DNA of 64,000 bases from Nitrospirota bacterium (GTDB lineage: Bacteria; Nitrospirota; UBA9217). The stretch covers positions 64,001 to 128,000 of the forward strand of contig CAWIYV010000011.1 in the NCBI GenBank assembly GCA_963840455.1. Direction: 5' to 3'. The notes under the pieces are model-generated. The model saw nothing but the letters and a program-made list of their open reading frames with translations. It searched no databases and was not told the DNA's origin. Shown here one piece after another: positions 1 to 64,000 of this stretch (position 1 is the first letter of the stretch; each line of letters begins with the position of its first letter). The position numbers and the translations under genes are program-made.

Positions 1-135
1 GGCCTTCTTCCCGGCCTCGCCCATTTCGCGCACGAACTCGAACTGCTGGTAGGCGAAGGCTGGAGCAGCGAGGGAGAAGTTGAAGAGGACAAGAAACGAG
101 ATTGCACAGCCTATACGGGAGCGGTCAATAACCAT
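1..135 (-). CDS. Secreted protein, N-terminal fragment running off the window edge (possibly NHL/beta-propeller)
   Basis: ATG at 135 with GGAGG RBS; MVIDRSRIGCAISFLVLFNFSLAAPAFA-YQQFEFVREMG reads as a Sec signal peptide with AFA cleavage site. Confidence 0.6.
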   Translation of the reverse strand, partial: MVIDRSRIGCAISFLVLFNFSLAAPAFAYQQFEFVREMGEAGKKA

Positions 136-380
136 GGAACCCTCCAGGCATGATCGGCGTTGTTCGGCATGGCAGACCTCTGAACCGGCGCTTATCGGAT
201 GATCCTATTTGCGGATGAAGGAAGCAGCGAACGGCCTACGGTCCTATCATGGTGACTTCTACGGCTATAGTATAGCACAATGCAGTCGTAAAACAAAATA
301 GAAAAGTTATACCCAATAATTATTGCTATACCGTCGGAATCCCCTTGTTCGCGTCCGTACGGACTGATCCGGTTATTCAT

Positions 381-409
381 TTGACATTCAGTCCTTAATT
401 AGGTATTTT
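381..409 (+). promoter_or_regulatory. sigma70-type promoter for the gene at 433
   Basis: TTGACA-17 nt-TATTTT. Confidence 0.55.
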
Positions 410-432
410 TTAGTGGATTATTCATTTACCTC

Positions 433-2335
433 ATGAAAACAAACCTTCCCATATGTATGCTCGCTGCGCTCAGTCCCCTGCTCCTTTTATTCACGTCAAA
501 TACGGCTTCAGCAACAATAACGCGCGTCGTTGTCACGACCAGCGCCCAATGTCCCGCCGACACGGTCACGACGCCGTGCTATACCAATCTGCAGACCGCC
601 ATGGATAATACTGAGGACGGCGATACCATTCTGGTCAAACCGGGCACCTACGTGGGGAATTTTTCCTTGAACAACAGGAGTGTCACGCTTGCCGGTCTCG
701 AAACTGCGAGCACATTTCTCTCCGGCGGCGGAGCGGGTACGGTCCTGACTATCAACGCTTCCACGACCTTAGCCACGACCGTCAGGAATCTAACCTTCAT
801 TAATGCCGCGGCGGGATTCGTAGTCCGGAACTCCACATCGGCGGTCAATATCGCGAACAACATCTTTGAGGTCGGGACCGGCAGCACGGCAGTCCAAACT
901 CAGGCATCTCAAGCGACAACGATCCAGAACAACATGTTCTATCTGAATGGGAATGGCATAATATCCGATACGAACACCCTCAGCATCATCAACAACGTCT
1001 TCATCCAGGACAGCAATGGCCTTGCGATCAGACCAACCACCATAAGCCTCGCATCCATCCAGAACAACCTTTTTAATGGCGGCACGATCGGCATTCCGAA
1101 CATCGTCTTGAACTCCACGGACCTGACCAACCCGGACAATAAACTGAATCTGGCGAATGTCGATCCCCTGTTCGTCAATCCCGACAATACGGACATCACC
1201 CAGAGGGATTTTCATTTGAAGAGCGGCAGTCCCTGTCAGGATGCGGGTAATGCGCTAGCCGGGGTAGACAGCGTTGATAGTACCAAACCGGACATCGGCG
1301 TCTATGGTGGTCAGTCTTCCGACACGATCCCAAAATCCATCACGGTCCTTTCCTCTGCCGCGACTGCATCTGCCCCCTTCGACATCACCCTCACCTGGTC
1401 GGCCAATCCGGCTTATACGGTCAAGGGCTACAAGGTCTACTACGGTTACCAGCCGGGTACGTACAACGGGAATGACGCCCTGTCAACGAGCGGAACAGGG
1501 ACCGTAAACTCGCCGATCGATGCAATGAACGTGACCATCTTCACGCTCAATGGTCTCAGCCCGTCGTCGGTCGTACCGGCCACTCCGACGCTGTTCACGC
1601 CCGGTGAACGCAATCAGAGCCTGTCCCTCTCGTGGTCTCCGGTCGCCAATGCCACAAGTTACACTGTCTATTCCGGCATTACGTCAACGTCGGAGATCGT
1701 CATACCGGGCATCACCACCCCGGGATACACCCTCACAGGGCTGACGAACGGCCAGTTGTATATGGTCCAGGTCTCCGCGAGTCTTCCAGGCAAAGTACTA
1801 CCTTGCCGTCACGGCCTACGATGTCAATGGTCAATCCGGCGGAGTCCCTGGTAGTTCCCATGAAAGCGCCTATTCATCCCCCGAAGAGGCCGTGCCGGTA
1901 GGCCCGGTGAGCGAAAGCGGCCTTTCGAACGTCATGACCGGCATACCACAGATGATCAATCCTTACCCCAACCTTCCGAACAACGGATGCTTCATCGCCA
2001 CGGCGGCGTACGGATCGCCGAACAATCGCGCCGTGATGGTGCTCCGGGAGTTCCGTGACCGCCATCTCGTAACGAATGCGCCGGGCAGGGCCTTCGTCAG
2101 GTGGTACTACGCGAATTCACCCGCTGCGGCACGGTTCATCAACGACCATCCTGCGCTGAGGCCAATCGCACGGATCGTCCTTGCCCCTGCTGTTGCCATT
2201 GCCCTGTTGCTTACCCGCACATCCCCGGCTGCACAGGCGGCAGTCCTGGTCATGCTGACCGCTCTCGCGTCCGTCCTATTCCGCAGGCATCGAACGCAGC
2301 GATCCCGCGCGCTTATAAAGGAAACCTCCGAATAG
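433..2335 (+). CDS. Secreted beta-helix + FN3 + CFI-box-CTERM surface protein, split by a +1 frameshift near 1780 (ORFs 433-1854 and 1892-2335)
   Basis: Signal peptide; parallel beta-helix repeats; [14 protein letters not shown] motif; FN3 strands; removing one base at 1780 restores [17 protein letters not shown]...HESAYS and reads through to [11 protein letters not shown]...LREFRD...WYY, a TM helix and a basic tail. Confidence 0.8.
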
Positions 2336-2337
2336 CC

Positions 2338-2988
2338 ATGCGAAACACCTTTTTCCTCACCATCCTTATCCTGGCGCTCCCCGCAGCTGCACTTGCCGCG
2401 TCACCATCCGTCGACCGGCCGCACTGGTCCCTTGAGGTTAAGGGCGGGTACTTCTATCCGGACATCGATAACTGGAAGAACTACTATGGTGACGACAAGA
2501 CCTGGCACTACGCGGGATCACTGGCCTACAAACTGGTCAGGCAGGTGGATGTCGGGGTCGAGGCGGGATACATCAAGGACCGTGGCCAGGGGAAAGGTGC
2601 TATCAGCGGTGTGATCGCCGGGAACGTGACCTACGAGCTTGCGCCGCTCAATGTGTTCGTCCTGTTCCGAGGAAAGTTCAGCGAGACACAATGGCTCGTC
2701 CCCTACGCAGGCGGCGGGTGGACGAGGATGTTCTATAAGGAGAAGATCGAGGCCCAGAGCACGGTGAGAGGTCATGCCGACGGATACCACGGCCGTGCGG
2801 GACTGCAGTTCCTCCTTGACGATGCCGACGGCACCGCCTCCCGGAACCTATACACCGATTACAGCATATACCATACGTACTTCTTCCTCGAAACCCAGTA
2901 CAGCCGCGTGATGATAAACGACCTCACCGGCACATCCGTCAACCTCGGAGGGACCAGCTACCTCGTGGGTCTTCTGTTCGAGTTCTAG
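2338..2988 (+). CDS. Outer-membrane beta-barrel protein (resembles MXAN_2562 family)
   Basis: ATG 2 nt after the upstream stop; signal peptide MRNTFFLTILILALPAAALA; alternating aromatic beta-strands; C-terminal FEF. Confidence 0.8.
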   Translation: MRNTFFLTILILALPAAALAASPSVDRPHWSLEVKGGYFYPDIDNWKNYYGDDKTWHYAGSLAYKLVRQVDVGVEAGYIKDRGQGKGAISGVIAGNVTYELAPLNVFVLFRGKFSETQWLVPYAGGGWTRMFYKEKIEAQSTVRGHADGYHGRAGLQFLLDDADGTASRNLYTDYSIYHTYFFLETQYSRVMINDLTGTSVNLGGTSYLVGLLFEF

Positions 2989-3047
2989 GAACACTGCGGA
3001 TACGTCAAAGATACGGCAGCAAGTAAATCACCAACGAAGAACACCTT

Positions 3048-3240
3048 ATGAGATTAATCCTTTTTCCCGTTGGGTTGCTCTTATTTCCTTGCCCTCCCTG
3101 TTGACCCTCAGGCTCAACAGGCATACTGCGTCAAGTGTCATGGAAAATTGGTACAAGGCAAGCACGTCCATGGTGTCATGGAATCTCCCACCGGATGCAT
3201 TGTCGGCCATCTTCGCGTATCAGCTCATCCTATTGGATGC
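3048..3240 (+). pseudogene. Truncated multiheme cytochrome c remnant
   Basis: YCVKCH..KHVH..GCIVGH (second CxxCH decayed); leader in another frame; no continuation. Confidence 0.5.
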
Positions 3241-3309
3241 TCAAATAATAAAAGCCGCGAAATGATCCCTTCACGGCTTATGCTTTTCCGTTGAACCGTC
3301 CGGTGTGGG

Positions 3310-3978
3310 TTACCCGACCACCTGCCCGTCACGGATCTCGATGGTCCTTCCCGCCCGCTTCGCATTGTCCTTGTTGTGCGTCACCATCACGATGGTATGG
3401 CCTTCCCTGTGCAGGTCCTGCAGCATGTCGAGGACATGGTCGCCGGTCCTGGTATCGAGGTTGCCCGTGGGTTCGTCGGCGAGGATCACCGGGGGCTTGT
3501 TCACGATGGCCCGGGCGATGGCGACCCGCTCCTGCTCGCCGCCCGAGAGCTGGGACGGCAGACGGTGCGCCTTGGCGTCGAGCCCCACCTTCCGGAGCGC
3601 TTCCTGCGCTGCGTCCTTCGCCGTTCCGTTCATCCCCGGCTGCACCGTGAGCGGCAGCATGACATTCTCGACAGCAGTGAGGTACGGGATCAGGTAGAAG
3701 GATTGGAACACGAAGCCCAGGTACTCTCGCCGGAAGTCCGAGAGCTTGTTCGGACCCAGAGCGCCCAGGTCGATCCCATCCACTGAGACGACGCCTGAAG
3801 TCGGATGGCTCAGGCCCCCCACGAGGGACAGGAGCGTGCTCTTCCCGGAGCCCGACGGCCCCATGACGGCGACGAACTCGCCGCTCTCAATGCCGAGCGA
3901 TACGCCCCGAACAGCAGGATACTCTTCCTCGCCGGCATGGAATGCCTTGGTCACGTTCTGGAGATCTATGAATGCCAT
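3310..3978 (-). CDS. ABC transporter ATP-binding protein (LolD/MacB type)
   Basis: [28 protein letters not shown]. Confidence 0.95.
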
Positions 3979-4013
3979 GTCTTCTCCTACTTCTTAAATA
4001 CGTTAGTCCGTGC

Positions 4014-4133
4014 TTTCACCGCAGAGCACGCGGAGAACGCAGAGAACTTCAAATATTCCTTGCTTCAAACTAATACATCAAAGACTCTACCTTCCTGTTT
4101 TCCTCAGCGACCTCTGCGATCTCTGCGGTAAAA
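4014..4133. repeat. REP-like inverted repeat with 9-bp periodic arms
   Basis: Left arm tttcaccgcagagcacgcggagaacgcagag; right arm ctcagcgacctctgcgatctctgcggtaaaa; near-identical arm at 62751-62782. Confidence 0.75.
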
Positions 4134-4139
4134 AGTTGT

Positions 4140-5303
4140 TTACAATGTTCTTAAGGCCTCGATCGGGTCCAGCCGTCCGGCGCGCACCGCCGGATAGATG
4201 CTTGCCGCGAGCCCCACGATGACCGATGCGATGACCGCGCCCACGGCCATGGCCGGGTCAAAGACGAACTTCAGGTTATAGGCGCTCATGAGGTACGGCG
4301 CGATGAGACGCGGACTGAGCGTGCCGACCGCGTACCCCGATATCCCGGCAAGCAGGCTCACAAAGAACGCCTCGATCAGCAGCACCTGGATGATGTGGCC
4401 GGTCCGGAAGCCGATGGCCCGAAACAAGCCGATCTCCTGCACCCGCTCCTTCACCGACGCCGTCATGGCAAAGAAGATGATCATGCCCGCCACGATCAGC
4501 AGCAGCAGGGAGATGCCGAGCGAGAAGCGATGGAAGTAGTGCATTGCCTGCATCTTGAGCTCCACTGTCTCCTTCACCGCCACGGCCCGCGCCCCGGGGA
4601 GCACGCTGTTCACCTGCGCGACCATGTCCTCGATGGGGCACCCGCTGCAGAGGGCCGCAAGCTCGATGAGGCTGACCGCGTTCCCCTTCTTGAACTGCGC
4701 CTGGACCGTCTTCAGGTCGGCAAAGATCAGCGCATCGTCCTGGGACCCGGTGTTATCCAGCACGCCGGACACGCGGAACGTCCCTCCTCCGAGGATCACC
4801 GTGTCTCCGGGCGCAAGGCCCAGTTTCGCGGCAGCGTCCTTCCCGGCGAGCACCCCGGAAGGGCCGTCGGGCTTCATGCCCGCAGCAACGCGCCACCACT
4901 TCTTCAGTTTGAACTCCGCAGGCAGCTCCGCGCCCGCCACCATCACCTTGGTCCCCTTCACCTCGGTGACGACCAGGAGCTTCGGCGCCACGGTGCTGAT
5001 GTTCTCGTGGTTCTTGATGGTCTTGATCTTCCGGGCGTCCTCCAGGGTCAGCGACCGGCCGCCGGTGTTGATGGCCGAAACGGTCATCCCGCCGTAGGAC
5101 AGCGGCAGGTCCTCCGTGGCCGGGAGCACCAGGATGTTCGCGCCGAACTCGTCGAGCGTGTGCATCACCTCGCGGTTCATGGCGTCACCCACCGAAGTGA
5201 GTGCGACGGCGGCGGCGATCCCCAGGGCCAGGCCCGAGACCAGGAAGAAGGTCCGCCCCTTCTTCCGGCGCAGATTGTTGACGGCGATATCGATGAGTTT
5301 CAT
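4140..5303 (-). CDS. ABC transporter permease (MacB/FtsX family) with periplasmic CxxC
   Basis: Four-TM FtsX pattern, ERVQEIGLFRAIG, DPIEALR; ALCSGCP motif; start at MKLIDIA. Confidence 0.9.
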   Translation of the reverse strand: MKLIDIAVNNLRRKKGRTFFLVSGLALGIAAAVALTSVGDAMNREVMHTLDEFGANILVLPATEDLPLSYGGMTVSAINTGGRSLTLEDARKIKTIKNHENISTVAPKLLVVTEVKGTKVMVAGAELPAEFKLKKWWRVAAGMKPDGPSGVLAGKDAAAKLGLAPGDTVILGGGTFRVSGVLDNTGSQDDALIFADLKTVQAQFKKGNAVSLIELAALCSGCPIEDMVAQVNSVLPGARAVAVKETVELKMQAMHYFHRFSLGISLLLLIVAGMIIFFAMTASVKERVQEIGLFRAIGFRTGHIIQVLLIEAFFVSLLAGISGYAVGTLSPRLIAPYLMSAYNLKFVFDPAMAVGAVIASVIVGLAASIYPAVRAGRLDPIEALRTL

Positions 5304-5346
5304 GTTCTCTTCCTTGCTTGCCGGCTTGTCAGCTTGCAAGCTGTCG

Positions 5347-5970
5347 TTAGAAGTACTTCGCGCCCTCTTCCAGGTCCTTCGCCTTCACGACCAGCGTCTT
5401 CCCGTCCTGGCTGTTCTTGAGCGGGATCGGGCTGCAGCCGCCGGTGATGTGACCCACATCGGTGGACTTGAAGCTCATGCCGCAGTTATTGCAAACCATG
5501 GTCTCGCCGTTCTGCCGGTAGCCAAGCTTGGCATGGTAGCAGCTCGTGCAGGAGTCCAGCGCCACCCGGACCGTCCCGTCGGACGCCCTGAGCGCGAAGA
5601 ACTTGATGTCAATGCCATTTGCGTTGTATACGAAATAGCTCGCCTCGCTCCCCTTGAGCGCGTCCAGGGGAACTTTCACATCGCCGTTCTCGGCCTTAAG
5701 CGCGGTGTACTGCACATTCCTGTTGCCTTCCCGCGACGCCTGACCCGACATAGGCCGGTCCATGGACCGCGCCCGTGAGGTATTGCTGTAGACCAGCCAT
5801 CCCGCCACGACGAGCGTGATCGCGGCGCCGATGATGATGGACGTCTTCGGGCTCTTCCTTTCGCCGGCGAGGACCCTCGCCTTTTTCTCATCATGCATAC
5901 CGGCACCGCAGGCCTTGCAGAACCTCGCTTCACCCTTCAATTCCACGCCACACTTCGTGCAAACCGCCAT
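5347..5970 (-). CDS. Zinc-ribbon + DUF2318-like membrane protein
   Basis: CTKCG..FCKACG, one TM, then DSCTSCY..MVCNNCG..GGCSPIP. Confidence 0.8.
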   Translation of the reverse strand: MAVCTKCGVELKGEARFCKACGAGMHDEKKARVLAGERKSPKTSIIIGAAITLVVAGWLVYSNTSRARSMDRPMSGQASREGNRNVQYTALKAENGDVKVPLDALKGSEASYFVYNANGIDIKFFALRASDGTVRVALDSCTSCYHAKLGYRQNGETMVCNNCGMSFKSTDVGHITGGCSPIPLKNSQDGKTLVVKAKDLEEGAKYF

Positions 5971-6152
5971 GACTGCCTCCTTGTATTCACAAAAACAAAG
6001 TAAAAATATTTTCAACAATGTGGAAAAAATTCAACGCTGATGAAGATCGGAAAAAATATGACATCGCTGTTACATCTCTCAGGTCTTACGGCGTAAATCA
6101 TAAGTCTTCATATCTTATCCGCGTTCAATTCCACTTCTCTGGATCTGTCTTG

Positions 6153-7088
6153 CTACATCTCCGTGATCGTTCCATTCTGGTATCGGAGCGATTTTGCGAT
6201 CCTGTTGTTCGACATGATATCCACCTGGATGTGGCAGCCGAAATCGGTCACCTTTGTCTCCACGGGCCCGTTGCCATTCTGCTTGCGCCAGTAAGCGAGC
6301 GCAGCGTCGCGCGCCACGGACCCCTGGCCAGACACCTGCTTGCCGCCTGCCTGGGGAGCACATCCCCGCTTCGATGCACCCTTCGCCGGATCACAGCCCT
6401 GTTTCGCGGCGCCCGGTCCGCCTCCGCCGCAGCAGCCGCAGCCCGATGCCGGAAGTTGTTCCGCCAGGGACACCCTCACCGCTGCCCTCGCCGTCGAATC
6501 CTGCAGCCACTGGTTCAGCCGCATATTGGCATCGGCAGGGCCAGAGGCCCCGGCCGTGACCTTCTCGTCAATGAACTTCCGTATGGCAAGGCGCCGCTCC
6601 AGCCCCTTTCGGAATGCGCCCATGCTCCCGTACTGCTCGTTGATTCTGGCCGCAAAGTCATTCTCGTTAAGACCCGAAGCGGCCCGCATGTCCTGGACCG
6701 CGGCCTGCACCTCCTCGCTCGACACCTGCACTCCCGCCTTCCTGGCCTCCTGCAACGCGATCCGCTCGGTGATGAGCTCAGAAAGCGCCGCATATCGCAT
6801 CCGTCCGAGCGTCTCGGCCGGTACACCGGCGCTGTTCCCGTCAGGCCGGACAAGATCGTCCAGTTCGGCCAGCATGATCTCTTCGCCGTTCACCACGGCA
6901 GCCACGCCACTCGGCAGGATGAACTTGTAATACCCGGCGCCTGCCACAACAAGAATGACCGGAAGGAGCAGCAGCGCGTAGAGGTAGGTCCGACGCTTCC
7001 TCCGGGGGACCGCCATCAAGGTGCTGCCGCAGTTCGCGCAGAAGGCGGCGTCGTTGTCGTTCATGGTATTGCACTTCCCGCAGTTCAT
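6153..7088 (-). CDS. Zinc-ribbon + SurA N-terminal-like protein with Cys-rich C-terminus
   Basis: CGKC..FCANCG, TM, AAVVNGEEI..LSELITERIALQEARKAGVQVS; tail SGCGCC..DFGCHIQ. Confidence 0.75.
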   Translation of the reverse strand: MNCGKCNTMNDNDAAFCANCGSTLMAVPRRKRRTYLYALLLLPVILVVAGAGYYKFILPSGVAAVVNGEEIMLAELDDLVRPDGNSAGVPAETLGRMRYAALSELITERIALQEARKAGVQVSSEEVQAAVQDMRAASGLNENDFAARINEQYGSMGAFRKGLERRLAIRKFIDEKVTAGASGPADANMRLNQWLQDSTARAAVRVSLAEQLPASGCGCCGGGGPGAAKQGCDPAKGASKRGCAPQAGGKQVSGQGSVARDAALAYWRKQNGNGPVETKVTDFGCHIQVDIMSNNRIAKSLRYQNGTITEM

Positions 7089-7101
7089 GCTTGATACCTC
7101 C

Positions 7102-7152
7102 TTGAATCCAAGTGCGAGCGCATTCCCCCGCAGCTTGCTGGGGGAGTTTCAA
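7102..7152. mobile_element. Internally deleted copy of the MITE-like palindromic element
   Basis: ttgaatcc..gcgagcgcattcccccgcagcttgctgggggagtttcaa matches both ends of the 54222-54337 copy. Confidence 0.7.
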
Positions 7153-7174
7153 TGTCAATGTCGGATAAAGATAA

Positions 7175-7190
7175 AGCAAAACCATTGCCA
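7175..7190 (-). promoter_or_regulatory. sigma54 -24/-12 promoter of the SurA-DUF2318-ABC operon
   Basis: Minus strand TGGCAATGGTTTTGCT; IHF-like AATCAACAAGATA near 7208-7220. Confidence 0.7.
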
Positions 7191-7357
7191 TCAGACGGAC
7201 TCTGAAAAATCAACAAGATAGCTGCTTAGGTGTGCTGATTCAATGCCGCGGGTGTGGGATTTGATACAGTGAGTTGATGAGAACGTACAGTATTGATGGA
7301 TTTCTGCGGCGGGGGGAACGCGCTCACCTGCAATATCTTAGGGAAGGAGAAAGGGAG

Positions 7358-7390
7358 AAAAAGGCCGGACAAAAAAATGTCCGGCCTTTC
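7358..7390 (-). terminator. Intrinsic terminator after tusA
   Basis: aaaggccggaca-loop-tgtccggccttt hairpin with A/T tracts. Confidence 0.75.
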
Positions 7391-7444
7391 AGAATAGATC
7401 TGCTCCGCATCCGGTCTGAACCGGTGGGACGATACGCACAGGTC

Positions 7445-7693
7445 TTACGGCTTCTTGATGAAGAGCTCCCACATCCCCTTGTCCTCGATCTTTACAGACT
7501 CAAAGGTAAAGCCGCTCTTCTCGCAGTAGCGAGGGATGCTGTCCTCGGCAGATGCCGGGGCATCGCACAGGACCTTCAGGATCTGGCCGCTGCTAAGTTT
7601 CTCGACCGCTTTCTTGGTCAACAGAAGCGGGTAGGGACATACCCTGCCCAGGGTGTCCAGAGTTTGTGCCGGCGTTTCGGTCTTCAGTGACAT
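7445..7693 (-). CDS. tusA: TusA-family sulfur carrier
   Basis: LDTLGRVCPYP (CPxP motif), 82 aa. Confidence 0.9.
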   Translation of the reverse strand: MSLKTETPAQTLDTLGRVCPYPLLLTKKAVEKLSSGQILKVLCDAPASAEDSIPRYCEKSGFTFESVKIEDKGMWELFIKKP

Positions 7694-8071
7694 TAGCGTT
7701 TCCTCCTCATACGAGTTTCAAATTCAGGCCGTTCGATCTGCCCGTTTGTTCAAGGTCGGAAATTCGATGCTCGCGGTCACAGCGGAAAAATATCCGCGAA
7801 TGACTTCGCGGGATCGATCCTCCGTATAAAGTATAGTACCTTAACAAAAACCTTAGGTCGTGTCAATACTCGTTTTCCTCCTATTAAAAAAACAAATACC
7901 GAAATACCGCAAGCACGGCTGAGCGCCTATTAAAAAGATTCATCGCTTCATAATGAGACTTTATAAGATACTAGACGGTCTCTTCTTGCATTTTATTTTT
8001 TTTTATATTATCGTTCACGCATCCACAACACTCCATTGCACTATGCAACAAAATTGCGGATTATAGAAGAC

Positions 8072-8141
8072 GATAACATTCTATACCCTGCAACTATGTG
8101 ATAGAAGCCCTAATCCCGTAGCTTGCTGCAGAGAGCTTCAA
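8072..8141. mobile_element. Degenerate half copy of the MITE-like element
   Basis: aacattctataccctg...tcccgtagcttgctgcagagagcttcaa resembles the right end of 54222-54337. Confidence 0.55.
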
Positions 8142-8251
8142 TGCCGATTCCTCAGGAACGGTACCCACGGCAATATTGGCTCTATTCTGTCAATAAATTA
8201 AAAAATTAAAACCGTTGAGCTTGCGGCAACATTGACCAAAGGAGGATACCA

Positions 8252-8524
8252 ATGGGTAAGAAGATCGCGGTACTGGTCCGGGACCGTCAAGGCGAGGCTT
8301 TGCGGATGTCGGTGGGCCTCACCCTGATGGACGACACCATCGACGTATATGTGCTGGACAGGAAGGTGGAGAAAAACGACGACAATGACCTGAACCTTGA
8401 GACCATCAAGGACATGGACATGAAGATCGCCACGAACACGAAAGAGAACGCTGGCATGGATTATATTTCCACCGAGGACCTGGCGAAAAAGCTCCTGGAA
8501 TACGACCACATCGTACCGTTCTAA
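8252..8524 (+). CDS. DsrE/F-like small protein (no Cys)
   Basis: KKIAVLVRD..EALRMSVGL..YDHIVPF pattern; GGAGG RBS. Confidence 0.7.
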   Translation: MGKKIAVLVRDRQGEALRMSVGLTLMDDTIDVYVLDRKVEKNDDNDLNLETIKDMDMKIATNTKENAGMDYISTEDLAKKLLEYDHIVPF

Positions 8525-8553
8525 GCCAATAAACCATAACGAGGTGATACCCG

Positions 8554-8721
8554 ATGAAAATTCTATACATACTCAAACAGGCGCCTGATGTCACGCTCAA
8601 GACGATCATGGACGTACACAAGAAGAGCAATGAGATCACGGTCGTGGATATCAGGGAGAACAAGGACTACGGCAAGATCGTCGACCTGATCTTCTCCCAT
8701 GACAAGGTCATCTCCTGGTAG
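8554..8721 (+). CDS. DsrH/TusB-like 55-aa protein (not in the ORF track)
   Basis: MKILYILKQAPD...KDYGKIVDLIFSHDKVISW; GAGGTG RBS; DsrH-like C-terminus. Confidence 0.75.
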   Translation: MKILYILKQAPDVTLKTIMDVHKKSNEITVVDIRENKDYGKIVDLIFSHDKVISW

Positions 8722-8800
8722 GCGGGCTGTCGACAACACCGGCAGGAACCGCGCGAACGGCAGCATTCTCCATGGATAACTTCGAGAGGAGGCAGCAATC

Positions 8801-9103
8801 ATGAAGCTCGGCATTTTCGTGAATACTGATAAGAACCTGGACGCCGTACAGGGTATAACCAAAGCGGCCCTGGCAAAAGGGCATGAGGTCATTCTCTTCA
8901 ACATGGATACTGGCACAAAACTGGTCAATAATCCCATTTACGCTGAATTGTCCAAAACAAAAGGGGTCTCCGTAAGTTTTTGCGATCACAGTGCAAAACA
9001 TCTGGGGGTCACCGGAGAGGGCCTTCCCAAGGAGATCGTCTCAGGAAGCCAGTACAACAATGCGGTGATGCAGCACGATGCGGACAAGGTGATCGTTCTG
9101 TAA
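8801..9103 (+). CDS. DsrE-family sulfurtransferase
   Basis: KGHEVILFNMDTG..SFCDHSA (conserved Cys)..ADKVIVL. Confidence 0.8.
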   Translation: MKLGIFVNTDKNLDAVQGITKAALAKGHEVILFNMDTGTKLVNNPIYAELSKTKGVSVSFCDHSAKHLGVTGEGLPKEIVSGSQYNNAVMQHDADKVIVL

Positions 9104-9176
9104 CGTCGAGCGACGGCGCACAGGCGGTCTGGCAACCCTGTCGAGGAAATAAAGAACATTCCGTACAAAGGGGGAA

Positions 9177-9674
9177 ATGACAATGAAGAAGGTACTGGTC
9201 ATGCTGTGGGTCGTGGTTATCGCGCTTTCCGTTGCCGTGCCGGGTGCTTCTGCGGCGGACGACCTGGCCGCTAAGATGAACGCAATCATGGCAAAAAGCA
9301 CGGAAGTAAGGTTCTGGCAGTTCTCGGCCGAAGAAGTAAACGCGATGATCAAGGAGAAAAAGACAGATTTTCTGGTAGTTGATACGCGTCCCAGGACGAC
9401 AGAATTCGCGGAAGGGCATATCCCGGGCGCCATCCATATCATGACGCAGGACATCTTCAAGCCCGAAAGCCTCAAGAAACTCCCGAAGAACAAAAAGATC
9501 ATTCTCTACTGCGCGACCGGACAGCTCCAGAACCTGCCGATCATTGGTCTGCGTATGCTCGGCTACGATACCTATACTCTGTGGGGCGGGTACGCCACAT
9601 GGGCGAAGGGCTCTACCGGCGGAGCGAAGATGCAGGATGCCGTCAAGGCTGCGAATTATCCGGTCGTAAAATAG
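9177..9674 (+). CDS. Exported rhodanese-domain protein
   Basis: Signal peptide ending ASA; VDTRP..EGHIPGA..LYCATG..LWGGY..W. Confidence 0.9.
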   Translation: MTMKKVLVMLWVVVIALSVAVPGASAADDLAAKMNAIMAKSTEVRFWQFSAEEVNAMIKEKKTDFLVVDTRPRTTEFAEGHIPGAIHIMTQDIFKPESLKKLPKNKKIILYCATGQLQNLPIIGLRMLGYDTYTLWGGYATWAKGSTGGAKMQDAVKAANYPVVK

Positions 9675-9681
9675 ATTGGCT

Positions 9682-9710
9682 CCCGGGAGGCATCTAAGAT
9701 GCTTCCCGGG
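9682..9710 (+). terminator. Hairpin after the rhodanese gene
   Basis: cccgggaggcatc-taa-gatgcttcccggg. Confidence 0.55.
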
Positions 9711-9879
9711 TATCACCCTATCCATTATGGCACTCTTCCGTCCATGGATATCCGGGCGAGTCGGCTATCATGAGGGCGCCGCCCGCGTCGTTGCATCCTG
9801 CGGTCAGGTTCTTTCCCGGAGATGCGCAGGGTACCGCGGCTTTTGTCATGTATCATGCGTAGCATCCCGCAGCATCTTC

Positions 9880-10167
9880 GTGAAGGGATTGTATATTGTC
9901 CTCGCGATCATCCTGCTCCATGACCTCTTCGCCCCTCACCCGTTCGCATCACCCCTGATCCTGTTCGATGGCAATCGATCGATCGAGGCTCTTGACGAGG
10001 GGCATCCATCCGCCGGAGAATTTGTCGAGGACGATGAAAATACCGCCGTGCCCAACCGGCGCGGGACACTGCTGCCTATTCTTTCCGTCAAGCTCAATGA
10101 CCAGCGGCATCCTTCTTTTCACCCGCTTCTTATGATCGCTGCAAACGAGCGCCCTCCTAAAGTATAA
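9880..10167 (+). CDS. Small hypothetical protein with hydrophobic N-terminus and ERPP C-terminus
   Basis: GTG start, VKGLYIVLAIILLH...AANERPPKV; DUF2946-like layout. Confidence 0.4.
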   Translation: MKGLYIVLAIILLHDLFAPHPFASPLILFDGNRSIEALDEGHPSAGEFVEDDENTAVPNRRGTLLPILSVKLNDQRHPSFHPLLMIAANERPPKV

Positions 10168-10361
10168 TTCTTCCTTTTTCCCTTTCACGACAGGACGGAT
10201 ACCGACCGTGCCAAATCGGCATTGCGCAAGAACGGGATCTCCTGTCGCTTGCATGGTCACCGAACGGTCGTCATTCGGGCCGCAAGTCCTTGATGATGTC
10301 GTTATCAGGGGAACACTCTTTAACGTACGCATACAACCATACCATTGAGGAGGTCACGAGC

Positions 10362-11141
10362 ATGAAATCCATAAAGATCCTTGACAAGGAATTGAGCAGA
10401 AGAGACCTGTTGATCGGCGCGGGGATCACCGCGATCGCGGCCGCGGCGCCGGGATTTGTATCAAAAGCTGAAGCCCTCGGCGGGCCAACGGAAAAATGGC
10501 CGTGGCCGTATGTGAAACTGGATCCGCAGAAGACGGCAGAGATCGCGTACGAAGAGTGGTACCGGGTGTTCTGCGGGGCTGCCGTCATCAACAGCATATT
10601 CAGCCAGCTTCGGGAGAAGGTCGGTGAGCCTTACAAATCATTCCCGGTCGATGCGTTCATCTTCCTCGAAGGCGGCGTATCGGGCTGGGGCACGATATGC
10701 GGCTGCAATTCAGGGGCAAATATCGTGACGAACCTCGTTATCGGCCCGCGGACATCCGGGACCGAGGACGGAATGCTGATGGGCAGCGAACTGATGCAAT
10801 ATTATTCGGATACGTCAATGCCGAACTTCACGCCAGCGAAAGCGAAGATCCAGGCGAATATCCCGAAGACCATCGCAGGATCGCCGCTCTGCCACGTGTC
10901 CGTGGGTAAGTGGATGAAGGCAGCGAACAAGGACCTGGGGAGCCCCGAACGGAAGGACCGGTGCGCCCGGTTGACAGGTGCCATGGCGTTCCAGACCGTC
11001 ACGCTCCTGAACCAGTGGAAGGACGGAAAGTACAAGACCAAGGGCGTCATCCCGGCCAAGGGATACGGCATTCAGTCGCAGCATAACTGCACGGACTGTC
11101 ACGGCGACAAGGTCCCGTCGCCTCCCGCAAAGAAAGTATAG
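10362..11141 (+). CDS. Tat-exported split-Soret cytochrome c-like / C_GCAxxG_C_C redox protein
   Basis: SRRDLL Tat motif; FCGAAV, GTICGC, SPLCHVSV, RCARL, CTDCH; GAGGAGG RBS before 10362. Confidence 0.8.
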   Translation: MKSIKILDKELSRRDLLIGAGITAIAAAAPGFVSKAEALGGPTEKWPWPYVKLDPQKTAEIAYEEWYRVFCGAAVINSIFSQLREKVGEPYKSFPVDAFIFLEGGVSGWGTICGCNSGANIVTNLVIGPRTSGTEDGMLMGSELMQYYSDTSMPNFTPAKAKIQANIPKTIAGSPLCHVSVGKWMKAANKDLGSPERKDRCARLTGAMAFQTVTLLNQWKDGKYKTKGVIPAKGYGIQSQHNCTDCHGDKVPSPPAKKV

Positions 11142-11154
11142 CGATAGCGTCTGT

Positions 11155-11187
11155 CCGGAAGGGCGGGAGCGCTTCTCGCCCTTCCGG
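11155..11187 (+). terminator. Hairpin terminator
   Basis: ccggaagggcgggag-cg-cttctcgcccttccgg. Confidence 0.65.
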
Positions 11188-11258
11188 CATATTCTCTGCC
11201 TGTCTGATTCACCAGGCATTCTTTTATAACGTACAGTCCGTCTCCTTCATCCATACCT

Positions 11259-12956
11259 ATGCGGCTGCATCTCTGGCACAGAATCATGCTTCTCCTCATC
11301 ACGCCCGTCCTGGCGGCGTCGTTTATCGTTTTTTTCGAGTTCCGGAACCTGAGCACGATCTACAACAAGATCTCCGTCATCGAGATCATCGATGACATCA
11401 ACCTGACCATTCTGGAGCTCAGACGGTACGAAAAAAACATCCTGTTGTTCAACGAGGAGCAGAACATCAGGCTGTTCCATGAGTACGTTGCCGCCCTTAG
11501 GAAAAGCATCAAGAGGATGGAAAGCGAGATCGTCTCGGATATCAGCAAGGTCCGGTATCGGACCCTTCAGGAGAACATCGATCACTACGACAAGCATGTC
11601 GCCACGCTCATTGCATGCGTCAAAGAGGAGCAGCGCATCATTGAGGCCATCCGGCCGCTGGGGCGGGCCATCGAGGACATCCCTGATGCAAAACTGGCGC
11701 TCGACCTGAGACGGTACGAGAAGAACTATATCATCTATAAGGAAGCGGCAGCGGTCCATAACGTTAACAGCCTCTCAAAGAAGATCGTCACTCAACACCC
11801 CGCGCTGAAGGGCCCTGTTGCAAGATACCTCGAGGCGTTCCGCAAGATGGTCGGCAACGAGCACGCAAAGGAAGTCTCCAGCGAGCGCATCCGGCATTAT
11901 GGCCGGGAGATCCAGCAGACCGCCGCGGAACTGTCGAAGAAAAAACGGACGGACATCAATGAGATCATTGCGCAGGCCAAGAAGGCGTTTATTGCGTCCT
12001 TCCTCCTCCTGGTCGTCGCGACGGCGATCGCGGGCTTCATCATATCCACGAAGATCCTCAGGACCGTGCGGAACGTGAGCAGTGCCGTCAAGAACATGTC
12101 CAAAGGCGACTTCACCTATATTCTTGATGCGTCCGCGCCGAAGGAGATCATCGCTTTCAACCGGGACTTCAACTGCACGGTCCGAAAACTGGAAGAGGCG
12201 AAGGTGGAGCTCGACCTCACTATGGAGAAGCTGGAGGATACCAACCGGGCGCTCGTTGAGCGCCAGGAAGAGCTCCTGGAACGGCGCAAACTCACGGCGA
12301 TGCGATTGCTCGCCTCCGAGATCGCTCACGAAGTAAGCAATCCCCTGTCCTCGGTCATCATCTATCTTGGCATGCTCCGGGAATCGCTGTCCGCTGACGA
12401 TCCGAAGAAAGAGGACCTGTCGTTCATGCTGAACGAGTCGATGCGATGCCAGGCGCTGCTCCGGGAGCTGGTGGACTTCGCGCGGAAGGAGCCGCTGCAC
12501 CTGAAAGCGGCGGCCCCTGCAACGATCATCGATGACGCGCTCGAAAGCGCACGCAAGCAGAATAACGGGAAACAGGTCCTGGTCAGGGCGTCCCTGGAAG
12601 GACTTCCGGACCGCGCCGTGATCGATCCGGTCCTCATGTACCAGGTGTTCTTCAACCTGCTCATGAACGCCTATCAGCATACGTCCGACGGCGATACCAT
12701 CGAGGTCCAGGGGAGCACCATCGACGCGGCAATGCACATACAGGTGCGCGATACCGGCACGGGGATCCCCGAGGATATCCTTCCGTCTATTTTTGATCCG
12801 TTCTTTTCGACGCGCAAGGAGTCCGGAGGGAGCGGTTTGGGTCTTGCGATCACCAAGAAGATCATCGAGCGGCATCGGGGCTCGATCCAGGTCGCGAGCA
12901 GGACAGGCGAAGGAACGGTCTTTCAGATCGTCCTTCCCCTGCAGCAGGCGGGATGA
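11259..12956 (+). CDS. Membrane sensor histidine kinase with HAMP
   Basis: Two TMs; AHEVSNPL, DTGTGI, GSGLGL. Confidence 0.92.
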   Translation: MRLHLWHRIMLLLITPVLAASFIVFFEFRNLSTIYNKISVIEIIDDINLTILELRRYEKNILLFNEEQNIRLFHEYVAALRKSIKRMESEIVSDISKVRYRTLQENIDHYDKHVATLIACVKEEQRIIEAIRPLGRAIEDIPDAKLALDLRRYEKNYIIYKEAAAVHNVNSLSKKIVTQHPALKGPVARYLEAFRKMVGNEHAKEVSSERIRHYGREIQQTAAELSKKKRTDINEIIAQAKKAFIASFLLLVVATAIAGFIISTKILRTVRNVSSAVKNMSKGDFTYILDASAPKEIIAFNRDFNCTVRKLEEAKVELDLTMEKLEDTNRALVERQEELLERRKLTAMRLLASEIAHEVSNPLSSVIIYLGMLRESLSADDPKKEDLSFMLNESMRCQALLRELVDFARKEPLHLKAAAPATIIDDALESARKQNNGKQVLVRASLEGLPDRAVIDPVLMYQVFFNLLMNAYQHTSDGDTIEVQGSTIDAAMHIQVRDTGTGIPEDILPSIFDPFFSTRKESGGSGLGLAITKKIIERHRGSIQVASRTGEGTVFQIVLPLQQAG

Positions 12957-14332
12957 ACATGGTGAGAACACTGGTCATCGACGACGACATCGGGGTCTGC
13001 AGGTCGCTGGAAGCGTTCCTCACCCAGGAAGGCCACGAGGTGACGACGGGCCACCGGGCTGACACGGCCTTTGCGCGCATCGCAGAGAAGGAATTCGACA
13101 TCGTCATCACCGATCTGCGGCTTCCCGATGCGAGCGGCCTCGATATCCTCACCTGCGCGAAGAACAAGAACGCCTCAACGCAGGTCATCGTCATCACCGG
13201 GTTCGCGACGATCGAGACCGCCGTGGAAGCCATCAAACGCGGGGCCTACGACTACCTGACCAAGCCTCTTTCCACCGACAAGGTGCGGATCATCACGAAG
13301 CGGGCGCTCGAGAAGATCGCCATGGCCGAGGAGATCGCCCACCTCCGGCAGGAGCTTTCGCAGTGCTTCGGATTCGAGAACCTCATCGGGAAGAGCCCGA
13401 AGATGCAGGAGGTCTTCAAGATCATCCGCCAGACGGCCGAGAGCGACAGCAGCGTCCTGATCACCGGGGAGTCAGGAACGGGCAAGGAGCTGGTGGCGCG
13501 GGCGATCCATTACAATTCGCAGCGCAAGAACGGACGGTTCGTCCCGGTGAACTGTGGTGCGATCGCCCGGGAGCTCATCGAGGCAGAGCTTTTCGGGTAC
13601 GTGAAAGGGGCCTTCACGGGCGCCAACCGGGACAAGACCGGATTCCTGGAACTTGCGTCTGGCGGGAGCCTCTTCCTGGACGAGATCGGTGAAACGACGC
13701 CTGATTTTCAGGTGAAGCTGCTCCGCGTCATCCAGGAAGGCGAGTTCAACAAGGTGGGGTCGCCCCATCTGTCGAAGATCAATATCCGGGTTATCGCCGC
13801 ATCGAACCGGAACATCGAGAAGGCCATCGCCGACGGGGGCTTCCGCGAGGACCTGTACTACCGCTTGAACGTCATCTCCATTAAGATCCCGCCACTCCGG
13901 CAGAGGCGCGAAGACACCCCGATCCTGGTCCTGCATTTCCTCGATAAGTACTCGAAGAAGCGTCCGGACAGGAAGCAGAAAGAGATCACGCCGCAGGCGC
14001 TGGAAGCCTTGATGAACCATGATTATCCGGGGAATGTGCGGGAGCTCGAGAACGCCATCGAATACGCGGTCGCCTTTTCGCGCGGCAATGAGATCACGCA
14101 GAACGACTTGCCTGCGGCCTTCCGGAAGGAGATCGCCCCCACCGTACACCTCAAGCCGCTCAAGGCAGCCAGGTTGGAGTTCGAGCGCAGCCTTGTCGCG
14201 GCGGCGCTCCAGGAGTGCGGGGGCAATGTCTCTCGGACCGCACGGCTCCTCGACATGCACCGGCAAAGCCTGCAGCAGAAGATCAAAGAGCTCGGGATCA
14301 ACACCGATGACCTCAAGGATAGTGAACCATGA
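12953..14332 (+). CDS. sigma54-dependent response regulator (NtrC family)
   Basis: REC domain, GESGTGKE, GAFTGA, FLDEI, C-terminal HTH. Confidence 0.95.
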   Translation: MNMVRTLVIDDDIGVCRSLEAFLTQEGHEVTTGHRADTAFARIAEKEFDIVITDLRLPDASGLDILTCAKNKNASTQVIVITGFATIETAVEAIKRGAYDYLTKPLSTDKVRIITKRALEKIAMAEEIAHLRQELSQCFGFENLIGKSPKMQEVFKIIRQTAESDSSVLITGESGTGKELVARAIHYNSQRKNGRFVPVNCGAIARELIEAELFGYVKGAFTGANRDKTGFLELASGGSLFLDEIGETTPDFQVKLLRVIQEGEFNKVGSPHLSKINIRVIAASNRNIEKAIADGGFREDLYYRLNVISIKIPPLRQRREDTPILVLHFLDKYSKKRPDRKQKEITPQALEALMNHDYPGNVRELENAIEYAVAFSRGNEITQNDLPAAFRKEIAPTVHLKPLKAARLEFERSLVAAALQECGGNVSRTARLLDMHRQSLQQKIKELGINTDDLKDSEP

Positions 14333-15204
14333 AGATAGTCGTGGCGGTGGACGGGTCTGAGGCCGCGTTCAATGCGCTCCGGTCCGCCTGTATGCTGGCG
14401 GGAAAGCTTGCGGCAACCATCATAGCGATCTATGTGAACAAGGGAGAAGAGTATACTCCCGATGAGACCGGATCGCTTTCCCTCGGGGTGCGGATCACGG
14501 AAGAGCTGGAAACACGGGGGCAGGAGGCCATCCGGGAGTCCCTTGCCATCGGACGGACGTTTGACATAGCTGTCGAAGGGGTGATGTCCTACGGCATTCC
14601 TTCTGACGAGATCCTGAACTTTGTCGAAGCCCGTGGCATCATCAAGCTGATCGCCATGGCGCACAGCAGCATGGGACGTAGTGCGCAGGAGTTCGTTGAA
14701 AGCCCGACCCGGTCGGTGGTCACCCGATCACGAAATCCTGTACTTATCACCGACACCGCAGTCGAGATCAGGCGCATCCTGATCGCTGTCGATAACTCGG
14801 ACCTGACAAAGCAGGTTGCGCTCTTTGGCGGCAAGCTCGCGCGGTCCCTTGGCGCCGAACTCGGGATCATCGCTTTTGTTCCCGATGCCGAAGCGATGAT
14901 CGATGAATACCGGCTCATCGCCGATGTGCCGAACATCGACCGGTACATCGAGGCCTCAGAAAAGGACCTGAAAAGGATCCTGGACCAGGCGATTGCCAAG
15001 GCCCGGGGGGTGCTCGATCCCCTGGCCGTCAACGTTTCAGTTGTCATCAAGAAAGGGCATGCTGATGAACTCATCGCCGAAGTGGGGCCCCATGACGCGC
15101 TTGTGTTCGGCCTGAAAAAAAACACTTCTTCGCACGCTTTGCTAAGCGCGACCACGAACAAACTGCTGTCCTCTCATACCGTGAACGTCTTCTTTGTGCA
15201 ATGA
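14329..15204 (+). CDS. Tandem-domain universal stress protein
   Basis: KIVVAVDGS and RILIAVDNS Usp N-termini. Confidence 0.85.
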   Translation: MKIVVAVDGSEAAFNALRSACMLAGKLAATIIAIYVNKGEEYTPDETGSLSLGVRITEELETRGQEAIRESLAIGRTFDIAVEGVMSYGIPSDEILNFVEARGIIKLIAMAHSSMGRSAQEFVESPTRSVVTRSRNPVLITDTAVEIRRILIAVDNSDLTKQVALFGGKLARSLGAELGIIAFVPDAEAMIDEYRLIADVPNIDRYIEASEKDLKRILDQAIAKARGVLDPLAVNVSVVIKKGHADELIAEVGPHDALVFGLKKNTSSHALLSATTNKLLSSHTVNVFFVQ

Positions 15205-15388
15205 TCCCTTGCATGCCGGATAAATCGACACTGCGCACACCTTCGCCGCTCGTTCGTCTAACCGCCTGATCTTCTGATCTTTCCTGTTCTGCCTGGCCCT
15301 GCTCTCATCCCGTTGGTGCAGGAAATACCTTGCACCCCTTCGCAGCGCACTTCATGCCATCTCTTTGATTCACAAACCAAATCCGCAA

Positions 15389-15404
15389 CGGCACAGGCAT
15401 TGCT
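15389..15404 (+). promoter_or_regulatory. sigma54 promoter upstream of the GntR-TauE operon
   Basis: CGGCACAGGCATTGCT; candidate activator dyad ggtgcagg-aaata-ccttgcacc at 15315-15336. Confidence 0.7.
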
Positions 15405-15454
15405 ATGTCCTAATGTGTGAATGAAGTGATCTTCGCAACACGCATGAGGCTGCT

Positions 15455-16195
15455 ATGCACGTGAACTCCATCGACCGGACGAATCCGCAGAAGCTCTACT
15501 TCCAGCTCCTGGAAATACTCAGGGGGCAGATCGAGCAGGACACCTGGAAGGTGGGTTCTCAGATCCCGACCGAGGACCAGCTGTGCGGTCAATACAACGT
15601 AAGCAAGGCGACGGTGAGGTTGGCGATAGCAGAGCTCGTCTCGCTCGGTTATCTCAAGAAATTCCAGGGCAAGGGTACGTTCGTCCGCAGAAAGAAGCCG
15701 GGCGACCGGATCCCGATGCTACTGAACCTCGGCGAGGACCACCACCCCGCGAGCATTGTCCGCGTGCTCGACAGCAAGACCCTGCTGCCCGACGATGCCG
15801 TGAGGGAGACGCTCAATATCGACGACGGAAGCCCCTGTTCCTTCACCGTGCGGCTCGTGCTGGTTGAAGGCATGCCGATGGTGCTCCAAAAACTTTACAT
15901 CGTCTCCGGGATCTTGCCGGACGATCTGACCGTCGGGGCAATCGGAAGCACGCCTCTTCACGCATTCCTCGAATCCCGCTGCGGCGTCAGGATCCAGCGG
16001 GTCAAGGATATGACCGATGTGGCGCTGATCGACGAAGCCGCCGCAGGCGCGCTGGAACTCGCTGCCGGGACGCCTATCCTCAGGGTCCGGCGCATCAGCA
16101 GCATCCACGGCGACGAGCCGGTAAGTTTTCTGGAAGCATTATGCCGCACGGATATCTACGCACGGACGCTTGAACTGGAACGATTGAGAATATGA
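15455..16195 (+). CDS. GntR (HutC/UTRA) transcriptional regulator
   Basis: PTEDQLCGQYNVSKATVRLA..QGKGTFV plus UTRA-like C-terminus. Confidence 0.9.
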   Translation: MHVNSIDRTNPQKLYFQLLEILRGQIEQDTWKVGSQIPTEDQLCGQYNVSKATVRLAIAELVSLGYLKKFQGKGTFVRRKKPGDRIPMLLNLGEDHHPASIVRVLDSKTLLPDDAVRETLNIDDGSPCSFTVRLVLVEGMPMVLQKLYIVSGILPDDLTVGAIGSTPLHAFLESRCGVRIQRVKDMTDVALIDEAAAGALELAAGTPILRVRRISSIHGDEPVSFLEALCRTDIYARTLELERLRI

Positions 16196-16220
16196 CCACA
16201 CGGCGAAGGGGGGTGAGAGC

Positions 16221-16391
16221 ATGGAAAGCATCAATCAATGGCTTGTGGACCTGAATAAGAACCATCATGCATGGTTTGGGATCGTTACCGTCATAACCAT
16301 GTCGGGAATGGGTGTATTGATCGCGGTTGTGGTAGAGGTATTTTTCAAGATACTGGGAGTAAAAGGCAAAAGGATCGAGATCCACCACTGA
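16221..16391 (+). CDS. 56-aa single-TM protein (DVU0150-like TauE partner)
   Basis: MESINQWLVDLNKNHHAWFGIVTVITMSGMGVLIAVVVEVFFKILGVKGKRIEIHH; G-rich RBS. Confidence 0.7.
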   Translation: MESINQWLVDLNKNHHAWFGIVTVITMSGMGVLIAVVVEVFFKILGVKGKRIEIHH

Positions 16392-16409
16392 TACCATAAG
16401 GGGGGTCCA

Positions 16410-16547
16410 ATGGCATCTATTGTGTCTTCGCTCGTACCGCTCCTGATCACAGCCACCATCCTTGCGGCAATGATGCTGTTTACGATGGGGATCGGCTGGG
16501 TATCAGGAAAGCTTCTGAAAAGATTACTGGGAATAGGAGGGAAATAA
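16410..16547 (+). CDS. 45-aa hydrophobic membrane peptide
   Basis: MASIVSSLVPLLITATILAAMMLFTMGIGWVSGKLLKRLLGIGGK; AAGGGGG RBS; stops 2 nt before the TauE start. Confidence 0.6.
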   Translation: MASIVSSLVPLLITATILAAMMLFTMGIGWVSGKLLKRLLGIGGK

Positions 16548-16549
16548 CA

Positions 16550-17782
16550 ATGGAAATATTCTTGCCAATATCAGGCGTGGAGATCATGGCCTGGAAGCTC
16601 GTTCTGCTGGGATTTACCGTAGGGGTCATCGGCGGATTCTTCGGCGTCGGCGGCGCCTTTATGGTCACGCCCGCGCTCAATGTGTTCGGTTTTCCCATGG
16701 CCTATGCCATCGGAACGGACATGGCGCATATCGCCGGGAAATCGGTCGTCGCCACGGCAAAGCACAGGAAGTACGGAAACGTGGATATGCGGCTCGGCGT
16801 CCTGATGATCGTCGGAACGGCGATCGGGATCGAGGGCGGAGCCACCACGATCATGTGGCTTGAAAAGGTTGGGCGAGTGGATTATGTCGTGAGGATCACC
16901 TATATGGTCCTGCTCTTCGGTCTCAGCAGTTATATGTTCTATGAGTATTATTCGCTCACCAAAGGGACGGCCTCGTCCTCTAAACCTGTCGCCGATGCAG
17001 GCACGTCGGGCCTGGCGTTAAAGATGCAGAAGCTGCACATCCCGCCGATGATACACCTTAAAGTTTCCGGATTTACCATATCGGTCTGGGTGATCCTCAT
17101 CGTTTCGGCATTCACCGGTTTTCTCGCGGGTTTCCTGGGGGTCGGCGGCGGCTTCATCAGAATGCCTTCCCTTATGTACGTCATCGGCTGCCCGACACGG
17201 GTGGCGGTGGGGACCGACCTGTTCGAGATCGTTATTACCGGGGCCTATGGCGCATTTACCTATGCCTTGAAGCAGCGGGTCGAGCTTATCGCGGCGGCGG
17301 TGATGCTCATCGGGGCCGCGGTCGGCGCGCAGTTCGGGACCCTTGCCACCCAGTATGTCAAGGGCCTGAAGATCCGCCTCTATTTTGCGTCCACCATGGG
17401 GCTTGCGGGAGTTGCCGTTATCTTCAAGCATATCGCGGGAGATTACAAGACGGTCTATTCATCTGCCCTCAATGCATGGGTGAAAGACAATCCCGCCTTT
17501 CTCGAATGGGCCAGAACGGAAGGCGCTATACTCGGGTCCGCCAAGCTGCAAGTTCGGGACTGGATACTGCTCAACAAGGACGCCGTAAAGGGCTGGTTCG
17601 TCCAGCAGTCCGAGGCCTTCCAGCATGCCAGGGCGATGGAAACGATGTGGAATGCTTACTCAGGTTATCTCATGCTCGGCGCCGCAGTCGGCCTCAGCAT
17701 CCTGATCATCCAGAAAATGCTGCAGGGCGTGGCGCATGAAAGAAGACTTGCACAGACCGGCAGCGTCACGGCGGAAGAGTAG
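16550..17782 (+). CDS. TauE/SafE (TSUP) sulfite exporter family permease
   Basis: Two GVGG repeats (GGFFGVGGAF, GFLGVGGGF), AIGTD/AVGTD. Confidence 0.9.
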   Translation: MEIFLPISGVEIMAWKLVLLGFTVGVIGGFFGVGGAFMVTPALNVFGFPMAYAIGTDMAHIAGKSVVATAKHRKYGNVDMRLGVLMIVGTAIGIEGGATTIMWLEKVGRVDYVVRITYMVLLFGLSSYMFYEYYSLTKGTASSSKPVADAGTSGLALKMQKLHIPPMIHLKVSGFTISVWVILIVSAFTGFLAGFLGVGGGFIRMPSLMYVIGCPTRVAVGTDLFEIVITGAYGAFTYALKQRVELIAAAVMLIGAAVGAQFGTLATQYVKGLKIRLYFASTMGLAGVAVIFKHIAGDYKTVYSSALNAWVKDNPAFLEWARTEGAILGSAKLQVRDWILLNKDAVKGWFVQQSEAFQHARAMETMWNAYSGYLMLGAAVGLSILIIQKMLQGVAHERRLAQTGSVTAEE

Positions 17783-17825
17783 GTCCGGTTACCACAAGGC
17801 CGGTCAACCAAAAGGAGGCAGTACC

Positions 17826-18293
17826 ATGGAAAAGAAAGTGGTGGTCCTCGTCAGAGCTGGAGTCCCCTATAAGAACACGATCATCTACGGAAGGCAGCGC
17901 GCACGCGACATGGGCGCGAAGCTTGTCCTCGCCGGCATCGTCCCGGCCCTCGGGACGGGCCGAAGGATCGCACTGGCCGCGTATGAGATCGCGCCGTACG
18001 ACACACTGGAAAAGATGAATGAGATGGAAGCCGCCGGATATCTTGAACGGGTGGTGCAGTTCTGCCTGGACAACGGCATTACCGCCGAAACGCAGATCGT
18101 CAGCGGCGGGATGGAGACCGCCATCAGGCAGTTCGGCAAGGACACAAACGTCAAACTGGTCGTAGTGCCGACGCCGACGAAAAAAGAGCACCATTCGGAG
18201 TTTTTCGATGTTCTCGAAGCGTTCAAGCATTTTACCCAGGATGTGCTCGAACCGCAGCTCTGCTGCCCGGTGGTTTCCGTAGTAGCTGCGTGA
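17826..18293 (+). CDS. Usp-like protein
   Basis: Usp-like topology ending CPVVSV; GGAGG RBS. Confidence 0.65.
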   Translation: MEKKVVVLVRAGVPYKNTIIYGRQRARDMGAKLVLAGIVPALGTGRRIALAAYEIAPYDTLEKMNEMEAAGYLERVVQFCLDNGITAETQIVSGGMETAIRQFGKDTNVKLVVVPTPTKKEHHSEFFDVLEAFKHFTQDVLEPQLCCPVVSVVAA

Positions 18294-18475
18294 GCAACAT
18301 CGTTTTTTGTTCAGCATATGTACCAGCACCATTTGAACGGCGCTACCGATGCCTGCACGCACTGGACCAGCGGGCAGGGTAGCGCCGATAATTATCCTGC
18401 CCGACGGAAAATGCGGGTGTGGACCAGCTCCGCATCCCATTTGTGTTCATCTGGCCGCGATGCTATAATGCCGCC

Positions 18476-20185
18476 ATGCAGAAGAGACAGGTCCACGTCA
18501 TCGCTGCCGCAGCGCTCTTTCTCCTCGCCTTCGTCCTGAACTTCTCCTTCCGTGCTTACGATGACAACAGCCTGTTCAGCTGGCAGTGGCTGTTCGTTCA
18601 CGTGGATGCGTCCGCCATCTACCTGCTGGTGATGGCGTCACTGACGGCAGCCTACTTCGTCTCGCATATCCCCCTGCAGAAAGAACGCGAATCGACGGTC
18701 CTCGCAGTGCTATCCTTCATCGCGGTCGTCCCGTTCTGGAGCGAGCCGGAGATCATCGTCGATGCCTCCCGGTATTTCACGCAGGCAAAGCAGCTGGCTC
18801 AGTATGGCTTCGGCTTCTTTCTCAAGGAGTGGGGAAAGAGCGTCTTTGCCTGGACCGACCTTCCGCTGGTCCCCTTCTGCTATGGCATCCTGTTCAAGCT
18901 CTTCGGTGAGAACAGGACGGTCATCCAGGCGTTCACCTCGCTGCTGTTCTCGCTCACCGTGGTCCTGACCTACCGCATCGGACGGAAGCTCTGGGATCGG
19001 GATACCGGGTTTGCCGCCGGGCTCCTGCTGCTCGGCATCCCCTACCTGCTGACCCAGGTCCCGCTCATGCTGGTGGATGTAGCGACGATGTTCTTCGTCA
19101 CCCTATCGCTTTTTGCCTTCCTTGAAGCGCTGGACCGCGGCAGCCCCGCATGGACCGCGCTTTCCATCGCTTCTATTGTTTTAACCGTCCTCTCAAAATA
19201 TTCCGCCTGGTTCATTCTCTCCGTCCTTGTGGTCGCCCTCTTCGTTCATTCCCGCCGGGATCCTGGCCCCGGAAACCGTCCCGGGCTTCGAAGGGGTATA
19301 TTCATCCTGCTTGTCGGAGCAGTGCTCTCCGGTGCGGTCCTGCTTATGATGTTCGATGTGGTCCATGAGCAGATCGCCCTGCTTCGCGAGTATCAGCGTC
19401 CCGGGCTTTCCCGGTGGCGGGAAAGCTTCCTTTCGACCTTTCTCTTCCAGACACACCCCCTCATCACGATGTTTGCCCTTGCATCTGTCGTGGTCGCGCT
19501 CCGGAAGCGCGACCTGCCGTATCTGATCGTCTTCTGGCTTGTCCTGCTTGTCGCGGTCTTTTCCATCGGACGGATCCGCTACCTCCTGCCGCTGTTCCCC
19601 ATGATCACCCTCATGGCGGCGTACGGGCTCACGGTCGTCACGCGGCACGACCTCCGTCGGTTCCTCGTGTTCGGGACGATCGCCTCATCGCTGGTCATCG
19701 CGTTCTTCGTCTACCTCCCCTTCGCCAGGAGCATGAGCGCTGTCAACCTCCAGCAGGCCGGCAGGTTTCTGGACACGCTGCCGGAGGATGAGGTCGAGGT
19801 CATCACGCTCCCACCGGCCGACCCTGTGGTCAATCCCGCAGTATCCGTCCCCCTGCTCGACCTTTTTACGGACAAATGCATCCGGTACCGGGAGCGTGGC
19901 GGCGTTACTACGCGTCGGGATAAGATCGGGCGGTCGTCCCTCAGGTTCACCTGGGAATTCCGGAACCCGGCGTATTACGCGGTCTCAAATGCTCCGGCGC
20001 CGGACATCCCCGTCATCGTGTTATCGAATGTCTCTCAAGGTCCTCTGCCGCCGGATGTGGCGGTCCGGCTTGACGGCTACCTATTGACGCGATCATACCA
20101 GATGACCGAAGATCTTTTCCGGTATAATGTCGGTGTCCGTGTGTACCTGAAAAGTCGGTCCCTTCCTGAACGACCGCGCGATTAG
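18476..20185 (+). CDS. ArnT/PMT-like (GT-C fold) membrane glycosyltransferase
   Basis: Many TMs; DASRY, TDLPLVP, LMLVDV, LSKY, RYLLPLFP. Confidence 0.8.
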   Translation: MQKRQVHVIAAAALFLLAFVLNFSFRAYDDNSLFSWQWLFVHVDASAIYLLVMASLTAAYFVSHIPLQKERESTVLAVLSFIAVVPFWSEPEIIVDASRYFTQAKQLAQYGFGFFLKEWGKSVFAWTDLPLVPFCYGILFKLFGENRTVIQAFTSLLFSLTVVLTYRIGRKLWDRDTGFAAGLLLLGIPYLLTQVPLMLVDVATMFFVTLSLFAFLEALDRGSPAWTALSIASIVLTVLSKYSAWFILSVLVVALFVHSRRDPGPGNRPGLRRGIFILLVGAVLSGAVLLMMFDVVHEQIALLREYQRPGLSRWRESFLSTFLFQTHPLITMFALASVVVALRKRDLPYLIVFWLVLLVAVFSIGRIRYLLPLFPMITLMAAYGLTVVTRHDLRRFLVFGTIASSLVIAFFVYLPFARSMSAVNLQQAGRFLDTLPEDEVEVITLPPADPVVNPAVSVPLLDLFTDKCIRYRERGGVTTRRDKIGRSSLRFTWEFRNPAYYAVSNAPAPDIPVIVLSNVSQGPLPPDVAVRLDGYLLTRSYQMTEDLFRYNVGVRVYLKSRSLPERPRD

Positions 20186-20311
20186 ATCTTGCGGGGCTCC
20201 CTATGATATCCGTTCTTCGCCATTTTTGTTGCAAATTGCAGCCACTTTTGTTCATCAATATGAAGTGTTTCACAATCAATAGATTATGCAACATAATGCT
20301 CAAAATAGCGC

Positions 20312-20340
20312 TTGATTTTTCATTTGATTGACACTATAAA
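20312..20340 (+). promoter_or_regulatory. sigma70-type promoter for yeeE-tusA with upstream IHF site
   Basis: TTGATT-17 nt-TATAAA; AATCAATAGATTA at 20274-20286 fits WATCAA-N4-TTR. Confidence 0.5.
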
Positions 20341-20509
20341 TACACATGTCGGATGCAATTCCTTTCATAAACTTACCTTCTTATCCCATTAAGAATACTT
20401 ATGGGCTTTTCCGTACGATCTCGCAAAATGAAAGGGGGGAGGCTGTCTCTTCATAAAACCGCACCGATACTCTCATCTTTCAACGCTATGTAAGGGGGGG
20501 AATAGTATT

Positions 20510-21928
20510 ATGGAAGAGAAAAAAAATCAGATCTGGGCCTTCGTAATAACAGGCTTGCTCGTTTTGATCAGCCTGATCTATTACAAGGCAAATGTATACT
20601 ATATGTACCTGGTAGTGTACATCTGGTTCGGCGTCGCGTACGGCATGATGCTTCAGTACGGCAGGTTCTGCTTCGCATCGGCGTCGCGCGACCTCTTTGC
20701 CGCCGGTGTCCCGCGCATGGCCGTCGGCATCCTCGTTGCGCTCATCTTCTTCAGCGTCATCCAGGCGACCCTCGCGGCGACCAATATGAGCACGTTCCAT
20801 CCCGCCCCGTTCGGGATTCACACGCTGATCTCGGGAGTCATCTTCGGCGTGGGCATGGTGCTTGCCGGGGGATGCGCTTCGGGCTCCCTGTACAAGATCG
20901 GCGAAGGCAACGGCACGTCGATCCTTTCCATTCTCGGCATCTCTTTCGGCCAGGCGATGTTCGTCGATGTCGGCGGCCCTTTCCTGAAGCTCGTACCGGA
21001 AGCGTGGAAGGTATCTACCGCGGCGAAGAACCTGCCTCCCGAGAAGGTCACGTCGTGGTTCGACTACTACCTCGCCGGCTACGTCTGGGACCAGCCCTCG
21101 ATCCAGCTCTCGCACACCAAGGTCATCGGCGGCGCCCTCCCAGGCGCGTCAAAGTACTTCATCGGAGACGCGCTCATCAGCGCGATCATTCCCGCCCTCG
21201 TGCTGATCGTGGTCATCTACGCCTTCTACATCCGAAAAGGCTTTTTGAAGAAGCTCTCAAAGCAGACGGGCAAACCGACCACCTTCGCTGACGAATTCTA
21301 CGGGATGTGGAGCATGCTGACCGCTTCCAAGCGGACCACCCTTATGGGCGTCATTATCGGCATCACTGCAGGCCTCCACATTTTCGTCATGAAGGGCATG
21401 CAGATCAAGTTCGGCGTCACGAATTTCGGAACGCTCCTTACCAAGATGGGCCATGCCGCGGACACCAGCATCCGGGGAACGGTCTTCGACCCGGGCTACT
21501 GGTATATCACGACCCAGGAAGGGCAGTTCGGCGGCTGGGTCCTGGACAAACTGGGATGGAACATGCGCGACAACGTGTTCTTCGGCGTCAACAACGGCAT
21601 ACCCGAACTCTGGCGCAACCCGGCGCTCTGGATGTCCATCGGCATCATCTTCGGCGCCATGATCATGTCACTCATGAGCAAGGAGTTCAAGTTCAAACTG
21701 CCCAAGGGCGAGTTGATCGTCTGGGGCCTCCTCGGAGGCACGCTGATGGGCCTGGGCTCCCGTCCAGCGCTCGGATGCAATATCGGCGCGTTTTTCATCC
21801 GCGTGGCGGGTGGCGACCCGAGCGGCTGGTTGTACGGCATCGGCATGGTAACGGGCGCCTTTGCCGGCGTCAAGTTCTTCAACTGGTGGTCAGAACGGAA
21901 AATGGCGGCGGAAATGGCGGATTTTTAA
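20510..21928 (+). CDS. yeeE: YeeE/YedE sulfur-compound (thiosulfate) transporter family, long form
   Basis: Three conserved Cys loops: GRFCFAS, LAGGCASG, ALGCNIG. Confidence 0.92.
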   Translation: MEEKKNQIWAFVITGLLVLISLIYYKANVYYMYLVVYIWFGVAYGMMLQYGRFCFASASRDLFAAGVPRMAVGILVALIFFSVIQATLAATNMSTFHPAPFGIHTLISGVIFGVGMVLAGGCASGSLYKIGEGNGTSILSILGISFGQAMFVDVGGPFLKLVPEAWKVSTAAKNLPPEKVTSWFDYYLAGYVWDQPSIQLSHTKVIGGALPGASKYFIGDALISAIIPALVLIVVIYAFYIRKGFLKKLSKQTGKPTTFADEFYGMWSMLTASKRTTLMGVIIGITAGLHIFVMKGMQIKFGVTNFGTLLTKMGHAADTSIRGTVFDPGYWYITTQEGQFGGWVLDKLGWNMRDNVFFGVNNGIPELWRNPALWMSIGIIFGAMIMSLMSKEFKFKLPKGELIVWGLLGGTLMGLGSRPALGCNIGAFFIRVAGGDPSGWLYGIGMVTGAFAGVKFFNWWSERKMAAEMADF

Positions 21929-21976
21929 CGGCGCCAGACCAATGACTAGATAACTATCCCAAGGAGGAAATGTATC

Positions 21977-22228
21977 ATGGCCATGAAATTCGAAAAAAAA
22001 GGTGAGGGGGTCTATTTGCTTGATGTGTGCGGCTACGTGTGTCCCCATCCGCAGATCTACTGCAAGAAGTCCCTGGAGAAGATCGGCGAGGGCGAGATAC
22101 TCGAGATGACCTTCGACAACCCATCGTCGGCGGAAACGATTCTGCAGATGCTCGACCAGGCGGGACACGAGCTGGTGGAAAAGAAGAACGAAGGCGGAAA
22201 AATCGTCTTCAAGATCAAGAAAGCCTGA
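21977..22228 (+). CDS. tusA: TusA/YeeD-family sulfur carrier
   Basis: LDVCGYVCPHP; adjacent to yeeE. Confidence 0.88.
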   Translation: MAMKFEKKGEGVYLLDVCGYVCPHPQIYCKKSLEKIGEGEILEMTFDNPSSAETILQMLDQAGHELVEKKNEGGKIVFKIKKA

Positions 22229-22260
22229 TCAGCTCCGTTATCCATTTCAGAGGAGGATAC

Positions 22261-22581
22261 ATGAAAGCACCTCTCATCATTCTCATCGCGATCATGGTCT
22301 GCATCATCGGCTTTCTGGTGGTCTACAGCCAGCAGCACGATACGATCGCGAAAGCTCCGCAGGGCCAGGCCGCCGCTGGCGGATACGGCACGGCACCTGC
22401 TTCAGGAGGGTACGGGACTGCCCCGGCGGCAGGCGGCTATGGATCTGCCCCGGCGGCAGGCGGCTATGGATCCGCTCCGGCAGCAGGGGGGTACGGTTCT
22501 GCTCCTGCTGCGGGTGGATACGGTTCGCCGGCCCCTAAGGCGGGCGGATACGGGGCTCCGGTTGCAGGTGTTCACAAGTAG
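22261..22581 (+). CDS. Membrane-anchored Gly/Tyr/Ala/Pro repeat protein (7x GGYG)
   Basis: GAGGAGG RBS; N-terminal TM; GGYG[TS]APA[AS] units. Confidence 0.85.
   Translation: MKAPLIILIAIMVCIIGFLVVYSQQHDTIAKAPQGQAAAGGYGTAPASGGYGTAPAAGGYGSAPAAGGYGSAPAAGGYGSAPAAGGYGSPAPKAGGYGAPVAGVHK
22378..22557 (+). repeat. Coding 27-bp tandem repeat
   Basis: Seven GGYG units with synonymous codon variation. Confidence 0.85.
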
Positions 22582-22757
22582 TGCTCCGATGGCCGACACG
22601 GAACTGCTCTCGGAACATCAATCGTGGTACATCGATCATGTGGGGTCACCTCAGGCGACCCGCCATGGCGGGATTTGATAACGAGACACCCCATCCTGCC
22701 CGAGTTCCGGACGGCCGTTAGGTCAGTTCGGGGTCGGCGGCGACATTTGGAGAGACC

Positions 22758-23219
22758 ATGAACAGGATACTCATCGCGATAGACGATACGAAAGGTACGA
22801 AAAAGGCATTTTCAACGTACAGTAATTTTTGCGCCTGCATGCAACCGAAATCCATTGTGCTGGTCTATGTTGAAAAGTTCGAAGGTAAATCCTTGATCGA
22901 CGAAATGCTTGGCGACGCTGAACTGTCCACCCTCAGAGACGTACTCAAGGGCAGTGAGTATCAGCAGGCATTGGACAAAAAGGCAAAGGCGATCCTCACC
23001 TATTACCAGAAGGCGCTTGCGAAGAAAGGCCTGACGGGTATCAAGACCATCATCAGGAAGGGACACCCTGCCGAAGAAATCCTGAATGCGGCAAAAGACG
23101 TAAAGGCCGATCTGATCGTGATCGGGTCCCGTGGTAAAAGGACAACGCACCTCTTCATGGGGAGCGTCAGCAGAGAGGTCGTCGACGGCGCCGAGATCCC
23201 TGTCCTGATCGTGAAGTAG
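22758..23219 (+). CDS. Universal stress protein
   Basis: RILIAIDD, GHPAEEIL, IVIGSRG..MGSVS, IPVLIVK. Confidence 0.92.
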   Translation: MNRILIAIDDTKGTKKAFSTYSNFCACMQPKSIVLVYVEKFEGKSLIDEMLGDAELSTLRDVLKGSEYQQALDKKAKAILTYYQKALAKKGLTGIKTIIRKGHPAEEILNAAKDVKADLIVIGSRGKRTTHLFMGSVSREVVDGAEIPVLIVK

Positions 23220-23421
23220 CGCCGAGTTAACTCTGAATAAGCGCTGAATGCCTCTCCGCAGCAGCCGGGCTTGGCCCGGTGCTGCGGAGAGCAAGTACCG
23301 GCCGTCTGGGGAGGCGGTCGCCGCCGGTGTTCTTGTTGTTGGTTCTTTCCCGCAGGTGCAGGATACACCCATCGGCAGGCCCCCCGCATGTCCCTTTCCA
23401 TCAACATCTTCGGGTGATCGA

Positions 23422-24840
23422 TTGAGCAGATCAGCAAAAGATATTATCATATTGGGCGGGGGGCTTGCGGGTCTCTCTGCGGGACAGGCCCTGACGAATG
23501 CGGGATTCGGCGTTCAGGTGTTCGAACGCGATGCCGTTGTAGGGGGCCTCTCGAAGACCATTGAGCGGAACGGTTTTCGTTTCGACCTTGGCGGCCATCG
23601 TTTTTTCACGACCGATGCGGTGGTTGACGGATGCGTCAGGGATCTTCTGGGGGACGAGCTCGTAACCGTCGCCCGCAGCAGCAAGATCCACATGCGGGGC
23701 AAGTTTTTTGACTATCCGCTGAAGCCACTCAACGCCATGTTCGGCCTCGGCGTATCCACCACGGCGAGGATCATCGCCGACTATCTGAGCGAGTCGGCCA
23801 GGCGGACGGTCCGAAAGGACGAGATCAATTCGCTCGAGGACTGGGTGGTCGTCAATTTCGGCCGGACCATGTTCGACATCTATTTCAAGGAGTACAGTGA
23901 GAAGGTCTGGGGCATCGGGTGCGACCGTATCAGCGCTGCGTGGGTCGCCCAGCGCATCAAGGGGCTCTCTCTGGGAAAGGCGATCCAGAATGCCTTCTTC
24001 AAGTTCAGCGGCCGCGGCCTCGCCACCCTCACGGACACGTTCCTCTATCCGTCACTCGGCATCGGCAGGATCGCCGACCGGCTGCGCGAAGAGATCGAGG
24101 TCCGGAACGATGTCGTGACAGACGCCGATGTACTGCACGTCAACCATGCCGGTGGGCGCATCACGGACATCCGCATCAGGCACCGGGGAAGGGTCCGGCG
24201 GATCGCCGGCGACGAATTCGTTTCCAGCATCCCGCTCACCAGGCTGGTCAACCTCCTCCATCCGGAGCCGCCGTTCGCCGTGCGCGAGGCAGCGGCACAG
24301 CTCAAGTTCCGGGACTTGGTCGTCGTTGCGGTCATGGTGGACCGGGAGCAGGTCACTGATCAGACCTGGATCTATATCCCGGAGCGGCATATCCCGTTCG
24401 GCAGGATACACGAACCGACGAACTGGAGCCGGGCGATGGCGCCTGCCGGCAAATCGCTCCTCGTCATGGAGTATTTCAGTTACCGCGGTGATGCTGTCTG
24501 GTCCATGGACGAGCAGGTGCTCGCGGACCTCACGATCGATCATTTAGCGAAACTCGGCTTCCTGAGCCGGGAGGAAGTGATCGATACCATGGTTGTCCGC
24601 GTTCCCAAGGCTTACCCGCTGTTCGAGATCGGCTATCGGGACCGTGTCGAGGCCCTGCTGTCCTTTTTTGACGAGTTCGAGAACCTCGAGATAACGGGCC
24701 GGAGCGGTATGTTCCGCTACTATAACATGGACGCGGCACTGCGGTCGGGCATGGACGCGGCCGAGCGTATCGTCCGGAAGACCGCGCATGCCGTTGCCAT
24801 CGACGAGAAAGAACCGGTCCTCGCGGAAATAATCTCCTGA
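23422..24840 (+). CDS. FAD-dependent oxidoreductase (protoporphyrinogen oxidase / UDP-galactopyranose mutase-like)
   Basis: GGGLAGL, FDLGGHRFF, GRSGMFRYYNMD; start uncertain (TTG at 23422). Confidence 0.85.
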   Translation: MSRSAKDIIILGGGLAGLSAGQALTNAGFGVQVFERDAVVGGLSKTIERNGFRFDLGGHRFFTTDAVVDGCVRDLLGDELVTVARSSKIHMRGKFFDYPLKPLNAMFGLGVSTTARIIADYLSESARRTVRKDEINSLEDWVVVNFGRTMFDIYFKEYSEKVWGIGCDRISAAWVAQRIKGLSLGKAIQNAFFKFSGRGLATLTDTFLYPSLGIGRIADRLREEIEVRNDVVTDADVLHVNHAGGRITDIRIRHRGRVRRIAGDEFVSSIPLTRLVNLLHPEPPFAVREAAAQLKFRDLVVVAVMVDREQVTDQTWIYIPERHIPFGRIHEPTNWSRAMAPAGKSLLVMEYFSYRGDAVWSMDEQVLADLTIDHLAKLGFLSREEVIDTMVVRVPKAYPLFEIGYRDRVEALLSFFDEFENLEITGRSGMFRYYNMDAALRSGMDAAERIVRKTAHAVAIDEKEPVLAEIIS

Positions 24841-24841
24841 T

Positions 24842-26302
24842 ATGAAGTGCGCCCTCATTATTCCTTCCTGGGTCCCCGACGAGATCTTTTCTTCCCGAAC
24901 AGCAGGCTCCCAGATCAACTACTGGCAGCCAGTCGGCACCCTATCCGTTGCAGCCGTGCTTCGGAGGGCCGGCCATGATGTCCGGTTCATCAACGGAGCG
25001 TTCCTGACCCACGAACAGGTGCTCGACGAGGTGCGGCGGTTCCAGCCGCGCTTGATCGGTCTTTATGCAACAACGTTCGGCTGGGACAAGGCGAAAAAGA
25101 CCGCCGCAGACCTCAGGTCGATGTGCCGCCGGGACTGTTTCATCTGCGCAGGAGGCCCCTATCCCATCGCGGTGCAGGACCAGTGCCTGTCCGATGCCGG
25201 CACCGACATCGATGCCATCGTCACCGGGGAGGGTGAATACACGGTGCTCGAGATCGTCGAGCGTCTGGAGGCGGGTAGGGGCCTGCAGGGGGTGCAGGGG
25301 ACCGTGTACCGCGACAGCGGCCGGATCGTCGCCAATCCACCGCGGCCGCTCATCACGGACCTCGACGCGCTTCCGTTTCCTGCGCGCGAGCTCCTGGGGG
25401 ATGCGGACCGGTACATCCCCCCTCCGGGCACCTACCGAAGGCGGCCGGTCGCGGTCATGATCACCTCGCGCGGGTGCAACCGTCACTGCATCTATTGCTT
25501 CCAGCTGGACAAGACGAGAAAGAGCGGGATCCGGTACCGGAGCGTTGAGAACGTCCTTGAGGAGATCGAGCTCCTGGTCAGGCAGGGGTACCGGGAGATC
25601 AAGTTCCTCGATGACACCTTTGCCGCTGATTACGGACGGGCAATGCGGATCGCCGAGGAGATGAAGCGCAGGCGTCTTCCTGTGGTTTGGTTCGCATCGG
25701 CATGCGTCAATCAGGTGGACCGGCCCCTTCTCAAGGCCTTCCATGAAGCGGGATGCTGGGCAGTACTGTTCGGTGCGGAGAGCGGAGTACAGAGGAACCT
25801 CGATACGATAAGAAAAGGGATCACGCTGGAGCAGGTCCGGAGCGCCGTTCATACCGCTCAGGACGTCGGCCTCAAGGTCAGCACGCCGTTCCTGTTCGGG
25901 ATCCCGGGCGAGACGTTCGAAGAGGGCCTTAAGACCATCGAGTTCGCAGTCAGGCTCAACCCCGACATGGCGAACTTTCACGCCATTACTCCCTTTCCCG
26001 GCACCTTTCTCTACGACAATCTGGAGCAGTACGGGACCATCTCCGAGGACCTGTCGGACTTCACCTATCAGGGGGCTGCGTTCATTCCGAGGACCATGAG
26101 CCGTGACGATATCCAGAGGCTCCGGCAGATCGCTTTCCGGAGATTTTATCTCAGGCCGTCCTTCATGATCAGGAAGCTGCTTGATCTGCATTCTCTGAAT
26201 GATGTCAAGGTCGCGATGAAAAGCGCGAAAAGCATTTTCTGGCTCGCGCTCAAACTGGACCTCTTCAGCAGACACCGGAGGCATCTGCCCATATCCCGGT
26301 AG
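24842..26302 (+). CDS. B12-binding radical SAM protein
   Basis: N-terminal B12-binding domain (GGPYP, GEGE); SRGCNRHCIYC; GAESG; PFPGT. Confidence 0.92.
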   Translation: MKCALIIPSWVPDEIFSSRTAGSQINYWQPVGTLSVAAVLRRAGHDVRFINGAFLTHEQVLDEVRRFQPRLIGLYATTFGWDKAKKTAADLRSMCRRDCFICAGGPYPIAVQDQCLSDAGTDIDAIVTGEGEYTVLEIVERLEAGRGLQGVQGTVYRDSGRIVANPPRPLITDLDALPFPARELLGDADRYIPPPGTYRRRPVAVMITSRGCNRHCIYCFQLDKTRKSGIRYRSVENVLEEIELLVRQGYREIKFLDDTFAADYGRAMRIAEEMKRRRLPVVWFASACVNQVDRPLLKAFHEAGCWAVLFGAESGVQRNLDTIRKGITLEQVRSAVHTAQDVGLKVSTPFLFGIPGETFEEGLKTIEFAVRLNPDMANFHAITPFPGTFLYDNLEQYGTISEDLSDFTYQGAAFIPRTMSRDDIQRLRQIAFRRFYLRPSFMIRKLLDLHSLNDVKVAMKSAKSIFWLALKLDLFSRHRRHLPISR

Positions 26303-26614
26303 CCTGTGGCCCACTCTACCGGTACCTTTCCCGTCTCTCGGTCCGCTCGGCAAGGGAGAACACTCCTCCGGTCAGTGCAGCGAGCGGCGCGAAGATTTCC
26401 CAGTGACTGACGCCTAAAAGACTTTGCGGCGTGGCCGCTCCCCGATCCGAGACGGTATCAAATACCTCAAGGTCCATGATCACGCACCGCAAACAGGAGC
26501 GAACCCGCGACTATGCCGAGCATCATTATTTCAGCCTTGTCAAGCTACCTGTTGATGTATTATAGTTACACTACCCTGGGTCATCCGAGCGGCTCCGGGA
26601 ATTACGGTGATCCT

Positions 26615-27061
26615 ATGAATTCAGACAGCGATAAGACGATTCCCCTGAAGAGGTTTTTTTTCGCCGTGATTCGGCGGCCCCTCTTCTTCATAGTCATAAA
26701 CTTTTTTCTCGTAAATACGCTTTTCTCCCTCCTGCCCTACGATCTCGGGGATATCGTCTATACGACCGGCAGGATCGCCATTATCTTCTATGCGGGGTGG
26801 CTCGTTATCAGGAGGAATATCGGCGGTCTCTGGCAGTCGGCTCTGGTCGGAATGGCCATGTACTTTGTCGATCATGTGGCATTGAAAGGGGGCGTTTTTC
26901 TCCTGAATTATATCTTCAATCCCGAGGGAATGGGACTTGCGGCGTTCGGCAGCGTCATCTTCTCCTTCATCCTGTTCATCCCCCTGGCGATGCTTGTCGG
27001 GGCAACAGGCGGTCTCGCCGCACGTTCCCGGGGCAGAAAATCGGCATTTGATGATCGATGA
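26615..27061 (+). CDS. Hypothetical four-TM membrane protein
   Basis: Hydrophobic segments; start uncertain. Confidence 0.65.
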   Translation: MNSDSDKTIPLKRFFFAVIRRPLFFIVINFFLVNTLFSLLPYDLGDIVYTTGRIAIIFYAGWLVIRRNIGGLWQSALVGMAMYFVDHVALKGGVFLLNYIFNPEGMGLAAFGSVIFSFILFIPLAMLVGATGGLAARSRGRKSAFDDR

Positions 27062-27347
27062 GGATTTCGCTGGCCAGGCGTGGCGAAGCAGTGAAATTGG
27101 CGGGCGTGGGCAGGACCGGAATGAGCCCATGGGCAGGCGAAGAACGGATAAAGCGCATTGACCCGAGACCGCAGGGCCTCGATCGCGATGGGCCTTACCG
27201 TGAACCGTGGATATGCGTTCCGCTGTCGCCACGACGCGGACAGCATGCGCTCCCTGGTCGATTGCTGAGGCACCGGTTCGGACCGGGCGGCAAAAAGCGG
27301 TAGCATCCGGGGTATCGCCGGATGAATGGAGAGGAGGAACGGCAGTA

Positions 27348-27952
27348 TGAAGCAGCACGACACCAGGGGCAAGGTCGGACACGATGGAACGGTCACCCCT
27401 ATGCCGGAACAGAGCGTCATGCCTGCGTTCCTCTCTCAGCGCCCCTTGCACGGTGACCAGCCGCTGTTCATCCACTTCAGTTCTACGCCCCTCTTCAGGC
27501 TCGAAAATGCTCCCGCTACCTATGCCCATCTTCTGAGAAAAAAGGACCTGATACACATCGGCCCGATCGTCAACTACTTTATCAGCGGTTCAGGCCATGT
27601 TGTATATCTGGGGGGTGAGGCCGTCAAAAATCTCTATTTTTACGGCAAACGGAAATACAAATCGCTCAACATGCTGGCCATTTTGACCGTCAGGGATGTC
27701 GAGAGATATTCGTGCATCCTGAACAACATCATTTCTTCGAATGACGGCGCTTTCTCGATGGGATGGAAATTCCTGGTCAGGAAGAACAGGAGCGATGGAT
27801 GCTTCAAGGACATTGCTGATGCGCGTTATATCATAGAAGCGAGGCTGGAGGGTCCGGAGAAACTTCTGTATCCTTTCCGGCCGGCCGCGATCGAACTGGA
27901 CCTCACGACCGAGCATCGGTTTTTACACGCCTTTGGTGTTGAAATACCATAG
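27348..27952 (+). CDS. Hypothetical protein
   Basis: Protein-like ORF with GAGGAGG upstream; weak nucleotidyltransferase-like segment. Confidence 0.55.
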
Positions 27953-27990
27953 CGGCCCGCTGCCTGACCGACCACAACGGAAGAAGGACG

Positions 27991-28028
27991 AAAAAAGGAC
28001 GGCTCCTTGCTGCTGCGGGAGCCGTCCC
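27991..28028. terminator. Terminator between convergent genes
   Basis: aaaaaa-ggacggctcc..gggagccgtcc. Confidence 0.75.
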
Positions 28029-28049
28029 TCTTATTGGGGGCTGGAGCAA

Positions 28050-29147
28050 TTAATCCTGCATCGGCCTGATCAGTTTGAAGTAGACCATCGTCCAGTTGCC
28101 GAGGATGATGGACGTGATCGCCACGAGGCTCGATACAGCCATTGTGGACATGCCGGTGACGCCGTGGCCGAGGTTGCAGCCGCCGGCGATGACCGCGCCG
28201 ATGCCCATTAGGATGCTGCCGAAGAACACCGTCAGGAACTCCGCCGCCGGTGGGATCTTCCACTTGAACTCCTTGAGGGCCACCGCGCTCAACCAAGCGC
28301 CGAACGGCACGGAGAGGATGAAGAACATGCCCCATGATCCGCGGAAGATGCCGAGGAAGCTGAACTCAGGAAAGTTCGAGTGCGTGCTCTTGGTCAGGAG
28401 CACGCTGAAGAACTCCCGGATCGGCCCGCTAACAGCCATGCCCCGCGGCGCTCCGCCGAAATAGGATGAGACCCACCACGATGCGATGGTCAGTACACCG
28501 ATCAAGATGCCCGTTGTGCCCCAGGCAAAGCCCTTCGATTTCGACTTGAACTCCGGCTTGCCTGCGAACACAAAGGTCAGTACGCCGACGGCGAAGATCG
28601 CGATCGTGAGCCATTTGAGCGCTGGGCCTCCTCCAAAGAGGTCCCAGATGGCGGGGCTCGAGGTGCCGTTGATCTCGACCTTGAAACCCTTGAGATAATT
28701 ATTGATCGGGCTCAGCAGACCGTCCGCGGTCATCACGGCGCCGAAGAAGAACCCGAGGATGGCGATAAGGGCGGACAGCTGGCCCTCGCCGATACGATAG
28801 ACGATGCCGCTGGCGCACCCTCCGGCGAGAACGATCCCGAGGCCGAAGAGAAACCCGCCGAAGATGTTCGCCACCGGAACAAAGCTCTGACGAAGGAGCG
28901 CCACGGTCTCAAGGTTCCCAGTATCGGGATTGATCACCTGGAGAAGACCCATGTCCTCTAACAGGTTTGATCCGATGATTGCCACGACCAGGGCGAAGAG
29001 ATAGGAGCGGAAGAGCGTCAGGTCCTTCATGAAGATGATGTCGCGGAACGCAGAGTTCAGACAAAAACGACCCCTCTGCAGAATATAGCCGAGGGCAAGA
29101 CCGGCCAAAATTGCGGTCCCAAAAGAGATGATGCTACTATGCAGCAT
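28050..29147 (-). CDS. yeeE: Second YeeE/YedE family transporter
   Basis: RGRFCLNSAFRD, LAGGCASG, AGGCNLGH. Confidence 0.92.
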   Translation of the reverse strand: MLHSSIISFGTAILAGLALGYILQRGRFCLNSAFRDIIFMKDLTLFRSYLFALVVAIIGSNLLEDMGLLQVINPDTGNLETVALLRQSFVPVANIFGGFLFGLGIVLAGGCASGIVYRIGEGQLSALIAILGFFFGAVMTADGLLSPINNYLKGFKVEINGTSSPAIWDLFGGGPALKWLTIAIFAVGVLTFVFAGKPEFKSKSKGFAWGTTGILIGVLTIASWWVSSYFGGAPRGMAVSGPIREFFSVLLTKSTHSNFPEFSFLGIFRGSWGMFFILSVPFGAWLSAVALKEFKWKIPPAAEFLTVFFGSILMGIGAVIAGGCNLGHGVTGMSTMAVSSLVAITSIILGNWTMVYFKLIRPMQD

Positions 29148-29625
29148 AAGTTTTTCTCTCCTTCCAGTCTACTGTGTGGGATTTTTCACTTCTCGATCTC
29201 TTCGCGACAAGAACGGGCACGCTCGTGCTCCGCTCGACTGCCTTGAAAACGCAACCCCTTACGAACGGTCGAAACAGGGAAAAACCGTCGTCGGCAATGA
29301 TGATCAGATCCACCCTTTCTTCCCGGGCGAGGTTCAGTATCTCCTCGGACGGATCACCCTCCCTGAGGACGGTCTTGACCTTCACCGTGCCGGCTTTCTC
29401 AAGTTCCTTCTCGTAGAAACCAAGGATCCGGTCGGACCCCTCGTCCCGCGCTTGATCACGCCCGGGATGCCGCTGCTCACTCACGTCTCGTAATGCTGTC
29501 CTGTCCGCGGGCCGCCGTACGTGGACCAATACAACGCTCTCCGGTTCCCGAACCATGGCCCTGTGCACGGAAAGAACGGATTTCGCCCCTCCTGTCTCGT
29601 CCACAACCATGAGGACCTTCTTCAT
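29137..29625 (-). CDS. Universal stress protein
   Basis: KKVLMVVDE, GDPSEEIL, VPVLVAK. Confidence 0.85.
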   Translation of the reverse strand: MKKVLMVVDETGGAKSVLSVHRAMVREPESVVLVHVRRPADRTALRDVSEQRHPGRDQARDEGSDRILGFYEKELEKAGTVKVKTVLREGDPSEEILNLAREERVDLIIIADDGFSLFRPFVRGCVFKAVERSTSVPVLVAKRSRSEKSHTVDWKERKTYAA

Positions 29626-29648
29626 CCCCCCTCCTGAAGAAAAAAGTA

Positions 29649-29685
29649 CTATGACGGGCGAGATAACATACCTCGCCCGTCATAG
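29649..29685 (-). terminator. Intra-operon hairpin terminator
   Basis: ctatgacgggcgag..ctcgcccgtcatag perfect 14-bp stem, then a minus-strand T tract. Confidence 0.7.
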
Positions 29686-29712
29686 GAACGACTCAAAAAA
29701 CTGCCGAATTGA

Positions 29713-30228
29713 TTACTTCAAACCCACGGCCGCTGCCGCAGTCCAGGCAAATTTCTCTTCCGAAGAGGGATCCTTCGCAACGAGGACCGGGACCGGGGCA
29801 TACTTCTCGATATCCTTGCTGATGGATCCGGTAACCATTCTCTGCATGAAGGTTTTTCCGTTGTACCCTGTAACAATAAGGTCCACACCCTCTTCCTGGG
29901 CGACCTTCAGGATTTCCTCGGAGGTAATGCCGTCCCTGATGATTGCCTTCACACTGACCAGCCCGCCGTTCTCCAGCTCCTTCCGGTAGAAGTTCAGTAT
30001 CTTTTCCGATTTCCGGTCCAGGCTCTCTTTATATTCCGTTCCCTTCAAAGCTTCGCGAAGCGTGTTCAGCTCAGCCTCTCCGAGCATGTCGATCATCATG
30101 GACTTCCCCTCGAGCTGCTGCACATGGACCAGCACCACGCTCTCCGGAGGACGCACCATGTTCTGGAATACCGACAGAACCGCTTTTGAACCCTCTGTCT
30201 CGTCTACTGCGATCAAAACCTTCTTCAT
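29713..30228 (-). CDS. Universal stress protein
   Basis: KKVLIAVDE, VTGSIS, VPVLVAK. Confidence 0.9.
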   Translation of the reverse strand: MKKVLIAVDETEGSKAVLSVFQNMVRPPESVVLVHVQQLEGKSMMIDMLGEAELNTLREALKGTEYKESLDRKSEKILNFYRKELENGGLVSVKAIIRDGITSEEILKVAQEEGVDLIVTGYNGKTFMQRMVTGSISKDIEKYAPVPVLVAKDPSSEEKFAWTAAAAVGLK

Positions 30229-30270
30229 AACTACCTCCTTGTTTGTGGGGCGATTAACCCGTATAATATG

Positions 30271-30855
30271 TTAATGGATAACTGTTACCTTCTGGAGGAT
30301 GAATCCCAGAATGAACAGAGCGAATACGACTGCCGATGTGACGGACACAGCGGCCCATGCATCCCTTTTCGTGAACGGCTCTTCGCACATGAGCGGCCGG
30401 CGTGCTACCATGACTGGGACCTTGGCGTTCTTTTCCACGTGCTGGGCGACCTTTCCGGTGATGAACCGGTCGAAGCCTTTCCGTCCGCTCTGGCCGAGGA
30501 TGATGAGGTCCGCGCCGACCTCATCGGCAGCCTGAAGGATCTCTTCGGTCGGGATGCCTTCCCTCCTCATGGTACGAATTGTTACCTGACCGTCATTCTT
30601 AAGCTCTCTGGAGTAAAAGGCAAGGATCTTCTCCGACCTGGCCTCCACCGCCTCTATATGATCGGTGCCGCGGAGCATTTCCTTGAGCGTGGACCTCTCT
30701 GCATCGCCCAGCATGTCGATCATCAGGGAGCGACCTTCTAGCCTCTCTACATGAAGGAGGATGACCTCGACCGGCAACTGTACAAAGTTATGGAATACTG
30801 ACAATACGTTCTGAGAGCCTTTCGTATCATCTACAGCGATCAAGATCTTTTTCAT
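30271..30855 (-). CDS. Universal stress protein with C-terminal TM anchor
   Basis: KKILIAVDD, VPVMVAR, hydrophobic tail. Confidence 0.88.
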   Translation of the reverse strand: MKKILIAVDDTKGSQNVLSVFHNFVQLPVEVILLHVERLEGRSLMIDMLGDAERSTLKEMLRGTDHIEAVEARSEKILAFYSRELKNDGQVTIRTMRREGIPTEEILQAADEVGADLIILGQSGRKGFDRFITGKVAQHVEKNAKVPVMVARRPLMCEEPFTKRDAWAAVSVTSAVVFALFILGFILQKVTVIH

Positions 30856-30905
30856 GTAACCTCCAAAGCCGTTAGACCACTTTGTTTCGTATCTGACTTA
30901 TTAAT

Positions 30906-30921
30906 AGCAAATCTAATGCCA
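30906..30921 (-). promoter_or_regulatory. sigma54 promoter of the usp-usp-usp-yeeE operon
   Basis: Minus strand TGGCATTAGATTTGCT; IHF consensus TATCAATGAGTTA at 30949-30961. Confidence 0.8.
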
Positions 30922-30994
30922 TATTTTGTTTATTTACAAGCATCAACTTATCAATGAGTTACATGTCATTATAACAATATAATTGACATTTCTT

Positions 30995-31057
30995 TGTTAA
31001 AATGTTAGTTAACGTTAATTGTGTTAAGTTAACAATTAACATATTGCTAATTAACAC
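30995..31057. promoter_or_regulatory. Cluster of TGTTAA/TTAACA half-sites (candidate enhancer)
   Basis: Includes perfect dyad TGTTAAGTTAACA; about 75-135 bp upstream of the sigma54 site. Confidence 0.6.
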
Positions 31058-31092
31058 ATTACATTTTACAACGCTAGTTACCAAGGTGCCCA

Positions 31093-32448
31093 ATGCCTAA
31101 CATCGAACAATTATGCAAAGAGCCGAACTTCCTGATCAATGTCTTCGAGACCATGCGAGATGGTCTCATGATCGTCGACAAGGATGGCAACATCATTTTT
31201 TTTAACGCTGCCGCCGAACGGATCACCGGCTACCGCAAGGAAGAGGTCGTCGGACAGCAGTGCACCATTCTTGACAGCGATACCTGCGTCATCCTGACCG
31301 ACGAAGGCCGCCAGAAGGACTGCGGCATATTCAAGACGGGAGCCTCCATCAATAACAAGAAGTGCCGGATCCGCGCGAGCGACGGAAGGGCTGTCTACCT
31401 TCTGAAGAACGCAACGATCCTGAAGAACGAAAAAGGCGAGATGATCGGTGCCGTGGAATCCATGACGGACATCACCTCTCTCTATATGAAGGAAATGGAG
31501 CTCGAAGAGCTGAAGCATGAGTTGCGGCAGGAATACTGGTTCATGGGTCTCCTCGGGAAGAGCGAACCGATGCAGCATCTGTTCGAGCAGATCCGGAACG
31601 CCGCCGGCAGCGAGGCCCCCGTGCTCGTCAGCGGCGAAAGCGGCACCGGCAAGAACCTCGTGGCCCAGGCCATTCACGGGCTCAGCAGGCGCAAGGAAGG
31701 CCCCTTCGTCGCGTTGAACTGCGGGTCGCTCAATGACTATCTTCTCGAGAGCGAGCTCTTCGGCCACAAGAAAGGCTCCTTCACCGGGGCCATGAGCGAC
31801 CGCATGGGCAGGTTCGAGGCCGCCCATAACGGGAGCATCTTCCTCGACGAGATTGGTGATATGCCAAAGGTCATGCAGGTGAAGCTGCTGCGGGTCCTCG
31901 AAGAGAAGGTGGTAGAGCGCGTGGGAGACCACCGGCCGGTGCCGGTCAACGTTCGGTTGATCTCCGCGACGAACAAGGACCTGAATTCCCTCGTCAATTC
32001 AGAGGTCTTCCGGGAAGACCTCCTGTATCGCATCAACTCCATCCTGATTAAGGTCCCGCCCCTGCGGGAACGGGTGGAGGACATTCCTGTGATAACGTTC
32101 CATTACTTGAAGAAGATATCCCATATCAACAACAAGGACATCCGGAGGATCAGCCCGGACGCCTTGGATATTATCACGAACTATCGCTGGCCGGGCAATG
32201 TTCGTCAGCTGATCAATACCATCGAGCATTGCGCCATCACTTGCAAGGGTGATACCGTTGAGGTCTCGGACCTGCCGGAGTACGTCTTTCATGAGAAAAA
32301 GGTAGAGGGGAACAACAAGAGCACCGACCGTGATCAATTGCTCTCGGCCCTGTCGCAGTACAAAGGGAACCGCACGCTGACAGCGAAACACCTCGGCATC
32401 AGCAGGGTCACCTTGTGGAAAAGGCTGAAGGATCTCGGCATCGAATGA
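31093..32448 (+). CDS. PAS-domain sigma54-dependent activator
   Basis: Cys-rich PAS, GESGTGKN, GSFTGA, FLDEI, HTH. Confidence 0.93.
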   Translation: MPNIEQLCKEPNFLINVFETMRDGLMIVDKDGNIIFFNAAAERITGYRKEEVVGQQCTILDSDTCVILTDEGRQKDCGIFKTGASINNKKCRIRASDGRAVYLLKNATILKNEKGEMIGAVESMTDITSLYMKEMELEELKHELRQEYWFMGLLGKSEPMQHLFEQIRNAAGSEAPVLVSGESGTGKNLVAQAIHGLSRRKEGPFVALNCGSLNDYLLESELFGHKKGSFTGAMSDRMGRFEAAHNGSIFLDEIGDMPKVMQVKLLRVLEEKVVERVGDHRPVPVNVRLISATNKDLNSLVNSEVFREDLLYRINSILIKVPPLRERVEDIPVITFHYLKKISHINNKDIRRISPDALDIITNYRWPGNVRQLINTIEHCAITCKGDTVEVSDLPEYVFHEKKVEGNNKSTDRDQLLSALSQYKGNRTLTAKHLGISRVTLWKRLKDLGIE

Positions 32449-32556
32449 CCGGGGGCCGCAACAGCGGCGATAAAGGGCCCAACCGGGCCCCGGCCCTCTT
32501 CCGGCGCACGATGCCCTGAGAAGCGTCGTCAGGCGTAGCGTCATGAGAAGGTTGCC

Positions 32557-34059
32557 ATGTCTCTAATGAAGCCCAGCATCAGAAGGAAAATTGCATTCGG
32601 CTATCTTACTATCATCCTCATGGTCATGGGCGTGTCGGTGGTCACCCTTGCCGAAATGGAGTATGTCAAGCAGAAGATGCTGTTCGGCGGGGCGGTTCAC
32701 GCGTTCCTCGATACCATCAATGAGCTCAAGAGGTTCGAAAAAAATTACCTTCTCTATGAACGGCGGGCTGATTACCCGGAGATCGTCCGGTACATCGATC
32801 AGGCAGATGACCTCCTCGGGATCAAGAGCAACAGATTCGACGCCATCGCCTCGTCCGACCAGATCAACAACCTCCAGTCACTTCTTCATCAGTACCGGGA
32901 CTTCCTGGCTCAGTTCACCTCCCTCCTAGATCGACGGATGTCCCTGATGAACCCGGCCGATGAGGCGCGCAAGGGCATGATAGAGTTCAGGCTCCGCACG
33001 GTCGGAGACGCCATCGTGGCCTCCGCCTTCAACATCGAGAGGGACTATCGCCACAGCATCATCGAGGCCAGCAACGAAACGCGTCGGGTCCTTCTCTACT
33101 CGATCGCCGCGCTGATCCTCGTCGCGATCATAGCAGGACGTGTCCTTTCCCGCATCGTTTTGAAACCGCTCCGCCGCATCGAGACCACAATGGACGAGAT
33201 CGCGGGCGGGCAGATCGTCACCATCGGAATCGATTCCCGCGACCAGGAGATCGTTTCCCTGGCCCAGGCGTTCAACAGGATGATCCGAGAACTGGAACTC
33301 CGGCAGCGCCACCTTATCCAGTCGGAAAAACTGTCTTCCCTCGGCACCCTCCTTTCAGGGGTGGCCCATGAGTTGAACAATCCCCTGTGGAACATTTCGT
33401 CCTCGAACCAGATACTCATGGAAAAGGGAGAAGACGGCACCCCCGAATTCAGGAAGATCCATCTCGCCCAGATCGAAGAACAGACCGACCGGGCCAGGAA
33501 CATCGTGCAATCTCTCCTGGAATTCTCCCGGAGCGGTGATTTCAAAAAGCAGGCCCTGCCCCTCGGGAACGTGATCGAAGATACGCTGCGGCTTGTGAGG
33601 GGACAACTGCCGCCGGGAGTCACCGTTCAGGTCGATGTCCCCGCCAGCCTGTCGATCACGGCCGACAAGCAGCGGATTCAGCAGGTCTTCATAAACCTCG
33701 TCAAGAACGCCGGCCAGGCCATCGAAGGAGAAGGAGCAATTTCCATCAAGGCATGGAAACATCGCGCCATCGACAAGACGGAAGACAATACTGCCATTGT
33801 CAACTATCTCAAATACAGGGGGAAATGCACGCTGGAGGTCGACACTGTGGACATCGAGGTCCATGATACCGGCCAGGGAATCCCGCACGAAGATCTCTCG
33901 AAGATCTTCGACCCCTTTTTCACAACCAAGGATGTAGGCAAGGGATCGGGCCTCGGGCTGTATATCGTCCATGAGATCATCGAGGAACATGACGGTTGCA
34001 TTGCCGTCGACAGCTCGCCGGACAGGGGGACGTCGTTCCTGCTGCGGCTGCCGGCGTAG
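32557..34059 (+). CDS. Membrane sensor histidine kinase with HAMP
   Basis: AHELNNPL, DTGQGI, GSGLGL. Confidence 0.92.
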   Translation: MSLMKPSIRRKIAFGYLTIILMVMGVSVVTLAEMEYVKQKMLFGGAVHAFLDTINELKRFEKNYLLYERRADYPEIVRYIDQADDLLGIKSNRFDAIASSDQINNLQSLLHQYRDFLAQFTSLLDRRMSLMNPADEARKGMIEFRLRTVGDAIVASAFNIERDYRHSIIEASNETRRVLLYSIAALILVAIIAGRVLSRIVLKPLRRIETTMDEIAGGQIVTIGIDSRDQEIVSLAQAFNRMIRELELRQRHLIQSEKLSSLGTLLSGVAHELNNPLWNISSSNQILMEKGEDGTPEFRKIHLAQIEEQTDRARNIVQSLLEFSRSGDFKKQALPLGNVIEDTLRLVRGQLPPGVTVQVDVPASLSITADKQRIQQVFINLVKNAGQAIEGEGAISIKAWKHRAIDKTEDNTAIVNYLKYRGKCTLEVDTVDIEVHDTGQGIPHEDLSKIFDPFFTTKDVGKGSGLGLYIVHEIIEEHDGCIAVDSSPDRGTSFLLRLPA

Positions 34060-34239
34060 TTCAGGACAAACGCCGGTCCAGGGACATGAGTGAACAAGAG
34101 CTAGGATGCGGTATACAGGAGAAGAGGCGTAAAGATCGCAAGGACATCCACTGGTTTTGCTTTCTTATACGCCTTGCGTTCTCTGTTTTCTTCGCAGGAA
34201 ACAGTTTTTCGACTAGCTTCTGGATACCGGGGTACGAGA

Positions 34240-35670
34240 ATGGAAAACCGCGTGAAACTATTGATCGTCGATGACGAGCGCGTGGCGCTCAGAAACCTCG
34301 AGTATGTCATGAAGAACGAGGGCTACGATGTTGTGGCCACGCAGAGCGGGTCGAATGCCATCCGCCATCTTGATGAACAGGAGTTCGACGTGGTATTGAC
34401 GGATATGCGCATGGAGAAGGTCGATGGCATGCAGGTCCTGAAAAAGTGCCGCGAGCGCCATCCCGATACCGAGATCATCATGATCACCGCCCACGCCACG
34501 CTGGAGTCGGCAGTGGATACCATGAAGCTGGGCGCCTATAACTATATTGCAAAACCGGCAAAGCTCGACGAACTGAGGAAAGCCGTCCGTGAGGCCGTTA
34601 AAAAAGTGGCGATGAAAAAAGAGCAGCGCCACCTGAAGGAGCAGCTTAAGGGCTATCGGGGAGCGGCCAAGATCATCACCCAGGACCTTGCCGTGCGGAA
34701 ACCCTTGGAGACCGCTCGCCAGATCGCTCTCGCCGATACGAACGTGTTCATCACAGGAGAGCGCGGTACGGGGAAGAAACTCTTCGCCCGCTATATCCAT
34801 GACAACAGCAGGCGCTCAGAAGGTCCCTTTTACACCATAAACTGCGGGGCGCTCCCCGAGGAGCTTCTCGCCTACGAACTGTTCGGACACGAGAAGGACA
34901 TGCTCGGGGATCCTTCGCCGAGAAAAAAAGGGATCATCGAAGCGGCGTCGGGAGGCACAATCCTTCTGTGCGATGTGATGGCGATGCCGCCGTCCTTGCA
35001 GGTGAAGCTTCTGCAGGTGCTCGAGGACAAGGAAGGCATGCGCATCGGCGGCATCAAGCCGTTCAAGGTCGACGTACGGTTCATCGCTACGGCGAACCAC
35101 GTTCCCGTCGAAACTGCGCGGGAAGAGCCGTTCAGGCAGGACCTCTATTTCCGGTTGAACGTGGTTTCCCTCCATCTTCCCCCGCTCGCTGAGCGGAGGG
35201 ACGATATTCCCCTCCTTTCCTATTTTTTTCTGCAAAAGCATGCCGCGGGAATGAACAGGTCCGTATCCGAACTTTCCACGGACGCTCTCTCGCTCCTCAT
35301 GAACTATAACTTCCCCGGCAACGTCCGGGAACTGGAGAACATCATCGAGCGGGGCGTCGCCCTTACCAATGACGGCACCATCGAACCGGCCCACCTGCCC
35401 GACAACCTGCGGGAGCTGGACATCAGGACGTTCAAAAAGAAAGAAGGGAAGATCCCTTCGCTCGAAGAGCAGGAAATAGCTTATATTAAATGGGTCTTGA
35501 ATGAGGTCGCGGGCAACAAGACCCTTGCCGCCCAGGTCTTGGGCATCGACCGCGTATCCCTTTGGAGGAAGCTGAAGAAATACGGGCTTGAAGGATCGCG
35601 CGAGGATCTTCTTACCGGGGCCGGAGGAGCAGGCACTCCTCCGGCAGGACCGGAGACAACCGGGGATTGA
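34240..35670 (+). CDS. NtrC-like response regulator with degenerate GAFTGA and Walker B
   Basis: REC + AAA + HTH; ELFGHEKDMLGD and LLCDV replace the canonical motifs. Confidence 0.88.
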   Translation: MENRVKLLIVDDERVALRNLEYVMKNEGYDVVATQSGSNAIRHLDEQEFDVVLTDMRMEKVDGMQVLKKCRERHPDTEIIMITAHATLESAVDTMKLGAYNYIAKPAKLDELRKAVREAVKKVAMKKEQRHLKEQLKGYRGAAKIITQDLAVRKPLETARQIALADTNVFITGERGTGKKLFARYIHDNSRRSEGPFYTINCGALPEELLAYELFGHEKDMLGDPSPRKKGIIEAASGGTILLCDVMAMPPSLQVKLLQVLEDKEGMRIGGIKPFKVDVRFIATANHVPVETAREEPFRQDLYFRLNVVSLHLPPLAERRDDIPLLSYFFLQKHAAGMNRSVSELSTDALSLLMNYNFPGNVRELENIIERGVALTNDGTIEPAHLPDNLRELDIRTFKKKEGKIPSLEEQEIAYIKWVLNEVAGNKTLAAQVLGIDRVSLWRKLKKYGLEGSREDLLTGAGGAGTPPAGPETTGD

Positions 35671-36099
35671 AGAAAATATAGGTGAGAAGATAACATTCGT
35701 GGGTGCAGGATGGGGCCATTCAGCTGCTACGCCCGCTACGATCGGGCGACCTGCCACAGACCGTTCCCGGAGGAGCACACTCCCATCCACTGTCAGAACC
35801 GGGTTGAACCTTCCCGCATAGCACGGGATCTTCCTCGAATGCTCGCGCATCATCCGGTGGATGAGCCGAAGGGAGAATGTCCTGGGCAGCCTTAAGGCGA
35901 CCTTCCCGGAAACGATACACACGCGGCGCCCCTTCCCGCAATTTCATCTCCAGCTTCCGTACAGCGTCATGGCGGGCATCCAGGTCTATGCTGCCACAGC
36001 GCTTGTCCGAAAGCCCCTCTGATCAGCGAGATCGTGTGCATCCTGACGTTCTCCAGCCCGCCGACAAAACTGATGATATCATCCATGGAGCTCTGGTTT

Positions 36100-36460
36100 T
36101 CGGAACAGAATACCGTATTGATCCCAGTTCGAAATTCGGGTACCGCCCGGCCAGATCGCTTACGGCCCGGTAGTTTTCAAGGGCCTTGACAAAGCAGCCC
36201 GGTGTCCGCCGAGCTATTGACGGACGCGAACGAGGGTGCTTTCCTCCAGGATGCAATCAGCGTCACAAAAGAAAAGTATGCCGCCTTTGCTGTTCATCCC
36301 CCCTGCATTCCGCGAAGCGCCCGCACCTGAGTGTTTCGTCAACTCGACGAGCATGCAGGGAAACTTTCTGATCAGGGCCGGGTGATCCGGCTTCCAAGCA
36401 GTCATCGACGACGATCTCACGACAGTCATCATTAAGCGCAAAGATCTCTCCTGAAAAGCG
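36100..36460 (-). pseudogene. Decayed GT2 glycosyltransferase
   Basis: EIVVDDC and GAGASRNAG..ILFFCDADC lie in different frames, with stops; boundaries approximate. Confidence 0.7.
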
Positions 36461-36599
36461 CTGGTCGTCCGGCTTCCGTTGGGTTGGGGATGATGGATAT
36501 GGAAGGAAGTTACTGATGACACCGCTTTCTGTCATCCGTTCAGAAACGCTGCGGCACGAGAGTGCTCAGTTTACGATGTGCCGACCTGGCAGCCCTGTC

Positions 36600-36989
36600 T
36601 CACAACAAGGCGGCTATCGTCAAGCCGACAACGGCGACCAGCAGGCCGAAGCCAATGACCGCTGCGGTCCTCCTTTGCAAAAGGGCACGTTCCCTGCCGC
36701 TGTCGAGGAAGGGGGCGAGCAAGACAACGCTGAAAGCGAGTCCCGGCAGGAGCACGGCACCCACAAAGGTCCACCGGCCGGGAAAGTACTTGGTGAGCTC
36801 GTAAAGGAACAGGAAGTACCATTCCGGGCGGGGGCTGAACTGCGTGGAAAAGTCGATCTCCCTGCCGATGGCTGGCGGGAACAGGATGGCCAGAAGCAGC
36901 ACCGCTTCGACCGCGAACAGCGCGACCACCGCCACTTCGAAGAAGTAATAGGGAAAGAACGTTTTCTCGTTTTTCGTTGCCTGCATCAC
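36600..36989 (-). CDS. Cytochrome b/b6 C-terminal (subunit IV-like) protein
   Basis: PEWYFLFLY motif, three TMs. Confidence 0.88.
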   Translation of the reverse strand: MMQATKNEKTFFPYYFFEVAVVALFAVEAVLLLAILFPPAIGREIDFSTQFSPRPEWYFLFLYELTKYFPGRWTFVGAVLLPGLAFSVVLLAPFLDSGRERALLQRRTAAVIGFGLLVAVVGLTIAALL

Positions 36990-37067
36990 GATGTTGTTCT
37001 CCTGTATCCCTAACCCCGTCTCTGTCTTCGCGTCACCCTGTCCCTGAATCTCCGTGTCCGCTGTATC

Positions 37068-37712
37068 TCACATCCCTCCCGATATCCCGGTCCTGCGGAT
37101 CATGTGGAAATGGAGCCAGAGGAAGATGCCCGTGGACAGTGGCAGCCAGAGGATGTGCATGCTGTAGAACCGGAGGAGCGTCGCGCCCGTCACCTCAGCA
37201 CCGCCGCGGACGAGGCCGGCGAGGAAGCTCCCTGCCAGGGGTACGGACCCGACCATGTTCGTGCCGATCACCGTGGCCCAGTAGGCCTTCTGGTCCCAGG
37301 GCAGGAGGTAGCCCGTGAACCCGAAGGACAGGGTCAGGACCAGGAGGAACGAACCCGCCACCCAGTGCAGCTCGCGCGGGTTCTTGTACGATCCGGTGAC
37401 GAAGACCCTGAGCATGTGGAGCACGATCGTGACGACCATCAGGTTCCCCGCCCAGTGGTGTGCTGCGCGGATGAGACCTCCCAGCGGCACCTCGCGGTGC
37501 AGCTGCTGGATGCTGCGGTAGGCGTCGGACTCCGAAGGGATGTAATAGCTGGAGAGCAGAAGGCCGGTCATGAGGAGCATGACAAAAAGCATGAAGGTGA
37601 TGCCGCCGAAGCAGTAATAATAGTTGATCCATCCCGGAACCGGTTTGTCCAGGATCCTCCGGTGCCTGCCGGTGAAGCCAAGGCGGTCGTTGAGATACTC
37701 GAGGACCTTCAT
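37068..37712 (-). CDS. Cytochrome b6-type N-terminal subunit
   Basis: YCFGG, HHWAGN..LHMLRVF, GFTGYLLPWDQ, RFYSMH..WLH. Confidence 0.95.
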   Translation of the reverse strand: MKVLEYLNDRLGFTGRHRRILDKPVPGWINYYYCFGGITFMLFVMLLMTGLLLSSYYIPSESDAYRSIQQLHREVPLGGLIRAAHHWAGNLMVVTIVLHMLRVFVTGSYKNPRELHWVAGSFLLVLTLSFGFTGYLLPWDQKAYWATVIGTNMVGSVPLAGSFLAGLVRGGAEVTGATLLRFYSMHILWLPLSTGIFLWLHFHMIRRTGISGGM

Positions 37713-37740
37713 TGCTTGTCACGCATCACTCGTCGCTGCT

Positions 37741-38193
37741 TCATACTTTCACCCCCACCGTCACCATCCCGTTCCTGACCTCGACGGGATACGCTGTGAG
37801 CGGTATTGGCGGAGGGCCTGCGATGTTCTTCCCGGCGATGTCGTACTTCCCGCCATGGCAGGGGCAGACGAACTCCCTGGACTCTTTTCGGTAGTTCACG
37901 AGGCACCCGAGGTGGCTGCAGACGGCCGACAGCACGGTGAGCCTGTCCGGTGATGAGATGATGAAGACGCGGGCCTTCCGCTCTTTCCCTGCAACGGCGT
38001 AGACTAGCTCGGCCTTCTTGACGCCGGACCGAGGGACCTCGTCCTCGGGGACCAGGGGGAACCAGGCAAGTTCCTTATTCCGCCAGCCCGAGGGCGAAAG
38101 GACCCGCAGGCCTGCGAACAGGGACCCGAGGCCGAGCAATGCGAACACTCCGTACAGGGCCTTTGCAATGAACTCTCTGCGTCCGTGCTCCAT
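37741..38193 (-). CDS. Rieske iron-sulfur subunit
   Basis: RREF Tat/TM; CSHLGC and CPCHGG. Confidence 0.95.
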   Translation of the reverse strand: MEHGRREFIAKALYGVFALLGLGSLFAGLRVLSPSGWRNKELAWFPLVPEDEVPRSGVKKAELVYAVAGKERKARVFIISSPDRLTVLSAVCSHLGCLVNYRKESREFVCPCHGGKYDIAGKNIAGPPPIPLTAYPVEVRNGMVTVGVKV

Positions 38194-38201
38194 TGTTGAC
38201 T

Positions 38202-38230
38202 ATAGTACGCCAGGGGACTGGGGATGTCAA
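38202..38230 (-). promoter_or_regulatory. sigma70 promoter of the Rieske/cytochrome b operon
   Basis: TTGACA-17 nt-TACTAT. Confidence 0.65.
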
Positions 38231-38289
38231 TCCGGGGGAGGAGCGGGGAAGGGACGTCCCGCATTACTGATAATGAAAGAACCGATTGG

Positions 38290-41166
38290 TCAGGGGAAAT
38301 GGTAAACGATGCCGAGATTCCAGGATGTGGCGGTCGCATCGGTATCCTTGTCCAGATGGAGGTCCCCTGAATCGAAGGTGATCTCCCGTCGCGCCACGCC
38401 GCCGGTCAGCGCGACCAGGGGATCGATGGCTACTTCAAGACCGAGGCCCAATTCGTTCCCTGATCCCTTATAATGTGTCCCGCCGCTGTCGCCGATCTCA
38501 TATTTACCGATTCCCAGGTACCCATAGGGTGTGTACCGGCTGTTTGGGATCGGGAGATTCAGCCTGATCGCGAGGATCTGACCGGAAAACATCTGGCGCT
38601 GGAGGTTGGCCATGCCGAGAAAATCGGTGTCATGATAGGTGCGGAACAGGGAACCTTCGATCGCCAGATATTCGTTCAGTCCCCATCCGAGCTGCAGCGT
38701 GATCCCCTGCCCGGGATCGAGGCTGTCGAAATAGGCCTTGTCGACGGTATCGCTGCTTTTCCCTTTGATCGTCGTATTGGTATAGAGGATCCCGGTATAG
38801 AACCCCTCCTTCGCCGACGCGCTTTGAGCAAGGAACGGGCATGATAAGATGATCAGGAGGAAAAAGGATCCGATGGCTGTGATCTTCTTTGAGACGCCTC
38901 TCGACAGCGCGGAGGACCTCCGGCGCAGTGCCTTCATCTTGAGAACGAAGGCCACAGAACAAAGCAGGAGAATCAGGAAAAGGATCTGACCAGGATGTTC
39001 TGCGAAAAAGATGACGGGCCGCAGCATCCAGCGGGCGGCTTCGCGCATCTTTTCATGCCGCTCGATGAATTCGGCGAGGAGCGGTGAAGCGTGGTAATAG
39101 AGCCTGACGAATTTCCTGCCCGCGAAGTTAGTCATCAGATATTTATCTCGAAAGTCCCTCAAGCTCTGTATCCGCGGAGCCAGGTCGCTCCCGGCAACGA
39201 TTCTGGTAATGGAGCATGCGAAGTACGAGCCGCCTCCTCCCCCGCCGCCTCCCGAATAGTCATAGGTGCTTCTGAAGTTGGCAAAACAGATCTTGCTACT
39301 GTCCATGGTCACGGTCGTCGATGTAACCAAACCGCCGTTACAGTTCCCGCCCCAGCCGTCGAATACCGATCCGGATGCCGGCGTTGCCGCAAGGATCACG
39401 ACCATGTCCAAGGGATAGCGCGCCTGGCAGCTTGTGCCGCAATAGATGCTGCCGTCGGTGGTCGAGCTTACTGTTCCTCCGCCGCTTCCCGTCTTCATGA
39501 CGGCAAGAGTGAGCGGCCCGCCGATCTCGCCGACGGCACCGCTGTAGTTGGAGTGGGAAACATAGGCGCGCATGCCGTCAGGGCTCATTGCAATGCCCAT
39601 GGGCCGGGTGCCGGCATTGGTCGTAAAAGACCCCGCGAGCGTGTCCGTCTGCGTGTTGATATATCCGACCGTATCACTGCCCGGCATGTAGCTGGCGGTA
39701 CTATTCGCCACGAACACTCGAGTCCCGTCCGGGCTCACGGCGAGCCCCTGGGGCTCTGCGAAGCCGGTGATGATTGCCGATGAGGCGAGCGTTGCCCCGG
39801 CCGCGTTGTAAACAATGACGCTGTTGCTCTGGCTGCAGCTCACGTAGACCTTCTTGCCGTCAGGCGTCACGGCGATCCCCACGGGGTGTGATCCCGTGGG
39901 CACCGAGTCCACGACCGACAGGGTCGCCAGATCGAAGACCTTGACCTCGTCGGTCCCGGAGAATGCCAGGTACGCATGCTCGCCGTCGGGATTCACCGCG
40001 ATGCCCAAGGGGACCGCGCTCGGATCGGAAACAGACGCGACCGCCGTTTTGTTGGAAAGGTCCATGACCGTCACCGCTCCGCCCAGAGAGTTGTTGGAGA
40101 AGAGCAGGGTCCGGCCGTCGGGAGTGATGGCAATGCCCTGCGGATTGCTGTCCGCGCCTCCCCCCGCGTTGCCGAAGATGGTCTCTATGGTCTCCAGGTT
40201 CGCGGCGTCGAGCACCGTGATCCCGCTGTAGCCCGTCGCCACATAAAGACGTCTGCCCGCGGGATGCACCACCAGGCTTTCCGCATTGTTCATCAGGTAT
40301 TTCGGGGAGAACAGCAGCGTGTTCGTGGCCGTGTTGATCATGTACAGGTAGTAGTTGCAGGCCACGTAGGCCTTCCGGCCGTCAGGATTGAACGCGACAC
40401 CGACGGGCCTGCAATAGTCCAGCGAGATCGATCTGCTCTGCGCCGGCAGAGGAGAAGAGACGACGAGCCCAAACGGAATGGGACTGAATGCCTCGCCAAG
40501 GGGGGTCTGCAGGGAGAGCGGTCCGTTACCAAACCCTGATGGCGCCGTTGCCACGAGCTTCGTCGTCAGCGCCGTCAGGAATCCTGCCGGCGGCGTGGTG
40601 TTGAACCGGAGCTGGTTGTCCGAAGGCGCGGGGCCGAAGCCGGTCCCGCTGACCGTCACGATCGTTCCCGGCAGCCCCGCAGGGGGGCTCACAAAGGAGA
40701 TGCGGGGCCCGCCCGGCTTTGCGATCTGCATGCCCGTGAAGATCCCCTGCGCGCCCGTTCCCGGCTGGGTCCATGCGCCGGTGGCAGACCGTTCGGCCAG
40801 GCTGATCCCGGTCAGAATCCATTCGTTCTGGAAGCACGGTGGACGCGAGACGGTCCCCGAAACGACATTGTTCGGCCCCACAGCCCCTTCAAGCGTGCCG
40901 TTCGCACAATCGACATCGCCGTCGAGCCGGTATGAAGCCCTCACCCGGTACCCCGGCTGGGTCATGTCGGCCTCCCAGGTCCCGCTGACCGGGCCGATGA
41001 CCGGATCGTTCCCCGTCCAGGACCCGGCCCATACGCCCGAAAGGTCGATGGACGGCTTGGGAGAGATGGGGTCGCCTTTTTCACTGCAGGAGATGAGAAG
41101 AAGGAAAGGCAGGAAGATCAAAGCGGAGAGCTGCCGGACGAGCCGGTGAGAACAGTAATGCACCAT
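38290..41166 (-). CDS. Lipoprotein with IPT/TIG, YVTN beta-propeller, bacterial repeat and CFI-box-like CTERM, fused to an outer-membrane beta-barrel
   Basis: Lipobox LLISC; GTIVTVSGTGF; P.GIAVTPDG repeats; Gly linker; ACSI..LRDFRD..LYYHASP; TM; second signal ..AQSASA-K; barrel ending IVYHFP. Confidence 0.82.
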   Translation of the reverse strand: MVHYCSHRLVRQLSALIFLPFLLLISCSEKGDPISPKPSIDLSGVWAGSWTGNDPVIGPVSGTWEADMTQPGYRVRASYRLDGDVDCANGTLEGAVGPNNVVSGTVSRPPCFQNEWILTGISLAERSATGAWTQPGTGAQGIFTGMQIAKPGGPRISFVSPPAGLPGTIVTVSGTGFGPAPSDNQLRFNTTPPAGFLTALTTKLVATAPSGFGNGPLSLQTPLGEAFSPIPFGLVVSSPLPAQSRSISLDYCRPVGVAFNPDGRKAYVACNYYLYMINTATNTLLFSPKYLMNNAESLVVHPAGRRLYVATGYSGITVLDAANLETIETIFGNAGGGADSNPQGIAITPDGRTLLFSNNSLGGAVTVMDLSNKTAVASVSDPSAVPLGIAVNPDGEHAYLAFSGTDEVKVFDLATLSVVDSVPTGSHPVGIAVTPDGKKVYVSCSQSNSVIVYNAAGATLASSAIITGFAEPQGLAVSPDGTRVFVANSTASYMPGSDTVGYINTQTDTLAGSFTTNAGTRPMGIAMSPDGMRAYVSHSNYSGAVGEIGGPLTLAVMKTGSGGGTVSSTTDGSIYCGTSCQARYPLDMVVILAATPASGSVFDGWGGNCNGGLVTSTTVTMDSSKICFANFRSTYDYSGGGGGGGGSYFACSITRIVAGSDLAPRIQSLRDFRDKYLMTNFAGRKFVRLYYHASPLLAEFIERHEKMREAARWMLRPVIFFAEHPGQILFLILLLCSVAFVLKMKALRRRSSALSRGVSKKITAIGSFFLLIILSCPFLAQSASAKEGFYTGILYTNTTIKGKSSDTVDKAYFDSLDPGQGITLQLGWGLNEYLAIEGSLFRTYHDTDFLGMANLQRQMFSGQILAIRLNLPIPNSRYTPYGYLGIGKYEIGDSGGTHYKGSGNELGLGLEVAIDPLVALTGGVARREITFDSGDLHLDKDTDATATSWNLGIVYHFP

Positions 41167-41458
41167 GGAAGCACCTCCCCCCGAAAAGGCGGTACTTAGT
41201 GCGTTGACCATCAGACAGGATTTAAGTTTAGCATAAAACACGGCCTATTCAAGTGATAAAGGAGGATGGTTGCCAATGGAGAATGATAGCCGAGGTTAAA
41301 TGACCCTAAATGTTTGTAAAGCAACGGAGGTATCATCGTCCCCACTCGTCACGAGCCATATCTCTGAATCTTATACCCATAAGGTACTATCAATGATCCC
41401 TCTCGGGACTGTTTGAACCTTTGGTGTGACCAGTTCATCCTCGGCTATCCTGCCACCG

Positions 41459-41773
41459 TTACTTCACGAAGGAGCAGCAGTAATCGGAAAACGTCTTGAC
41501 CTTCATCGTGAACTTGGAATTGGCCGGCACCTCGAAGGACTCGCCGCCCTTGACTGGCTTCCAGTCCTTCGACCCGGGGAGTTGCACATCCAGTTCCCCC
41601 GACAGGATCTCCATGATCTCTTTGTCGCCGGTCGAGAACTCGTACTCGCCCGGCTGCATGATGCCGAGGGTCTTTTTGGACCCGTCGGGGAAGAGGACCG
41701 TCCTGCTCACGACCTTGCCGTCGAAATAGACGTTGGCCTTCTTCACGACCGTGACATTTCTGAACTCTGACAT
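41459..41773 (-). CDS. ppnP: Pyrimidine/purine nucleoside phosphorylase
   Basis: [33 protein letters not shown]. Confidence 0.92.
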
Positions 41774-41792
41774 GTTCGTAGCCTCCACTCCG

Positions 41793-42101
41793 CTAGATGA
41801 CTTCAAAAACGATGATGAGAGCGCTTACGGTCATGATCCCGAGCCCGCTAAGAAAAATGATATCCGCGATCCTCTCCATCTGTTCCGATCTCTGCGACGC
41901 CCTGATCGAGGCATAGGAAAAGATGCTGGCGGCCAGGAACACAACAATGCACAATGAGACCATCTCGTCGATGATCGTTTCCAGGCCCATCTTCGTCACC
42001 TTCATGAAGCTGAGGATGACGAAGCAGATTCCCAGGAGATTTGCCGCCGTCGGGAGAATATGGTGCGAAATGTACTTCCTGCCGTTCCCGTTCTCCGACA
42101 T
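41793..42101 (-). CDS. Small three-TM membrane protein
   Basis: [28 protein letters not shown]. Confidence 0.75.
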
Positions 42102-42320
42102 TGCCTCTCCCTTAACAATACTGTATATGTCTATCAAACGCCGCTCTGTGTGCACTATGTGAGACCCGCCCCACGCTTTTTTGGTTGAAAGCGCGCTTAC
42201 GATCTTCCCCGGCTGCCCGAACAAGCGTCTGAAAGTGCCGCTACGATCTGCGTTCATTCGCGTCGATGAAATTGCACCTTTTTCAGTGTTCATCAGTGCA
42301 GATCCGTGGTAAATACGTCC

Positions 42321-44003
<1,683 letters not shown>

Positions 44004-44151
44004 GCAGTATGATGACCTCCGATCAAAAGGGTAAGCTCCGTTAGAGGGCGACCCTCGCTCAGCATCAGGGATGACGATATTCCGCCGCCTCCTGATAAGG
44101 AAGCTCACTGCTTCCAGAAGACCGGTTTCCATTACTAACGGAGTAAGCCTT

Positions 44152-44180
44152 TTTGTACACTTTATTGCGGGGAAGGTCAA
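44152..44180 (-). promoter_or_regulatory. sigma70-type promoter for ettA
   Basis: TTGACC-17 nt-TACAAA. Confidence 0.45.
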
Positions 44181-44560
44181 TACCTAAAAGAGAGATTACC
44201 GCGAGGATGGAACAGGAGGATCGTATTACTGCTGCAAGCAACACTTACAAGCGTGCAACGGTTACCGCTGAACAGGAGATGCAGAAAACTGGTTGAAACT
44301 TATGCATAGGGGCTGTGAACGGTTCAACCGCTCGATCCCAATTTCGGATCGCTTTGTCGGATGTAGCTTACTCAGGCCGTCTTACCTGGTTATACAAGGA
44401 TGTTCGAAACCACGGATAATCTTCCTAACTTTGCCGTGGCCGTTCCATCATACATAGGTATATGGGCGATGTTTGGGATTATAGTGACCTGCGCTAGGAA
44501 CGTATGGGCCCAGCCTGAAGTGCTGAAATGACGCCGCTGATACATCCTATTAGACCGATC

Positions 44561-45022
44561 TCAATCCCTTCTCTTGGTTGCATACATGAAATCCATAAAT
44601 CCCAATATCTGCACCCGGGCCTCATCGGTCACCTGCCGGAACGTTCTCAGCATCGCTATCTCATCACCGCTCATGACCTGCGCAAGATAGTTGGTCTGCT
44701 CTTCGGAAAGAGGATATTTCCGCTTGCCCCGGTTGAATTTGGCGTCTGAAGGAGTGAGGAAGTATCCCTTGACCTCGTTGGGGACTTTCTGCTGATGTGC
44801 AGCAAGCACGAGAATGGACATGTCGAGGTTCAGTTTCTTTGCGATCGTCGTGAGCGTGTTGTCTTTCGGGATATGCCCCTTATTGATCGTTACCCGCAGG
44901 AGCTCCGGGCTGATCCCGAGCGCCTTCGAGGCGTCCTTGAGGTTCTTATATCCCTTCTTGTCCAGTGCATTCTTGATCATCTCAGCCAGTTTCGTAGACA
45001 TAGTGACGGTCTCCGTAGTCAT
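44561..45022 (-). CDS. XRE-like HTH protein
   Basis: LKDASKALGISPELLR..GHIP HTH pattern. Confidence 0.7.
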   Translation of the reverse strand: MTTETVTMSTKLAEMIKNALDKKGYKNLKDASKALGISPELLRVTINKGHIPKDNTLTTIAKKLNLDMSILVLAAHQQKVPNEVKGYFLTPSDAKFNRGKRKYPLSEEQTNYLAQVMSGDEIAMLRTFRQVTDEARVQILGFMDFMYATKRRD

Positions 45023-45147
45023 AAAAGATACCCTGAGGTGCGCTCATGGCTCGTGTATCGTTCTGTACAATCTTCCCGCTTATTTATTCTATCATAAATA
45101 TGAGGGTCAGGGCCATTTTTTTTGTTCCCTGCAGCTTGCTCCTAGAT

Positions 45148-46065
45148 TCAGGCCTTCATCATTTCCTCGATCGTGATCTTCAGAGAATCGCACAGGGACG
45201 GGAGGTCGTATCCGCCCTCAAGGACGAAGACCATGGGGACATCGGCGGAGGTCAGGATGCTCCGGACGATGCCGTGGATGCCCTCGTGGGTGACACGGAT
45301 GTTCGCGTGGGGGTCGTTGGCGTGGATGTCGTAGCCCGCGGAGACCAGGATGATGTCCGGCCCGAACCGTTGGACCACACCGGGCAGGATGTCCTGGTAT
45401 ACGGCGAGATAATCCTTGTTGCCCGACCCGGCCAGGATCGGGACGTTGTAGGTATACCCTTCTCCCCTGCCTTTTCCCCGCTCCATGTCCTTGCCGGTCT
45501 CGGGGTAGAAGGGATACTGGTGGGTGCTGAAGTAGAAGACCGTATCGTCCTCTTCGAAGATGTGCTGGGTGCCGTTGCCGTGGTGGGCGTCGAAGTCGAT
45601 GATGAAGACTTTCTGGTAGCCGACACGCTGGGCGTGCCGGGCCCCGACAGCCACGTTGTTGAAGAGGCAGAACCCCATGGAGCGGTCCGCTTCGGCATGA
45701 TGGCCCGGCGGCCGGACCGCGCAGAAGACCCGCCGCATGCCACGGCTCCGGCACTGCTCCACCGCTTCCATCACCGCGCCGGCGGCATAGGACGCTGCAT
45801 CGAAGCTCTCGACGGAGGTATAGGTGTCCGGGTCGATCTCCCCGGCGCCGAGGCTCCTGACCTTTTCGATGTTTTCCGGAGTGTGGACGAGAGCAAGGTC
45901 CTCCGGCGTTGCCTTGCGCGGCTTGATGTGGGTGAGCTTGTCCCAGAGGCCCGCGCCCTTGAGCGTGATGATGATGTTGATCAGACGGTCCCGGGAGTCC
46001 GGATGCCAGACCGGAGGCTCATGGTAGAGGAACACCTCATCGTAGACGAATCCGACCGGTTTCAT
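45148..46065 (-). CDS. Histone deacetylase family amidohydrolase
   Basis: RPPGHHA, GFCLFNNVA, DFDAHHGNGT, SAGYD, LEGGY. Confidence 0.95.
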   Translation of the reverse strand: MKPVGFVYDEVFLYHEPPVWHPDSRDRLINIIITLKGAGLWDKLTHIKPRKATPEDLALVHTPENIEKVRSLGAGEIDPDTYTSVESFDAASYAAGAVMEAVEQCRSRGMRRVFCAVRPPGHHAEADRSMGFCLFNNVAVGARHAQRVGYQKVFIIDFDAHHGNGTQHIFEEDDTVFYFSTHQYPFYPETGKDMERGKGRGEGYTYNVPILAGSGNKDYLAVYQDILPGVVQRFGPDIILVSAGYDIHANDPHANIRVTHEGIHGIVRSILTSADVPMVFVLEGGYDLPSLCDSLKITIEEMMKA

Positions 46066-46098
46066 AGGGGTAGTATACTGAACGCTCTCCTGTTGGTG

Positions 46099-46686
46099 TT
46101 ATGCGAAACGGCCCTTGATCCGCTCGTAGTCCTCGGGCGTATCCAGGTCGAGGACGACTCCCTCGTCATCGACGTCCACAGTGCGAATACTGCCTGCGCG
46201 GCTTGCGATCACGTCGCGGAGGGTCTCTGCGATAAATATGTCGTCGATGGCCTTTCGCGGGAACAGGGTGGGATGGCCCCGTCTTCCGTGATACAGCGGG
46301 ATCAGGATGCTGTCAGGGCCGGAATGATGGACGTTGACAAGCCCCTTGATGGTTTCCGATGACACGAGGGGATGGTCTGCCAGACAGATCAGCACGCCTG
46401 TCGAAGCCGGATCGATTTGCCGGAGCCCGAGCCGGACGGAGCCTGCCATATCGCTCCGGGGATCGGCATTGACGACGGTCCTCACCGGCATCCCGCTGAT
46501 CGCGCCGGCCATCCCGTCAAGGTCGGCCCCAAGCACGACCACGATATCCCGCAGACCTGAGGCGACAATGCTGTCCAGGCAATGACGGATGACCGGACTA
46601 GGGCCGAGGGGAAGGAGCTGTTTGGAGCGGCCCATCCTCCGAGACGACCCCGCCGCAAGAACGATCGCTGAGACCTGTGGGGGCAT
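46099..46686 (-). CDS. MocA-like molybdenum cofactor cytidylyltransferase
   Basis: LAAGSSRRMG..KQLL, LADHP, GHP, DLDTPED. Confidence 0.88.
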   Translation of the reverse strand: MPPQVSAIVLAAGSSRRMGRSKQLLPLGPSPVIRHCLDSIVASGLRDIVVVLGADLDGMAGAISGMPVRTVVNADPRSDMAGSVRLGLRQIDPASTGVLICLADHPLVSSETIKGLVNVHHSGPDSILIPLYHGRRGHPTLFPRKAIDDIFIAETLRDVIASRAGSIRTVDVDDEGVVLDLDTPEDYERIKGRFA

Positions 46687-47443
46687 GCTCTCTCCTGTGC
46701 TGGATGATCTGGGCCATGATGCTCACCGCGATCTCCTCGGGCGAGACCGACCCGATGGGAAGGCCCACCGGGATGATGACTCGCCGGATGTCGTCCTGCG
46801 GGAACCCTGCGGCCTTGAGCGTATTGATGAGGATGCCCTTCTTCCTCCTGCTGCCGAGCAGGCCGATGTAGCCTGCGTCGGTCCTGAGCGCGGCCTGGAC
46901 CGCCTCGAAATCGTGGTTGTGCCCCCGCGTCGCCACCACGAGGTAGGTCCCGCGGTTGACAGGAATGCTGGAGAAGACATCGGGGAACTCGCTCACCACG
47001 AGCTCATGGGCGTCGGGGATGTTGTCCCGATTCGCGAACTGCGCCCGGTCGTCGGCGACCGTTACCTGGAACCCTGCAAAGAGCGCAAGCTTCGCCAGGG
47101 CCTTGCCCACATGGCCCGCGCCGAGCACCACCAGCCGCGGGTCCGCGAATACCGGCTCGATGTAGACCGTCAGCGTGCCGCCGCATACCAGGCCGCCCTC
47201 CTTCTCGGTGAGCTCGAAGGGGACCGTGCGCGGCTGTCCGTCCTGCATGGCCATGCGTGCATGGGCGACCACGTCGGCCTCGATGCACCCGCCGCCAAGC
47301 GTGCCCATGATCGTCCCGTCGTCGCGCACCAGCATCTTGGCGCCCTGCTTCTGGGGCGACGAGCCCTTGCTGTCAACGATGGTGGCAAGCGCCGAGATGC
47401 GTCCGAGCTTTTTTAGACGAACAATTTCTTCGTAGATGTCCAT
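46598..47443 (-). CDS. xdhC: XdhC/CoxI molybdoenzyme maturation factor
   Basis: GSSPQKQGAKM, GTLGGGCIE, CGG, GAGHVG, PEEIAVSI. Confidence 0.92.
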   Translation of the reverse strand: MDIYEEIVRLKKLGRISALATIVDSKGSSPQKQGAKMLVRDDGTIMGTLGGGCIEADVVAHARMAMQDGQPRTVPFELTEKEGGLVCGGTLTVYIEPVFADPRLVVLGAGHVGKALAKLALFAGFQVTVADDRAQFANRDNIPDAHELVVSEFPDVFSSIPVNRGTYLVVATRGHNHDFEAVQAALRTDAGYIGLLGSRRKKGILINTLKAAGFPQDDIRRVIIPVGLPIGSVSPEEIAVSIMAQIIQHRREHAPTGLSDRSCGGVVSEDGPLQTAPSPRP

Positions 47444-47509
47444 GGTAACCTCGGTCGAGGATCAGTTGGCAGTAGGCAGTCAATAGTCAAAGGGCAAAAG
47501 GCAGTCAAG

Positions 47510-47879
47510 AATCGGTGGGCTCTCAAATACTGGATGAACCCGTTGATCAGCCGAGCTCCTCTGACGCGAGCTCATATAACTCCTCGAATTCTTTGTGCGT
47601 TGCAGCCTTGATCAAGAGCCACATAGGGCTGGCTTTGGACCTCTGCCGCGGGACCGATCGCGTTAGAGAAAAAACGCCCAAACTCCTTATCTCTTCCTCT
47701 CGCAAAAAACCTTCAGCAATATTGCTCGTGACAGATACAGATGCTCTTCGTATCTGCTCCTGGAGGCCGTAATCTTAATTCAGTTTAAATTTCTTGCCGG
47801 TAACATCATAGATGGCCTTGACCAGTGTTCTCGACTTCTGCCATGCTTGTATATCCTCGAATCGTTCGATCTTCGCCAT
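47510..47879 (-). pseudogene. Four-helix-bundle (23S rRNA IVP-like) protein pseudogene
   Basis: MAKIERFEDIQAWQKS..stop at 47775..QIRRASVSVTSNIAEGF..frameshifts..LINGFIQYL. Confidence 0.88.
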
Positions 47880-47932
47880 TCCATCCACGGCACGAACAAT
47901 CAGGTATCGCTGCCTGTCGACCGTCGGCTGAT

Positions 47933-50104
47933 CTACGCTTTCATCGCCGCTTTGACCGCTGCCGGCGTCATCGGCAGGCTCCTGAGCCTGATCCCCGTTG
48001 CCGCGAAGACCGCGTTCGCCACCGCCGGTGCGATGGGCGGCACGCCGGGCTCGCCGATCCCTCCCAGGGGGTCTTTGCCCGTCGTAATATGCACCTCGAT
48101 CTCCGGAGCCTCGCTCATCCTGAGAAGGTCGTAGTCGCCGAAGTTCGTTGTCTTCACACCGCCGTTCGAAAACTCCATCTTCTCCTTCAGAGCGGCCGAG
48201 AGACCCATGATGATTCCGCTCTCCATCTGGGCCTTCACCGTGTCGGGATTGATTACCGAGCCGCAGTCCACTGCGCAGGTCACCTTGTGCACGGTGATCT
48301 TCCCGGTCGCTTTGTCCACCGAGACCTCGGCGACCTCGGCAACATAGGTGCCGAAGGAGAGATGATAGGCTATCCCCATTGCCTGGCCCTGCTTCGGCTT
48401 CTTGCCCCATCCCGCCTTGGCCGCAGCGGTCTCGAGCACCCGCTTCGCCCGCGGATGCTTAGCCAGGTGCGCCAGCCGGAACTCGAGCGGGTCCTTCCCG
48501 GCAGCAGCTGCAAGCTCGTCGACAAAGGACTCGATGATGAAACCGTTATGCGATGCGCCCACGGAGCGCCAGAACCCGACGGGCACCGGCAGGTCGATGC
48601 GGACATACTCGGCAAGAAGGTTCGGGACCTCGTACTCCAGGTCTGCAACCCCCTCGACCGCGGCATTGTCAATGCCGTTCTTCATCATCGCCGGGAATAC
48701 CCGGGCAAAGATGGACGGGCAGACGATCTTGTGGGACCAGGCGGCGAGCCGTCCCTTGTCGTCAAGGCCCGCTACGATCCGGGTATAGTTCCCCGGCCGG
48801 TAAACATCGTTCTGGATGTCCTCCTCCCGGGTCCAGATGAGCTTCACCGGCCTGCCCGCTGCCTTGGCGATCGACACGGCCTCCTCGACGAAATCGGTCT
48901 CGAAACGCCTGCCGAAGCCGCCGCCGAGGTAGGTCGTATGCACGAAGACCAGCTCGGGCTTGAGGCCCGTGATCTTCGCTGCCGTTGCCTGCACGCCGCC
49001 CTGGTTCTGCGTCGGCGCCCAGACATCGCACCGCTCCGGAGTGACCGAGGCCGTGCAGTTCATGGGCTCCATCGTTGCATGAGAAAGATAGGGAAGGAGG
49101 TAGAAGGATTCGACCTTCTTCACGGCCCCCGCAAGCGCGGCCTTCACATCGCCCTCGGCCTTCGCCGTGACACCGGTCTCCTTCATCCTTACCATCAGGT
49201 CCTGCTCGATGGTCTCGGTGCTGAGCTTCGCCATGGCCGGCTTCTGCCACTTCACGTTCAGCGCTTCTTTTCCCTTCCAGGCCGCGTCGATGCTTTCGGC
49301 GCAGACGGCGATGCCCCGGGAGATCGGGACGACCGCCTTGACCCCGGGGACGCGCTCCGCTGCAGCCTTGTCGTAGGTCGCCGGCTCGGCGCCAAACTGC
49401 GCGGGCCGCGCAACCGTCGCGTAGAGCATGTTCGGAACAAAGGTGTCGATCCCGAAGTTCGCCCTTCCCGTTGACTTGTCCGGTACATCCAGGCGCTGCA
49501 TCGCTTTCCCGATGTACTTGAGCTGGGCGTCCTTCTTGAGCGCCGGGTCCTTCGGCACCGGGAGTCTCGAAGCCTCGAACACCAGCTTGCCGTAGGAAAA
49601 GCCCTTCCCCGACTTCATGTTCCGGACCGTGCCGTTCACTGCCGCGCACTCCCGGAGCGGAGCCTTCAAGGCCTCGGAGCCGGCCAGGACCAGCATCTCC
49701 CGGGCTGCCGCACCGGCCTTCCGGAGCGTATCGTGCATATGCCGGATGCTGGTGCTCCCGCCGGTGGACTGCATGCCCCAGACAGGGTCCTTATACTCCG
49801 CGCCGGCGGGGGCGGGTACGATCTTCACCTTCTTCCAGTCCGCTTCCAGTTCGTCGGCGACGATCATCGGCAGTGACGTGTACACGCCCTGGCCCATCTC
49901 GGACTTGTTCACGATCACGGTGATCGTGTCATCAGGCGCGATGCGGAGGTAGACGTTCGGCTGGAAGGCCATGTCCTTCTCCGCTTCGGCGGCGGACAGG
50001 ATGCGGATGCCGTCGGGTGTGACGACGGCGGCCAGGGTCAGCCCCGCGCCGACCAGGGATGTCTTCAGGAACTCGCGACGGGTATATGTCTTTGCGTTCT
50101 TCAT
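47933..50104 (-). CDS. Tat-exported molybdopterin oxidoreductase large subunit (IorB/aldehyde oxidase type)
   Basis: TRREFLK, EMGQG, GGGFGRR, WRSVG, GGIGEPG. Confidence 0.93.
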
Positions 50105-50556
50105 GAACCTTTGCCCTCCTTTGACGCGGCCTTCACGGCAAGTTTGATGCGGGGATAGGTCCCGCACCGGCAGAGGTTGCCGTCCATGGCGCTCACGATC
50201 TTCGCGTCCGAGGGGTTCGGGTCCTCGGCCAGGAGCGCGGCCGCCTGCATGATCTGGCCGGACTGGCAGTAGCCGCACTGGGGCACCTGCTCCTTGATCC
50301 AGGCCTGGACGACGGGATGGCTCTCGGCCAGCCCTTCGATGGTCGTGATCTTCTTCCCTGCCGCGCTTGCCACGGGCGTCTGGCACGACCGCGCGGCCTT
50401 GCCGTCGATATGGACCGTGCAGGAACCGCAGGCGCCGATGCCGCAGCCGAACTTGGTCCCCGTGAGCTTCAGGTGCTCGCGGATCACCCAGAGGAGCGGC
50501 ACCTCGGGCCCCACATCCACCTGGTAGGTTTTCCCGTTGATTTCAAGCGCGATCAT
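50101..50556 (-). CDS. 2x[2Fe-2S] small subunit (IorA type)
   Basis: [26 protein letters not shown]. Confidence 0.95.
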
Positions 50557-50745
50557 AGGCTCGTTCTCCTTTCGCTTCGCCGGCACTGGCGGTGATCTGA
50601 CGTTTCAGGAAGTTGCACTCTATTCAACATGTGGGTGTGATCGATACAACTAAGTTAAACAGAATGGAAAGGCATTGTCAAGAAGGGCGAACGGGCGATG
50701 TGACACGATGGATTAAGCACTTTCTTGCTCTTGCCATTTTGTACG

Positions 50746-50905
50746 TTGATGCCGGGAGCGAGCGCATTCCCCACAGCTTGCTGAAGGGTCTTGCCCCCAG
50801 CGTTTACGAGTGGAACCGCGAGTGCAGGGGGTTAGCGGACGGTTAGGATAAACATCCTACCCTGAGGATCGAAGATTCCCTGCAGCATGCTGCGGGGAGC
50901 TTTAA
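50746..50905. mobile_element. MITE-like palindromic element
   Basis: gagcgagcgcattcccc..taccctgaggatcgaagattccctgcagcatgctgcggggagctttaa, matching 54222-54337. Confidence 0.8.
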
Positions 50906-51044
50906 CTGTATCACTTGGATATGTGCTCATCGTTCATCTTGCACGTTGATGCTTCACCGTTGAACCTTGAACCGTAGCGATCACGCGTCCTGCCCCGCAG
51001 CCGGGCCCTGCGCAGGCCGCCTTCCCCGGGGTCGGCCGGCCCGT

Positions 51045-52499
51045 TCATGGGGCAGGTGCTGTTCTCTGGGTCACCGGGAGCGTGACGAGGAAGGTCACGC
51101 CCCAGTCACGGTTGTTCATCGCGCGGATGGTCCCGCCGTGCTGTTCGATGAGCCGTTTGGTGATGGCAAGTCCGAGCCCCGTCCCCTTGGCCTTGGTTGT
51201 GTAAAAGGGCTGGAATATCTTGTCCACCATCCCGGGGTCCACGCCCTCACCGGTGTCCGAGACACCTATCTGCAAGGCATGGGAAACGGGATCGTAGGAC
51301 GACCGGACCGTCACCATGCCACCCTGGGGCATGGCCTCGGCGGCATTGACGATGAGGTTCATGAACACCTGCTGGAGCTGGAGCGGGTCGGCCATGATAT
51401 CCCATATCCGGGGATCGAGGAGCTTCACGATCTTGACCCCTTTCCCTTCCGCGGACATGAACACGGGAAGACGCTGGGCAAGGCTGATCGTGGCCTCAAG
51501 GACGCTGTTCACATCCACGGCCATGAACTGCGGCTTCGGCGGGCGGGCGAAGTTGAGCAGGCTCTTCAGGAGTGCCTCGATCTTCTTGATCTGTTCGATC
51601 GATTTCGTCAGCAGGGACCGGTCTTCAGCGGGAATGACCGAATCGGCGACAAGGACCTCCAGTGACGCCTTGACACCGGCAAGGGGGTTCTTGATCTCAT
51701 GTGCCAGCCCGCCCGACATCTCTCCGAGCAGGAAAAGCTGCTCGGCCCATTGCATGTTCAGGTACTGCTCCTTGAGCGACGATGCCATTTCGTTGAACGA
51801 TTCGGCAACCTCGCCGTACTCGTCGTGAAGCTTCGGGATCCGGTAGTCCAGATCACCGCTCTTGATGCGTCTGGTCGCCGTCAAGAGCTCCTTTACCGGC
51901 CTCGTGAAACGCTGCAGGAACACGATGGCCAGGATGAGGACCACGAGCGGAGTCGTGAACAGGAGGGTGTAGAGGATCTGCCGCGTTCTCGTCACCTCGT
52001 CGAAGGCGGCCAGGGTGCGTGCTTCGAGCTTCGAACTGGTCATCGAGACGATGTTGTTCACGTCGTTCAGGAGCTGCAGACCGAGCTGGTAGGCGTTGTC
52101 CTCCTCCTGCTCCATCCGGGCCTTGTTCGCCCGCAGCGTGAAGACCCGGCTCATCGCGGTTTTGAAGGCATCGACCTGCTCTCGAAGGGACACCAGCCGC
52201 TCCTGGATGGCCGGTTCGTGGTGGCACTCAAAGCAGGTGCTCACCGTGCTGCTCATGGAACGCATATGGTTGACGATCGCATCAAGGCTGCGTTCGTATC
52301 GTGTGTTCTTGAGGTACAGGTCCGCCTGCGACCGCTTGATCTCAAGCTGGAGGTGCTCCCTCAGGATCTCGATCTGATGGAGCCGGATAAGGTTGGCCGT
52401 CTTGTCCGAAGCGCTCTCGATCGTGGCGATGATGTAGAGTCCGCTTGCGAGAAAGATGAGGGAGAACAGGATGAGGCTTATGATGATCTTCTTCTTCAT
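51045..52499 (-). CDS. Histidine kinase with periplasmic CxxCH
   Basis: TCFECHH between two TMs; HAMP; AHEIKNPL; GTGLGL. Confidence 0.9.
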   Translation of the reverse strand: MKKKIIISLILFSLIFLASGLYIIATIESASDKTANLIRLHQIEILREHLQLEIKRSQADLYLKNTRYERSLDAIVNHMRSMSSTVSTCFECHHEPAIQERLVSLREQVDAFKTAMSRVFTLRANKARMEQEEDNAYQLGLQLLNDVNNIVSMTSSKLEARTLAAFDEVTRTRQILYTLLFTTPLVVLILAIVFLQRFTRPVKELLTATRRIKSGDLDYRIPKLHDEYGEVAESFNEMASSLKEQYLNMQWAEQLFLLGEMSGGLAHEIKNPLAGVKASLEVLVADSVIPAEDRSLLTKSIEQIKKIEALLKSLLNFARPPKPQFMAVDVNSVLEATISLAQRLPVFMSAEGKGVKIVKLLDPRIWDIMADPLQLQQVFMNLIVNAAEAMPQGGMVTVRSSYDPVSHALQIGVSDTGEGVDPGMVDKIFQPFYTTKAKGTGLGLAITKRLIEQHGGTIRAMNNRDWGVTFLVTLPVTQRTAPAP

Positions 52500-53446
52500 C
52501 AGTTGTTCAGATAATCGTAGGTGGCGAGGTTGAGTTTGCTGTCCCGCACGTAATCGTAGACCGCGCGGTAGTCGCTGTCCCTGGTCAGAATGAACCTCCG
52601 TGCGCCGAACGCCTTGAGCACCTTGGCGCCCTCCGGATCGCTGTCCATGGTCAGTAGCTCGTTCTGAATTCGGCTCTTCAGAGCGCTATCCAGGCCTTTT
52701 CGCACCGCCAGCGCATTCTCCGGTACCTCGGGAGATTGGGCAAGCACGACCAGTTCTTCACTGATCCGCTTGTCGCTCTGAGCAAGACGGTCGAAGACCG
52801 TGTTCTTTGCAGCCCCCATGTCCGCTTTTTTGTTCAGAACATCGTAGATTGCGTCCTCGTGGGTCCCCGTGAAATAGTATTCGCGGAGGAAGGTCCGGTA
52901 GTTCTTTTTATGCTGTCGAAAATACGCCAGGGGAAGAAGATATCCGGCCGTTGTGGCCTTGTCCACGAACGCGAAGCGCTTGCCCTGCATCTGCTCCAGG
53001 GAACCGATCCCGCTGTCCTTCCGGACGAAGATCAGCCCGTGGTAGGTGGAAGCCCCGTCGAGCCCCTCCGGCCGGGCAAGCACATCGACGCCCAGCTTGA
53101 CATGGGCGAGGGCATAGGTGAAGCTGCCGAAGAATGCTCCGTCCATCTTGGCCGACTGGAAGTTGCTGATGATATTCCCATAGCGGGAGAGTATGACAAG
53201 CTGGATCTCGATGCCGGTCCTGCGGGCCAGGTAGCGGGTGAGCGGTTCATAGCGATCCATCTGCTTGAAGAGGCTCTGCTCGGGAATAAGACCGATGAGC
53301 AGCGGTTTAGCGCGGCTCGGTTCGGCTGCCGTCTTCGGAGCAGGCGGGTCCTCCGTCCCCCGGCAACCGGCACCTGCAATGAGCAGAAGGAACGCAGCGA
53401 GCAGCGAACAAACGGACAGCGGTCTCATCAAACGGGAGTTCAGCAT
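52499..53446 (-). CDS. PhnD-like (phosphate/phosphonate family) substrate-binding lipoprotein
   Basis: AGC lipobox; FAFVDKATTAGYLLP; GTHED. Confidence 0.88.
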   Translation of the reverse strand: MLNSRLMRPLSVCSLLAAFLLLIAGAGCRGTEDPPAPKTAAEPSRAKPLLIGLIPEQSLFKQMDRYEPLTRYLARRTGIEIQLVILSRYGNIISNFQSAKMDGAFFGSFTYALAHVKLGVDVLARPEGLDGASTYHGLIFVRKDSGIGSLEQMQGKRFAFVDKATTAGYLLPLAYFRQHKKNYRTFLREYYFTGTHEDAIYDVLNKKADMGAAKNTVFDRLAQSDKRISEELVVLAQSPEVPENALAVRKGLDSALKSRIQNELLTMDSDPEGAKVLKAFGARRFILTRDSDYRAVYDYVRDSKLNLATYDYLNN

Positions 53447-53834
53447 GGTGCACTATATTATAACTGATCCCCGGCAATGTCAATGCACCATCGATGCGCT
53501 ATTTCCTGGCCTGGTGAATGCGGAACCGTAGTTTTGGGCCTTCCCCTTCGCAAGTGGGTTGAGTATGCACGGCGATGATTTTTTTCTGCACCCCGGCCCA
53601 CAGGTCCGCGCAGGCATGCACTGCCGGTTCTGATACCAGGCTTTTTCAGGAATCGCAGCTCTTCCCCTCGCCCGGCACGGCCGGGCTCGGCCGTGTTTGC
53701 CTGTCTTCGTGGTGGCACTGGCTGTTGTTGCTTCCGCATGCGTGTGCGCGAACCTGTTCACGGGATGCAGGGGCCTTGGGAAGGGCAGAAGCGTGAGGCT
53801 TTACCCAAACTCCGCACGTCTCTGGAGCGGACCT

Positions 53835-53960
53835 ATGCGTTTCTTGGGCACCCATCTTGGCCTAAGGCCGCGTCCCACAGGGCGATGCGCACTGTTTGAG
53901 GCCGAAGGCCGAGTTTGCGCGATCGAGCAGACGTGGCCTTAGATGGGTCAAGAAAGGCAT
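53835..53960. repeat. Long imperfect inverted repeat
   Basis: atgcgtttcttg..acccatct..ctaaggccgcgtc pairs with gacgtggccttagatgggtcaagaaaggcat. Confidence 0.75.
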
Positions 53961-54049
53961 TGTCGCCCCCTGCAACACACTGCAGGGGTCTCCGATCCTC
54001 AAGGAAGTTACTATTCTAACCGCTCGCTATGCGCTCGCTCCTGGATTAA
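53960..54049. mobile_element. Inverted copy of the MITE-like element lacking one hairpin
   Basis: ccctgcaacacactgcagggg..cgatcctcaagg..atgcgctcgctcctggattaa is the reverse complement of 54222-54337. Confidence 0.75.
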
Positions 54050-54221
54050 GGACGCGAAAGGGATGTGCAAAAGCATCCACCAGCAACCAGGCGCAAATAG
54101 TCAGACACGTGCTGCTCTCACTGACAAAGAGCTGTCATTTCGCCAACTCAATAAGGAAAAGATCCCGTAATTTTGATTGGCCGGTCCAACTGCCCGGCAC
54201 CCGTTGCCCGTCGTGAACACA

Positions 54222-54337
54222 TTGGATCCAGGAGCGAGCGCATTCCCGCAGTTATTTGCGGGTCAGCGAGCGATTATAAATAAACATTCTACCCTGAGGA
54301 TCGAAGATTCCCTGCAGCGTGCTGCAGGGAGCTTCAA
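54222..54337. mobile_element. MITE-like element, most complete copy
   Basis: Two hairpins (cccgca..tgcggg and tccctgcagcgtgctgcaggga); TTG..TTCAA ends. Confidence 0.8.
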
Positions 54338-54416
54338 CGGCAAACGCGCCGTGCTCATGCTGTTCCCATGCACCTTTGACCTCGACCCCTGCACGCTTGA
54401 CCTTGAAACGTGCCTA

Positions 54417-55595
54417 TCATGCGTACTGCCCCGCAGCAAAGCCCGAAGCCCAGGCCCAGTGCAGGTTGTACCCGCCGAGCTCGCCGGTCACGTCCACCAC
54501 CTCGCCGATGAAATAAAGCCCGGGCACCTTCTTCGCCTCCATCGTCTTCGACGACAGCTCGTCCGTGTCCACGCCGCCTGCGGTCACCTCGGCCGTCGCA
54601 TACCCCTCGGTGCCCTTGGGCAGCACCTTCCAAGCGTGGAGCCGTAACGCGGTCTCTTTCAACTCCCGGTCCGAGGTCTGGTCGAGCGGTTTCGACGCCA
54701 CCATCTGGTCGCACCATGCCTCGGCGAACCGTTTCGGGAAGTGTCCGGACAGGAGGTTCCGCAGCTCCATCCTGCTCCTCCGTTTGGCAGTAAGGATTTC
54801 GAGAATGTCCGTGCCGGGCAGAAGATCGATCACGAGCGGTTCTCCGGGCGTCCAGTACAGCGACGCCTGGAGCGCTGCCGGGCCGCTCAGGCCCCGGTGC
54901 GTGAACAGGATGCTCCCCCGGAAACGCTTTGCCCCGCAGGAAACCGCGGCATCGAGGGAGATCCCGGCGAGCTCGTGGAACACCTTCTGGTCCCGTGCCG
55001 AGAAGACAAAGGGCACCAGCGCCGGCCGGGGCGGTACAACAGCAAGGCCGAACTGCCTTGCCACGTCAAGACCGAAGCCGCTCGCGCCGAGGTTGGGATA
55101 GGAGGGCCCGCCGCTGGCGATGACCAGCGCGTCGGACCGGAACACGCCGGCATCCGTCGTCACGGAGAACGCCTCCGCCTTCGCGATATCGGCGACCTTG
55201 ACCCCGAACCGCTCCTCGACCCCCGCCCTACGGCACTCCTGCCCGAGCATGGTCATGATCTCGCGGGAGCTTGTTACACAGAAGATCTGCCCGGCCTCTT
55301 TTTCGTAATAGGCGATGTGGTGCTTTTCGGCGAGGGCCAGGATGTCGCGGGGAGTGAAGCGCGCGAGGGCGGACTTGCAGAAGTGGGGATTGCGGGAACA
55401 ATAGCGGCCGGCGTCCGCGTTCAGGTTCGTGAAATTGCACCGTCCCCCGCCGGAGATGAGGACCTTCGATCCGGCCCGGGGTGCGTGGTCCAGCACCAGA
55501 ACTGACCGGCCGCGTCTGCCGCATTCAGCGGCGCAGAGAAGGCCGGAAGCGCCGGCCCCGATAATGATGACGTCCTTCTGTTTTATTGATGTCAC
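54417..55595 (-). CDS. HI0933/BaiN-family flavoprotein
   Basis: GAGASG, SGGGRCNFTN, FTHRGLSGP, GGYNLHWAWASG. Confidence 0.95.
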   Translation of the reverse strand: MTSIKQKDVIIIGAGASGLLCAAECGRRGRSVLVLDHAPRAGSKVLISGGGRCNFTNLNADAGRYCSRNPHFCKSALARFTPRDILALAEKHHIAYYEKEAGQIFCVTSSREIMTMLGQECRRAGVEERFGVKVADIAKAEAFSVTTDAGVFRSDALVIASGGPSYPNLGASGFGLDVARQFGLAVVPPRPALVPFVFSARDQKVFHELAGISLDAAVSCGAKRFRGSILFTHRGLSGPAALQASLYWTPGEPLVIDLLPGTDILEILTAKRRSRMELRNLLSGHFPKRFAEAWCDQMVASKPLDQTSDRELKETALRLHAWKVLPKGTEGYATAEVTAGGVDTDELSSKTMEAKKVPGLYFIGEVVDVTGELGGYNLHWAWASGFAAGQYA

Positions 55596-55677
55596 AACGG
55601 TCTCGGGGAATGAGGGAGCGGACCGGTGTCTTCAGGCCCTTGTTGAGTTCGATCTTCTTCCCCTGCTTCCGGGAGAA

Positions 55678-56016
55678 CTATTTCTTGGTCTGGTGGCAGC
55701 GCTTGCAGTTGGCGTTGTCGCCCATGGCGAAGGCCTTTTTCCCGTTGTGGCAGAAACCGCAGAACTTTCCCTCTTTCATTGCCGCCATGGTCATCTTGTC
55801 GGCGCCCTTTTTGGTCTGGAACAGTCCGGCCGTATGGCATGTATCGCAGTGGAATCCTCGTTTGGCATGCACCGTACCGTCGAACGTGACCGGGCCTCCG
55901 GCGCCGCCGGGCCAGGTGAGGTTTACACCTTCGGGAACGGCCGACGACACTCCGGGGAACAGGAACAGCACCAGGGAAAGGACCAAATAACAAGTGGAGA
56001 TAATGCTCTTTGACAT
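55678..56016 (-). CDS. Triheme c7-type cytochrome
   Basis: Signal peptide; CDTCH, CGFCH, CKRCH. Confidence 0.92.
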   Translation of the reverse strand: MSKSIISTCYLVLSLVLFLFPGVSSAVPEGVNLTWPGGAGGPVTFDGTVHAKRGFHCDTCHTAGLFQTKKGADKMTMAAMKEGKFCGFCHNGKKAFAMGDNANCKRCHQTKK

Positions 56017-56144
56017 TGTACGCCTCCCGGTAGGACCATGATACTCACGTTCTATTATACCACAGAGTTTTCCGTTGCCAGGATAAAGATGACGCTCCCT
56101 GCTGCAATCCGCGGGAGATGCGCCAGTTCCCGGCTCCGGCCCGG

Positions 56145-57374
56145 TTACTCATACCGCAATGCGTCGATGGGGTTGAGCAGCGATGCCTTGTAGGCCGGGT
56201 AGAATCCGAAGAAGATGCCGATGAATCCGGAAAAGCCGAAGGCCAGCACGATCGACAGCGGGGACACAACCGTGGGCCAGCCGGATATTGATGAAAGGAC
56301 CATGGCCGTGGACACCCCGGTAATGATGCCGATGACGCCTCCGATCAGGGATAGCGTGAGCGCCTCGATGATGAACTGGAGCCGGATGTCCCAGGTCTTG
56401 GCGCCGATCGCCATGCGGATGCCAATCTCCCGCGTCCGCTCGGTGACCGATACAAGCATGATGTTCATGATGCCGATCCCTCCTACCAGCAGCGAGACCG
56501 ACGCGATGGCCCCCAGCAGCAGGGTCATCACCTTGGTGGACTGCTCCGCGGCCTGCATGACCTGGGTGAGGTTCCGCACGGTGAAGTCATTGTCCTGTTT
56601 CTGGCCGATATGGTGGCGCTGCTTCAGCAGTTCGTTGATCTGCCGTTCCGCAGCGGACAGGCTCTCGGCGCTCTTGGCCTTGACCACAATGATCCTGACC
56701 ATGCCCGGGAACTGGGTTCCGAAAAGCTTCTTCTGCGCCGTGGTCACCGGGATCATGATCGTATCGTCCTGGTCCTGCCCCTGGGCGTTCTGCCCTTTTT
56801 TCCCCAGGACGCCGATCACCGTGAAAGGGACGTTCTTGATCCTGATCGTCTGCCCCACGGGGTTCTGGTCCCCGAAGAGATTGTCCACCACGGTCTGCCC
56901 CAGCAGGCAGACCTTGGTCGCGCTCTTGACGTCCTGCGTGGTAAAGGACCGCCCGGCAGCCAGGTCCCATTCCCGTACGACCAGCAGGCTCGGCGTCGTC
57001 CCGATGACGCCGGTAGACCAGTTCAGATGGCCGAACATGACCTGGGCGACGCCGTTGTGGATTGGGGCCGCGTCCGCCACGGCCGGACATTCCTTGATGA
57101 TCGCCTCGGTATCGTTCATGGTGAGCGTGGGCTGCGTGCCCGCCCCCATCCGCACACCGCCGGCGGTCGTGGCCCCCGGCAGGATGATCAACAGGTTGCT
57201 CCCCATGCTCGATATCTGCTCGGCGATCTTGCGGCTCGCGCCGGTGCCCACGGCGACCATGGCGATCACCGCGCCGACGCCGATGATGATGCCGAGCATC
57301 GTGAGCGCCGAGCGCATCTTGTTTACGCGCAGGGCGCGGAATGATATCTTGAATGTGGATGGAATGTTTATCAT
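56145..57374 (-). CDS. MacB-type ABC permease
   Basis: RSALTMLGIIIG, GGIGIMNIMLVSVTERTREIG. Confidence 0.95.
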   Translation of the reverse strand: MINIPSTFKISFRALRVNKMRSALTMLGIIIGVGAVIAMVAVGTGASRKIAEQISSMGSNLLIILPGATTAGGVRMGAGTQPTLTMNDTEAIIKECPAVADAAPIHNGVAQVMFGHLNWSTGVIGTTPSLLVVREWDLAAGRSFTTQDVKSATKVCLLGQTVVDNLFGDQNPVGQTIRIKNVPFTVIGVLGKKGQNAQGQDQDDTIMIPVTTAQKKLFGTQFPGMVRIIVVKAKSAESLSAAERQINELLKQRHHIGQKQDNDFTVRNLTQVMQAAEQSTKVMTLLLGAIASVSLLVGGIGIMNIMLVSVTERTREIGIRMAIGAKTWDIRLQFIIEALTLSLIGGVIGIITGVSTAMVLSSISGWPTVVSPLSIVLAFGFSGFIGIFFGFYPAYKASLLNPIDALRYE

Positions 57375-57386
57375 GTCAGTCGATGG

Positions 57387-58091
57387 CTACGTGATCGTCT
57401 CGTCCTTCTTCACTTCCTCGTCGCTGACGATATGTCCATCAAGGAAGCGGATGATACGCTTGCTGAAGGCCGCGATGTCAGGCTCGTGGGTCACCAGGAT
57501 CACCGTGATGTGGGAATCCCGGTTCAACCGGACGAAGAGCTCCATGATCTCGACGCTCGTCTTGGTGTCGAGGTTGCCTGTGGGCTCATCGGCCAGGATG
57601 ATCGGCGCGTCGTTCACCAGCGCCCGGGCGATGGCCACCCGCTGCTGCTGGCCGCCCGAGAGCTGGTTGGGATGGTGGTCTTCCCTCCCTTCGAGTCCTA
57701 CGCTCTTCAGGGCCGCCATGGCCCGTTCGCGCCGCTCCGTGGCCGAATGGCCGTTATAGAGCATGGGCAGCTCCACGTTCTCAAGCGCTGAGGTCCGGGA
57801 AAGCAGGTTGAAGCCCTGGAACACGAAGCCGAGCTTCTTGTTCCGGATCTCGGCGAGCTCATCGCGGGAGAGCACGCCGGTATCGACGCCATCGAGCAGG
57901 TAGTGGCCGTCCGTCGGCGTGTCCAGGCAGCCGAGGACGTTCATGAACGTCGACTTGCCCGAGCCCGACTGCCCCATGATGGCGACGAACTCGCCCTTGT
58001 CGATGGTCGTGGAGATGCCATCGAGCGCACGCAGGTCGATGTCGCCAAGCCGGTACACCTTGCTGATCTTTCGTGCTTCGATAAGGGCCAT
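57387..58091 (-). CDS. MacB-type ABC ATP-binding protein
   Basis: [25 protein letters not shown]. Confidence 0.95.
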   Translation of the reverse strand: MALIEARKISKVYRLGDIDLRALDGISTTIDKGEFVAIMGQSGSGKSTFMNVLGCLDTPTDGHYLLDGVDTGVLSRDELAEIRNKKLGFVFQGFNLLSRTSALENVELPMLYNGHSATERRERAMAALKSVGLEGREDHHPNQLSGGQQQRVAIARALVNDAPIILADEPTGNLDTKTSVEIMELFVRLNRDSHITVILVTHEPDIAAFSKRIIRFLDGHIVSDEEVKKDETIT

Positions 58092-58133
58092 AATTGCTTT
58101 CCAGCCTGCAAGCTTGCATGCTTGCCAGCCTGT

Positions 58134-59345
58134 TTAGAACATCCGCGGACCGGTCGGGCCGGTCTGCGTCTTGCCCTTTTTCAGTGATTCCACGATGACC
58201 TGCTGGCCTTCCTGCAGGTCGCCCGACACGATCTCCGTATAGTTTCCGTCGCTGACGCCGGGCGTGATGCTGACGCGCTTCGGCGTCCCCTGCATTAGGA
58301 CCCAGACGGAAGGCCCCTTCTTCTCGCCTCCGCCCGCGGTCTTCGATCCTGCCCCGGCGACGGCTCCCGCACCGCCGCCCGCGGGACGGTCGGTCATCCG
58401 GAACCGCAGTGAGGCGTTCGTGATCCTGAGCACGTCGTGCCGTGTCTCGATGATGATCGAGACATTGGCGGTCATCCCGGGCATCAGCCGGAAATCGCTG
58501 TTGTTGACCTGGATCACCACGTCATAGGTCACGACATTCTGCACCGTGATGGGGGCCTGCCGCTTCTGCCAGACCTTGCCCTTGAATGTCGTATCGGGAT
58601 AGGCGTCCACGGTAAAATCCACTTCCTGGCCGACCTTCACCGCGCCGATGTCCGATTCCGCCACGTTCGTGTCGATCTGCATTTTGGTGAGGTCCTGCGC
58701 GATCGTGAAGAGCGTGGGGGTCTGGAAGCTGGCGGCAACGGTCTGCCCCACGTCAACGTTGCGGGAGATGACGATGCCGTCCACCGGCGAGTAGATCTTC
58801 GTGTAGCTCAGGTTCGTCGCCGCGGTCTGGAGAGCGGCCTTCGCCTGGGCCAGCTGTGCCTTGGCGCTGTCATAACCCGTCACCGCGGCATCATAATCGT
58901 TCTTCGCAACGAGGTTCCGCGCAAAGAGGGTCTTGTTCTGGTTCAGGATGCGCTCGGCGTCACGCATCGCCGCGTCGGCGCGGTCCGTATTGGCCTGTGC
59001 TTGAGCGAGTTGGGTCTCGTAGAACGTGGGGTCGATCTGGGCGATGATCTGCCCTTTCTTTACGAGCGAATTGAAGTCCGCATACAGCTCCTTGATCGTT
59101 CCCGATACCTGCGTCCCGACCTGCACGGTGGTGACGGGGTTCACCGTGCCGGTTGCCGTCACGGACTGCTGGACATCACCCCGCGTGACCGGATCGGTCC
59201 GGTATGCAACCTCGTTGCCTCCGCCCCGCAAGACAAAGAAGAGCGCGGTGCCAAGGACGACAAGTGCAACAGTGATGATCGCGAACAGCCGGAACCGGCT
59301 GCTTCCGAGGATCGTGCTGAAATGTGACGGCTTTTCCTTATTCAT
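58134..59345 (-). CDS. MacA-type periplasmic adaptor
   Basis: VGTQVSG, SPVDG, GQTVAAS, PGMTA. Confidence 0.93.
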   Translation of the reverse strand: MNKEKPSHFSTILGSSRFRLFAIITVALVVLGTALFFVLRGGGNEVAYRTDPVTRGDVQQSVTATGTVNPVTTVQVGTQVSGTIKELYADFNSLVKKGQIIAQIDPTFYETQLAQAQANTDRADAAMRDAERILNQNKTLFARNLVAKNDYDAAVTGYDSAKAQLAQAKAALQTAATNLSYTKIYSPVDGIVISRNVDVGQTVAASFQTPTLFTIAQDLTKMQIDTNVAESDIGAVKVGQEVDFTVDAYPDTTFKGKVWQKRQAPITVQNVVTYDVVIQVNNSDFRLMPGMTANVSIIIETRHDVLRITNASLRFRMTDRPAGGGAGAVAGAGSKTAGGGEKKGPSVWVLMQGTPKRVSITPGVSDGNYTEIVSGDLQEGQQVIVESLKKGKTQTGPTGPRMF

Positions 59346-62300
59346 GGGAGACCGCCTTTTTCCGAGTCTGGAATATGTGCATTTTGCCCAGCCGTCGCTG
59401 AAGGCTGTCCATATACAGGTACACGACCGGGGTCACGTAGAGCGTCAGCGTCTGCGAGAAGAGCAGCCCGCCGACCACGGCAAGACCGAGGGGCCGCCGC
59501 GACTCGGCGCCGGCGCCGAAACCCAGCGCGATGGGCAGCGTGCCGAGCAGCGCCGCCATCGTGGTCATCATGATGGGGCGGAAGCGGACAATGCATGCCT
59601 TGTAAATCGCATCATGAGGCGACGCGGCCTCCCGGCGCTGGGCGTCCAGGGCAAAGTCGATCATCATGATGCCGTTCTTCTTGACGAGGCCCACGAGCAG
59701 GATGATGCCCACGAAGGCGTAAACGTTCAGGTCAGATCCGAAGAGCAGCAGCGTCACGAGGGCGCCGAATCCCGCGAAGGGCAGCGCCGACAGGATAGTC
59801 AACGGATGGATGAAGCTCTCATACAGGATGCCGAGCACAATGTAGATCACCAGCATCGCGGCGATCAGCAGCAGGCCCAAGCCCTGCATGGACGACTGGA
59901 AGGCCTGGGCCGTTCCCTGGAAGCTCGTGGTGATCGACGCGGGAAGCACCTGACGGGCCATCTTTCTCACGGCATCGACCGCAGTGCCCAGGGACACATC
60001 GGGCCGGGTGTTGAACGAAAGCGTGACCGCGGGAAGCTGGCCCAGGTGGTTCACCGACAGCGGGCCCACGTTCTGGCTGAGCTTCGACACGCTGCTGAGC
60101 GGCACGAGCTGGCCGCTCGACGAGCGGATATACAGCAGCGAGAGCGCTGCCGGGTCCTGCTGGAACTCCGGGAGGACCTGCATGATGACCTGGTACTGGT
60201 TGTTCGGGGCGTAGATGGTCGACACCTGCTGGGCACTGTACGCCATCGAGAGCCCGCTCTCCACCTGGGCGGCGGTGATGCCGAGCGCTGATGCCTTGTC
60301 GCGGTCGATCTCTACGTTTACCTGGGGGTTCTTGATCTGCAGGTCGCTCGTCACGTCCTGGAGCATGGGCAGCTCGCGCAGTTTCGCCTCGAGCTTGGGA
60401 GTATAATTGTAGAGCTCCGCGGTATCGGGGCTCTGAAGCGTCAGCTGGTACAGGCTCTTGGTCAGCGTGCCGCCGATGCGGATGGGCGGCGGGTTCTGGG
60501 GGAATGCCTGGATCCCGGGCACCTGCGCCAGCAGGGGCCGGAACTTCTGGATCACCTGGTCCACATGCAGCTTGCGCTCGGACCGCGGTTTGAGCTTGAT
60601 GAAGATCCGCCCCTGGTTCCCCGACACGCTCGAGCCGCCTGCGCCCATGGCGGACATGAAGCCTTCCACGTTCGGATCTTTCAGGACGATAGCTGCGAGG
60701 GCCTGCTGGTGCTGCTTCATGGAATCGAAGGAGATGCCCTGGGCCGCCTCGGTCGTGATGAACAGCGCCCCCGTGTCCTCGCTGGGGAGGAAGCCCGTGG
60801 GCATGATCTTGAACAGGAACACCGTTGCGACAAGGAGCACACCCGAAACGATCATGGTTGCACGCCGGTGCAGGAGCGCGAATGTCAGGGTCCGCTCATA
60901 GAACTCCAGCATGGCGGTGAAGAACCGTTCCGATGCCTGGTAGAGCTTCCCGTGCTGCTCATTGCCCGCGTGGGGCCGGACGAACCGGCTCGCCAGCATG
61001 GGCGTGAGCGTGAGCGACACAAATCCGGATATTAGGATGGACATGCCGATGGTGACCGCGAACTCATGCAGGAGGCGTCCGATGATGCCGCCCATGAAGA
61101 AGACCGGCAGGAACACGGCGACGAGCGATATGGTCATCGACAGGATGGTGAAGCCGATCTCCTTCGAGCCCTTGAGCGCGGCCTCCATGACGTTCTCCCC
61201 CATCTCCACATGGCGGATGATGTTCTCGAGCATCACGATGGCGTCGTCCACGACGAATCCCACCGACAGGGTGAGCGCCATGAGCGACATGTTGTCCATG
61301 CTGAAGTCCATGACGTACATGACCGCAAAGGTGCCGATGATCGCCATGGGAAGGGCAAGGCTCGGGATGACCGTGGCCGAAAGGTTCCGGAGGAACAGGA
61401 AGATGACCATCACCACGAGACAGACGGTCAGGACCAGCGTGAACTGCACGTCAGATACGGAATCGCGGATAGACTCGGACCGGTCGAACATGACGTTCAG
61501 GTTCATCGACGCGGGCATCTGCTCCTTGAACGTGGGGATGAGCCGCTTGATGGAGTCCACCACCTCGACCGTGTTCGTGCCGGGCTGGCGCTGGATAGCC
61601 AGAATGATGGCGCGCGTGTCACGGTACCAGCTCGCCACCTTGTCGTTCTCGACGCTGTCGATGACGTCGCCGAGCTCTTGGAGCCGTACCGGCGATCCTC
61701 CCCGGTAGGCAACGATGACAGGACGGTACGCCTTCGCGTCGTTTAGCTGTCCCGTGGTCTGCACCGTGAACGCCTGGTTCGCGCCATAAAGCGTCCCCGT
61801 CGGAAGGTTCGTGTTCGCATTGGCGACCGCATTGGCCACTTCGTCGATGCCGATCCCCTTGCCTGCAAGAGCGCGCGGGTTCAGTCGTACCCGCACCGCG
61901 TATTTCTGGGAGCCGAAGACCTGGACCTGCGCGACGCCGCTGATCATCGAAACGCGCTGGGCGATCAGGGTCTGGGCATAATCATCCACGGTCGACAGTG
62001 GCAACGTCGGAGAGCTGAGTGCCAGATAGAGCACCGGCTGGTCGGCCGGGTTCACCTTGCGGTATGACGGCGGGCTCGGCATGTTCTGGGGAAGCTGTTT
62101 CAGTGCGCCGGCGATCGCCGAGTTGACGTCCTGGGCGGCAGCGTCAATGTTGCGGCTCAGGTTGAACTGGATGTTGATCTGCGTGAGCCCCTGGGCGTTG
62201 ACCGACGTCATGGAGTCGATGCCCGCGATGGTCGAGAACTGCTTCTCCAGCGGTGTCGCCACGGCCGAGGCCATGGTCTCGGGGCTCGCCCCCGGCACGT

Positions 62301-62448
62301 TCGCGGTGACCACGATGTTCGGAAAATCGACGTTCGGAAGGTCGGAGACCGGCAGCAGACGGTACCCGGCGATACCCACAAACAGGATGGAGAACATGAC
62401 CAGGGTGGTCATGACGGGACGGCGTATGAAGATCTCGGATATGTTCAT
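59338..62448 (-). CDS. RND efflux permease (MdtB/C-like)
   Basis: FIRRPVMT, GFVVDDAIV, KKNGIMMID, RFRPIMMTT. Confidence 0.95.
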   Translation of the reverse strand: MNISEIFIRRPVMTTLVMFSILFVGIAGYRLLPVSDLPNVDFPNIVVTANVPGASPETMASAVATPLEKQFSTIAGIDSMTSVNAQGLTQINIQFNLSRNIDAAAQDVNSAIAGALKQLPQNMPSPPSYRKVNPADQPVLYLALSSPTLPLSTVDDYAQTLIAQRVSMISGVAQVQVFGSQKYAVRVRLNPRALAGKGIGIDEVANAVANANTNLPTGTLYGANQAFTVQTTGQLNDAKAYRPVIVAYRGGSPVRLQELGDVIDSVENDKVASWYRDTRAIILAIQRQPGTNTVEVVDSIKRLIPTFKEQMPASMNLNVMFDRSESIRDSVSDVQFTLVLTVCLVVMVIFLFLRNLSATVIPSLALPMAIIGTFAVMYVMDFSMDNMSLMALTLSVGFVVDDAIVMLENIIRHVEMGENVMEAALKGSKEIGFTILSMTISLVAVFLPVFFMGGIIGRLLHEFAVTIGMSILISGFVSLTLTPMLASRFVRPHAGNEQHGKLYQASERFFTAMLEFYERTLTFALLHRRATMIVSGVLLVATVFLFKIMPTGFLPSEDTGALFITTEAAQGISFDSMKQHQQALAAIVLKDPNVEGFMSAMGAGGSSVSGNQGRIFIKLKPRSERKLHVDQVIQKFRPLLAQVPGIQAFPQNPPPIRIGGTLTKSLYQLTLQSPDTAELYNYTPKLEAKLRELPMLQDVTSDLQIKNPQVNVEIDRDKASALGITAAQVESGLSMAYSAQQVSTIYAPNNQYQVIMQVLPEFQQDPAALSLLYIRSSSGQLVPLSSVSKLSQNVGPLSVNHLGQLPAVTLSFNTRPDVSLGTAVDAVRKMARQVLPASITTSFQGTAQAFQSSMQGLGLLLIAAMLVIYIVLGILYESFIHPLTILSALPFAGFGALVTLLLFGSDLNVYAFVGIILLVGLVKKNGIMMIDFALDAQRREAASPHDAIYKACIVRFRPIMMTTMAALLGTLPIALGFGAGAESRRPLGLAVVGGLLFSQTLTLYVTPVVYLYMDSLQRRLGKMHIFQTRKKAVSHE

Positions 62449-62750
62449 CGAACCCTTTATTACCGCAGAGACCAACAGAATCTTTGACACAGATAACTGC
62501 GGATTGGTTTATGATATAAGCGGATAAAGAACGTATCGTAACGGATCAGCGTTTTATTCCGCGACATTCCCCTTCAAGGACATTACGTGTTCTTTTCCCG
62601 CAAAGATCGCGGAGAAATCAACATTGTTGACACAGAGAAGGCCGGACATGTTATTGATGTTCATAGACAAGACCTCTTCGATCAGCTCTTACCCAGTTTC
62701 TTTCAGTGTAAATCAGCGTCAAAGAATTCCCTTCAAGGTGCTTCGCTGTC

Positions 62751-62843
62751 CCCTGCGCTCTCCGCGTGCTCTGCGGTGAAAAACTATTTCTTTTCCCCGG
62801 TCCTGGTCTGCGCCGTGCTCTGTGTACTCTGTGCCTCTGTGGC
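62751..62843. repeat. Two 9-bp periodic REP-like arms, one inside the adaptor C-terminus
   Basis: ctgcgctctccgcgtgctctgcggtgaaa and gtgctctgtgtactctgtgcctctgtggc. Confidence 0.7.
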
Positions 62844-63956
62844 CGACTCCTGTTTCTTCTGTTCGTTCTTGATCTCAACCTTGGCGCCCGGCACGAGGCG
62901 AAGCTGGCCGTCGGTCACGACCTTCTCTCCCGCCGCGATCCCTTTATCGATGACCGTCCAGTTGCCGTACAACCTCCCCGGCGTCACAACGCGGAGCTCC
63001 ACGGTCATGTCATCCTTGATCACGTAGACATACTGTCCCTGTTGGCCGGTCTGGATCGCCTCGGTCGGGACGATGACGCGGTTCGGCTCCGTGGTCAGCG
63101 TCAGGACAACGTCCACGAACTGCCCGGGCCAGAGCGCCCGGTCCTGGTTCGCGAAGGTGGCCTTCAGCATGATCGTCCCTGTCGTGGTGTTCACCTTGTT
63201 GTCGATGAACGTAAGCGCGCCCTTGATGGGCTTATTGCCGCTCTGCGGGATGCTCACGTCCACGTGGAGATCCCCCGACGCCTGATATTTCTTGATGTTC
63301 GCCAGGTCCTGCTCGGGAACCGAGAAGGTGACATAGATGGGCGTGATCTGGTTGATGGTCACGAGCGGCACGTCATTAGCCTTCACCACGTTCCCCTTCT
63401 GGACCGCAATGGCGCCGGTCCGGCCGTCAATGGGCGACATGATGGCGGTGTACTCCAGCTGGAGCCGGGAGTTCTCCACAGCGGCCTCGTCGGCTGCCAC
63501 CACGGCGTCGAGTGCATTGGAGTTGGTCCGCGCCTTGTCATACTCCTGGATAGATACATAGCCCTTTGATGACAGGGTGGCGTAACGCTTCGCATCCTCC
63601 TGGGCGTTCACGGCCTGGGCGCGGTCGCGGACCAGGGCCGACTGCGCCTGCTGGAGCGCCGCTTCGAAGGGCCGCGGATCGATGCGAAAGAGCAATTTGC
63701 CCTGCCGCACATCCTGCCCTTCACGGAAGAACACCTCGGAGATCTCACCGTTCACCTGGGCCTTGACCGAAACCGTGTTGTAAGCCTCCACGTTCCCTAT
63801 GGCCTTGATCTGGAGCGGGACGTTCTTCTGGTCCGCAGTCGCCGCAACAACCGGCACGATCCGGGGCGGCGGCTGCTTGGCCTTGGAGCAGGAGCTCGCG
63901 AGCGGCGCGGCCAGAAGAAGTGAAATTGCTGTGAAACGAACAATGGATGTGTGCAT
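62784..63956 (-). CDS. RND periplasmic adaptor (MdtA-like lipoprotein)
   Basis: LASSC lipobox, IDPRPF, SPIDGRTG, LWPGQFV. Confidence 0.93.
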   Translation of the reverse strand: MHTSIVRFTAISLLLAAPLASSCSKAKQPPPRIVPVVAATADQKNVPLQIKAIGNVEAYNTVSVKAQVNGEISEVFFREGQDVRQGKLLFRIDPRPFEAALQQAQSALVRDRAQAVNAQEDAKRYATLSSKGYVSIQEYDKARTNSNALDAVVAADEAAVENSRLQLEYTAIMSPIDGRTGAIAVQKGNVVKANDVPLVTINQITPIYVTFSVPEQDLANIKKYQASGDLHVDVSIPQSGNKPIKGALTFIDNKVNTTTGTIMLKATFANQDRALWPGQFVDVVLTLTTEPNRVIVPTEAIQTGQQGQYVYVIKDDMTVELRVVTPGRLYGNWTVIDKGIAAGEKVVTDGQLRLVPGAKVEIKNEQKKQESATEAQSTQSTAQTRTGEKK

Positions 63957-64000
63957 GATGGTCTTTCCGGTTCCTTGAATAGTATAGGTGATCATGGTGT

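Follow-up and report, generated by a model that had tools for sequence, protein, structure and literature searches.

Umezawa et al. (2020) reportedly described the YTD gene cluster. The same cluster type, yeeE-tusA-dsrEFH type II, is treated by Plum-Jensen et al. 2026 (PMC13293266) and Novak et al. 2026 (PMC12998232). Persulfide transfer between TusA and DsrE and onward to DsrC was demonstrated in vitro for Electronema (cable-bacterial) orthologs only, and co-occurrence of dsrEFH-II with reductive dsrAB is put at 73.9%, with about a fifth of dsrEFH-II genomes showing no dsrAB (PMC13293266). Among 63 cultured disproportionators, 25 carry dsrEFH type II, as do many sulfate reducers that do not disproportionate (PMC13293266); the cluster is also present in a strain for which attempts to obtain growth by disproportionation failed (PMC9676032), and it cannot alone serve as a marker of this metabolism (PMC12998232). 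The specific link to S0 disproportionators drawn in the original prediction for the locus studied here is therefore not supported; the cluster is no marker of disproportionation and more likely supplies DsrC/DsrAB with sulfane sulfur to be oxidised.

We analysed 64,000 nt of a Nitrospirota bacterium (GCA_963840455.1, contig CAWIYV010000011.1; hereafter the window), in which the region studied spans 7445..35670, and scanned 92 window ORFs against Pfam and NCBIfam profiles. The locus is a known type of bacterial sulfur-relay cluster, the published YTD/DsrEFH type II (yeeE, tusA, dsrEFH), in an uncultured Nitrospirota, and the 28-kb region is a mosaic of a YTD core and two independent accessory blocks. 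The predicted gene content (two TusA, DsrE, DsrF/H-like proteins, rhodanese, split-Soret-like cytochrome, TauE, two YeeE and several regulators) was recovered, the regulators being two histidine kinases, three sigma54 activators and a GntR protein, six in all. Five of six proposed Usp genes match Pfam Usp, but the sixth (17826-18293) shows only a faint resemblance to Usp (hhalign probability 19%, E 0.0012). The term island, in the sense of a mobile element, is not supported: no GC3 step was seen at the block edges (GC3 0.60-0.84), no tRNA was found, and no integrase occurs among the 92 ORFs scanned. For comparison, the best 80 of 188 confirmed loci were fetched by their DsrE anchor, a set that is biased toward close relatives, almost all Nitrospirota, and whose loci are not independent. 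The core recurs in 80/80 of these best loci with DsrE as anchor, so the gene grouping is not due to chance.

At the head of the core, dsrF, dsrH and dsrE lie on the plus strand at 8252-9103 with gaps of 29 and 79 bp. DsrE type II (8801..9103) matches Pfam DsrE (30.5 bits against a cut-off of 22.7), groups in the same subfamily within the published YTD DsrE alignment, and retains its sulfur-carrying Cys61 in 45/45 and 85/85 alignment rows. DsrF (8252..8524, 90 aa, without Cys) and DsrH (8554..8721, 55 aa) correspond to the YTD conserved hypothetical proteins, and neither ORF matched a Pfam or NCBIfam family at E<=0.001. The AF2 model of the DsrF-like protein (pLDDT 90) resembles DsrF (2hy5_B, Z 9.5, rmsd 2.3, 88 aligned) and TusC (2d1p_B, Z 10.0), and its sequence matches D. 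thermophila T55J WP_203472008 by eye; the DsrH-like protein shares 27 of 55 residues with T55J WP_203472007 (counted by eye) and has matches in 76 of the best 80 loci. Together the three proteins are predicted to form an E-F-H heterotrimer, with a model score of 0.94 versus 0.45 for the best of three controls, at least 98% agreement of contacts between runs and partner pLDDT of at least 95. The score mark applied is reached by 116/157 solved complexes and 2/215 mismatched pairs; resemblance to solved DsrEFH/TusBCD may account for the high score here. As dsrF is absent within 10 kb in 11 of 27 full-length loci (among the best 80), E/H are separable from F. The T55J matches, DsrE subfamily, DsrF fold and heterotrimer model establish the suggested resemblance to YedE-TusA-DsrE clusters as true orthology. 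All five members of the compact YTD complement (yedE, tusA, dsrE and two conserved hypothetical proteins) are present, and the locus is filed as a split variant, near-contiguous five-gene forms being found in relatives such as L034, L039, L060, L070 and L077. The authors of DsrEFH type II define it by more than 80 bits on three HMMs; the window cluster probably belongs to subtype 1, which is mostly Nitrospirota.

The remaining relay genes flank this trio. TusA1 (7445..7693, minus strand, divergent from dsrFHE; Pfam TusA) has a CPxP active Cys19 kept in 13/13 rows, and heads a second tusA-dsrE'F'H' operon in five close relatives (L003, L005, L007, L008, L012), an operon missing from the window. 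Downstream of dsrE on the plus strand, a single-domain rhodanese (9177..9674; Pfam) has its active Cys112 in 34/34 rows and a signal-peptide-like N-terminus, with one hydrophobic stretch (residues 6-24) and, as judged from the sequence, an A-x-A site after it. Its export, as originally proposed, is predicted from hydropathy, placing it in the periplasm, and it is a conserved extension of the core, since this rhodanese or a tandem-domain one, mostly with a hydrophobic N-terminus, occurs in 54 of the best 80 loci. The long YeeE/YedE transporter YeeE1 (20510..21928, plus strand, 472 aa; Pfam Sulf_transp) aligns to Spirochaeta thermophila YeeE (6leo), with Cys54, Cys122 and Cys423 in 41/41 rows; the three motifs can also be read in the YeeE2 translation. 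As TsuA equivalogs, both YeeE proteins fall below the NCBIfam cut-off (112.2 and 223.6 versus 400 bits). TusA2 (21977..22228, plus strand; Pfam), in the YeeD position, has its CPxP Cys22 in 45/45 rows.

We think it fairly probable that this is a Nitrospirota DsrEFH type II relay locus, with two independently accreted accessory blocks, working as follows. The periplasmic rhodanese would bind sulfane sulfur from polysulfide or S0 on Cys112, and YeeE1 would move sulfur inward through a three-Cys relay, the cysteines being conserved and the substrate and direction presumed. TusA2 would accept the sulfur on Cys22 and pass it to DsrE Cys61 within the DsrEFH heterotrimer, a step seen in vitro for the cable-bacterial orthologs and modelled here. 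DsrEFH could then load DsrC, the last step reached in vitro with orthologs, and a DsrAB encoded at another locus would oxidise the sulfur to sulfite. This flux might belong to sulfur oxidation or to the oxidative half of a disproportionation, and the gene content favours neither. Supporting this proposal, besides the orthology, DsrF fold, heterotrimer model, published in vitro transfer and dsrAB co-occurrence given above and the mosaic structure given below, the catalytic cysteines of DsrE, TusA1, TusA2, rhodanese and YeeE1 are all invariant in the aligned rows. Counting against it are the lack of dsrAB and dsrC in the window, the dsrEFH-II genomes that show no dsrAB, the small number of loci with dissimilatory sulfur genes close by, the uncoupling of dsrF noted above, a contig-length coincidence between DsrE and TauE homologs, and a rise in TauE with a fall in YedE (both discussed below). 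None of dsrAB, dsrC, aprAB, sat, sqr or dsrMK was found among the 92 window ORFs scanned. Dissimilatory sulfur genes were found nearby in 2 of the best 80 loci, where the Pfam scan covered 103 of the accessory ORFs, and both cases speak for the proposal: L063 carries dsrA and dsrB, both above cut-off, with DsrD-like and DsrN-like ORFs about 2.3 kb from the cluster, and L072 has soxZ-A-B near its yeeE-tusA-dsrE.

The best-conserved companions of the core are a GT-C gene (18476..20185), a Gly-Tyr repeat protein gene (22261..22581), an FAD enzyme gene (23422..24840) and a B12 radical SAM gene (24842..26302), all on the plus strand. These genes had been left out of the original prediction. By its modelled membrane fold, the first product is a GT-C glycosyltransferase (Pfam PMT_2; AF2 pLDDT 88.6): its closest solved structure is ArnT (5f15, Foldseek E 3.9e-8), and Foldseek gave 29 top matches with E<=0.001, those listed being the GT-C enzymes ArnT, OST/PglB/AglB, ALG, PMT and DPY19. 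It is matched in 49 of the best 80 loci, with dsrE and yeeE on either side of it in most relatives. The FAD enzyme (start inferred from homologs; longest ORF from 23248) belongs to the PRK07208 family (NCBIfam NF005548, 456.6 bits, cut-off 389) and appears most like a mutase-type flavoenzyme, matching eukaryotic UDP-galactopyranose mutases over its full length (PDB 4dsg, E 9e-23); on the bacterial mutase model TIGR00031 it scores 42.8 bits, below the cut-off of 303.75. One bp past it begins the cobalamin-dependent radical SAM gene (Pfam), whose product has CxxxCxxC at 212-219 and additional invariant C115, C288 and C305; its best NCBIfam match, HpnJ, scores 202 bits, below the cut-off of 578. 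These two genes occur in 37 and 36 of the best 80 loci, respectively. UspB of the conserved core (22758..23219, plus strand; Pfam) has a CxC motif in most orthologs (C25 in 81% and C27 in 86% of 36 rows). The membrane-anchored Gly-Tyr protein has GGYG-x-AP repeats and a 27-bp DNA repeat present 4.5 times, and a GY-repeat ORF follows the TusA2 ortholog in 33 of 39 loci (among the best 80). The window protein has no Pfam match, two of its orthologs match solely a prion-repeat model below cut-off, and its nearest Atlas cluster is hypothetical and mostly Nitrospirota. Sulfur globule (Sgp) proteins are likewise rich in Gly and Tyr. The envelope proteins SgpABC and the Beggiatoa 15-kDa protein are small, exported and of low complexity with regularly spaced prolines (PMC7356093), as is the window protein, which differs in that its N-terminus is a membrane anchor and not an evidently cleaved leader; the resemblance is solely compositional.

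Among the best 80 loci, 42 have at least 8.5 kb downstream, and 36 of these carry a YeeE1/YeeE2-type gene, accompanied by the radical SAM gene in 35, the FAD enzyme in 33, the GT-C gene in 31 and all three in 30; the remaining 6 carry none of the three. In this clade the core thus comes with the Gly-Tyr protein, a Usp and these three enzymes, which would most simply make up a pathway for envelope glycosylation that is retained beside the relay. A possibility to which we give somewhat less than even weight is that the glycosylation genes come from an LPS/lipid-modifying operon with no relation to the relay, which fused with YTD in a Nitrospirota ancestor and is kept by inheritance only. The GT-C protein is nearest to the lipid A modifier ArnT, a heptosyltransferase (GT9) family occurs in 29 loci and is the direct upstream neighbour in 10/33 (among the best 80), the loci are related and not independent, and in identity distances the three enzymes correlate more closely among themselves (rho 0.66-0.79) than with YeeE1 (0.34-0.53). 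Against mere inheritance, however, the GT-C gene has dsrE/H on one side and yeeE on the other, remains linked after relocation to a position upstream of dsrF (L064), and is kept where a YeeE2-type gene replaces YeeE1-TusA2 (L030, L032, L057, L075), while other window neighbours persist in at most 7/46 loci (among the best 80). The three enzymes, interleaved with the relay, persist while the upstream flank varies (11 named families and 5 unique neighbours among 33 of the best 80 loci). This persistence would suit a biosynthetic role, in which YeeE1-TusA2-DsrEFH acts like TusA-TusBCD and supplies a radical SAM/flavoenzyme/GT-C pathway making a sulfur-containing sugar, lipid or surface glycan, as would the fit of the DsrF model to TusC, the extra radical SAM cysteines and the lack of dsr genes beyond EFH in the window. 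Yet orthologous DsrEFH-II passes sulfur to DsrC in vitro (PMC13293266), Desulfobacterota YTD clusters are described as five genes without these enzymes, the 6/42 informative loci lack all three, B12 radical SAM relatives are widespread, archaea included, and literature searches found no precedent; we consider this the least probable explanation, and very unlikely.

The accessory genes behave differently from these companions. The split-Soret-like cytochrome c (10362..11141, plus strand; PDB 1h21, E 2.6e-30), with a twin-arginine-like leader, is a lineage-limited accessory found in 4 of the best 80 loci; as a split-Soret cytochrome c equivalog it scores 145 bits, below the NCBIfam cut-off of 400, and we name it for its clear homology to 1h21. 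Behind it, an inserted block (11259..18293, plus strand) holds a histidine kinase, a sigma54 response regulator, tandem Usp genes, GntR/UTRA, small membrane ORFs (16221-16391, weakly DVU0150-like, and 16410-16547), TauE (16550..17782) and the Usp-like ORF. TauE belongs to the TauE/SafE family (Pfam 141.9 versus 32.6 bits cut-off). The TauE, GntR and Usp-like genes occur in 0 of the best 80 loci, including 40 with at least 9.9 kb downstream; in L001, L002 and L006 the cytochrome runs straight into the GT-C gene, and the L001/L002 DNA alignment jumps from window 11187 to 18544-18696. Integrated sulfite export is therefore unsupported, and of the predicted full relay with sulfite export only the periplasm-to-cytoplasm sulfane part, a fair reading of YTD orthology and the exported rhodanese, stands. 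For the DsrE homolog P0002 (91%) as well as the TauE homolog P0129 (92%), the longest contig is given as 15,366 bp, which hints at a close relative that also has the TauE block. The Desulfovibrio DVU0145-0150-type TauE/TSUP module, in which we take DVU0149 to be the TauE-family protein, similarly has a small DVU0150-like membrane ORF preceding a TauE-family gene with a response regulator and Usp nearby, although the window ORF reaches 26.9 bits on the DVU0150 model against a cut-off of 70. In D. vulgaris, the DVU0150 family has been connected with growth in syntrophy (PMC4265775).

Two hypothetical plus-strand ORFs (26513-27061, membrane, and 27326-27952), shared by closest relatives only (4 and 2 of the best 80 loci), precede the second accessory block. 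This self-contained module (28050..32448) comprises minus-strand YeeE2 (28050..29147; Pfam Sulf_transp), UspC, UspD and UspE and a divergent PAS-sigma54 activator (31093-32448); a sigma54 -24/-12 site predicted ahead of the YeeE2-UspC-UspD-UspE genes at 30907-30921 is found in 4/4 (window, L004, L035, L041), and the module is linked to the core in 3 of the best 80 loci. A histidine kinase and sigma54 response regulator follow (32557..35670, plus strand; profile matches); the related loci have no orthologs of them, the best match over nearly the full length reaching about 41% identity. At 35624..36490, on the minus strand, a second radical SAM gene and a GT2 glycosyltransferase gene survive as decayed remnants (tblastn of locus families c36/c47); the intact families occur in 14 and 10 loci (among the best 80) and close the locus convergently in relatives. 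The TauE and second YeeE blocks are separately regulated modules rather than demonstrated parts of the relay. The first model, in which the entire 28 kb works as a single co-regulated system that imports sulfane sulfur and exports sulfite for S0 disproportionation alone, is unlikely. In its favour, every named gene family is present, dsrF to radical SAM run co-directionally on the plus strand, thiosulfate disproportionation raised the levels of YTD proteins in D. dissulfuricans (PMC9751629) and those of TauE and a Usp in D. thermophilus, although the YTD YedE of the latter fell (PMC13490349), and the DsrE and TauE homologs may share a contig. Nonetheless, the cytochrome, TauE and YeeE2 linkages are rare or absent, as given above, close homologs of TauE carry the labels Syntrophaceae (89%), Actinobacteria (79%) and Desantisbacteria (71%), the small ORF beside TauE weakly resembles a family tied to syntrophy, and the cluster is not a disproportionation marker.

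Compared with YeeE-YeeD (TsuA-TsuB) of S. thermophila and E. coli, the locus shares the three conserved Cys of YeeE1 and a CPxP TusA directly downstream, but both YeeE are under the TsuA cut-offs, YeeE1 has a long internal insertion, and cable-bacterial TusA/DsrEFH-II was not persulfidated by thiosulfate (PMC13293266). With DsrEFH type I (Allochromatium vinosum, PDB 2HY5) and TusBCD (2D1P) it has in common a DsrF-like fold (Z 9.5-10.0), heterotrimer architecture and a single active Cys on the E subunit, whereas identity is 17-22%, F (90 aa) and H (55 aa, no Cys) are much shorter, and the genes lie outside an rdsr operon or tRNA-thiolation context. YTD/DsrEFH type II is the closest match, with orthologous DsrE (active Cys), DsrF, DsrH, TusA and YeeE, a predicted heterotrimer and Nitrospirota relatives. 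The window differs in its order dsrF-H-E, in having two YeeE types and two TusA, and in the 11.4 kb between dsrE and yeeE1, due to the inserted block and GT-C gene. It further differs from the YTD papers, in whose accessible sections no mention was found of the conserved rhodanese, Gly-Tyr repeat protein, Usp, GT-C, mutase-like enzyme or B12 radical SAM. Our searches found no published counterpart of this extension of the relay by an exported rhodanese, a Gly-Tyr repeat protein and the GT-C/mutase-like/B12 radical SAM set, and the locus would thus be a form of a known cluster type not described before.

Scans of 92 window ORFs against Pfam and of 30 ORFs against NCBIfam recovered most of the gene content originally claimed for 7445–35670, namely two TusA, DsrE, a rhodanese, TauE, two YeeE and several regulators (six by our count), and the split-Soret-like cytochrome also lies within this interval. 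Five of the six claimed Usp were found with the same databases, and the sixth is weakly supported (probability 19%). The two ORFs preceding dsrE (90 and 55 aa) matched no Pfam or NCBIfam family. While the observation itself was confirmed, its interpretation as a 28-kb sulfane-relay island with sulfite export, likened to clusters of S0 disproportionators, was supported in part, and the size that first drew attention is largely the product of accretion. A mobile genomic island was rejected, given that the window holds no compositional step, tRNA or integrase; searches of the window likewise gave no Rfam or tRNA matches. Outside the sulfur locus, genes for a xanthine-dehydrogenase-family molybdoenzyme, its 2Fe-2S subunit, XdhC and a MobA-like protein occupy 46099–50586(−).

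Related loci were collected by scanning GTDB genomes with a DsrE alignment, which confirmed 188 stretches; the best 80 of these 188 loci, with flanks of up to 10 kb, were used, and 38 window proteins were compared with all of them by tblastn. By their labels, the 80 loci derive from 79 bins, and 74 belong to a Nitrospirota lineage, in a sample that is skewed toward close relatives and includes many short contigs. DsrE homologs with a name were likewise from Nitrospirota. In one record labelled Betaproteobacteria (loci L003 and L010), both the locus and its flanks match those of Nitrospirota bins at 79%–91% identity, and the label is likely the result of mislabelling or mis-binning.

Compared with these loci, the region resolves into three layers. 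The first is a conserved unit comprising dsrF (8252–8524), dsrH (8554–8721), dsrE (8801–9103), the rhodanese, a GT-C, yeeE1 (20510–21928), tusA2 (21977–22228), a Gly-Tyr protein, a usp, an FAD enzyme and a B12 radical SAM. It is interrupted by the second, an inserted block at 11259–18293 with a kinase, a regulator, tandem Usp, GntR, two small membrane ORFs, TauE and a Usp-like gene. TauE, GntR and the Usp-like gene had no matches in the 80 loci, 40 of which span at least 9.9 kb downstream, where TauE would show, and the DNA of the two closest genomes aligned up to 11187 and again from 18544–18696. Close TauE homologs carry labels of several phyla, and a small ORF of the block is weakly DVU0150-like (26.9 against a cut-off of 70 bits); the neighbouring DVU0149 we take to be a TauE-family protein. 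Since one DsrE homolog and one TauE homolog have the same listed length of longest contig (15,366 bp), some relative may possess the TauE block too.

The third layer consists of YeeE2 (28050–29147, −), three Usp and a divergent PAS-sigma54 activator, and was linked to the core, on either side, in 3/80 loci; its position is masked by the 10-kb flank in most loci, and L005 and L007 have another gene there. This module carries its own −24/−12 site in all four copies, and the single conserved sigma54 site is that ahead of uspE. Across the window, the sigma54 consensus gave five matches against a chance expectation of 4.3. Sigma54 control of the core was rejected because the consensus occurred upstream of dsrF in just 3/37 loci and of yeeE1 in 3/43.

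The split-Soret cytochrome was found in 4/80 loci, and an unannotated ORF in the gap between rhodanese and cytochrome (9676–10167, +; family c75) is conserved in about five of the closest loci. TusA1 (7445–7693, −) heads, in five close relatives, a second tusA-dsrE'F'H' operon that was lost in the window; these divergent dsrE'F'H' genes (L003, L005, L007, L008 and L012; about 7460–8300) share 37%–61% identity with the window copies. MAG281 has an additional dsrFHE contig (L010). The right end of the ancestral locus is marked by decayed remnants of GT2 and radical SAM genes at 35624–36490(−), of which the radical SAM remnant runs with its 3' end into the last part of the sigma54 regulator gene. 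On the other side, the window's own upstream genes were kept as true orthologs in about 4–7 of 46 loci, and the upstream flanks of 33 loci comprised 11 named families and 5 unique neighbours.

Structural models are in line with a relay role of the two family-less ORFs. The 90-aa model aligned with DsrF (2hy5_B; Z 9.5, rmsd 2.3, 88 aligned residues) and TusC (Z 10.0), and a predicted heterotrimer of DsrE with the 90- and 55-aa ORFs scored 0.94, compared with 0.45 for the best of three controls. Contacts agreed by at least 98% between runs, and partner pLDDT was at least 95. Of 157 solved complexes, 116 passed the mark applied to this score, as did 2 of 215 mismatched pairs; the modelled pass may stem from resemblance to solved DsrEFH. 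The catalytic cysteines were invariant: C61 of DsrE (85/85 rows), C19 of TusA1 (13/13), C22 of TusA2 (45/45), C112 of the rhodanese (34/34), and C54, C122 and C423 of YeeE1 (41/41).

Sulfane sulfur probably travels from the periplasmic rhodanese to YeeE1 and TusA2, periplasmic and membrane steps that we infer, and would then pass from TusA2 to Cys61 of DsrE and on to DsrC/DsrAB by analogy with cable-bacterial orthologs. PMC13293266 describes TusA-DsrE-DsrC transfer in vitro for these orthologs, which were not loaded by thiosulfate. No dsrABC was found among the 92 window ORFs with Pfam. In related loci, 103 accessory ORFs, a part of the total, were scanned. One relative encodes dsrA, dsrB and genes resembling DsrD and DsrN at a distance of about 2.3 kb from dsrFHE-GT-C-yeeE1 (L063:3185–7264). 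In another, a Nitrospirota bin, the yeeE-tusA-dsrE cluster is preceded by soxZ, soxA and soxB, each of which exceeds its NCBIfam cut-off (L072:220–3097). Just right of the locus lies an operon for a Rieske protein and a cytochrome b divided into an N-terminal and a C-terminal gene (36600–38193, −), with orthologs immediately upstream of tusA1-dsrFHE at L011:1447–3009; in this lineage it may serve as a quinol-linked partner.

The relay has conserved companions in Nitrospirota. Among 42 loci with at least 8.5 kb downstream, 36 had a YeeE1- or YeeE2-type gene (at least 40% identity), and of these the radical SAM was present in 35, the FAD enzyme in 33, the GT-C in 31 and the complete trio in 30; two of the 35 radical SAM genes were seen only as partial matches, owing to the locus edge or to a frameshift in the record. 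The remaining six of the 42 had none of them. A Gly-Tyr repeat ORF followed tusA2 in 33/39 loci, and a rhodanese of either of two types, mostly with a hydrophobic N-terminus, was present in 54/80. The GT-C model is nearest to ArnT (E 3.9e-8) and the FAD enzyme to eukaryotic UDP-galactopyranose mutases (E 9e-23). The radical SAM exceeded no NCBIfam equivalog cut-off, and Atlas searches returned generic B12 radical SAM clusters for it and an unnamed cluster, under the recognition mark, for the Gly-Tyr protein. Named radical SAM homologs, from a sequence search that showed no neighbouring genes, were of Nitrospirota origin apart from two in Actinomycetota, a single one in Desulfobacterales and another in an unclassified organism (59%–62%), which are a weak hint; a quick tree was used for placement only. 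The core Usp (22758–23219) has a CxC motif in most orthologs, a possible persulfide- or redox-sensing site; the Usp paralogs encoded with YeeE2 lack this motif. A small CGCG-motif protein (about 70 aa; family c61, without a Pfam match) occurs near the GT-C or rhodanese in seven loci, including L018:2678–2893.

Sulfur globule proteins are rich in Gly and Tyr, although literature searches on their composition found nothing. We tentatively propose, as a rather unlikely reading, that in Nitrospirota the relay is paired with an envelope module dedicated to contacting or storing S0, in which the membrane-anchored Gly-Tyr repeat protein would behave as a sulfur-globule-like coat. The mutase-like flavoenzyme, B12 radical SAM, GT-C and sometimes GT2 with a second radical SAM would make an unusual sugar, possibly methylated or sulfur-bearing, for attachment in the periplasm. 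Ser and Thr make up 7% of the Gly-Tyr repeats and are not conserved, so that this protein is a doubtful acceptor for Ser/Thr O-glycosylation by the GT-C. Because a heptosyltransferase family occurs in 29 loci, an unrelated LPS-modifying role of the companions stays plausible. If the envelope module is real, it would, with the exported rhodanese, be a candidate for the first step of S0 mobilisation. The locus bears on how sulfur enters the cells of those S0 oxidisers and disproportionators whose DsrAB is of the reductive type. The useful outcome is a set of conserved Nitrospirota companions (exported rhodanese, Gly-Tyr repeat protein, CxC Usp, GT-C, mutase-like enzyme and B12 radical SAM) that would escape annotation in sulfur-gene HMM surveys and are open to testing by expression on S0 and biochemistry. 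The glycosylation/radical SAM extension was not found by full-text literature search, which may miss neighbours drawn in synteny figures, nor by text terms in PMC13293266, PMC13490349, PMC9676032, PMC9751629 and the supplements of PMC12998232.

The YedE-TusA-DsrE (YTD) cluster was once proposed as a disproportionation marker, and its dsrE with two hypothetical genes is now DsrEFH type II. According to PMC13293266, this type is present in 985 genomes, of which 73.9% also have reductive dsrAB, and just 25 of 63 cultured disproportionators carry it; in PMC12998232, YTD is still among the best candidates, but no stand-alone marker. "Incomplete" YTD clusters are described for Nitrobium and Sulfobium in PMC8906906, in agreement with our 11 of 27 full-length loci without dsrF within 10 kb. 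A different architecture (L043, L046, L053, L062 and L073) combines tandem rhodanese, peptidase M54, dsrE-F-H, an unknown exported protein, a divergent YeeE, TusA and Usp, and has another YeeE-TusA pair and genes resembling those for arsenic resistance on its upstream side; glycosylation genes were absent from these five loci. The PMC12998232 alignments, which are trimmed, did not contain the motifs of YeeE1 and TusA2, and the YTD YedE of strain T55J (D. thermophila) resembles YeeE2 by eye, so that either YeeE may be the member of the YTD orthogroup. By-eye comparison also matched the window DsrF and DsrH (27/55 identical) to T55J YTD proteins, and the window DsrE subfamily occurs in the published YTD DsrE alignment (PMC12998232); judged from these sequence likenesses, the locus belongs to DsrEFH type II and is the compact YTD cluster in a split form, its core being one further locus beside the 985 counted.

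Follow-up and report, generated by a model that had tools for sequence, protein, structure and literature searches.

Predicted two-product precursor joining a CFI-box-CTERM lipoprotein to a small outer-membrane β-barrel in a Nitrospirota bacterium

FbcH of Bradyrhizobium japonicum comprises cytochrome b and cytochrome c1 in one precursor, and the two are separated at an internal signal sequence. To our knowledge, such release at an internal signal is an established mode for viral and a few respiratory polyproteins and is not known from barrel proteins. A literature search combining internal signal peptide, polyprotein and outer membrane found no bacterial case among the papers listed. In autotransporters (type V) the barrel has 12 strands with the linker inside, and there is no internal transmembrane helix or signal. 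The MYXO-CTERM protein TraA pairs with TraB. We know of no type IX CTD/PorP-like or TraA/TraB pair that occurs as a single ORF via a transmembrane helix and a signal peptide. In type IX secretion, type B CTD cargo is reported to occur with PorP-like barrels (PMC9143113).

NCBIfam already has curated models for both the CFI-box-CTERM domain (NF041770) and the MXAN_2562 barrel (NF040596). Full-text literature searches with CFI-box and CFIATAA returned no paper on the CFI-box-CTERM domain, and the CFI-box profile had no hit among PDB sequences (best E 0.22). A literature search for MXAN_2562 gave no paper of evident relevance in the accessible parts of the results. The first-pass annotation of the locus reported here had spoken of an undescribed cargo/barrel sorting system. 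Since both families are already curated, only their association appears undescribed.

The window analysed is a stretch of 64,000 nucleotides from a Nitrospirota bacterium. ORF 38290..41166 on the minus strand encodes 958 residues followed by a stop codon, in a stop-free frame. It starts with the ATG at 41166, with GGGAGGTG 6 nt upstream. Predicted promoters and terminators in 37600-41600 were no more frequent than in shuffled sequences, and none fell within the junction described below. Translation and profile matches recover all features claimed for this ORF in the first-pass annotation, each where it had been placed. In N- to C-terminal order these are a lipobox, a TIG domain, a YVTN propeller, an InlB-type repeat, a Gly run, the CFI-box-CTERM domain, a transmembrane helix, a basic loop, a second hydrophobic segment (ASA|KEG) and an OmpA/OmpX/NspA-like barrel:

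41086..41166, minus strand: N-terminal lipoprotein-type signal with L-I-S-C lipobox, residues 1-27 (translation, pattern match only)
40507..40707, minus strand: IPT/TIG domain, residues 154-220 (PF01833, E 1.1e-5, 25.7 bits against a cut-off of 20.9)
39547..40419, minus strand: YVTN/lactonase-type β-propeller, residues ~250-540 (TIGR02276, 78.8 bits against a cut-off of 27.85; PF10282, E 3.5e-11)
39271..39480, minus strand: divergent InlB B-repeat domain (Flg_new_2), residues 563-632 (PF18998, E 3.4e-7)
39229..39252, minus strand: run of eight Gly, residues 639-646, linker ahead of the CFI box (translation)
39010..39216, minus strand: CFI-box-CTERM domain, residues 651-719 (NF041770, 80.7 bits against a cut-off of 40)
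38935..38994, minus strand: hydrophobic helix 1, the CFI-box membrane anchor, residues 725-744, last residue Met744 (hydropathy scan)
38884..38934, minus strand: basic loop, residues 745-761, 17 aa with seven K/R and no D/E, containing GGAGG and an in-frame CTG (hydropathy scan, sequence)
38812..38883, minus strand: internal signal-peptide-like segment, residues 762-785, with h-region, lipobox-like I-L-S-C, and A-S-A at -3 to -1
38293..38811, minus strand: mature outer-membrane barrel, K786-P958, 173 aa, 8-stranded (PF13505, AF2)

The lipobox of the cargo (Cys27) follows a basic n-region and an h-region, fits the pattern [LVI][ASTVI][GAS]C, by pattern match only, and is kept in the orthologue L142. 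The CFI-box-CTERM domain is modelled by AF2 as a helical bundle (pLDDT ~90). Like other NF041770 proteins, this one scores above the cut-off, carries the usual Gly-rich linker ahead of the CFI box, and has a helical region, a hydrophobic helix and basic residues after it. In contrast to them, its domain is internal and its signature degenerate. Of 81 such domains examined in other proteins, 77 are followed by 2-40 aa up to the C-terminus, whereas here 239 residues follow and the helix and basic residues run on into the signal and the barrel.

The signature is C-F-I-A-T-A-A-[YF]-G-S, of which C, the three A, G and S are invariant in 13 aligned members (alignment A1). The 958-aa ORF retains C (residue 651, 39214-39216), I, G and S, and has S, T, R, I, V and A elsewhere; the three invariant Ala are replaced. 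Its fused orthologues P0002-P0004 and L142 retain the canonical motif. A local double frameshift was considered as the cause of the odd motif, and by our own reading the other two frames do not encode it.

The C-terminal part matches PF13505 (OMP_b-brl) over residues 769-957 with 58.6 bits (gathering cut-off 28.7). AF2 predicts eight strands, mostly with pLDDT above 90. A wide fold search with VIA-align, which covered the barrel part of the AF2 model only, aligns it with NspA (Z 18.9, r.m.s.d. 2.1, 148 aligned residues), the OmpA transmembrane domain (Z 18.4) and OmpW (Z 17.6). Foldseek returns OmpA, OmpW and Ail with E ~1e-8, and OmpX is also among the top fold matches. The chain ends in Y-H-F-P with Phe penultimate; relatives end in F, F-Y or F-L. 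In HMM match, strand number and the A-x-A signal, the fused barrel resembles the small 8-stranded barrels (PF13505; OmpA transmembrane domain, OmpX/Ail, NspA, OmpW), and its penultimate Phe may correspond to their C-terminal aromatic β-signal. The fused barrel differs from them in that its signal is internal, behind the transmembrane helix of another protein. Its closest relatives are free-standing genes of 186-220 aa with an N-terminal signal, unlinked to CFI-box genes and, in related genomes, often in tandem. One of these genomes (G024, 86% completeness) has two barrels of this type and no CFI match.

A second CFI-box cargo in the window stands beside a separate barrel gene, as the first-pass annotation had proposed for the split pair 433-2988:

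433..2335, plus strand: split-pair cargo with NosD-like β-helix, fn3 and canonical CFI-box-CTERM domain; frameshift near 1779-1781
2338..2988, plus strand: split-pair barrel of the MXAN_2562 family (NF040596, 124.3 bits against a cut-off of 100)

The barrel of this pair starts 2 nt past the cargo stop and is also predicted to have eight strands (AF2, pLDDT 87). CFI-box/NF040596 pairs of this kind share with the fused ORF the cargo-then-barrel order, the eight strands and, when fused, the same junction. They differ in both halves: the fused barrel has no NF040596 match at E up to 0.01 (family cut-off 100 bits), and its cargo is a lipoprotein propeller instead of a NosD-like β-helix with fn3.

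The junction between cargo and barrel has the sequence features of a stop-transfer helix, a cytoplasmic basic loop and a cleavable signal, which agrees with the topology first suggested for it. Helix 1 corresponds to helix 86-113 of the modelled C-terminal piece. After the loop, a hydrophobic stretch of 18-20 aa (residues 762-781) leads to S-A-S-A and then K-E-G. The positive n-region (seven K/R), the h-region and the small residues A783 and A785 fit Sec/signal peptidase I criteria as sequence features. Alanine at -3 and -1 is invariant in all eight aligned barrels (four fused, four free-standing). In the free barrels, including L034, the same A-x-A site closes an N-terminal signal of the usual kind, and the mature sequences begin alike. 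The loop varies among fused genes in sequence and length (17-28 aa) between conserved flanks and behaves like signal regions. The helix-breaking Pro, usually found at -4 to -6 of signal peptides, lies at -9 here. The AF2 model has low confidence over loop and signal (pLDDT ~53), and its pTM of 0.56 implies no confident domain packing.

We consider the ORF to be a genuine, maintained fusion whose single precursor would most likely give two mature proteins, cut by signal peptidase I (probability roughly 0.6). The N-terminal lipoprotein signal would carry the cargo of ~700 aa (TIG, propeller and repeat) over the inner membrane until transfer is stopped by the hydrophobic helix of the CFI-box-CTERM domain. 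The strongly basic 17-aa loop would be kept in the cytoplasm, and the second hydrophobic segment would act as an internal signal peptide at which export is resumed. Signal peptidase I would cut after A-S-A (residue 785) to give a free 173-aa, 8-stranded barrel, which would then enter the outer membrane by the ordinary route. The cargo would stay tethered through the CFI-box helix and probably also by its N-terminal lipid. From the junction we infer both the cleavage at the internal signal and the 1:1 release. We read the basic loop as the basic tail of the CFI-box anchor run together with what was once the n-region of the barrel signal; a one-base change of frame at the point where the two genes overlap or adjoin can give rise to a junction of this kind.

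The predicted arrangement is like FbcH in that an internal signal peptide after transmembrane helices splits a bacterial membrane polyprotein into two mature proteins. The FbcH products, in contrast, belong to an inner-membrane respiratory complex, whereas the products here would be an outer-membrane barrel and a C-terminally anchored lipoprotein. With autotransporters the ORF shares a passenger or cargo and a C-terminal barrel in one polypeptide. However, the fused barrel has eight strands instead of 12, and the passenger is not continuous with the barrel: a transmembrane helix and a signal lie between them, and this junction would sever the parts.

The barrel might instead be translated mainly on its own from an internal start, so that the locus acts as an overlapping two-gene operon and the full-length product is minor. 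Two in-frame starts could serve, the ATG at residue 744 (38935-38937) and a CTG at residue 754 (38905-38907) that lies 9 nt behind the GGAGG of the loop and was overlooked in the first-pass annotation. From either start the product would have a normal n-region, h-region and A-x-A site, and in two other fusions the former barrel start is still in frame (TTG-AAA-AAG in L082, ATG in G025). However, the ATG at 38937 has no Shine-Dalgarno motif ahead, in line with the initial statement that no clear ribosome-binding site precedes it. CTG is a rare start codon, and the GGAGG is explained by the codons CGG-AGG of two Arg in the basic loop. Residue 744 is M in the 958-aa ORF, V in P0002 and I in P0003/L142, and has no counterpart in P0004 and L143. 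Within the junction, none of the seven fused genes with DNA (L142, L143 and L067 among them) has a Shine-Dalgarno motif ahead of an ATG, GTG or TTG. There is no conserved internal start in the fused genes. The frame also stays open down to 44% identity and, in related contigs, across indels that add up to zero. Translation of the barrel on its own is unlikely.

Release by signal peptidase I is also to be weighed against processing as a lipoprotein, in which Lgt and signal peptidase II would act at Cys776 and give a lipidated barrel with an extra 10-residue N-terminal tail. The lipobox pattern is matched by I-L-S-C in the 958-aa ORF, by I-A-S-C in both P0002 and P0003, and by A-A-A-C in P0004. 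Four of five fused sequences have this Cys within the internal h-region and none of four free barrels does, and the CFI-box fusions P0105 and P0140 are clearly joined through lipoprotein signals. On the other hand, the Cys is replaced by Val in L143, a close relative of L142, and the A-x-A site is invariant (8/8). Furthermore, the mature N-terminus K/T/N-E-G lines up with that of the free barrels. Lipidation of the barrel is therefore considered improbable.

In a search of 1.84 billion proteins, three further representatives have both halves in one stretch (P0002, P0003 and P0004, with 62%, 56% and 44% identity). A metagenome scan, run with the 4-row alignment A3, added two contigs with open DNA frames: L142, with 69% identity along the full 958 aa, and L143, which has part of the gene. 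Overall, the fusion is present in four other distinct sequences (P0002, P0003/L142, L143 and P0004; 44-69% identical), two of them with DNA, and in L142/L143 it lies in a different gene neighbourhood. A false indel joining two genes is conceivable for a source assembly of 14 contigs, all the more as the nearby CFI-box cargo 433-2335 does have a frameshift. No public sequencing run contains more than 27% of the sampled words, no RNA run is listed, and no short contig of relatives from sequencing runs spans 38929-39224. Against an artefact stand the same fusion in these independent assemblies and clusters and, by our own reading of the loose end, the contigs of a ~90% identical relative (two runs), which stay in frame through the loop. 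An error of assembly or sequencing is thus very improbable, and these comparisons indicate that the fusion is a real, conserved gene.

For the pair L142 and L143, dN and dS are 0.08 and 0.37 in the barrel (ratio 0.22), 0.57 and 1.03 in the loop plus signal, and 0.105 and 0.264 in the CFI domain. By these values the barrel in the fused genes is under purifying selection. This bears on the reading that the protein stays uncut, with the two hydrophobic segments forming an inner-membrane helical hairpin and the barrel left as a decaying or periplasmic appendage, a tolerated read-through devoid of function. Such a reading would suit the degenerate CFI motif of the 958-aa ORF, the origin of the fused barrel from a generic OMP family, and G025, which resembles a recent read-through of the intergenic spacer beside an unfused congener. 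It is at odds with the low dN/dS of the barrel between two fused copies, the eight well-formed AF2 strands and the invariant A-x-A site. Additionally, the signal adjoins the first strand with no linker, so an uncut barrel would be unable to reach the outer membrane. We regard an uncut product as quite improbable and retain the cleaved precursor as the preferred reading.

The first-pass annotation had suggested a search for other fusions of a CFI box with a barrel, and several exist besides P0002-P0004, L142 and L143. The MXAN_2562-type pair is fused in Geomonas (an isolate), in G025 and in a deltaproteobacterial MAG. The same junction of transmembrane helix, loop and signal is present in the fused CFI-box and MXAN_2562 sequences L065, L067, L082 and L145. 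All 14 tabulated fusions have a transmembrane helix, a basic loop and a second hydrophobic segment followed by an A-x-A-type site or a lipobox. In the barrel tree, the MXAN_2562 fusions do not group together: the Geomonas pair, G025 (next to its unfused congener) and L082 each have a position of their own. To judge from these sequences, the junction arose independently in other, unrelated bacteria. The recurrent cargo-barrel fusions point to a possible, unstudied partnership of these two protein kinds.

The 61 related genomes have 36 NF040596 barrels, of which 32 follow a CFI-box match on the same strand at a distance of 192-914 nt; two of the four others are cut by contig ends. Among 79 loci from many phyla, an NF040596 barrel comes next after 13 CFI genes, 10 of these with a 4-nt start/stop overlap, and three are fused. 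No Pfam barrel family (E up to 1e-5) was found in 17 ORFs downstream of non-MXAN CFI-box loci in the family. The linkage of CFI-box genes with small barrels is tight in one large subfamily. Gene linkage as evidence for a cargo/barrel system therefore holds strongly for the split-pair type, but the nearest relatives of the fused barrel are unlinked.

The notion of a sorting system keeps the fusions and this linkage in its favour. Sorting in the sense of translocation is nevertheless unlikely, since both barrels are predicted to be 8-stranded. Furthermore, of 89 CFI-box matches in the related genomes 57 are not followed by an NF040596 barrel, and CFI-box proteins are seen in records of Dehalococcoidia, Syntrophomonadaceae and Saccharibacteria (monoderm-type lineages). 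No barrel lies within ~3.4 kb of the cargo orthologues L141 and L111, which come from Gallionella and gammaproteobacterial MAGs. With eight strands a role as conduit is impossible; by its model the fused barrel, if a partner at all, would be an anchor or adaptor.

Possibly, in diderms, CFI-box-CTERM proteins and small 8-stranded barrels form a two-partner system by which large extracytoplasmic proteins are retained at the outer membrane, with the barrel as a dedicated anchor or receptor for the CFI-box helical domain. The single-ORF forms would be natural self-contained versions that give equal numbers from one translocation event. This extension is tentative. In the type IX system, as with TraA/TraB, a C-terminally tagged cargo is likewise combined with a small outer-membrane barrel that anchors or works with it, but the tags, barrels and phyla are unrelated to those considered here.

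If the preferred reading of a cleaved precursor is true, the locus is a clear natural bacterial example in which an outer-membrane protein forms the end of a polyprotein and is freed at an internal signal peptide. It would also give a functional lead for the CFI-box-CTERM domain, of which a genome scan found more than 600 copies. Since MXAN_2562 barrels nearly always have a CFI-box neighbour and several lineages have fused the two, the partnership of cargo and barrel is directly testable. The junction suggests a rule: a C-terminal anchor helix, a basic loop and the signal peptide of the next gene are tolerated in one frame when an abutting or overlapping stop is lost. Such a rule could help gene callers and annotators to accept fused exported proteins instead of marking them as errors.

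The junction type is not confined to barrels. In P0014, P0105 and P0140, CFI-box proteins are joined through it to exported proteins that are not barrels. Thus, fusion reflects adjacency and topological tolerance and not dependence, which also weighs against a dedicated sorting system. Pfam gives no family for the C-terminal parts of P0116, P0120 and L107. Look-alikes in a protein atlas comprise MetA-type and OpcA/autotransporter-type barrels with scores of 0.96-0.97, which are taken as leads only.

The open reading frame at 38290..41166 joins a lipoprotein-type cargo, a CFI-box domain and a β-barrel in one chain. A strong GGGAGGTG is located 6 nt 5' of its start ATG.

Features of the fused open reading frame (residues refer to its translation)
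38290..41166, minus strand: fused ORF, 958 open codons (translation)
Residue 27: end (L-I-S-C) of a lipoprotein-type signal (translation)
Residues 154-220: IPT/TIG (profile search)
Residues ~250-540: YVTN/lactonase-type propeller (profile search)
Residues 563-632: divergent InlB B-repeat (profile search)
Residues 639-646: eight Gly (translation)
Residues 651-719: CFI_box_CTERM (NCBIfam), 80.7 bits, cut-off 40
Residues 725-744: hydrophobic helix 1 (hydropathy scan)
Residues 745-761: basic loop, 17 residues, seven Lys/Arg, no acidic residue (hydropathy scan)
Residues 762-781: hydrophobic stretch 2 (hydropathy scan)
Directly after stretch 2: S-A-S-A, then K-E-G (translation)
Residues 769-957: PF13505 OMP_b-brl, 58.6 bits, cut-off 28.7

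All coordinates of the first-pass annotation were borne out, with the CFI-box cysteine at 39214-39216, Met744 at 38935-38937 and the 173-residue barrel at 38293-38811. The CFI signature of this copy (39187-39216) is degenerate, as three otherwise invariant alanines are replaced; it is canonical in the fused orthologues. Judged from the sequence, constraint on the window copy may be relaxed.

The last 319 residues were used as query against 1.84 billion representative proteins. Three proteins of the same general architecture matched it across both halves without interruption: P0002 (a 364-residue fragment, 62% identity), P0003 (952 residues, 56%) and P0004 (904 residues, 44%). DNA of two fusions was recovered by a metagenome scan. 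The 17-kb contig L142 has an ORF that differs from P0003 at one residue and shares 69% identity with the window protein along its full length; L143 contains part of the gene, and its loop has diverged strongly. A comparison of L142 with L143 gave dN/dS values of 0.08/0.37 in the barrel, 0.105/0.264 in the CFI-box domain and 0.57/1.03 in loop and signal. Thus, the barrel has been under purifying selection while fused. The taxonomic family has 63 further species representatives, and all lack the fusion; it belongs to a small clade that is otherwise known only from metagenomes.

No public sequencing run contained more than 27% of the window's sampled words. Short contigs of a ~90% identical relative, found in two runs, cover 38599-38924; they show a 1-nt deletion and, within a few bases of it, a 1-nt insertion that restores the frame, and at the loose end the frame stays open into hydrophobic and Arg-rich residues (our translation). 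Since the frame is kept in this relative and the same fusion occurs in several independent sources (P0002, P0003/L142, P0004 and L143), an assembly artefact is very unlikely, and the single-gene fusion originally proposed stands.

Read by eye, ORFs on the same strand 96 nt 3' of the fused gene (36600-38193, minus) resemble genes for a Rieske iron-sulfur protein and for cytochrome b, the latter split; a sigma-70-like site (38230-38202) separates them from the fused gene. This context is not conserved, as the gene neighbours differ in L142.

The C-terminal 319 residues were modelled with AlphaFold2 on 24 aligned sequences (mean pLDDT 83). The CFI-box domain is predicted as a helical bundle running into hydrophobic helix 1, and the loop and second helix are of low confidence. 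For the barrel, eight long strands are predicted, mostly at pLDDT >90. Structures of similar fold include NspA (Z 18.9), the OmpA transmembrane domain (Z 18.4), OmpW (Z 17.6) and PagL (Z 14.7); Foldseek retrieved OmpA, OmpW, OprG and Ail with E ~1e-8.

The junction was aligned for four fused sequences and four free, i.e. unfused, relatives of the barrel with 191–220 residues (P0005, P0006, P0008 and L034, a gene of the related genome G006 adjoining unrelated housekeeping-type genes). Ala is invariant at -3 and -1 in all eight, and the residues past the site are alike. In the free barrels the same A-x-A site closes a signal peptide of the usual N-terminal kind. The loop of the fused copies has 17–28 residues of variable sequence, always basic and followed by a hydrophobic stretch. 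Loop and signal vary as signal peptides do, which argues that the internal segment still functions as a putative signal. Unfused CFI-box proteins have K/R-rich tails and end 2–40 residues past the domain; the basic loop looks like such an anchor tail merged with the n-region of the former barrel signal. A lipobox-like Cys (residue 776, 38836-38847) lies inside the internal hydrophobic stretch in four of five fused sequences (window, P0002, P0003/L142 and P0004) and in none of the four free ones. The first helix contains a Cys in all five.

With a probability of roughly 0.6, the protein is made as one precursor and processed into a tethered cargo and a free barrel. Sec would thread the chain, the CFI-box helix would halt transfer, the basic loop would remain inside and the former barrel signal would restart export. 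Signal peptidase I would then cleave after A785 and release a small outer-membrane barrel of the usual kind; the cargo would be held by its C-terminal helix and probably also by the N-terminal lipid.

Alternatively, the barrel may be initiated separately inside the junction. In the window, GGAGG (codon pair CGG-AGG) lies 9 nt 5' of an in-frame CTG, and the former barrel start codon is still in frame in two other fusions (L082 and G025). However, an internal start is not a conserved feature of the fused copies. Met at residue 744 is confined to the window protein: P0002 has Val and P0003/L142 has Ile at this position, which is missing from P0004 and L143. In agreement with the earlier remark that no clear ribosome-binding site precedes the internal Met, none of the seven fused genes with DNA has in its junction a Shine-Dalgarno-like motif with an in-frame ATG, GTG or TTG at 4–12 nt. 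Cleavage of a single precursor, as proposed here, resembles FbcH of Bradyrhizobium, a cytochrome b/c1 precursor that is reportedly split at an internal signal. Viral glycoprotein precursors processed by host signal peptidase offer a further analogy, as described in the accessible part of one report (PMC7926653).

Further CFI-box/barrel fusions had been suggested as a search target and were found. The sample comprised 81 CFI-box domains in 79 loci, one genome per species (best 80 of >605 matches), and is biased to the split-pair subfamily, as it was chosen by similarity to the domain of the split pair (cargo 433-2335, barrel 2338-2988, both plus strand). Within it, more than 200 further residues follow the domain in four of 81 cases. 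Two from Geomonas (L065 and L067, with L067 being the isolate G. silvestris Red330) and one from a complete deltaproteobacterial MAG chromosome (L082) are the fused form of the window's split pair, with a NosD/fn3-type cargo joined to an MXAN_2562-type barrel; in L107 the part fused at the C-terminus is of another kind. A fifth fusion, G025 (L145, G025:C41) from the window's family, is a 737-residue frame in which a 21-residue former spacer is read through into the barrel ATG. In its congener G009 a stop codon precedes the barrel domain by 17 codons, and the G025 fusion is either recent or a MAG error. In the barrel tree, MXAN_2562 fusions occupy three separate places: the Geomonas pair (support 100/99), G025 beside its unfused congener (99/99) and L082 on a long branch of unsure placement. 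The C-terminal parts of P0116 and P0120 resemble OpcA/autotransporter-type and MetA-type barrels (protein-atlas leads only); Pfam found no family in them. All 14 tabulated fusions share a hydrophobic helix, a basic loop (2–28 residues), a second hydrophobic segment and then an A-x-A-type site or lipobox.

The proposed gene linkage of CFI-box cargo and barrel holds for the split-pair type. In 61 genomes (own plus 60 relatives), 32 of 36 matches to NF040596, the MXAN_2562 family, lie on the same strand 192–914 nt downstream of a CFI-box match, mostly 200–230 nt. The remaining four are two at contig ends, one partial match and one true orphan. Seen from the other side, 32 of 89 CFI-box rows (one second half-match dropped before counting) are followed by such a barrel. 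The window's own genome has only two CFI-box domains, both in the window and both with a barrel. Among the best 80 of >605 matches, an MXAN_2562-type barrel is the next gene for 13 of 81 domains, in Nitrospirota, Betaproteobacteria and Gammaproteobacteria, and its start overlaps the CFI-box stop by 4 nt in ten of these 13 pairs. A one-base frame change at this point would yield exactly the observed fusions. The same overlap occurs in L134 (Chromatiaceae) with a PF13505/OmpA-type barrel. The cargo of the window's split pair is frameshifted at 1770-1790 (an orthologue matches frame 1 to 1779 and frame 2 from 1781), and its relatives are one intact ORF of ~600–650 residues; the broken copy may be a pseudogene, or the assembly may be wrong here.

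Several observations oppose a dedicated cargo/barrel sorting system, as first suggested. The MXAN_2562 barrel is likewise predicted to have eight strands, and neither barrel can be a translocator, since such barrels have no lumen for a polypeptide. The majority of CFI-box genes are without a barrel. Leaving aside the split-pair type, the family has 24 high-scoring loci, and a barrel was seen at none of them; Pfam (E ≤1e-5) found no barrel family in 17 downstream ORFs from these loci. Among the best 80 of >605 matches (loci L073-L137), the domain is frequent in Dehalococcoidia and Chloroflexota records and also occurs in Syntrophomonadaceae, Saccharibacteria, Omnitrophota and Vermiphilus. Dehalococcoidia, Syntrophomonadaceae and Saccharibacteria lack a classical outer membrane; thus, the domain is not tied to outer-membrane bacteria. 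Orthologues of the cargo from a Gallionella MAG (42% identity) and a gammaproteobacterial MAG (40%), both over ~700 residues, have normal ends and no barrel within ~3.4 kb. In profile searches the window's fused barrel falls outside NF040596. Its relatives within the taxonomic family are encoded by genes of their own, in some cases in tandem, and one of them lies at another place in the window's genome; G024 carries two such barrels and no CFI-box match. The lost Ala of the window's CFI motif, retained in the fused orthologues, also counts against a dedicated system.

Furthermore, non-barrel proteins are fused in the same manner. P0014 (1142 residues) is a cargo-cargo polyprotein with two complete units head to tail in one ORF, each ending in a CFI-box domain and joined by a helix, a basic loop and a signal-like segment. 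In P0105 and P0140 a CFI-box protein is joined to a lipoprotein via a lipobox. Fusions therefore prove adjacency and topological tolerance, not dependence. For some putative partnership of cargo and barrel the odds are about even; near-exclusive linkage with CFI-box genes and repeated fusions favour it for the MXAN_2562 subfamily, and the case is less strong for the type of barrel fused in the window. TraA/TraB of Myxococcus is reportedly an analogous pairing. Type B CTD cargos of type IX secretion are likewise paired with PorP-like barrels in the accessible part of one report (PMC9143113).

Both domains are already curated families (NCBIfam/Pfam). A full-text literature search found nothing on CFI-box or CFIATAA, and nothing that looked relevant on MXAN_2562 in the text portions available. 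Accordingly, neither the link between CFI-box proteins and barrels nor a fusion in which an internal signal peptide precedes an outer-membrane barrel appears to have been described in the literature searched; comments of the NCBIfam models might mention the linkage.

Some neighbours of CFI-box genes may be recorded. An ABC ATPase and a MacB/FtsX-type permease are convergent with the split pair (3310-5339, minus; read by eye). This arrangement recurs in L063, L068 and L100 (Nitrospirota MAGs and one betaproteobacterial MAG), being followed by an FtrD-like membrane iron-sulfur protein in the first two; the six remaining pair loci examined lack the arrangement. The family's two largest CFI-box proteins (open frames of 1944 and 2005 residues) are each followed by a small lipoprotein-like ORF with DsbC_N (L003:1840-2208, E 8e-14; L006:1805-2116, E 2e-10), a curious neighbour for proteins whose CFI box contains an invariant Cys. 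In two unrelated loci, type II secretion genes lie directly 3' of CFI-box genes (L099:3871-4632 and L108:3188-3634), one GspC-like and the other a GspG pseudopilin.
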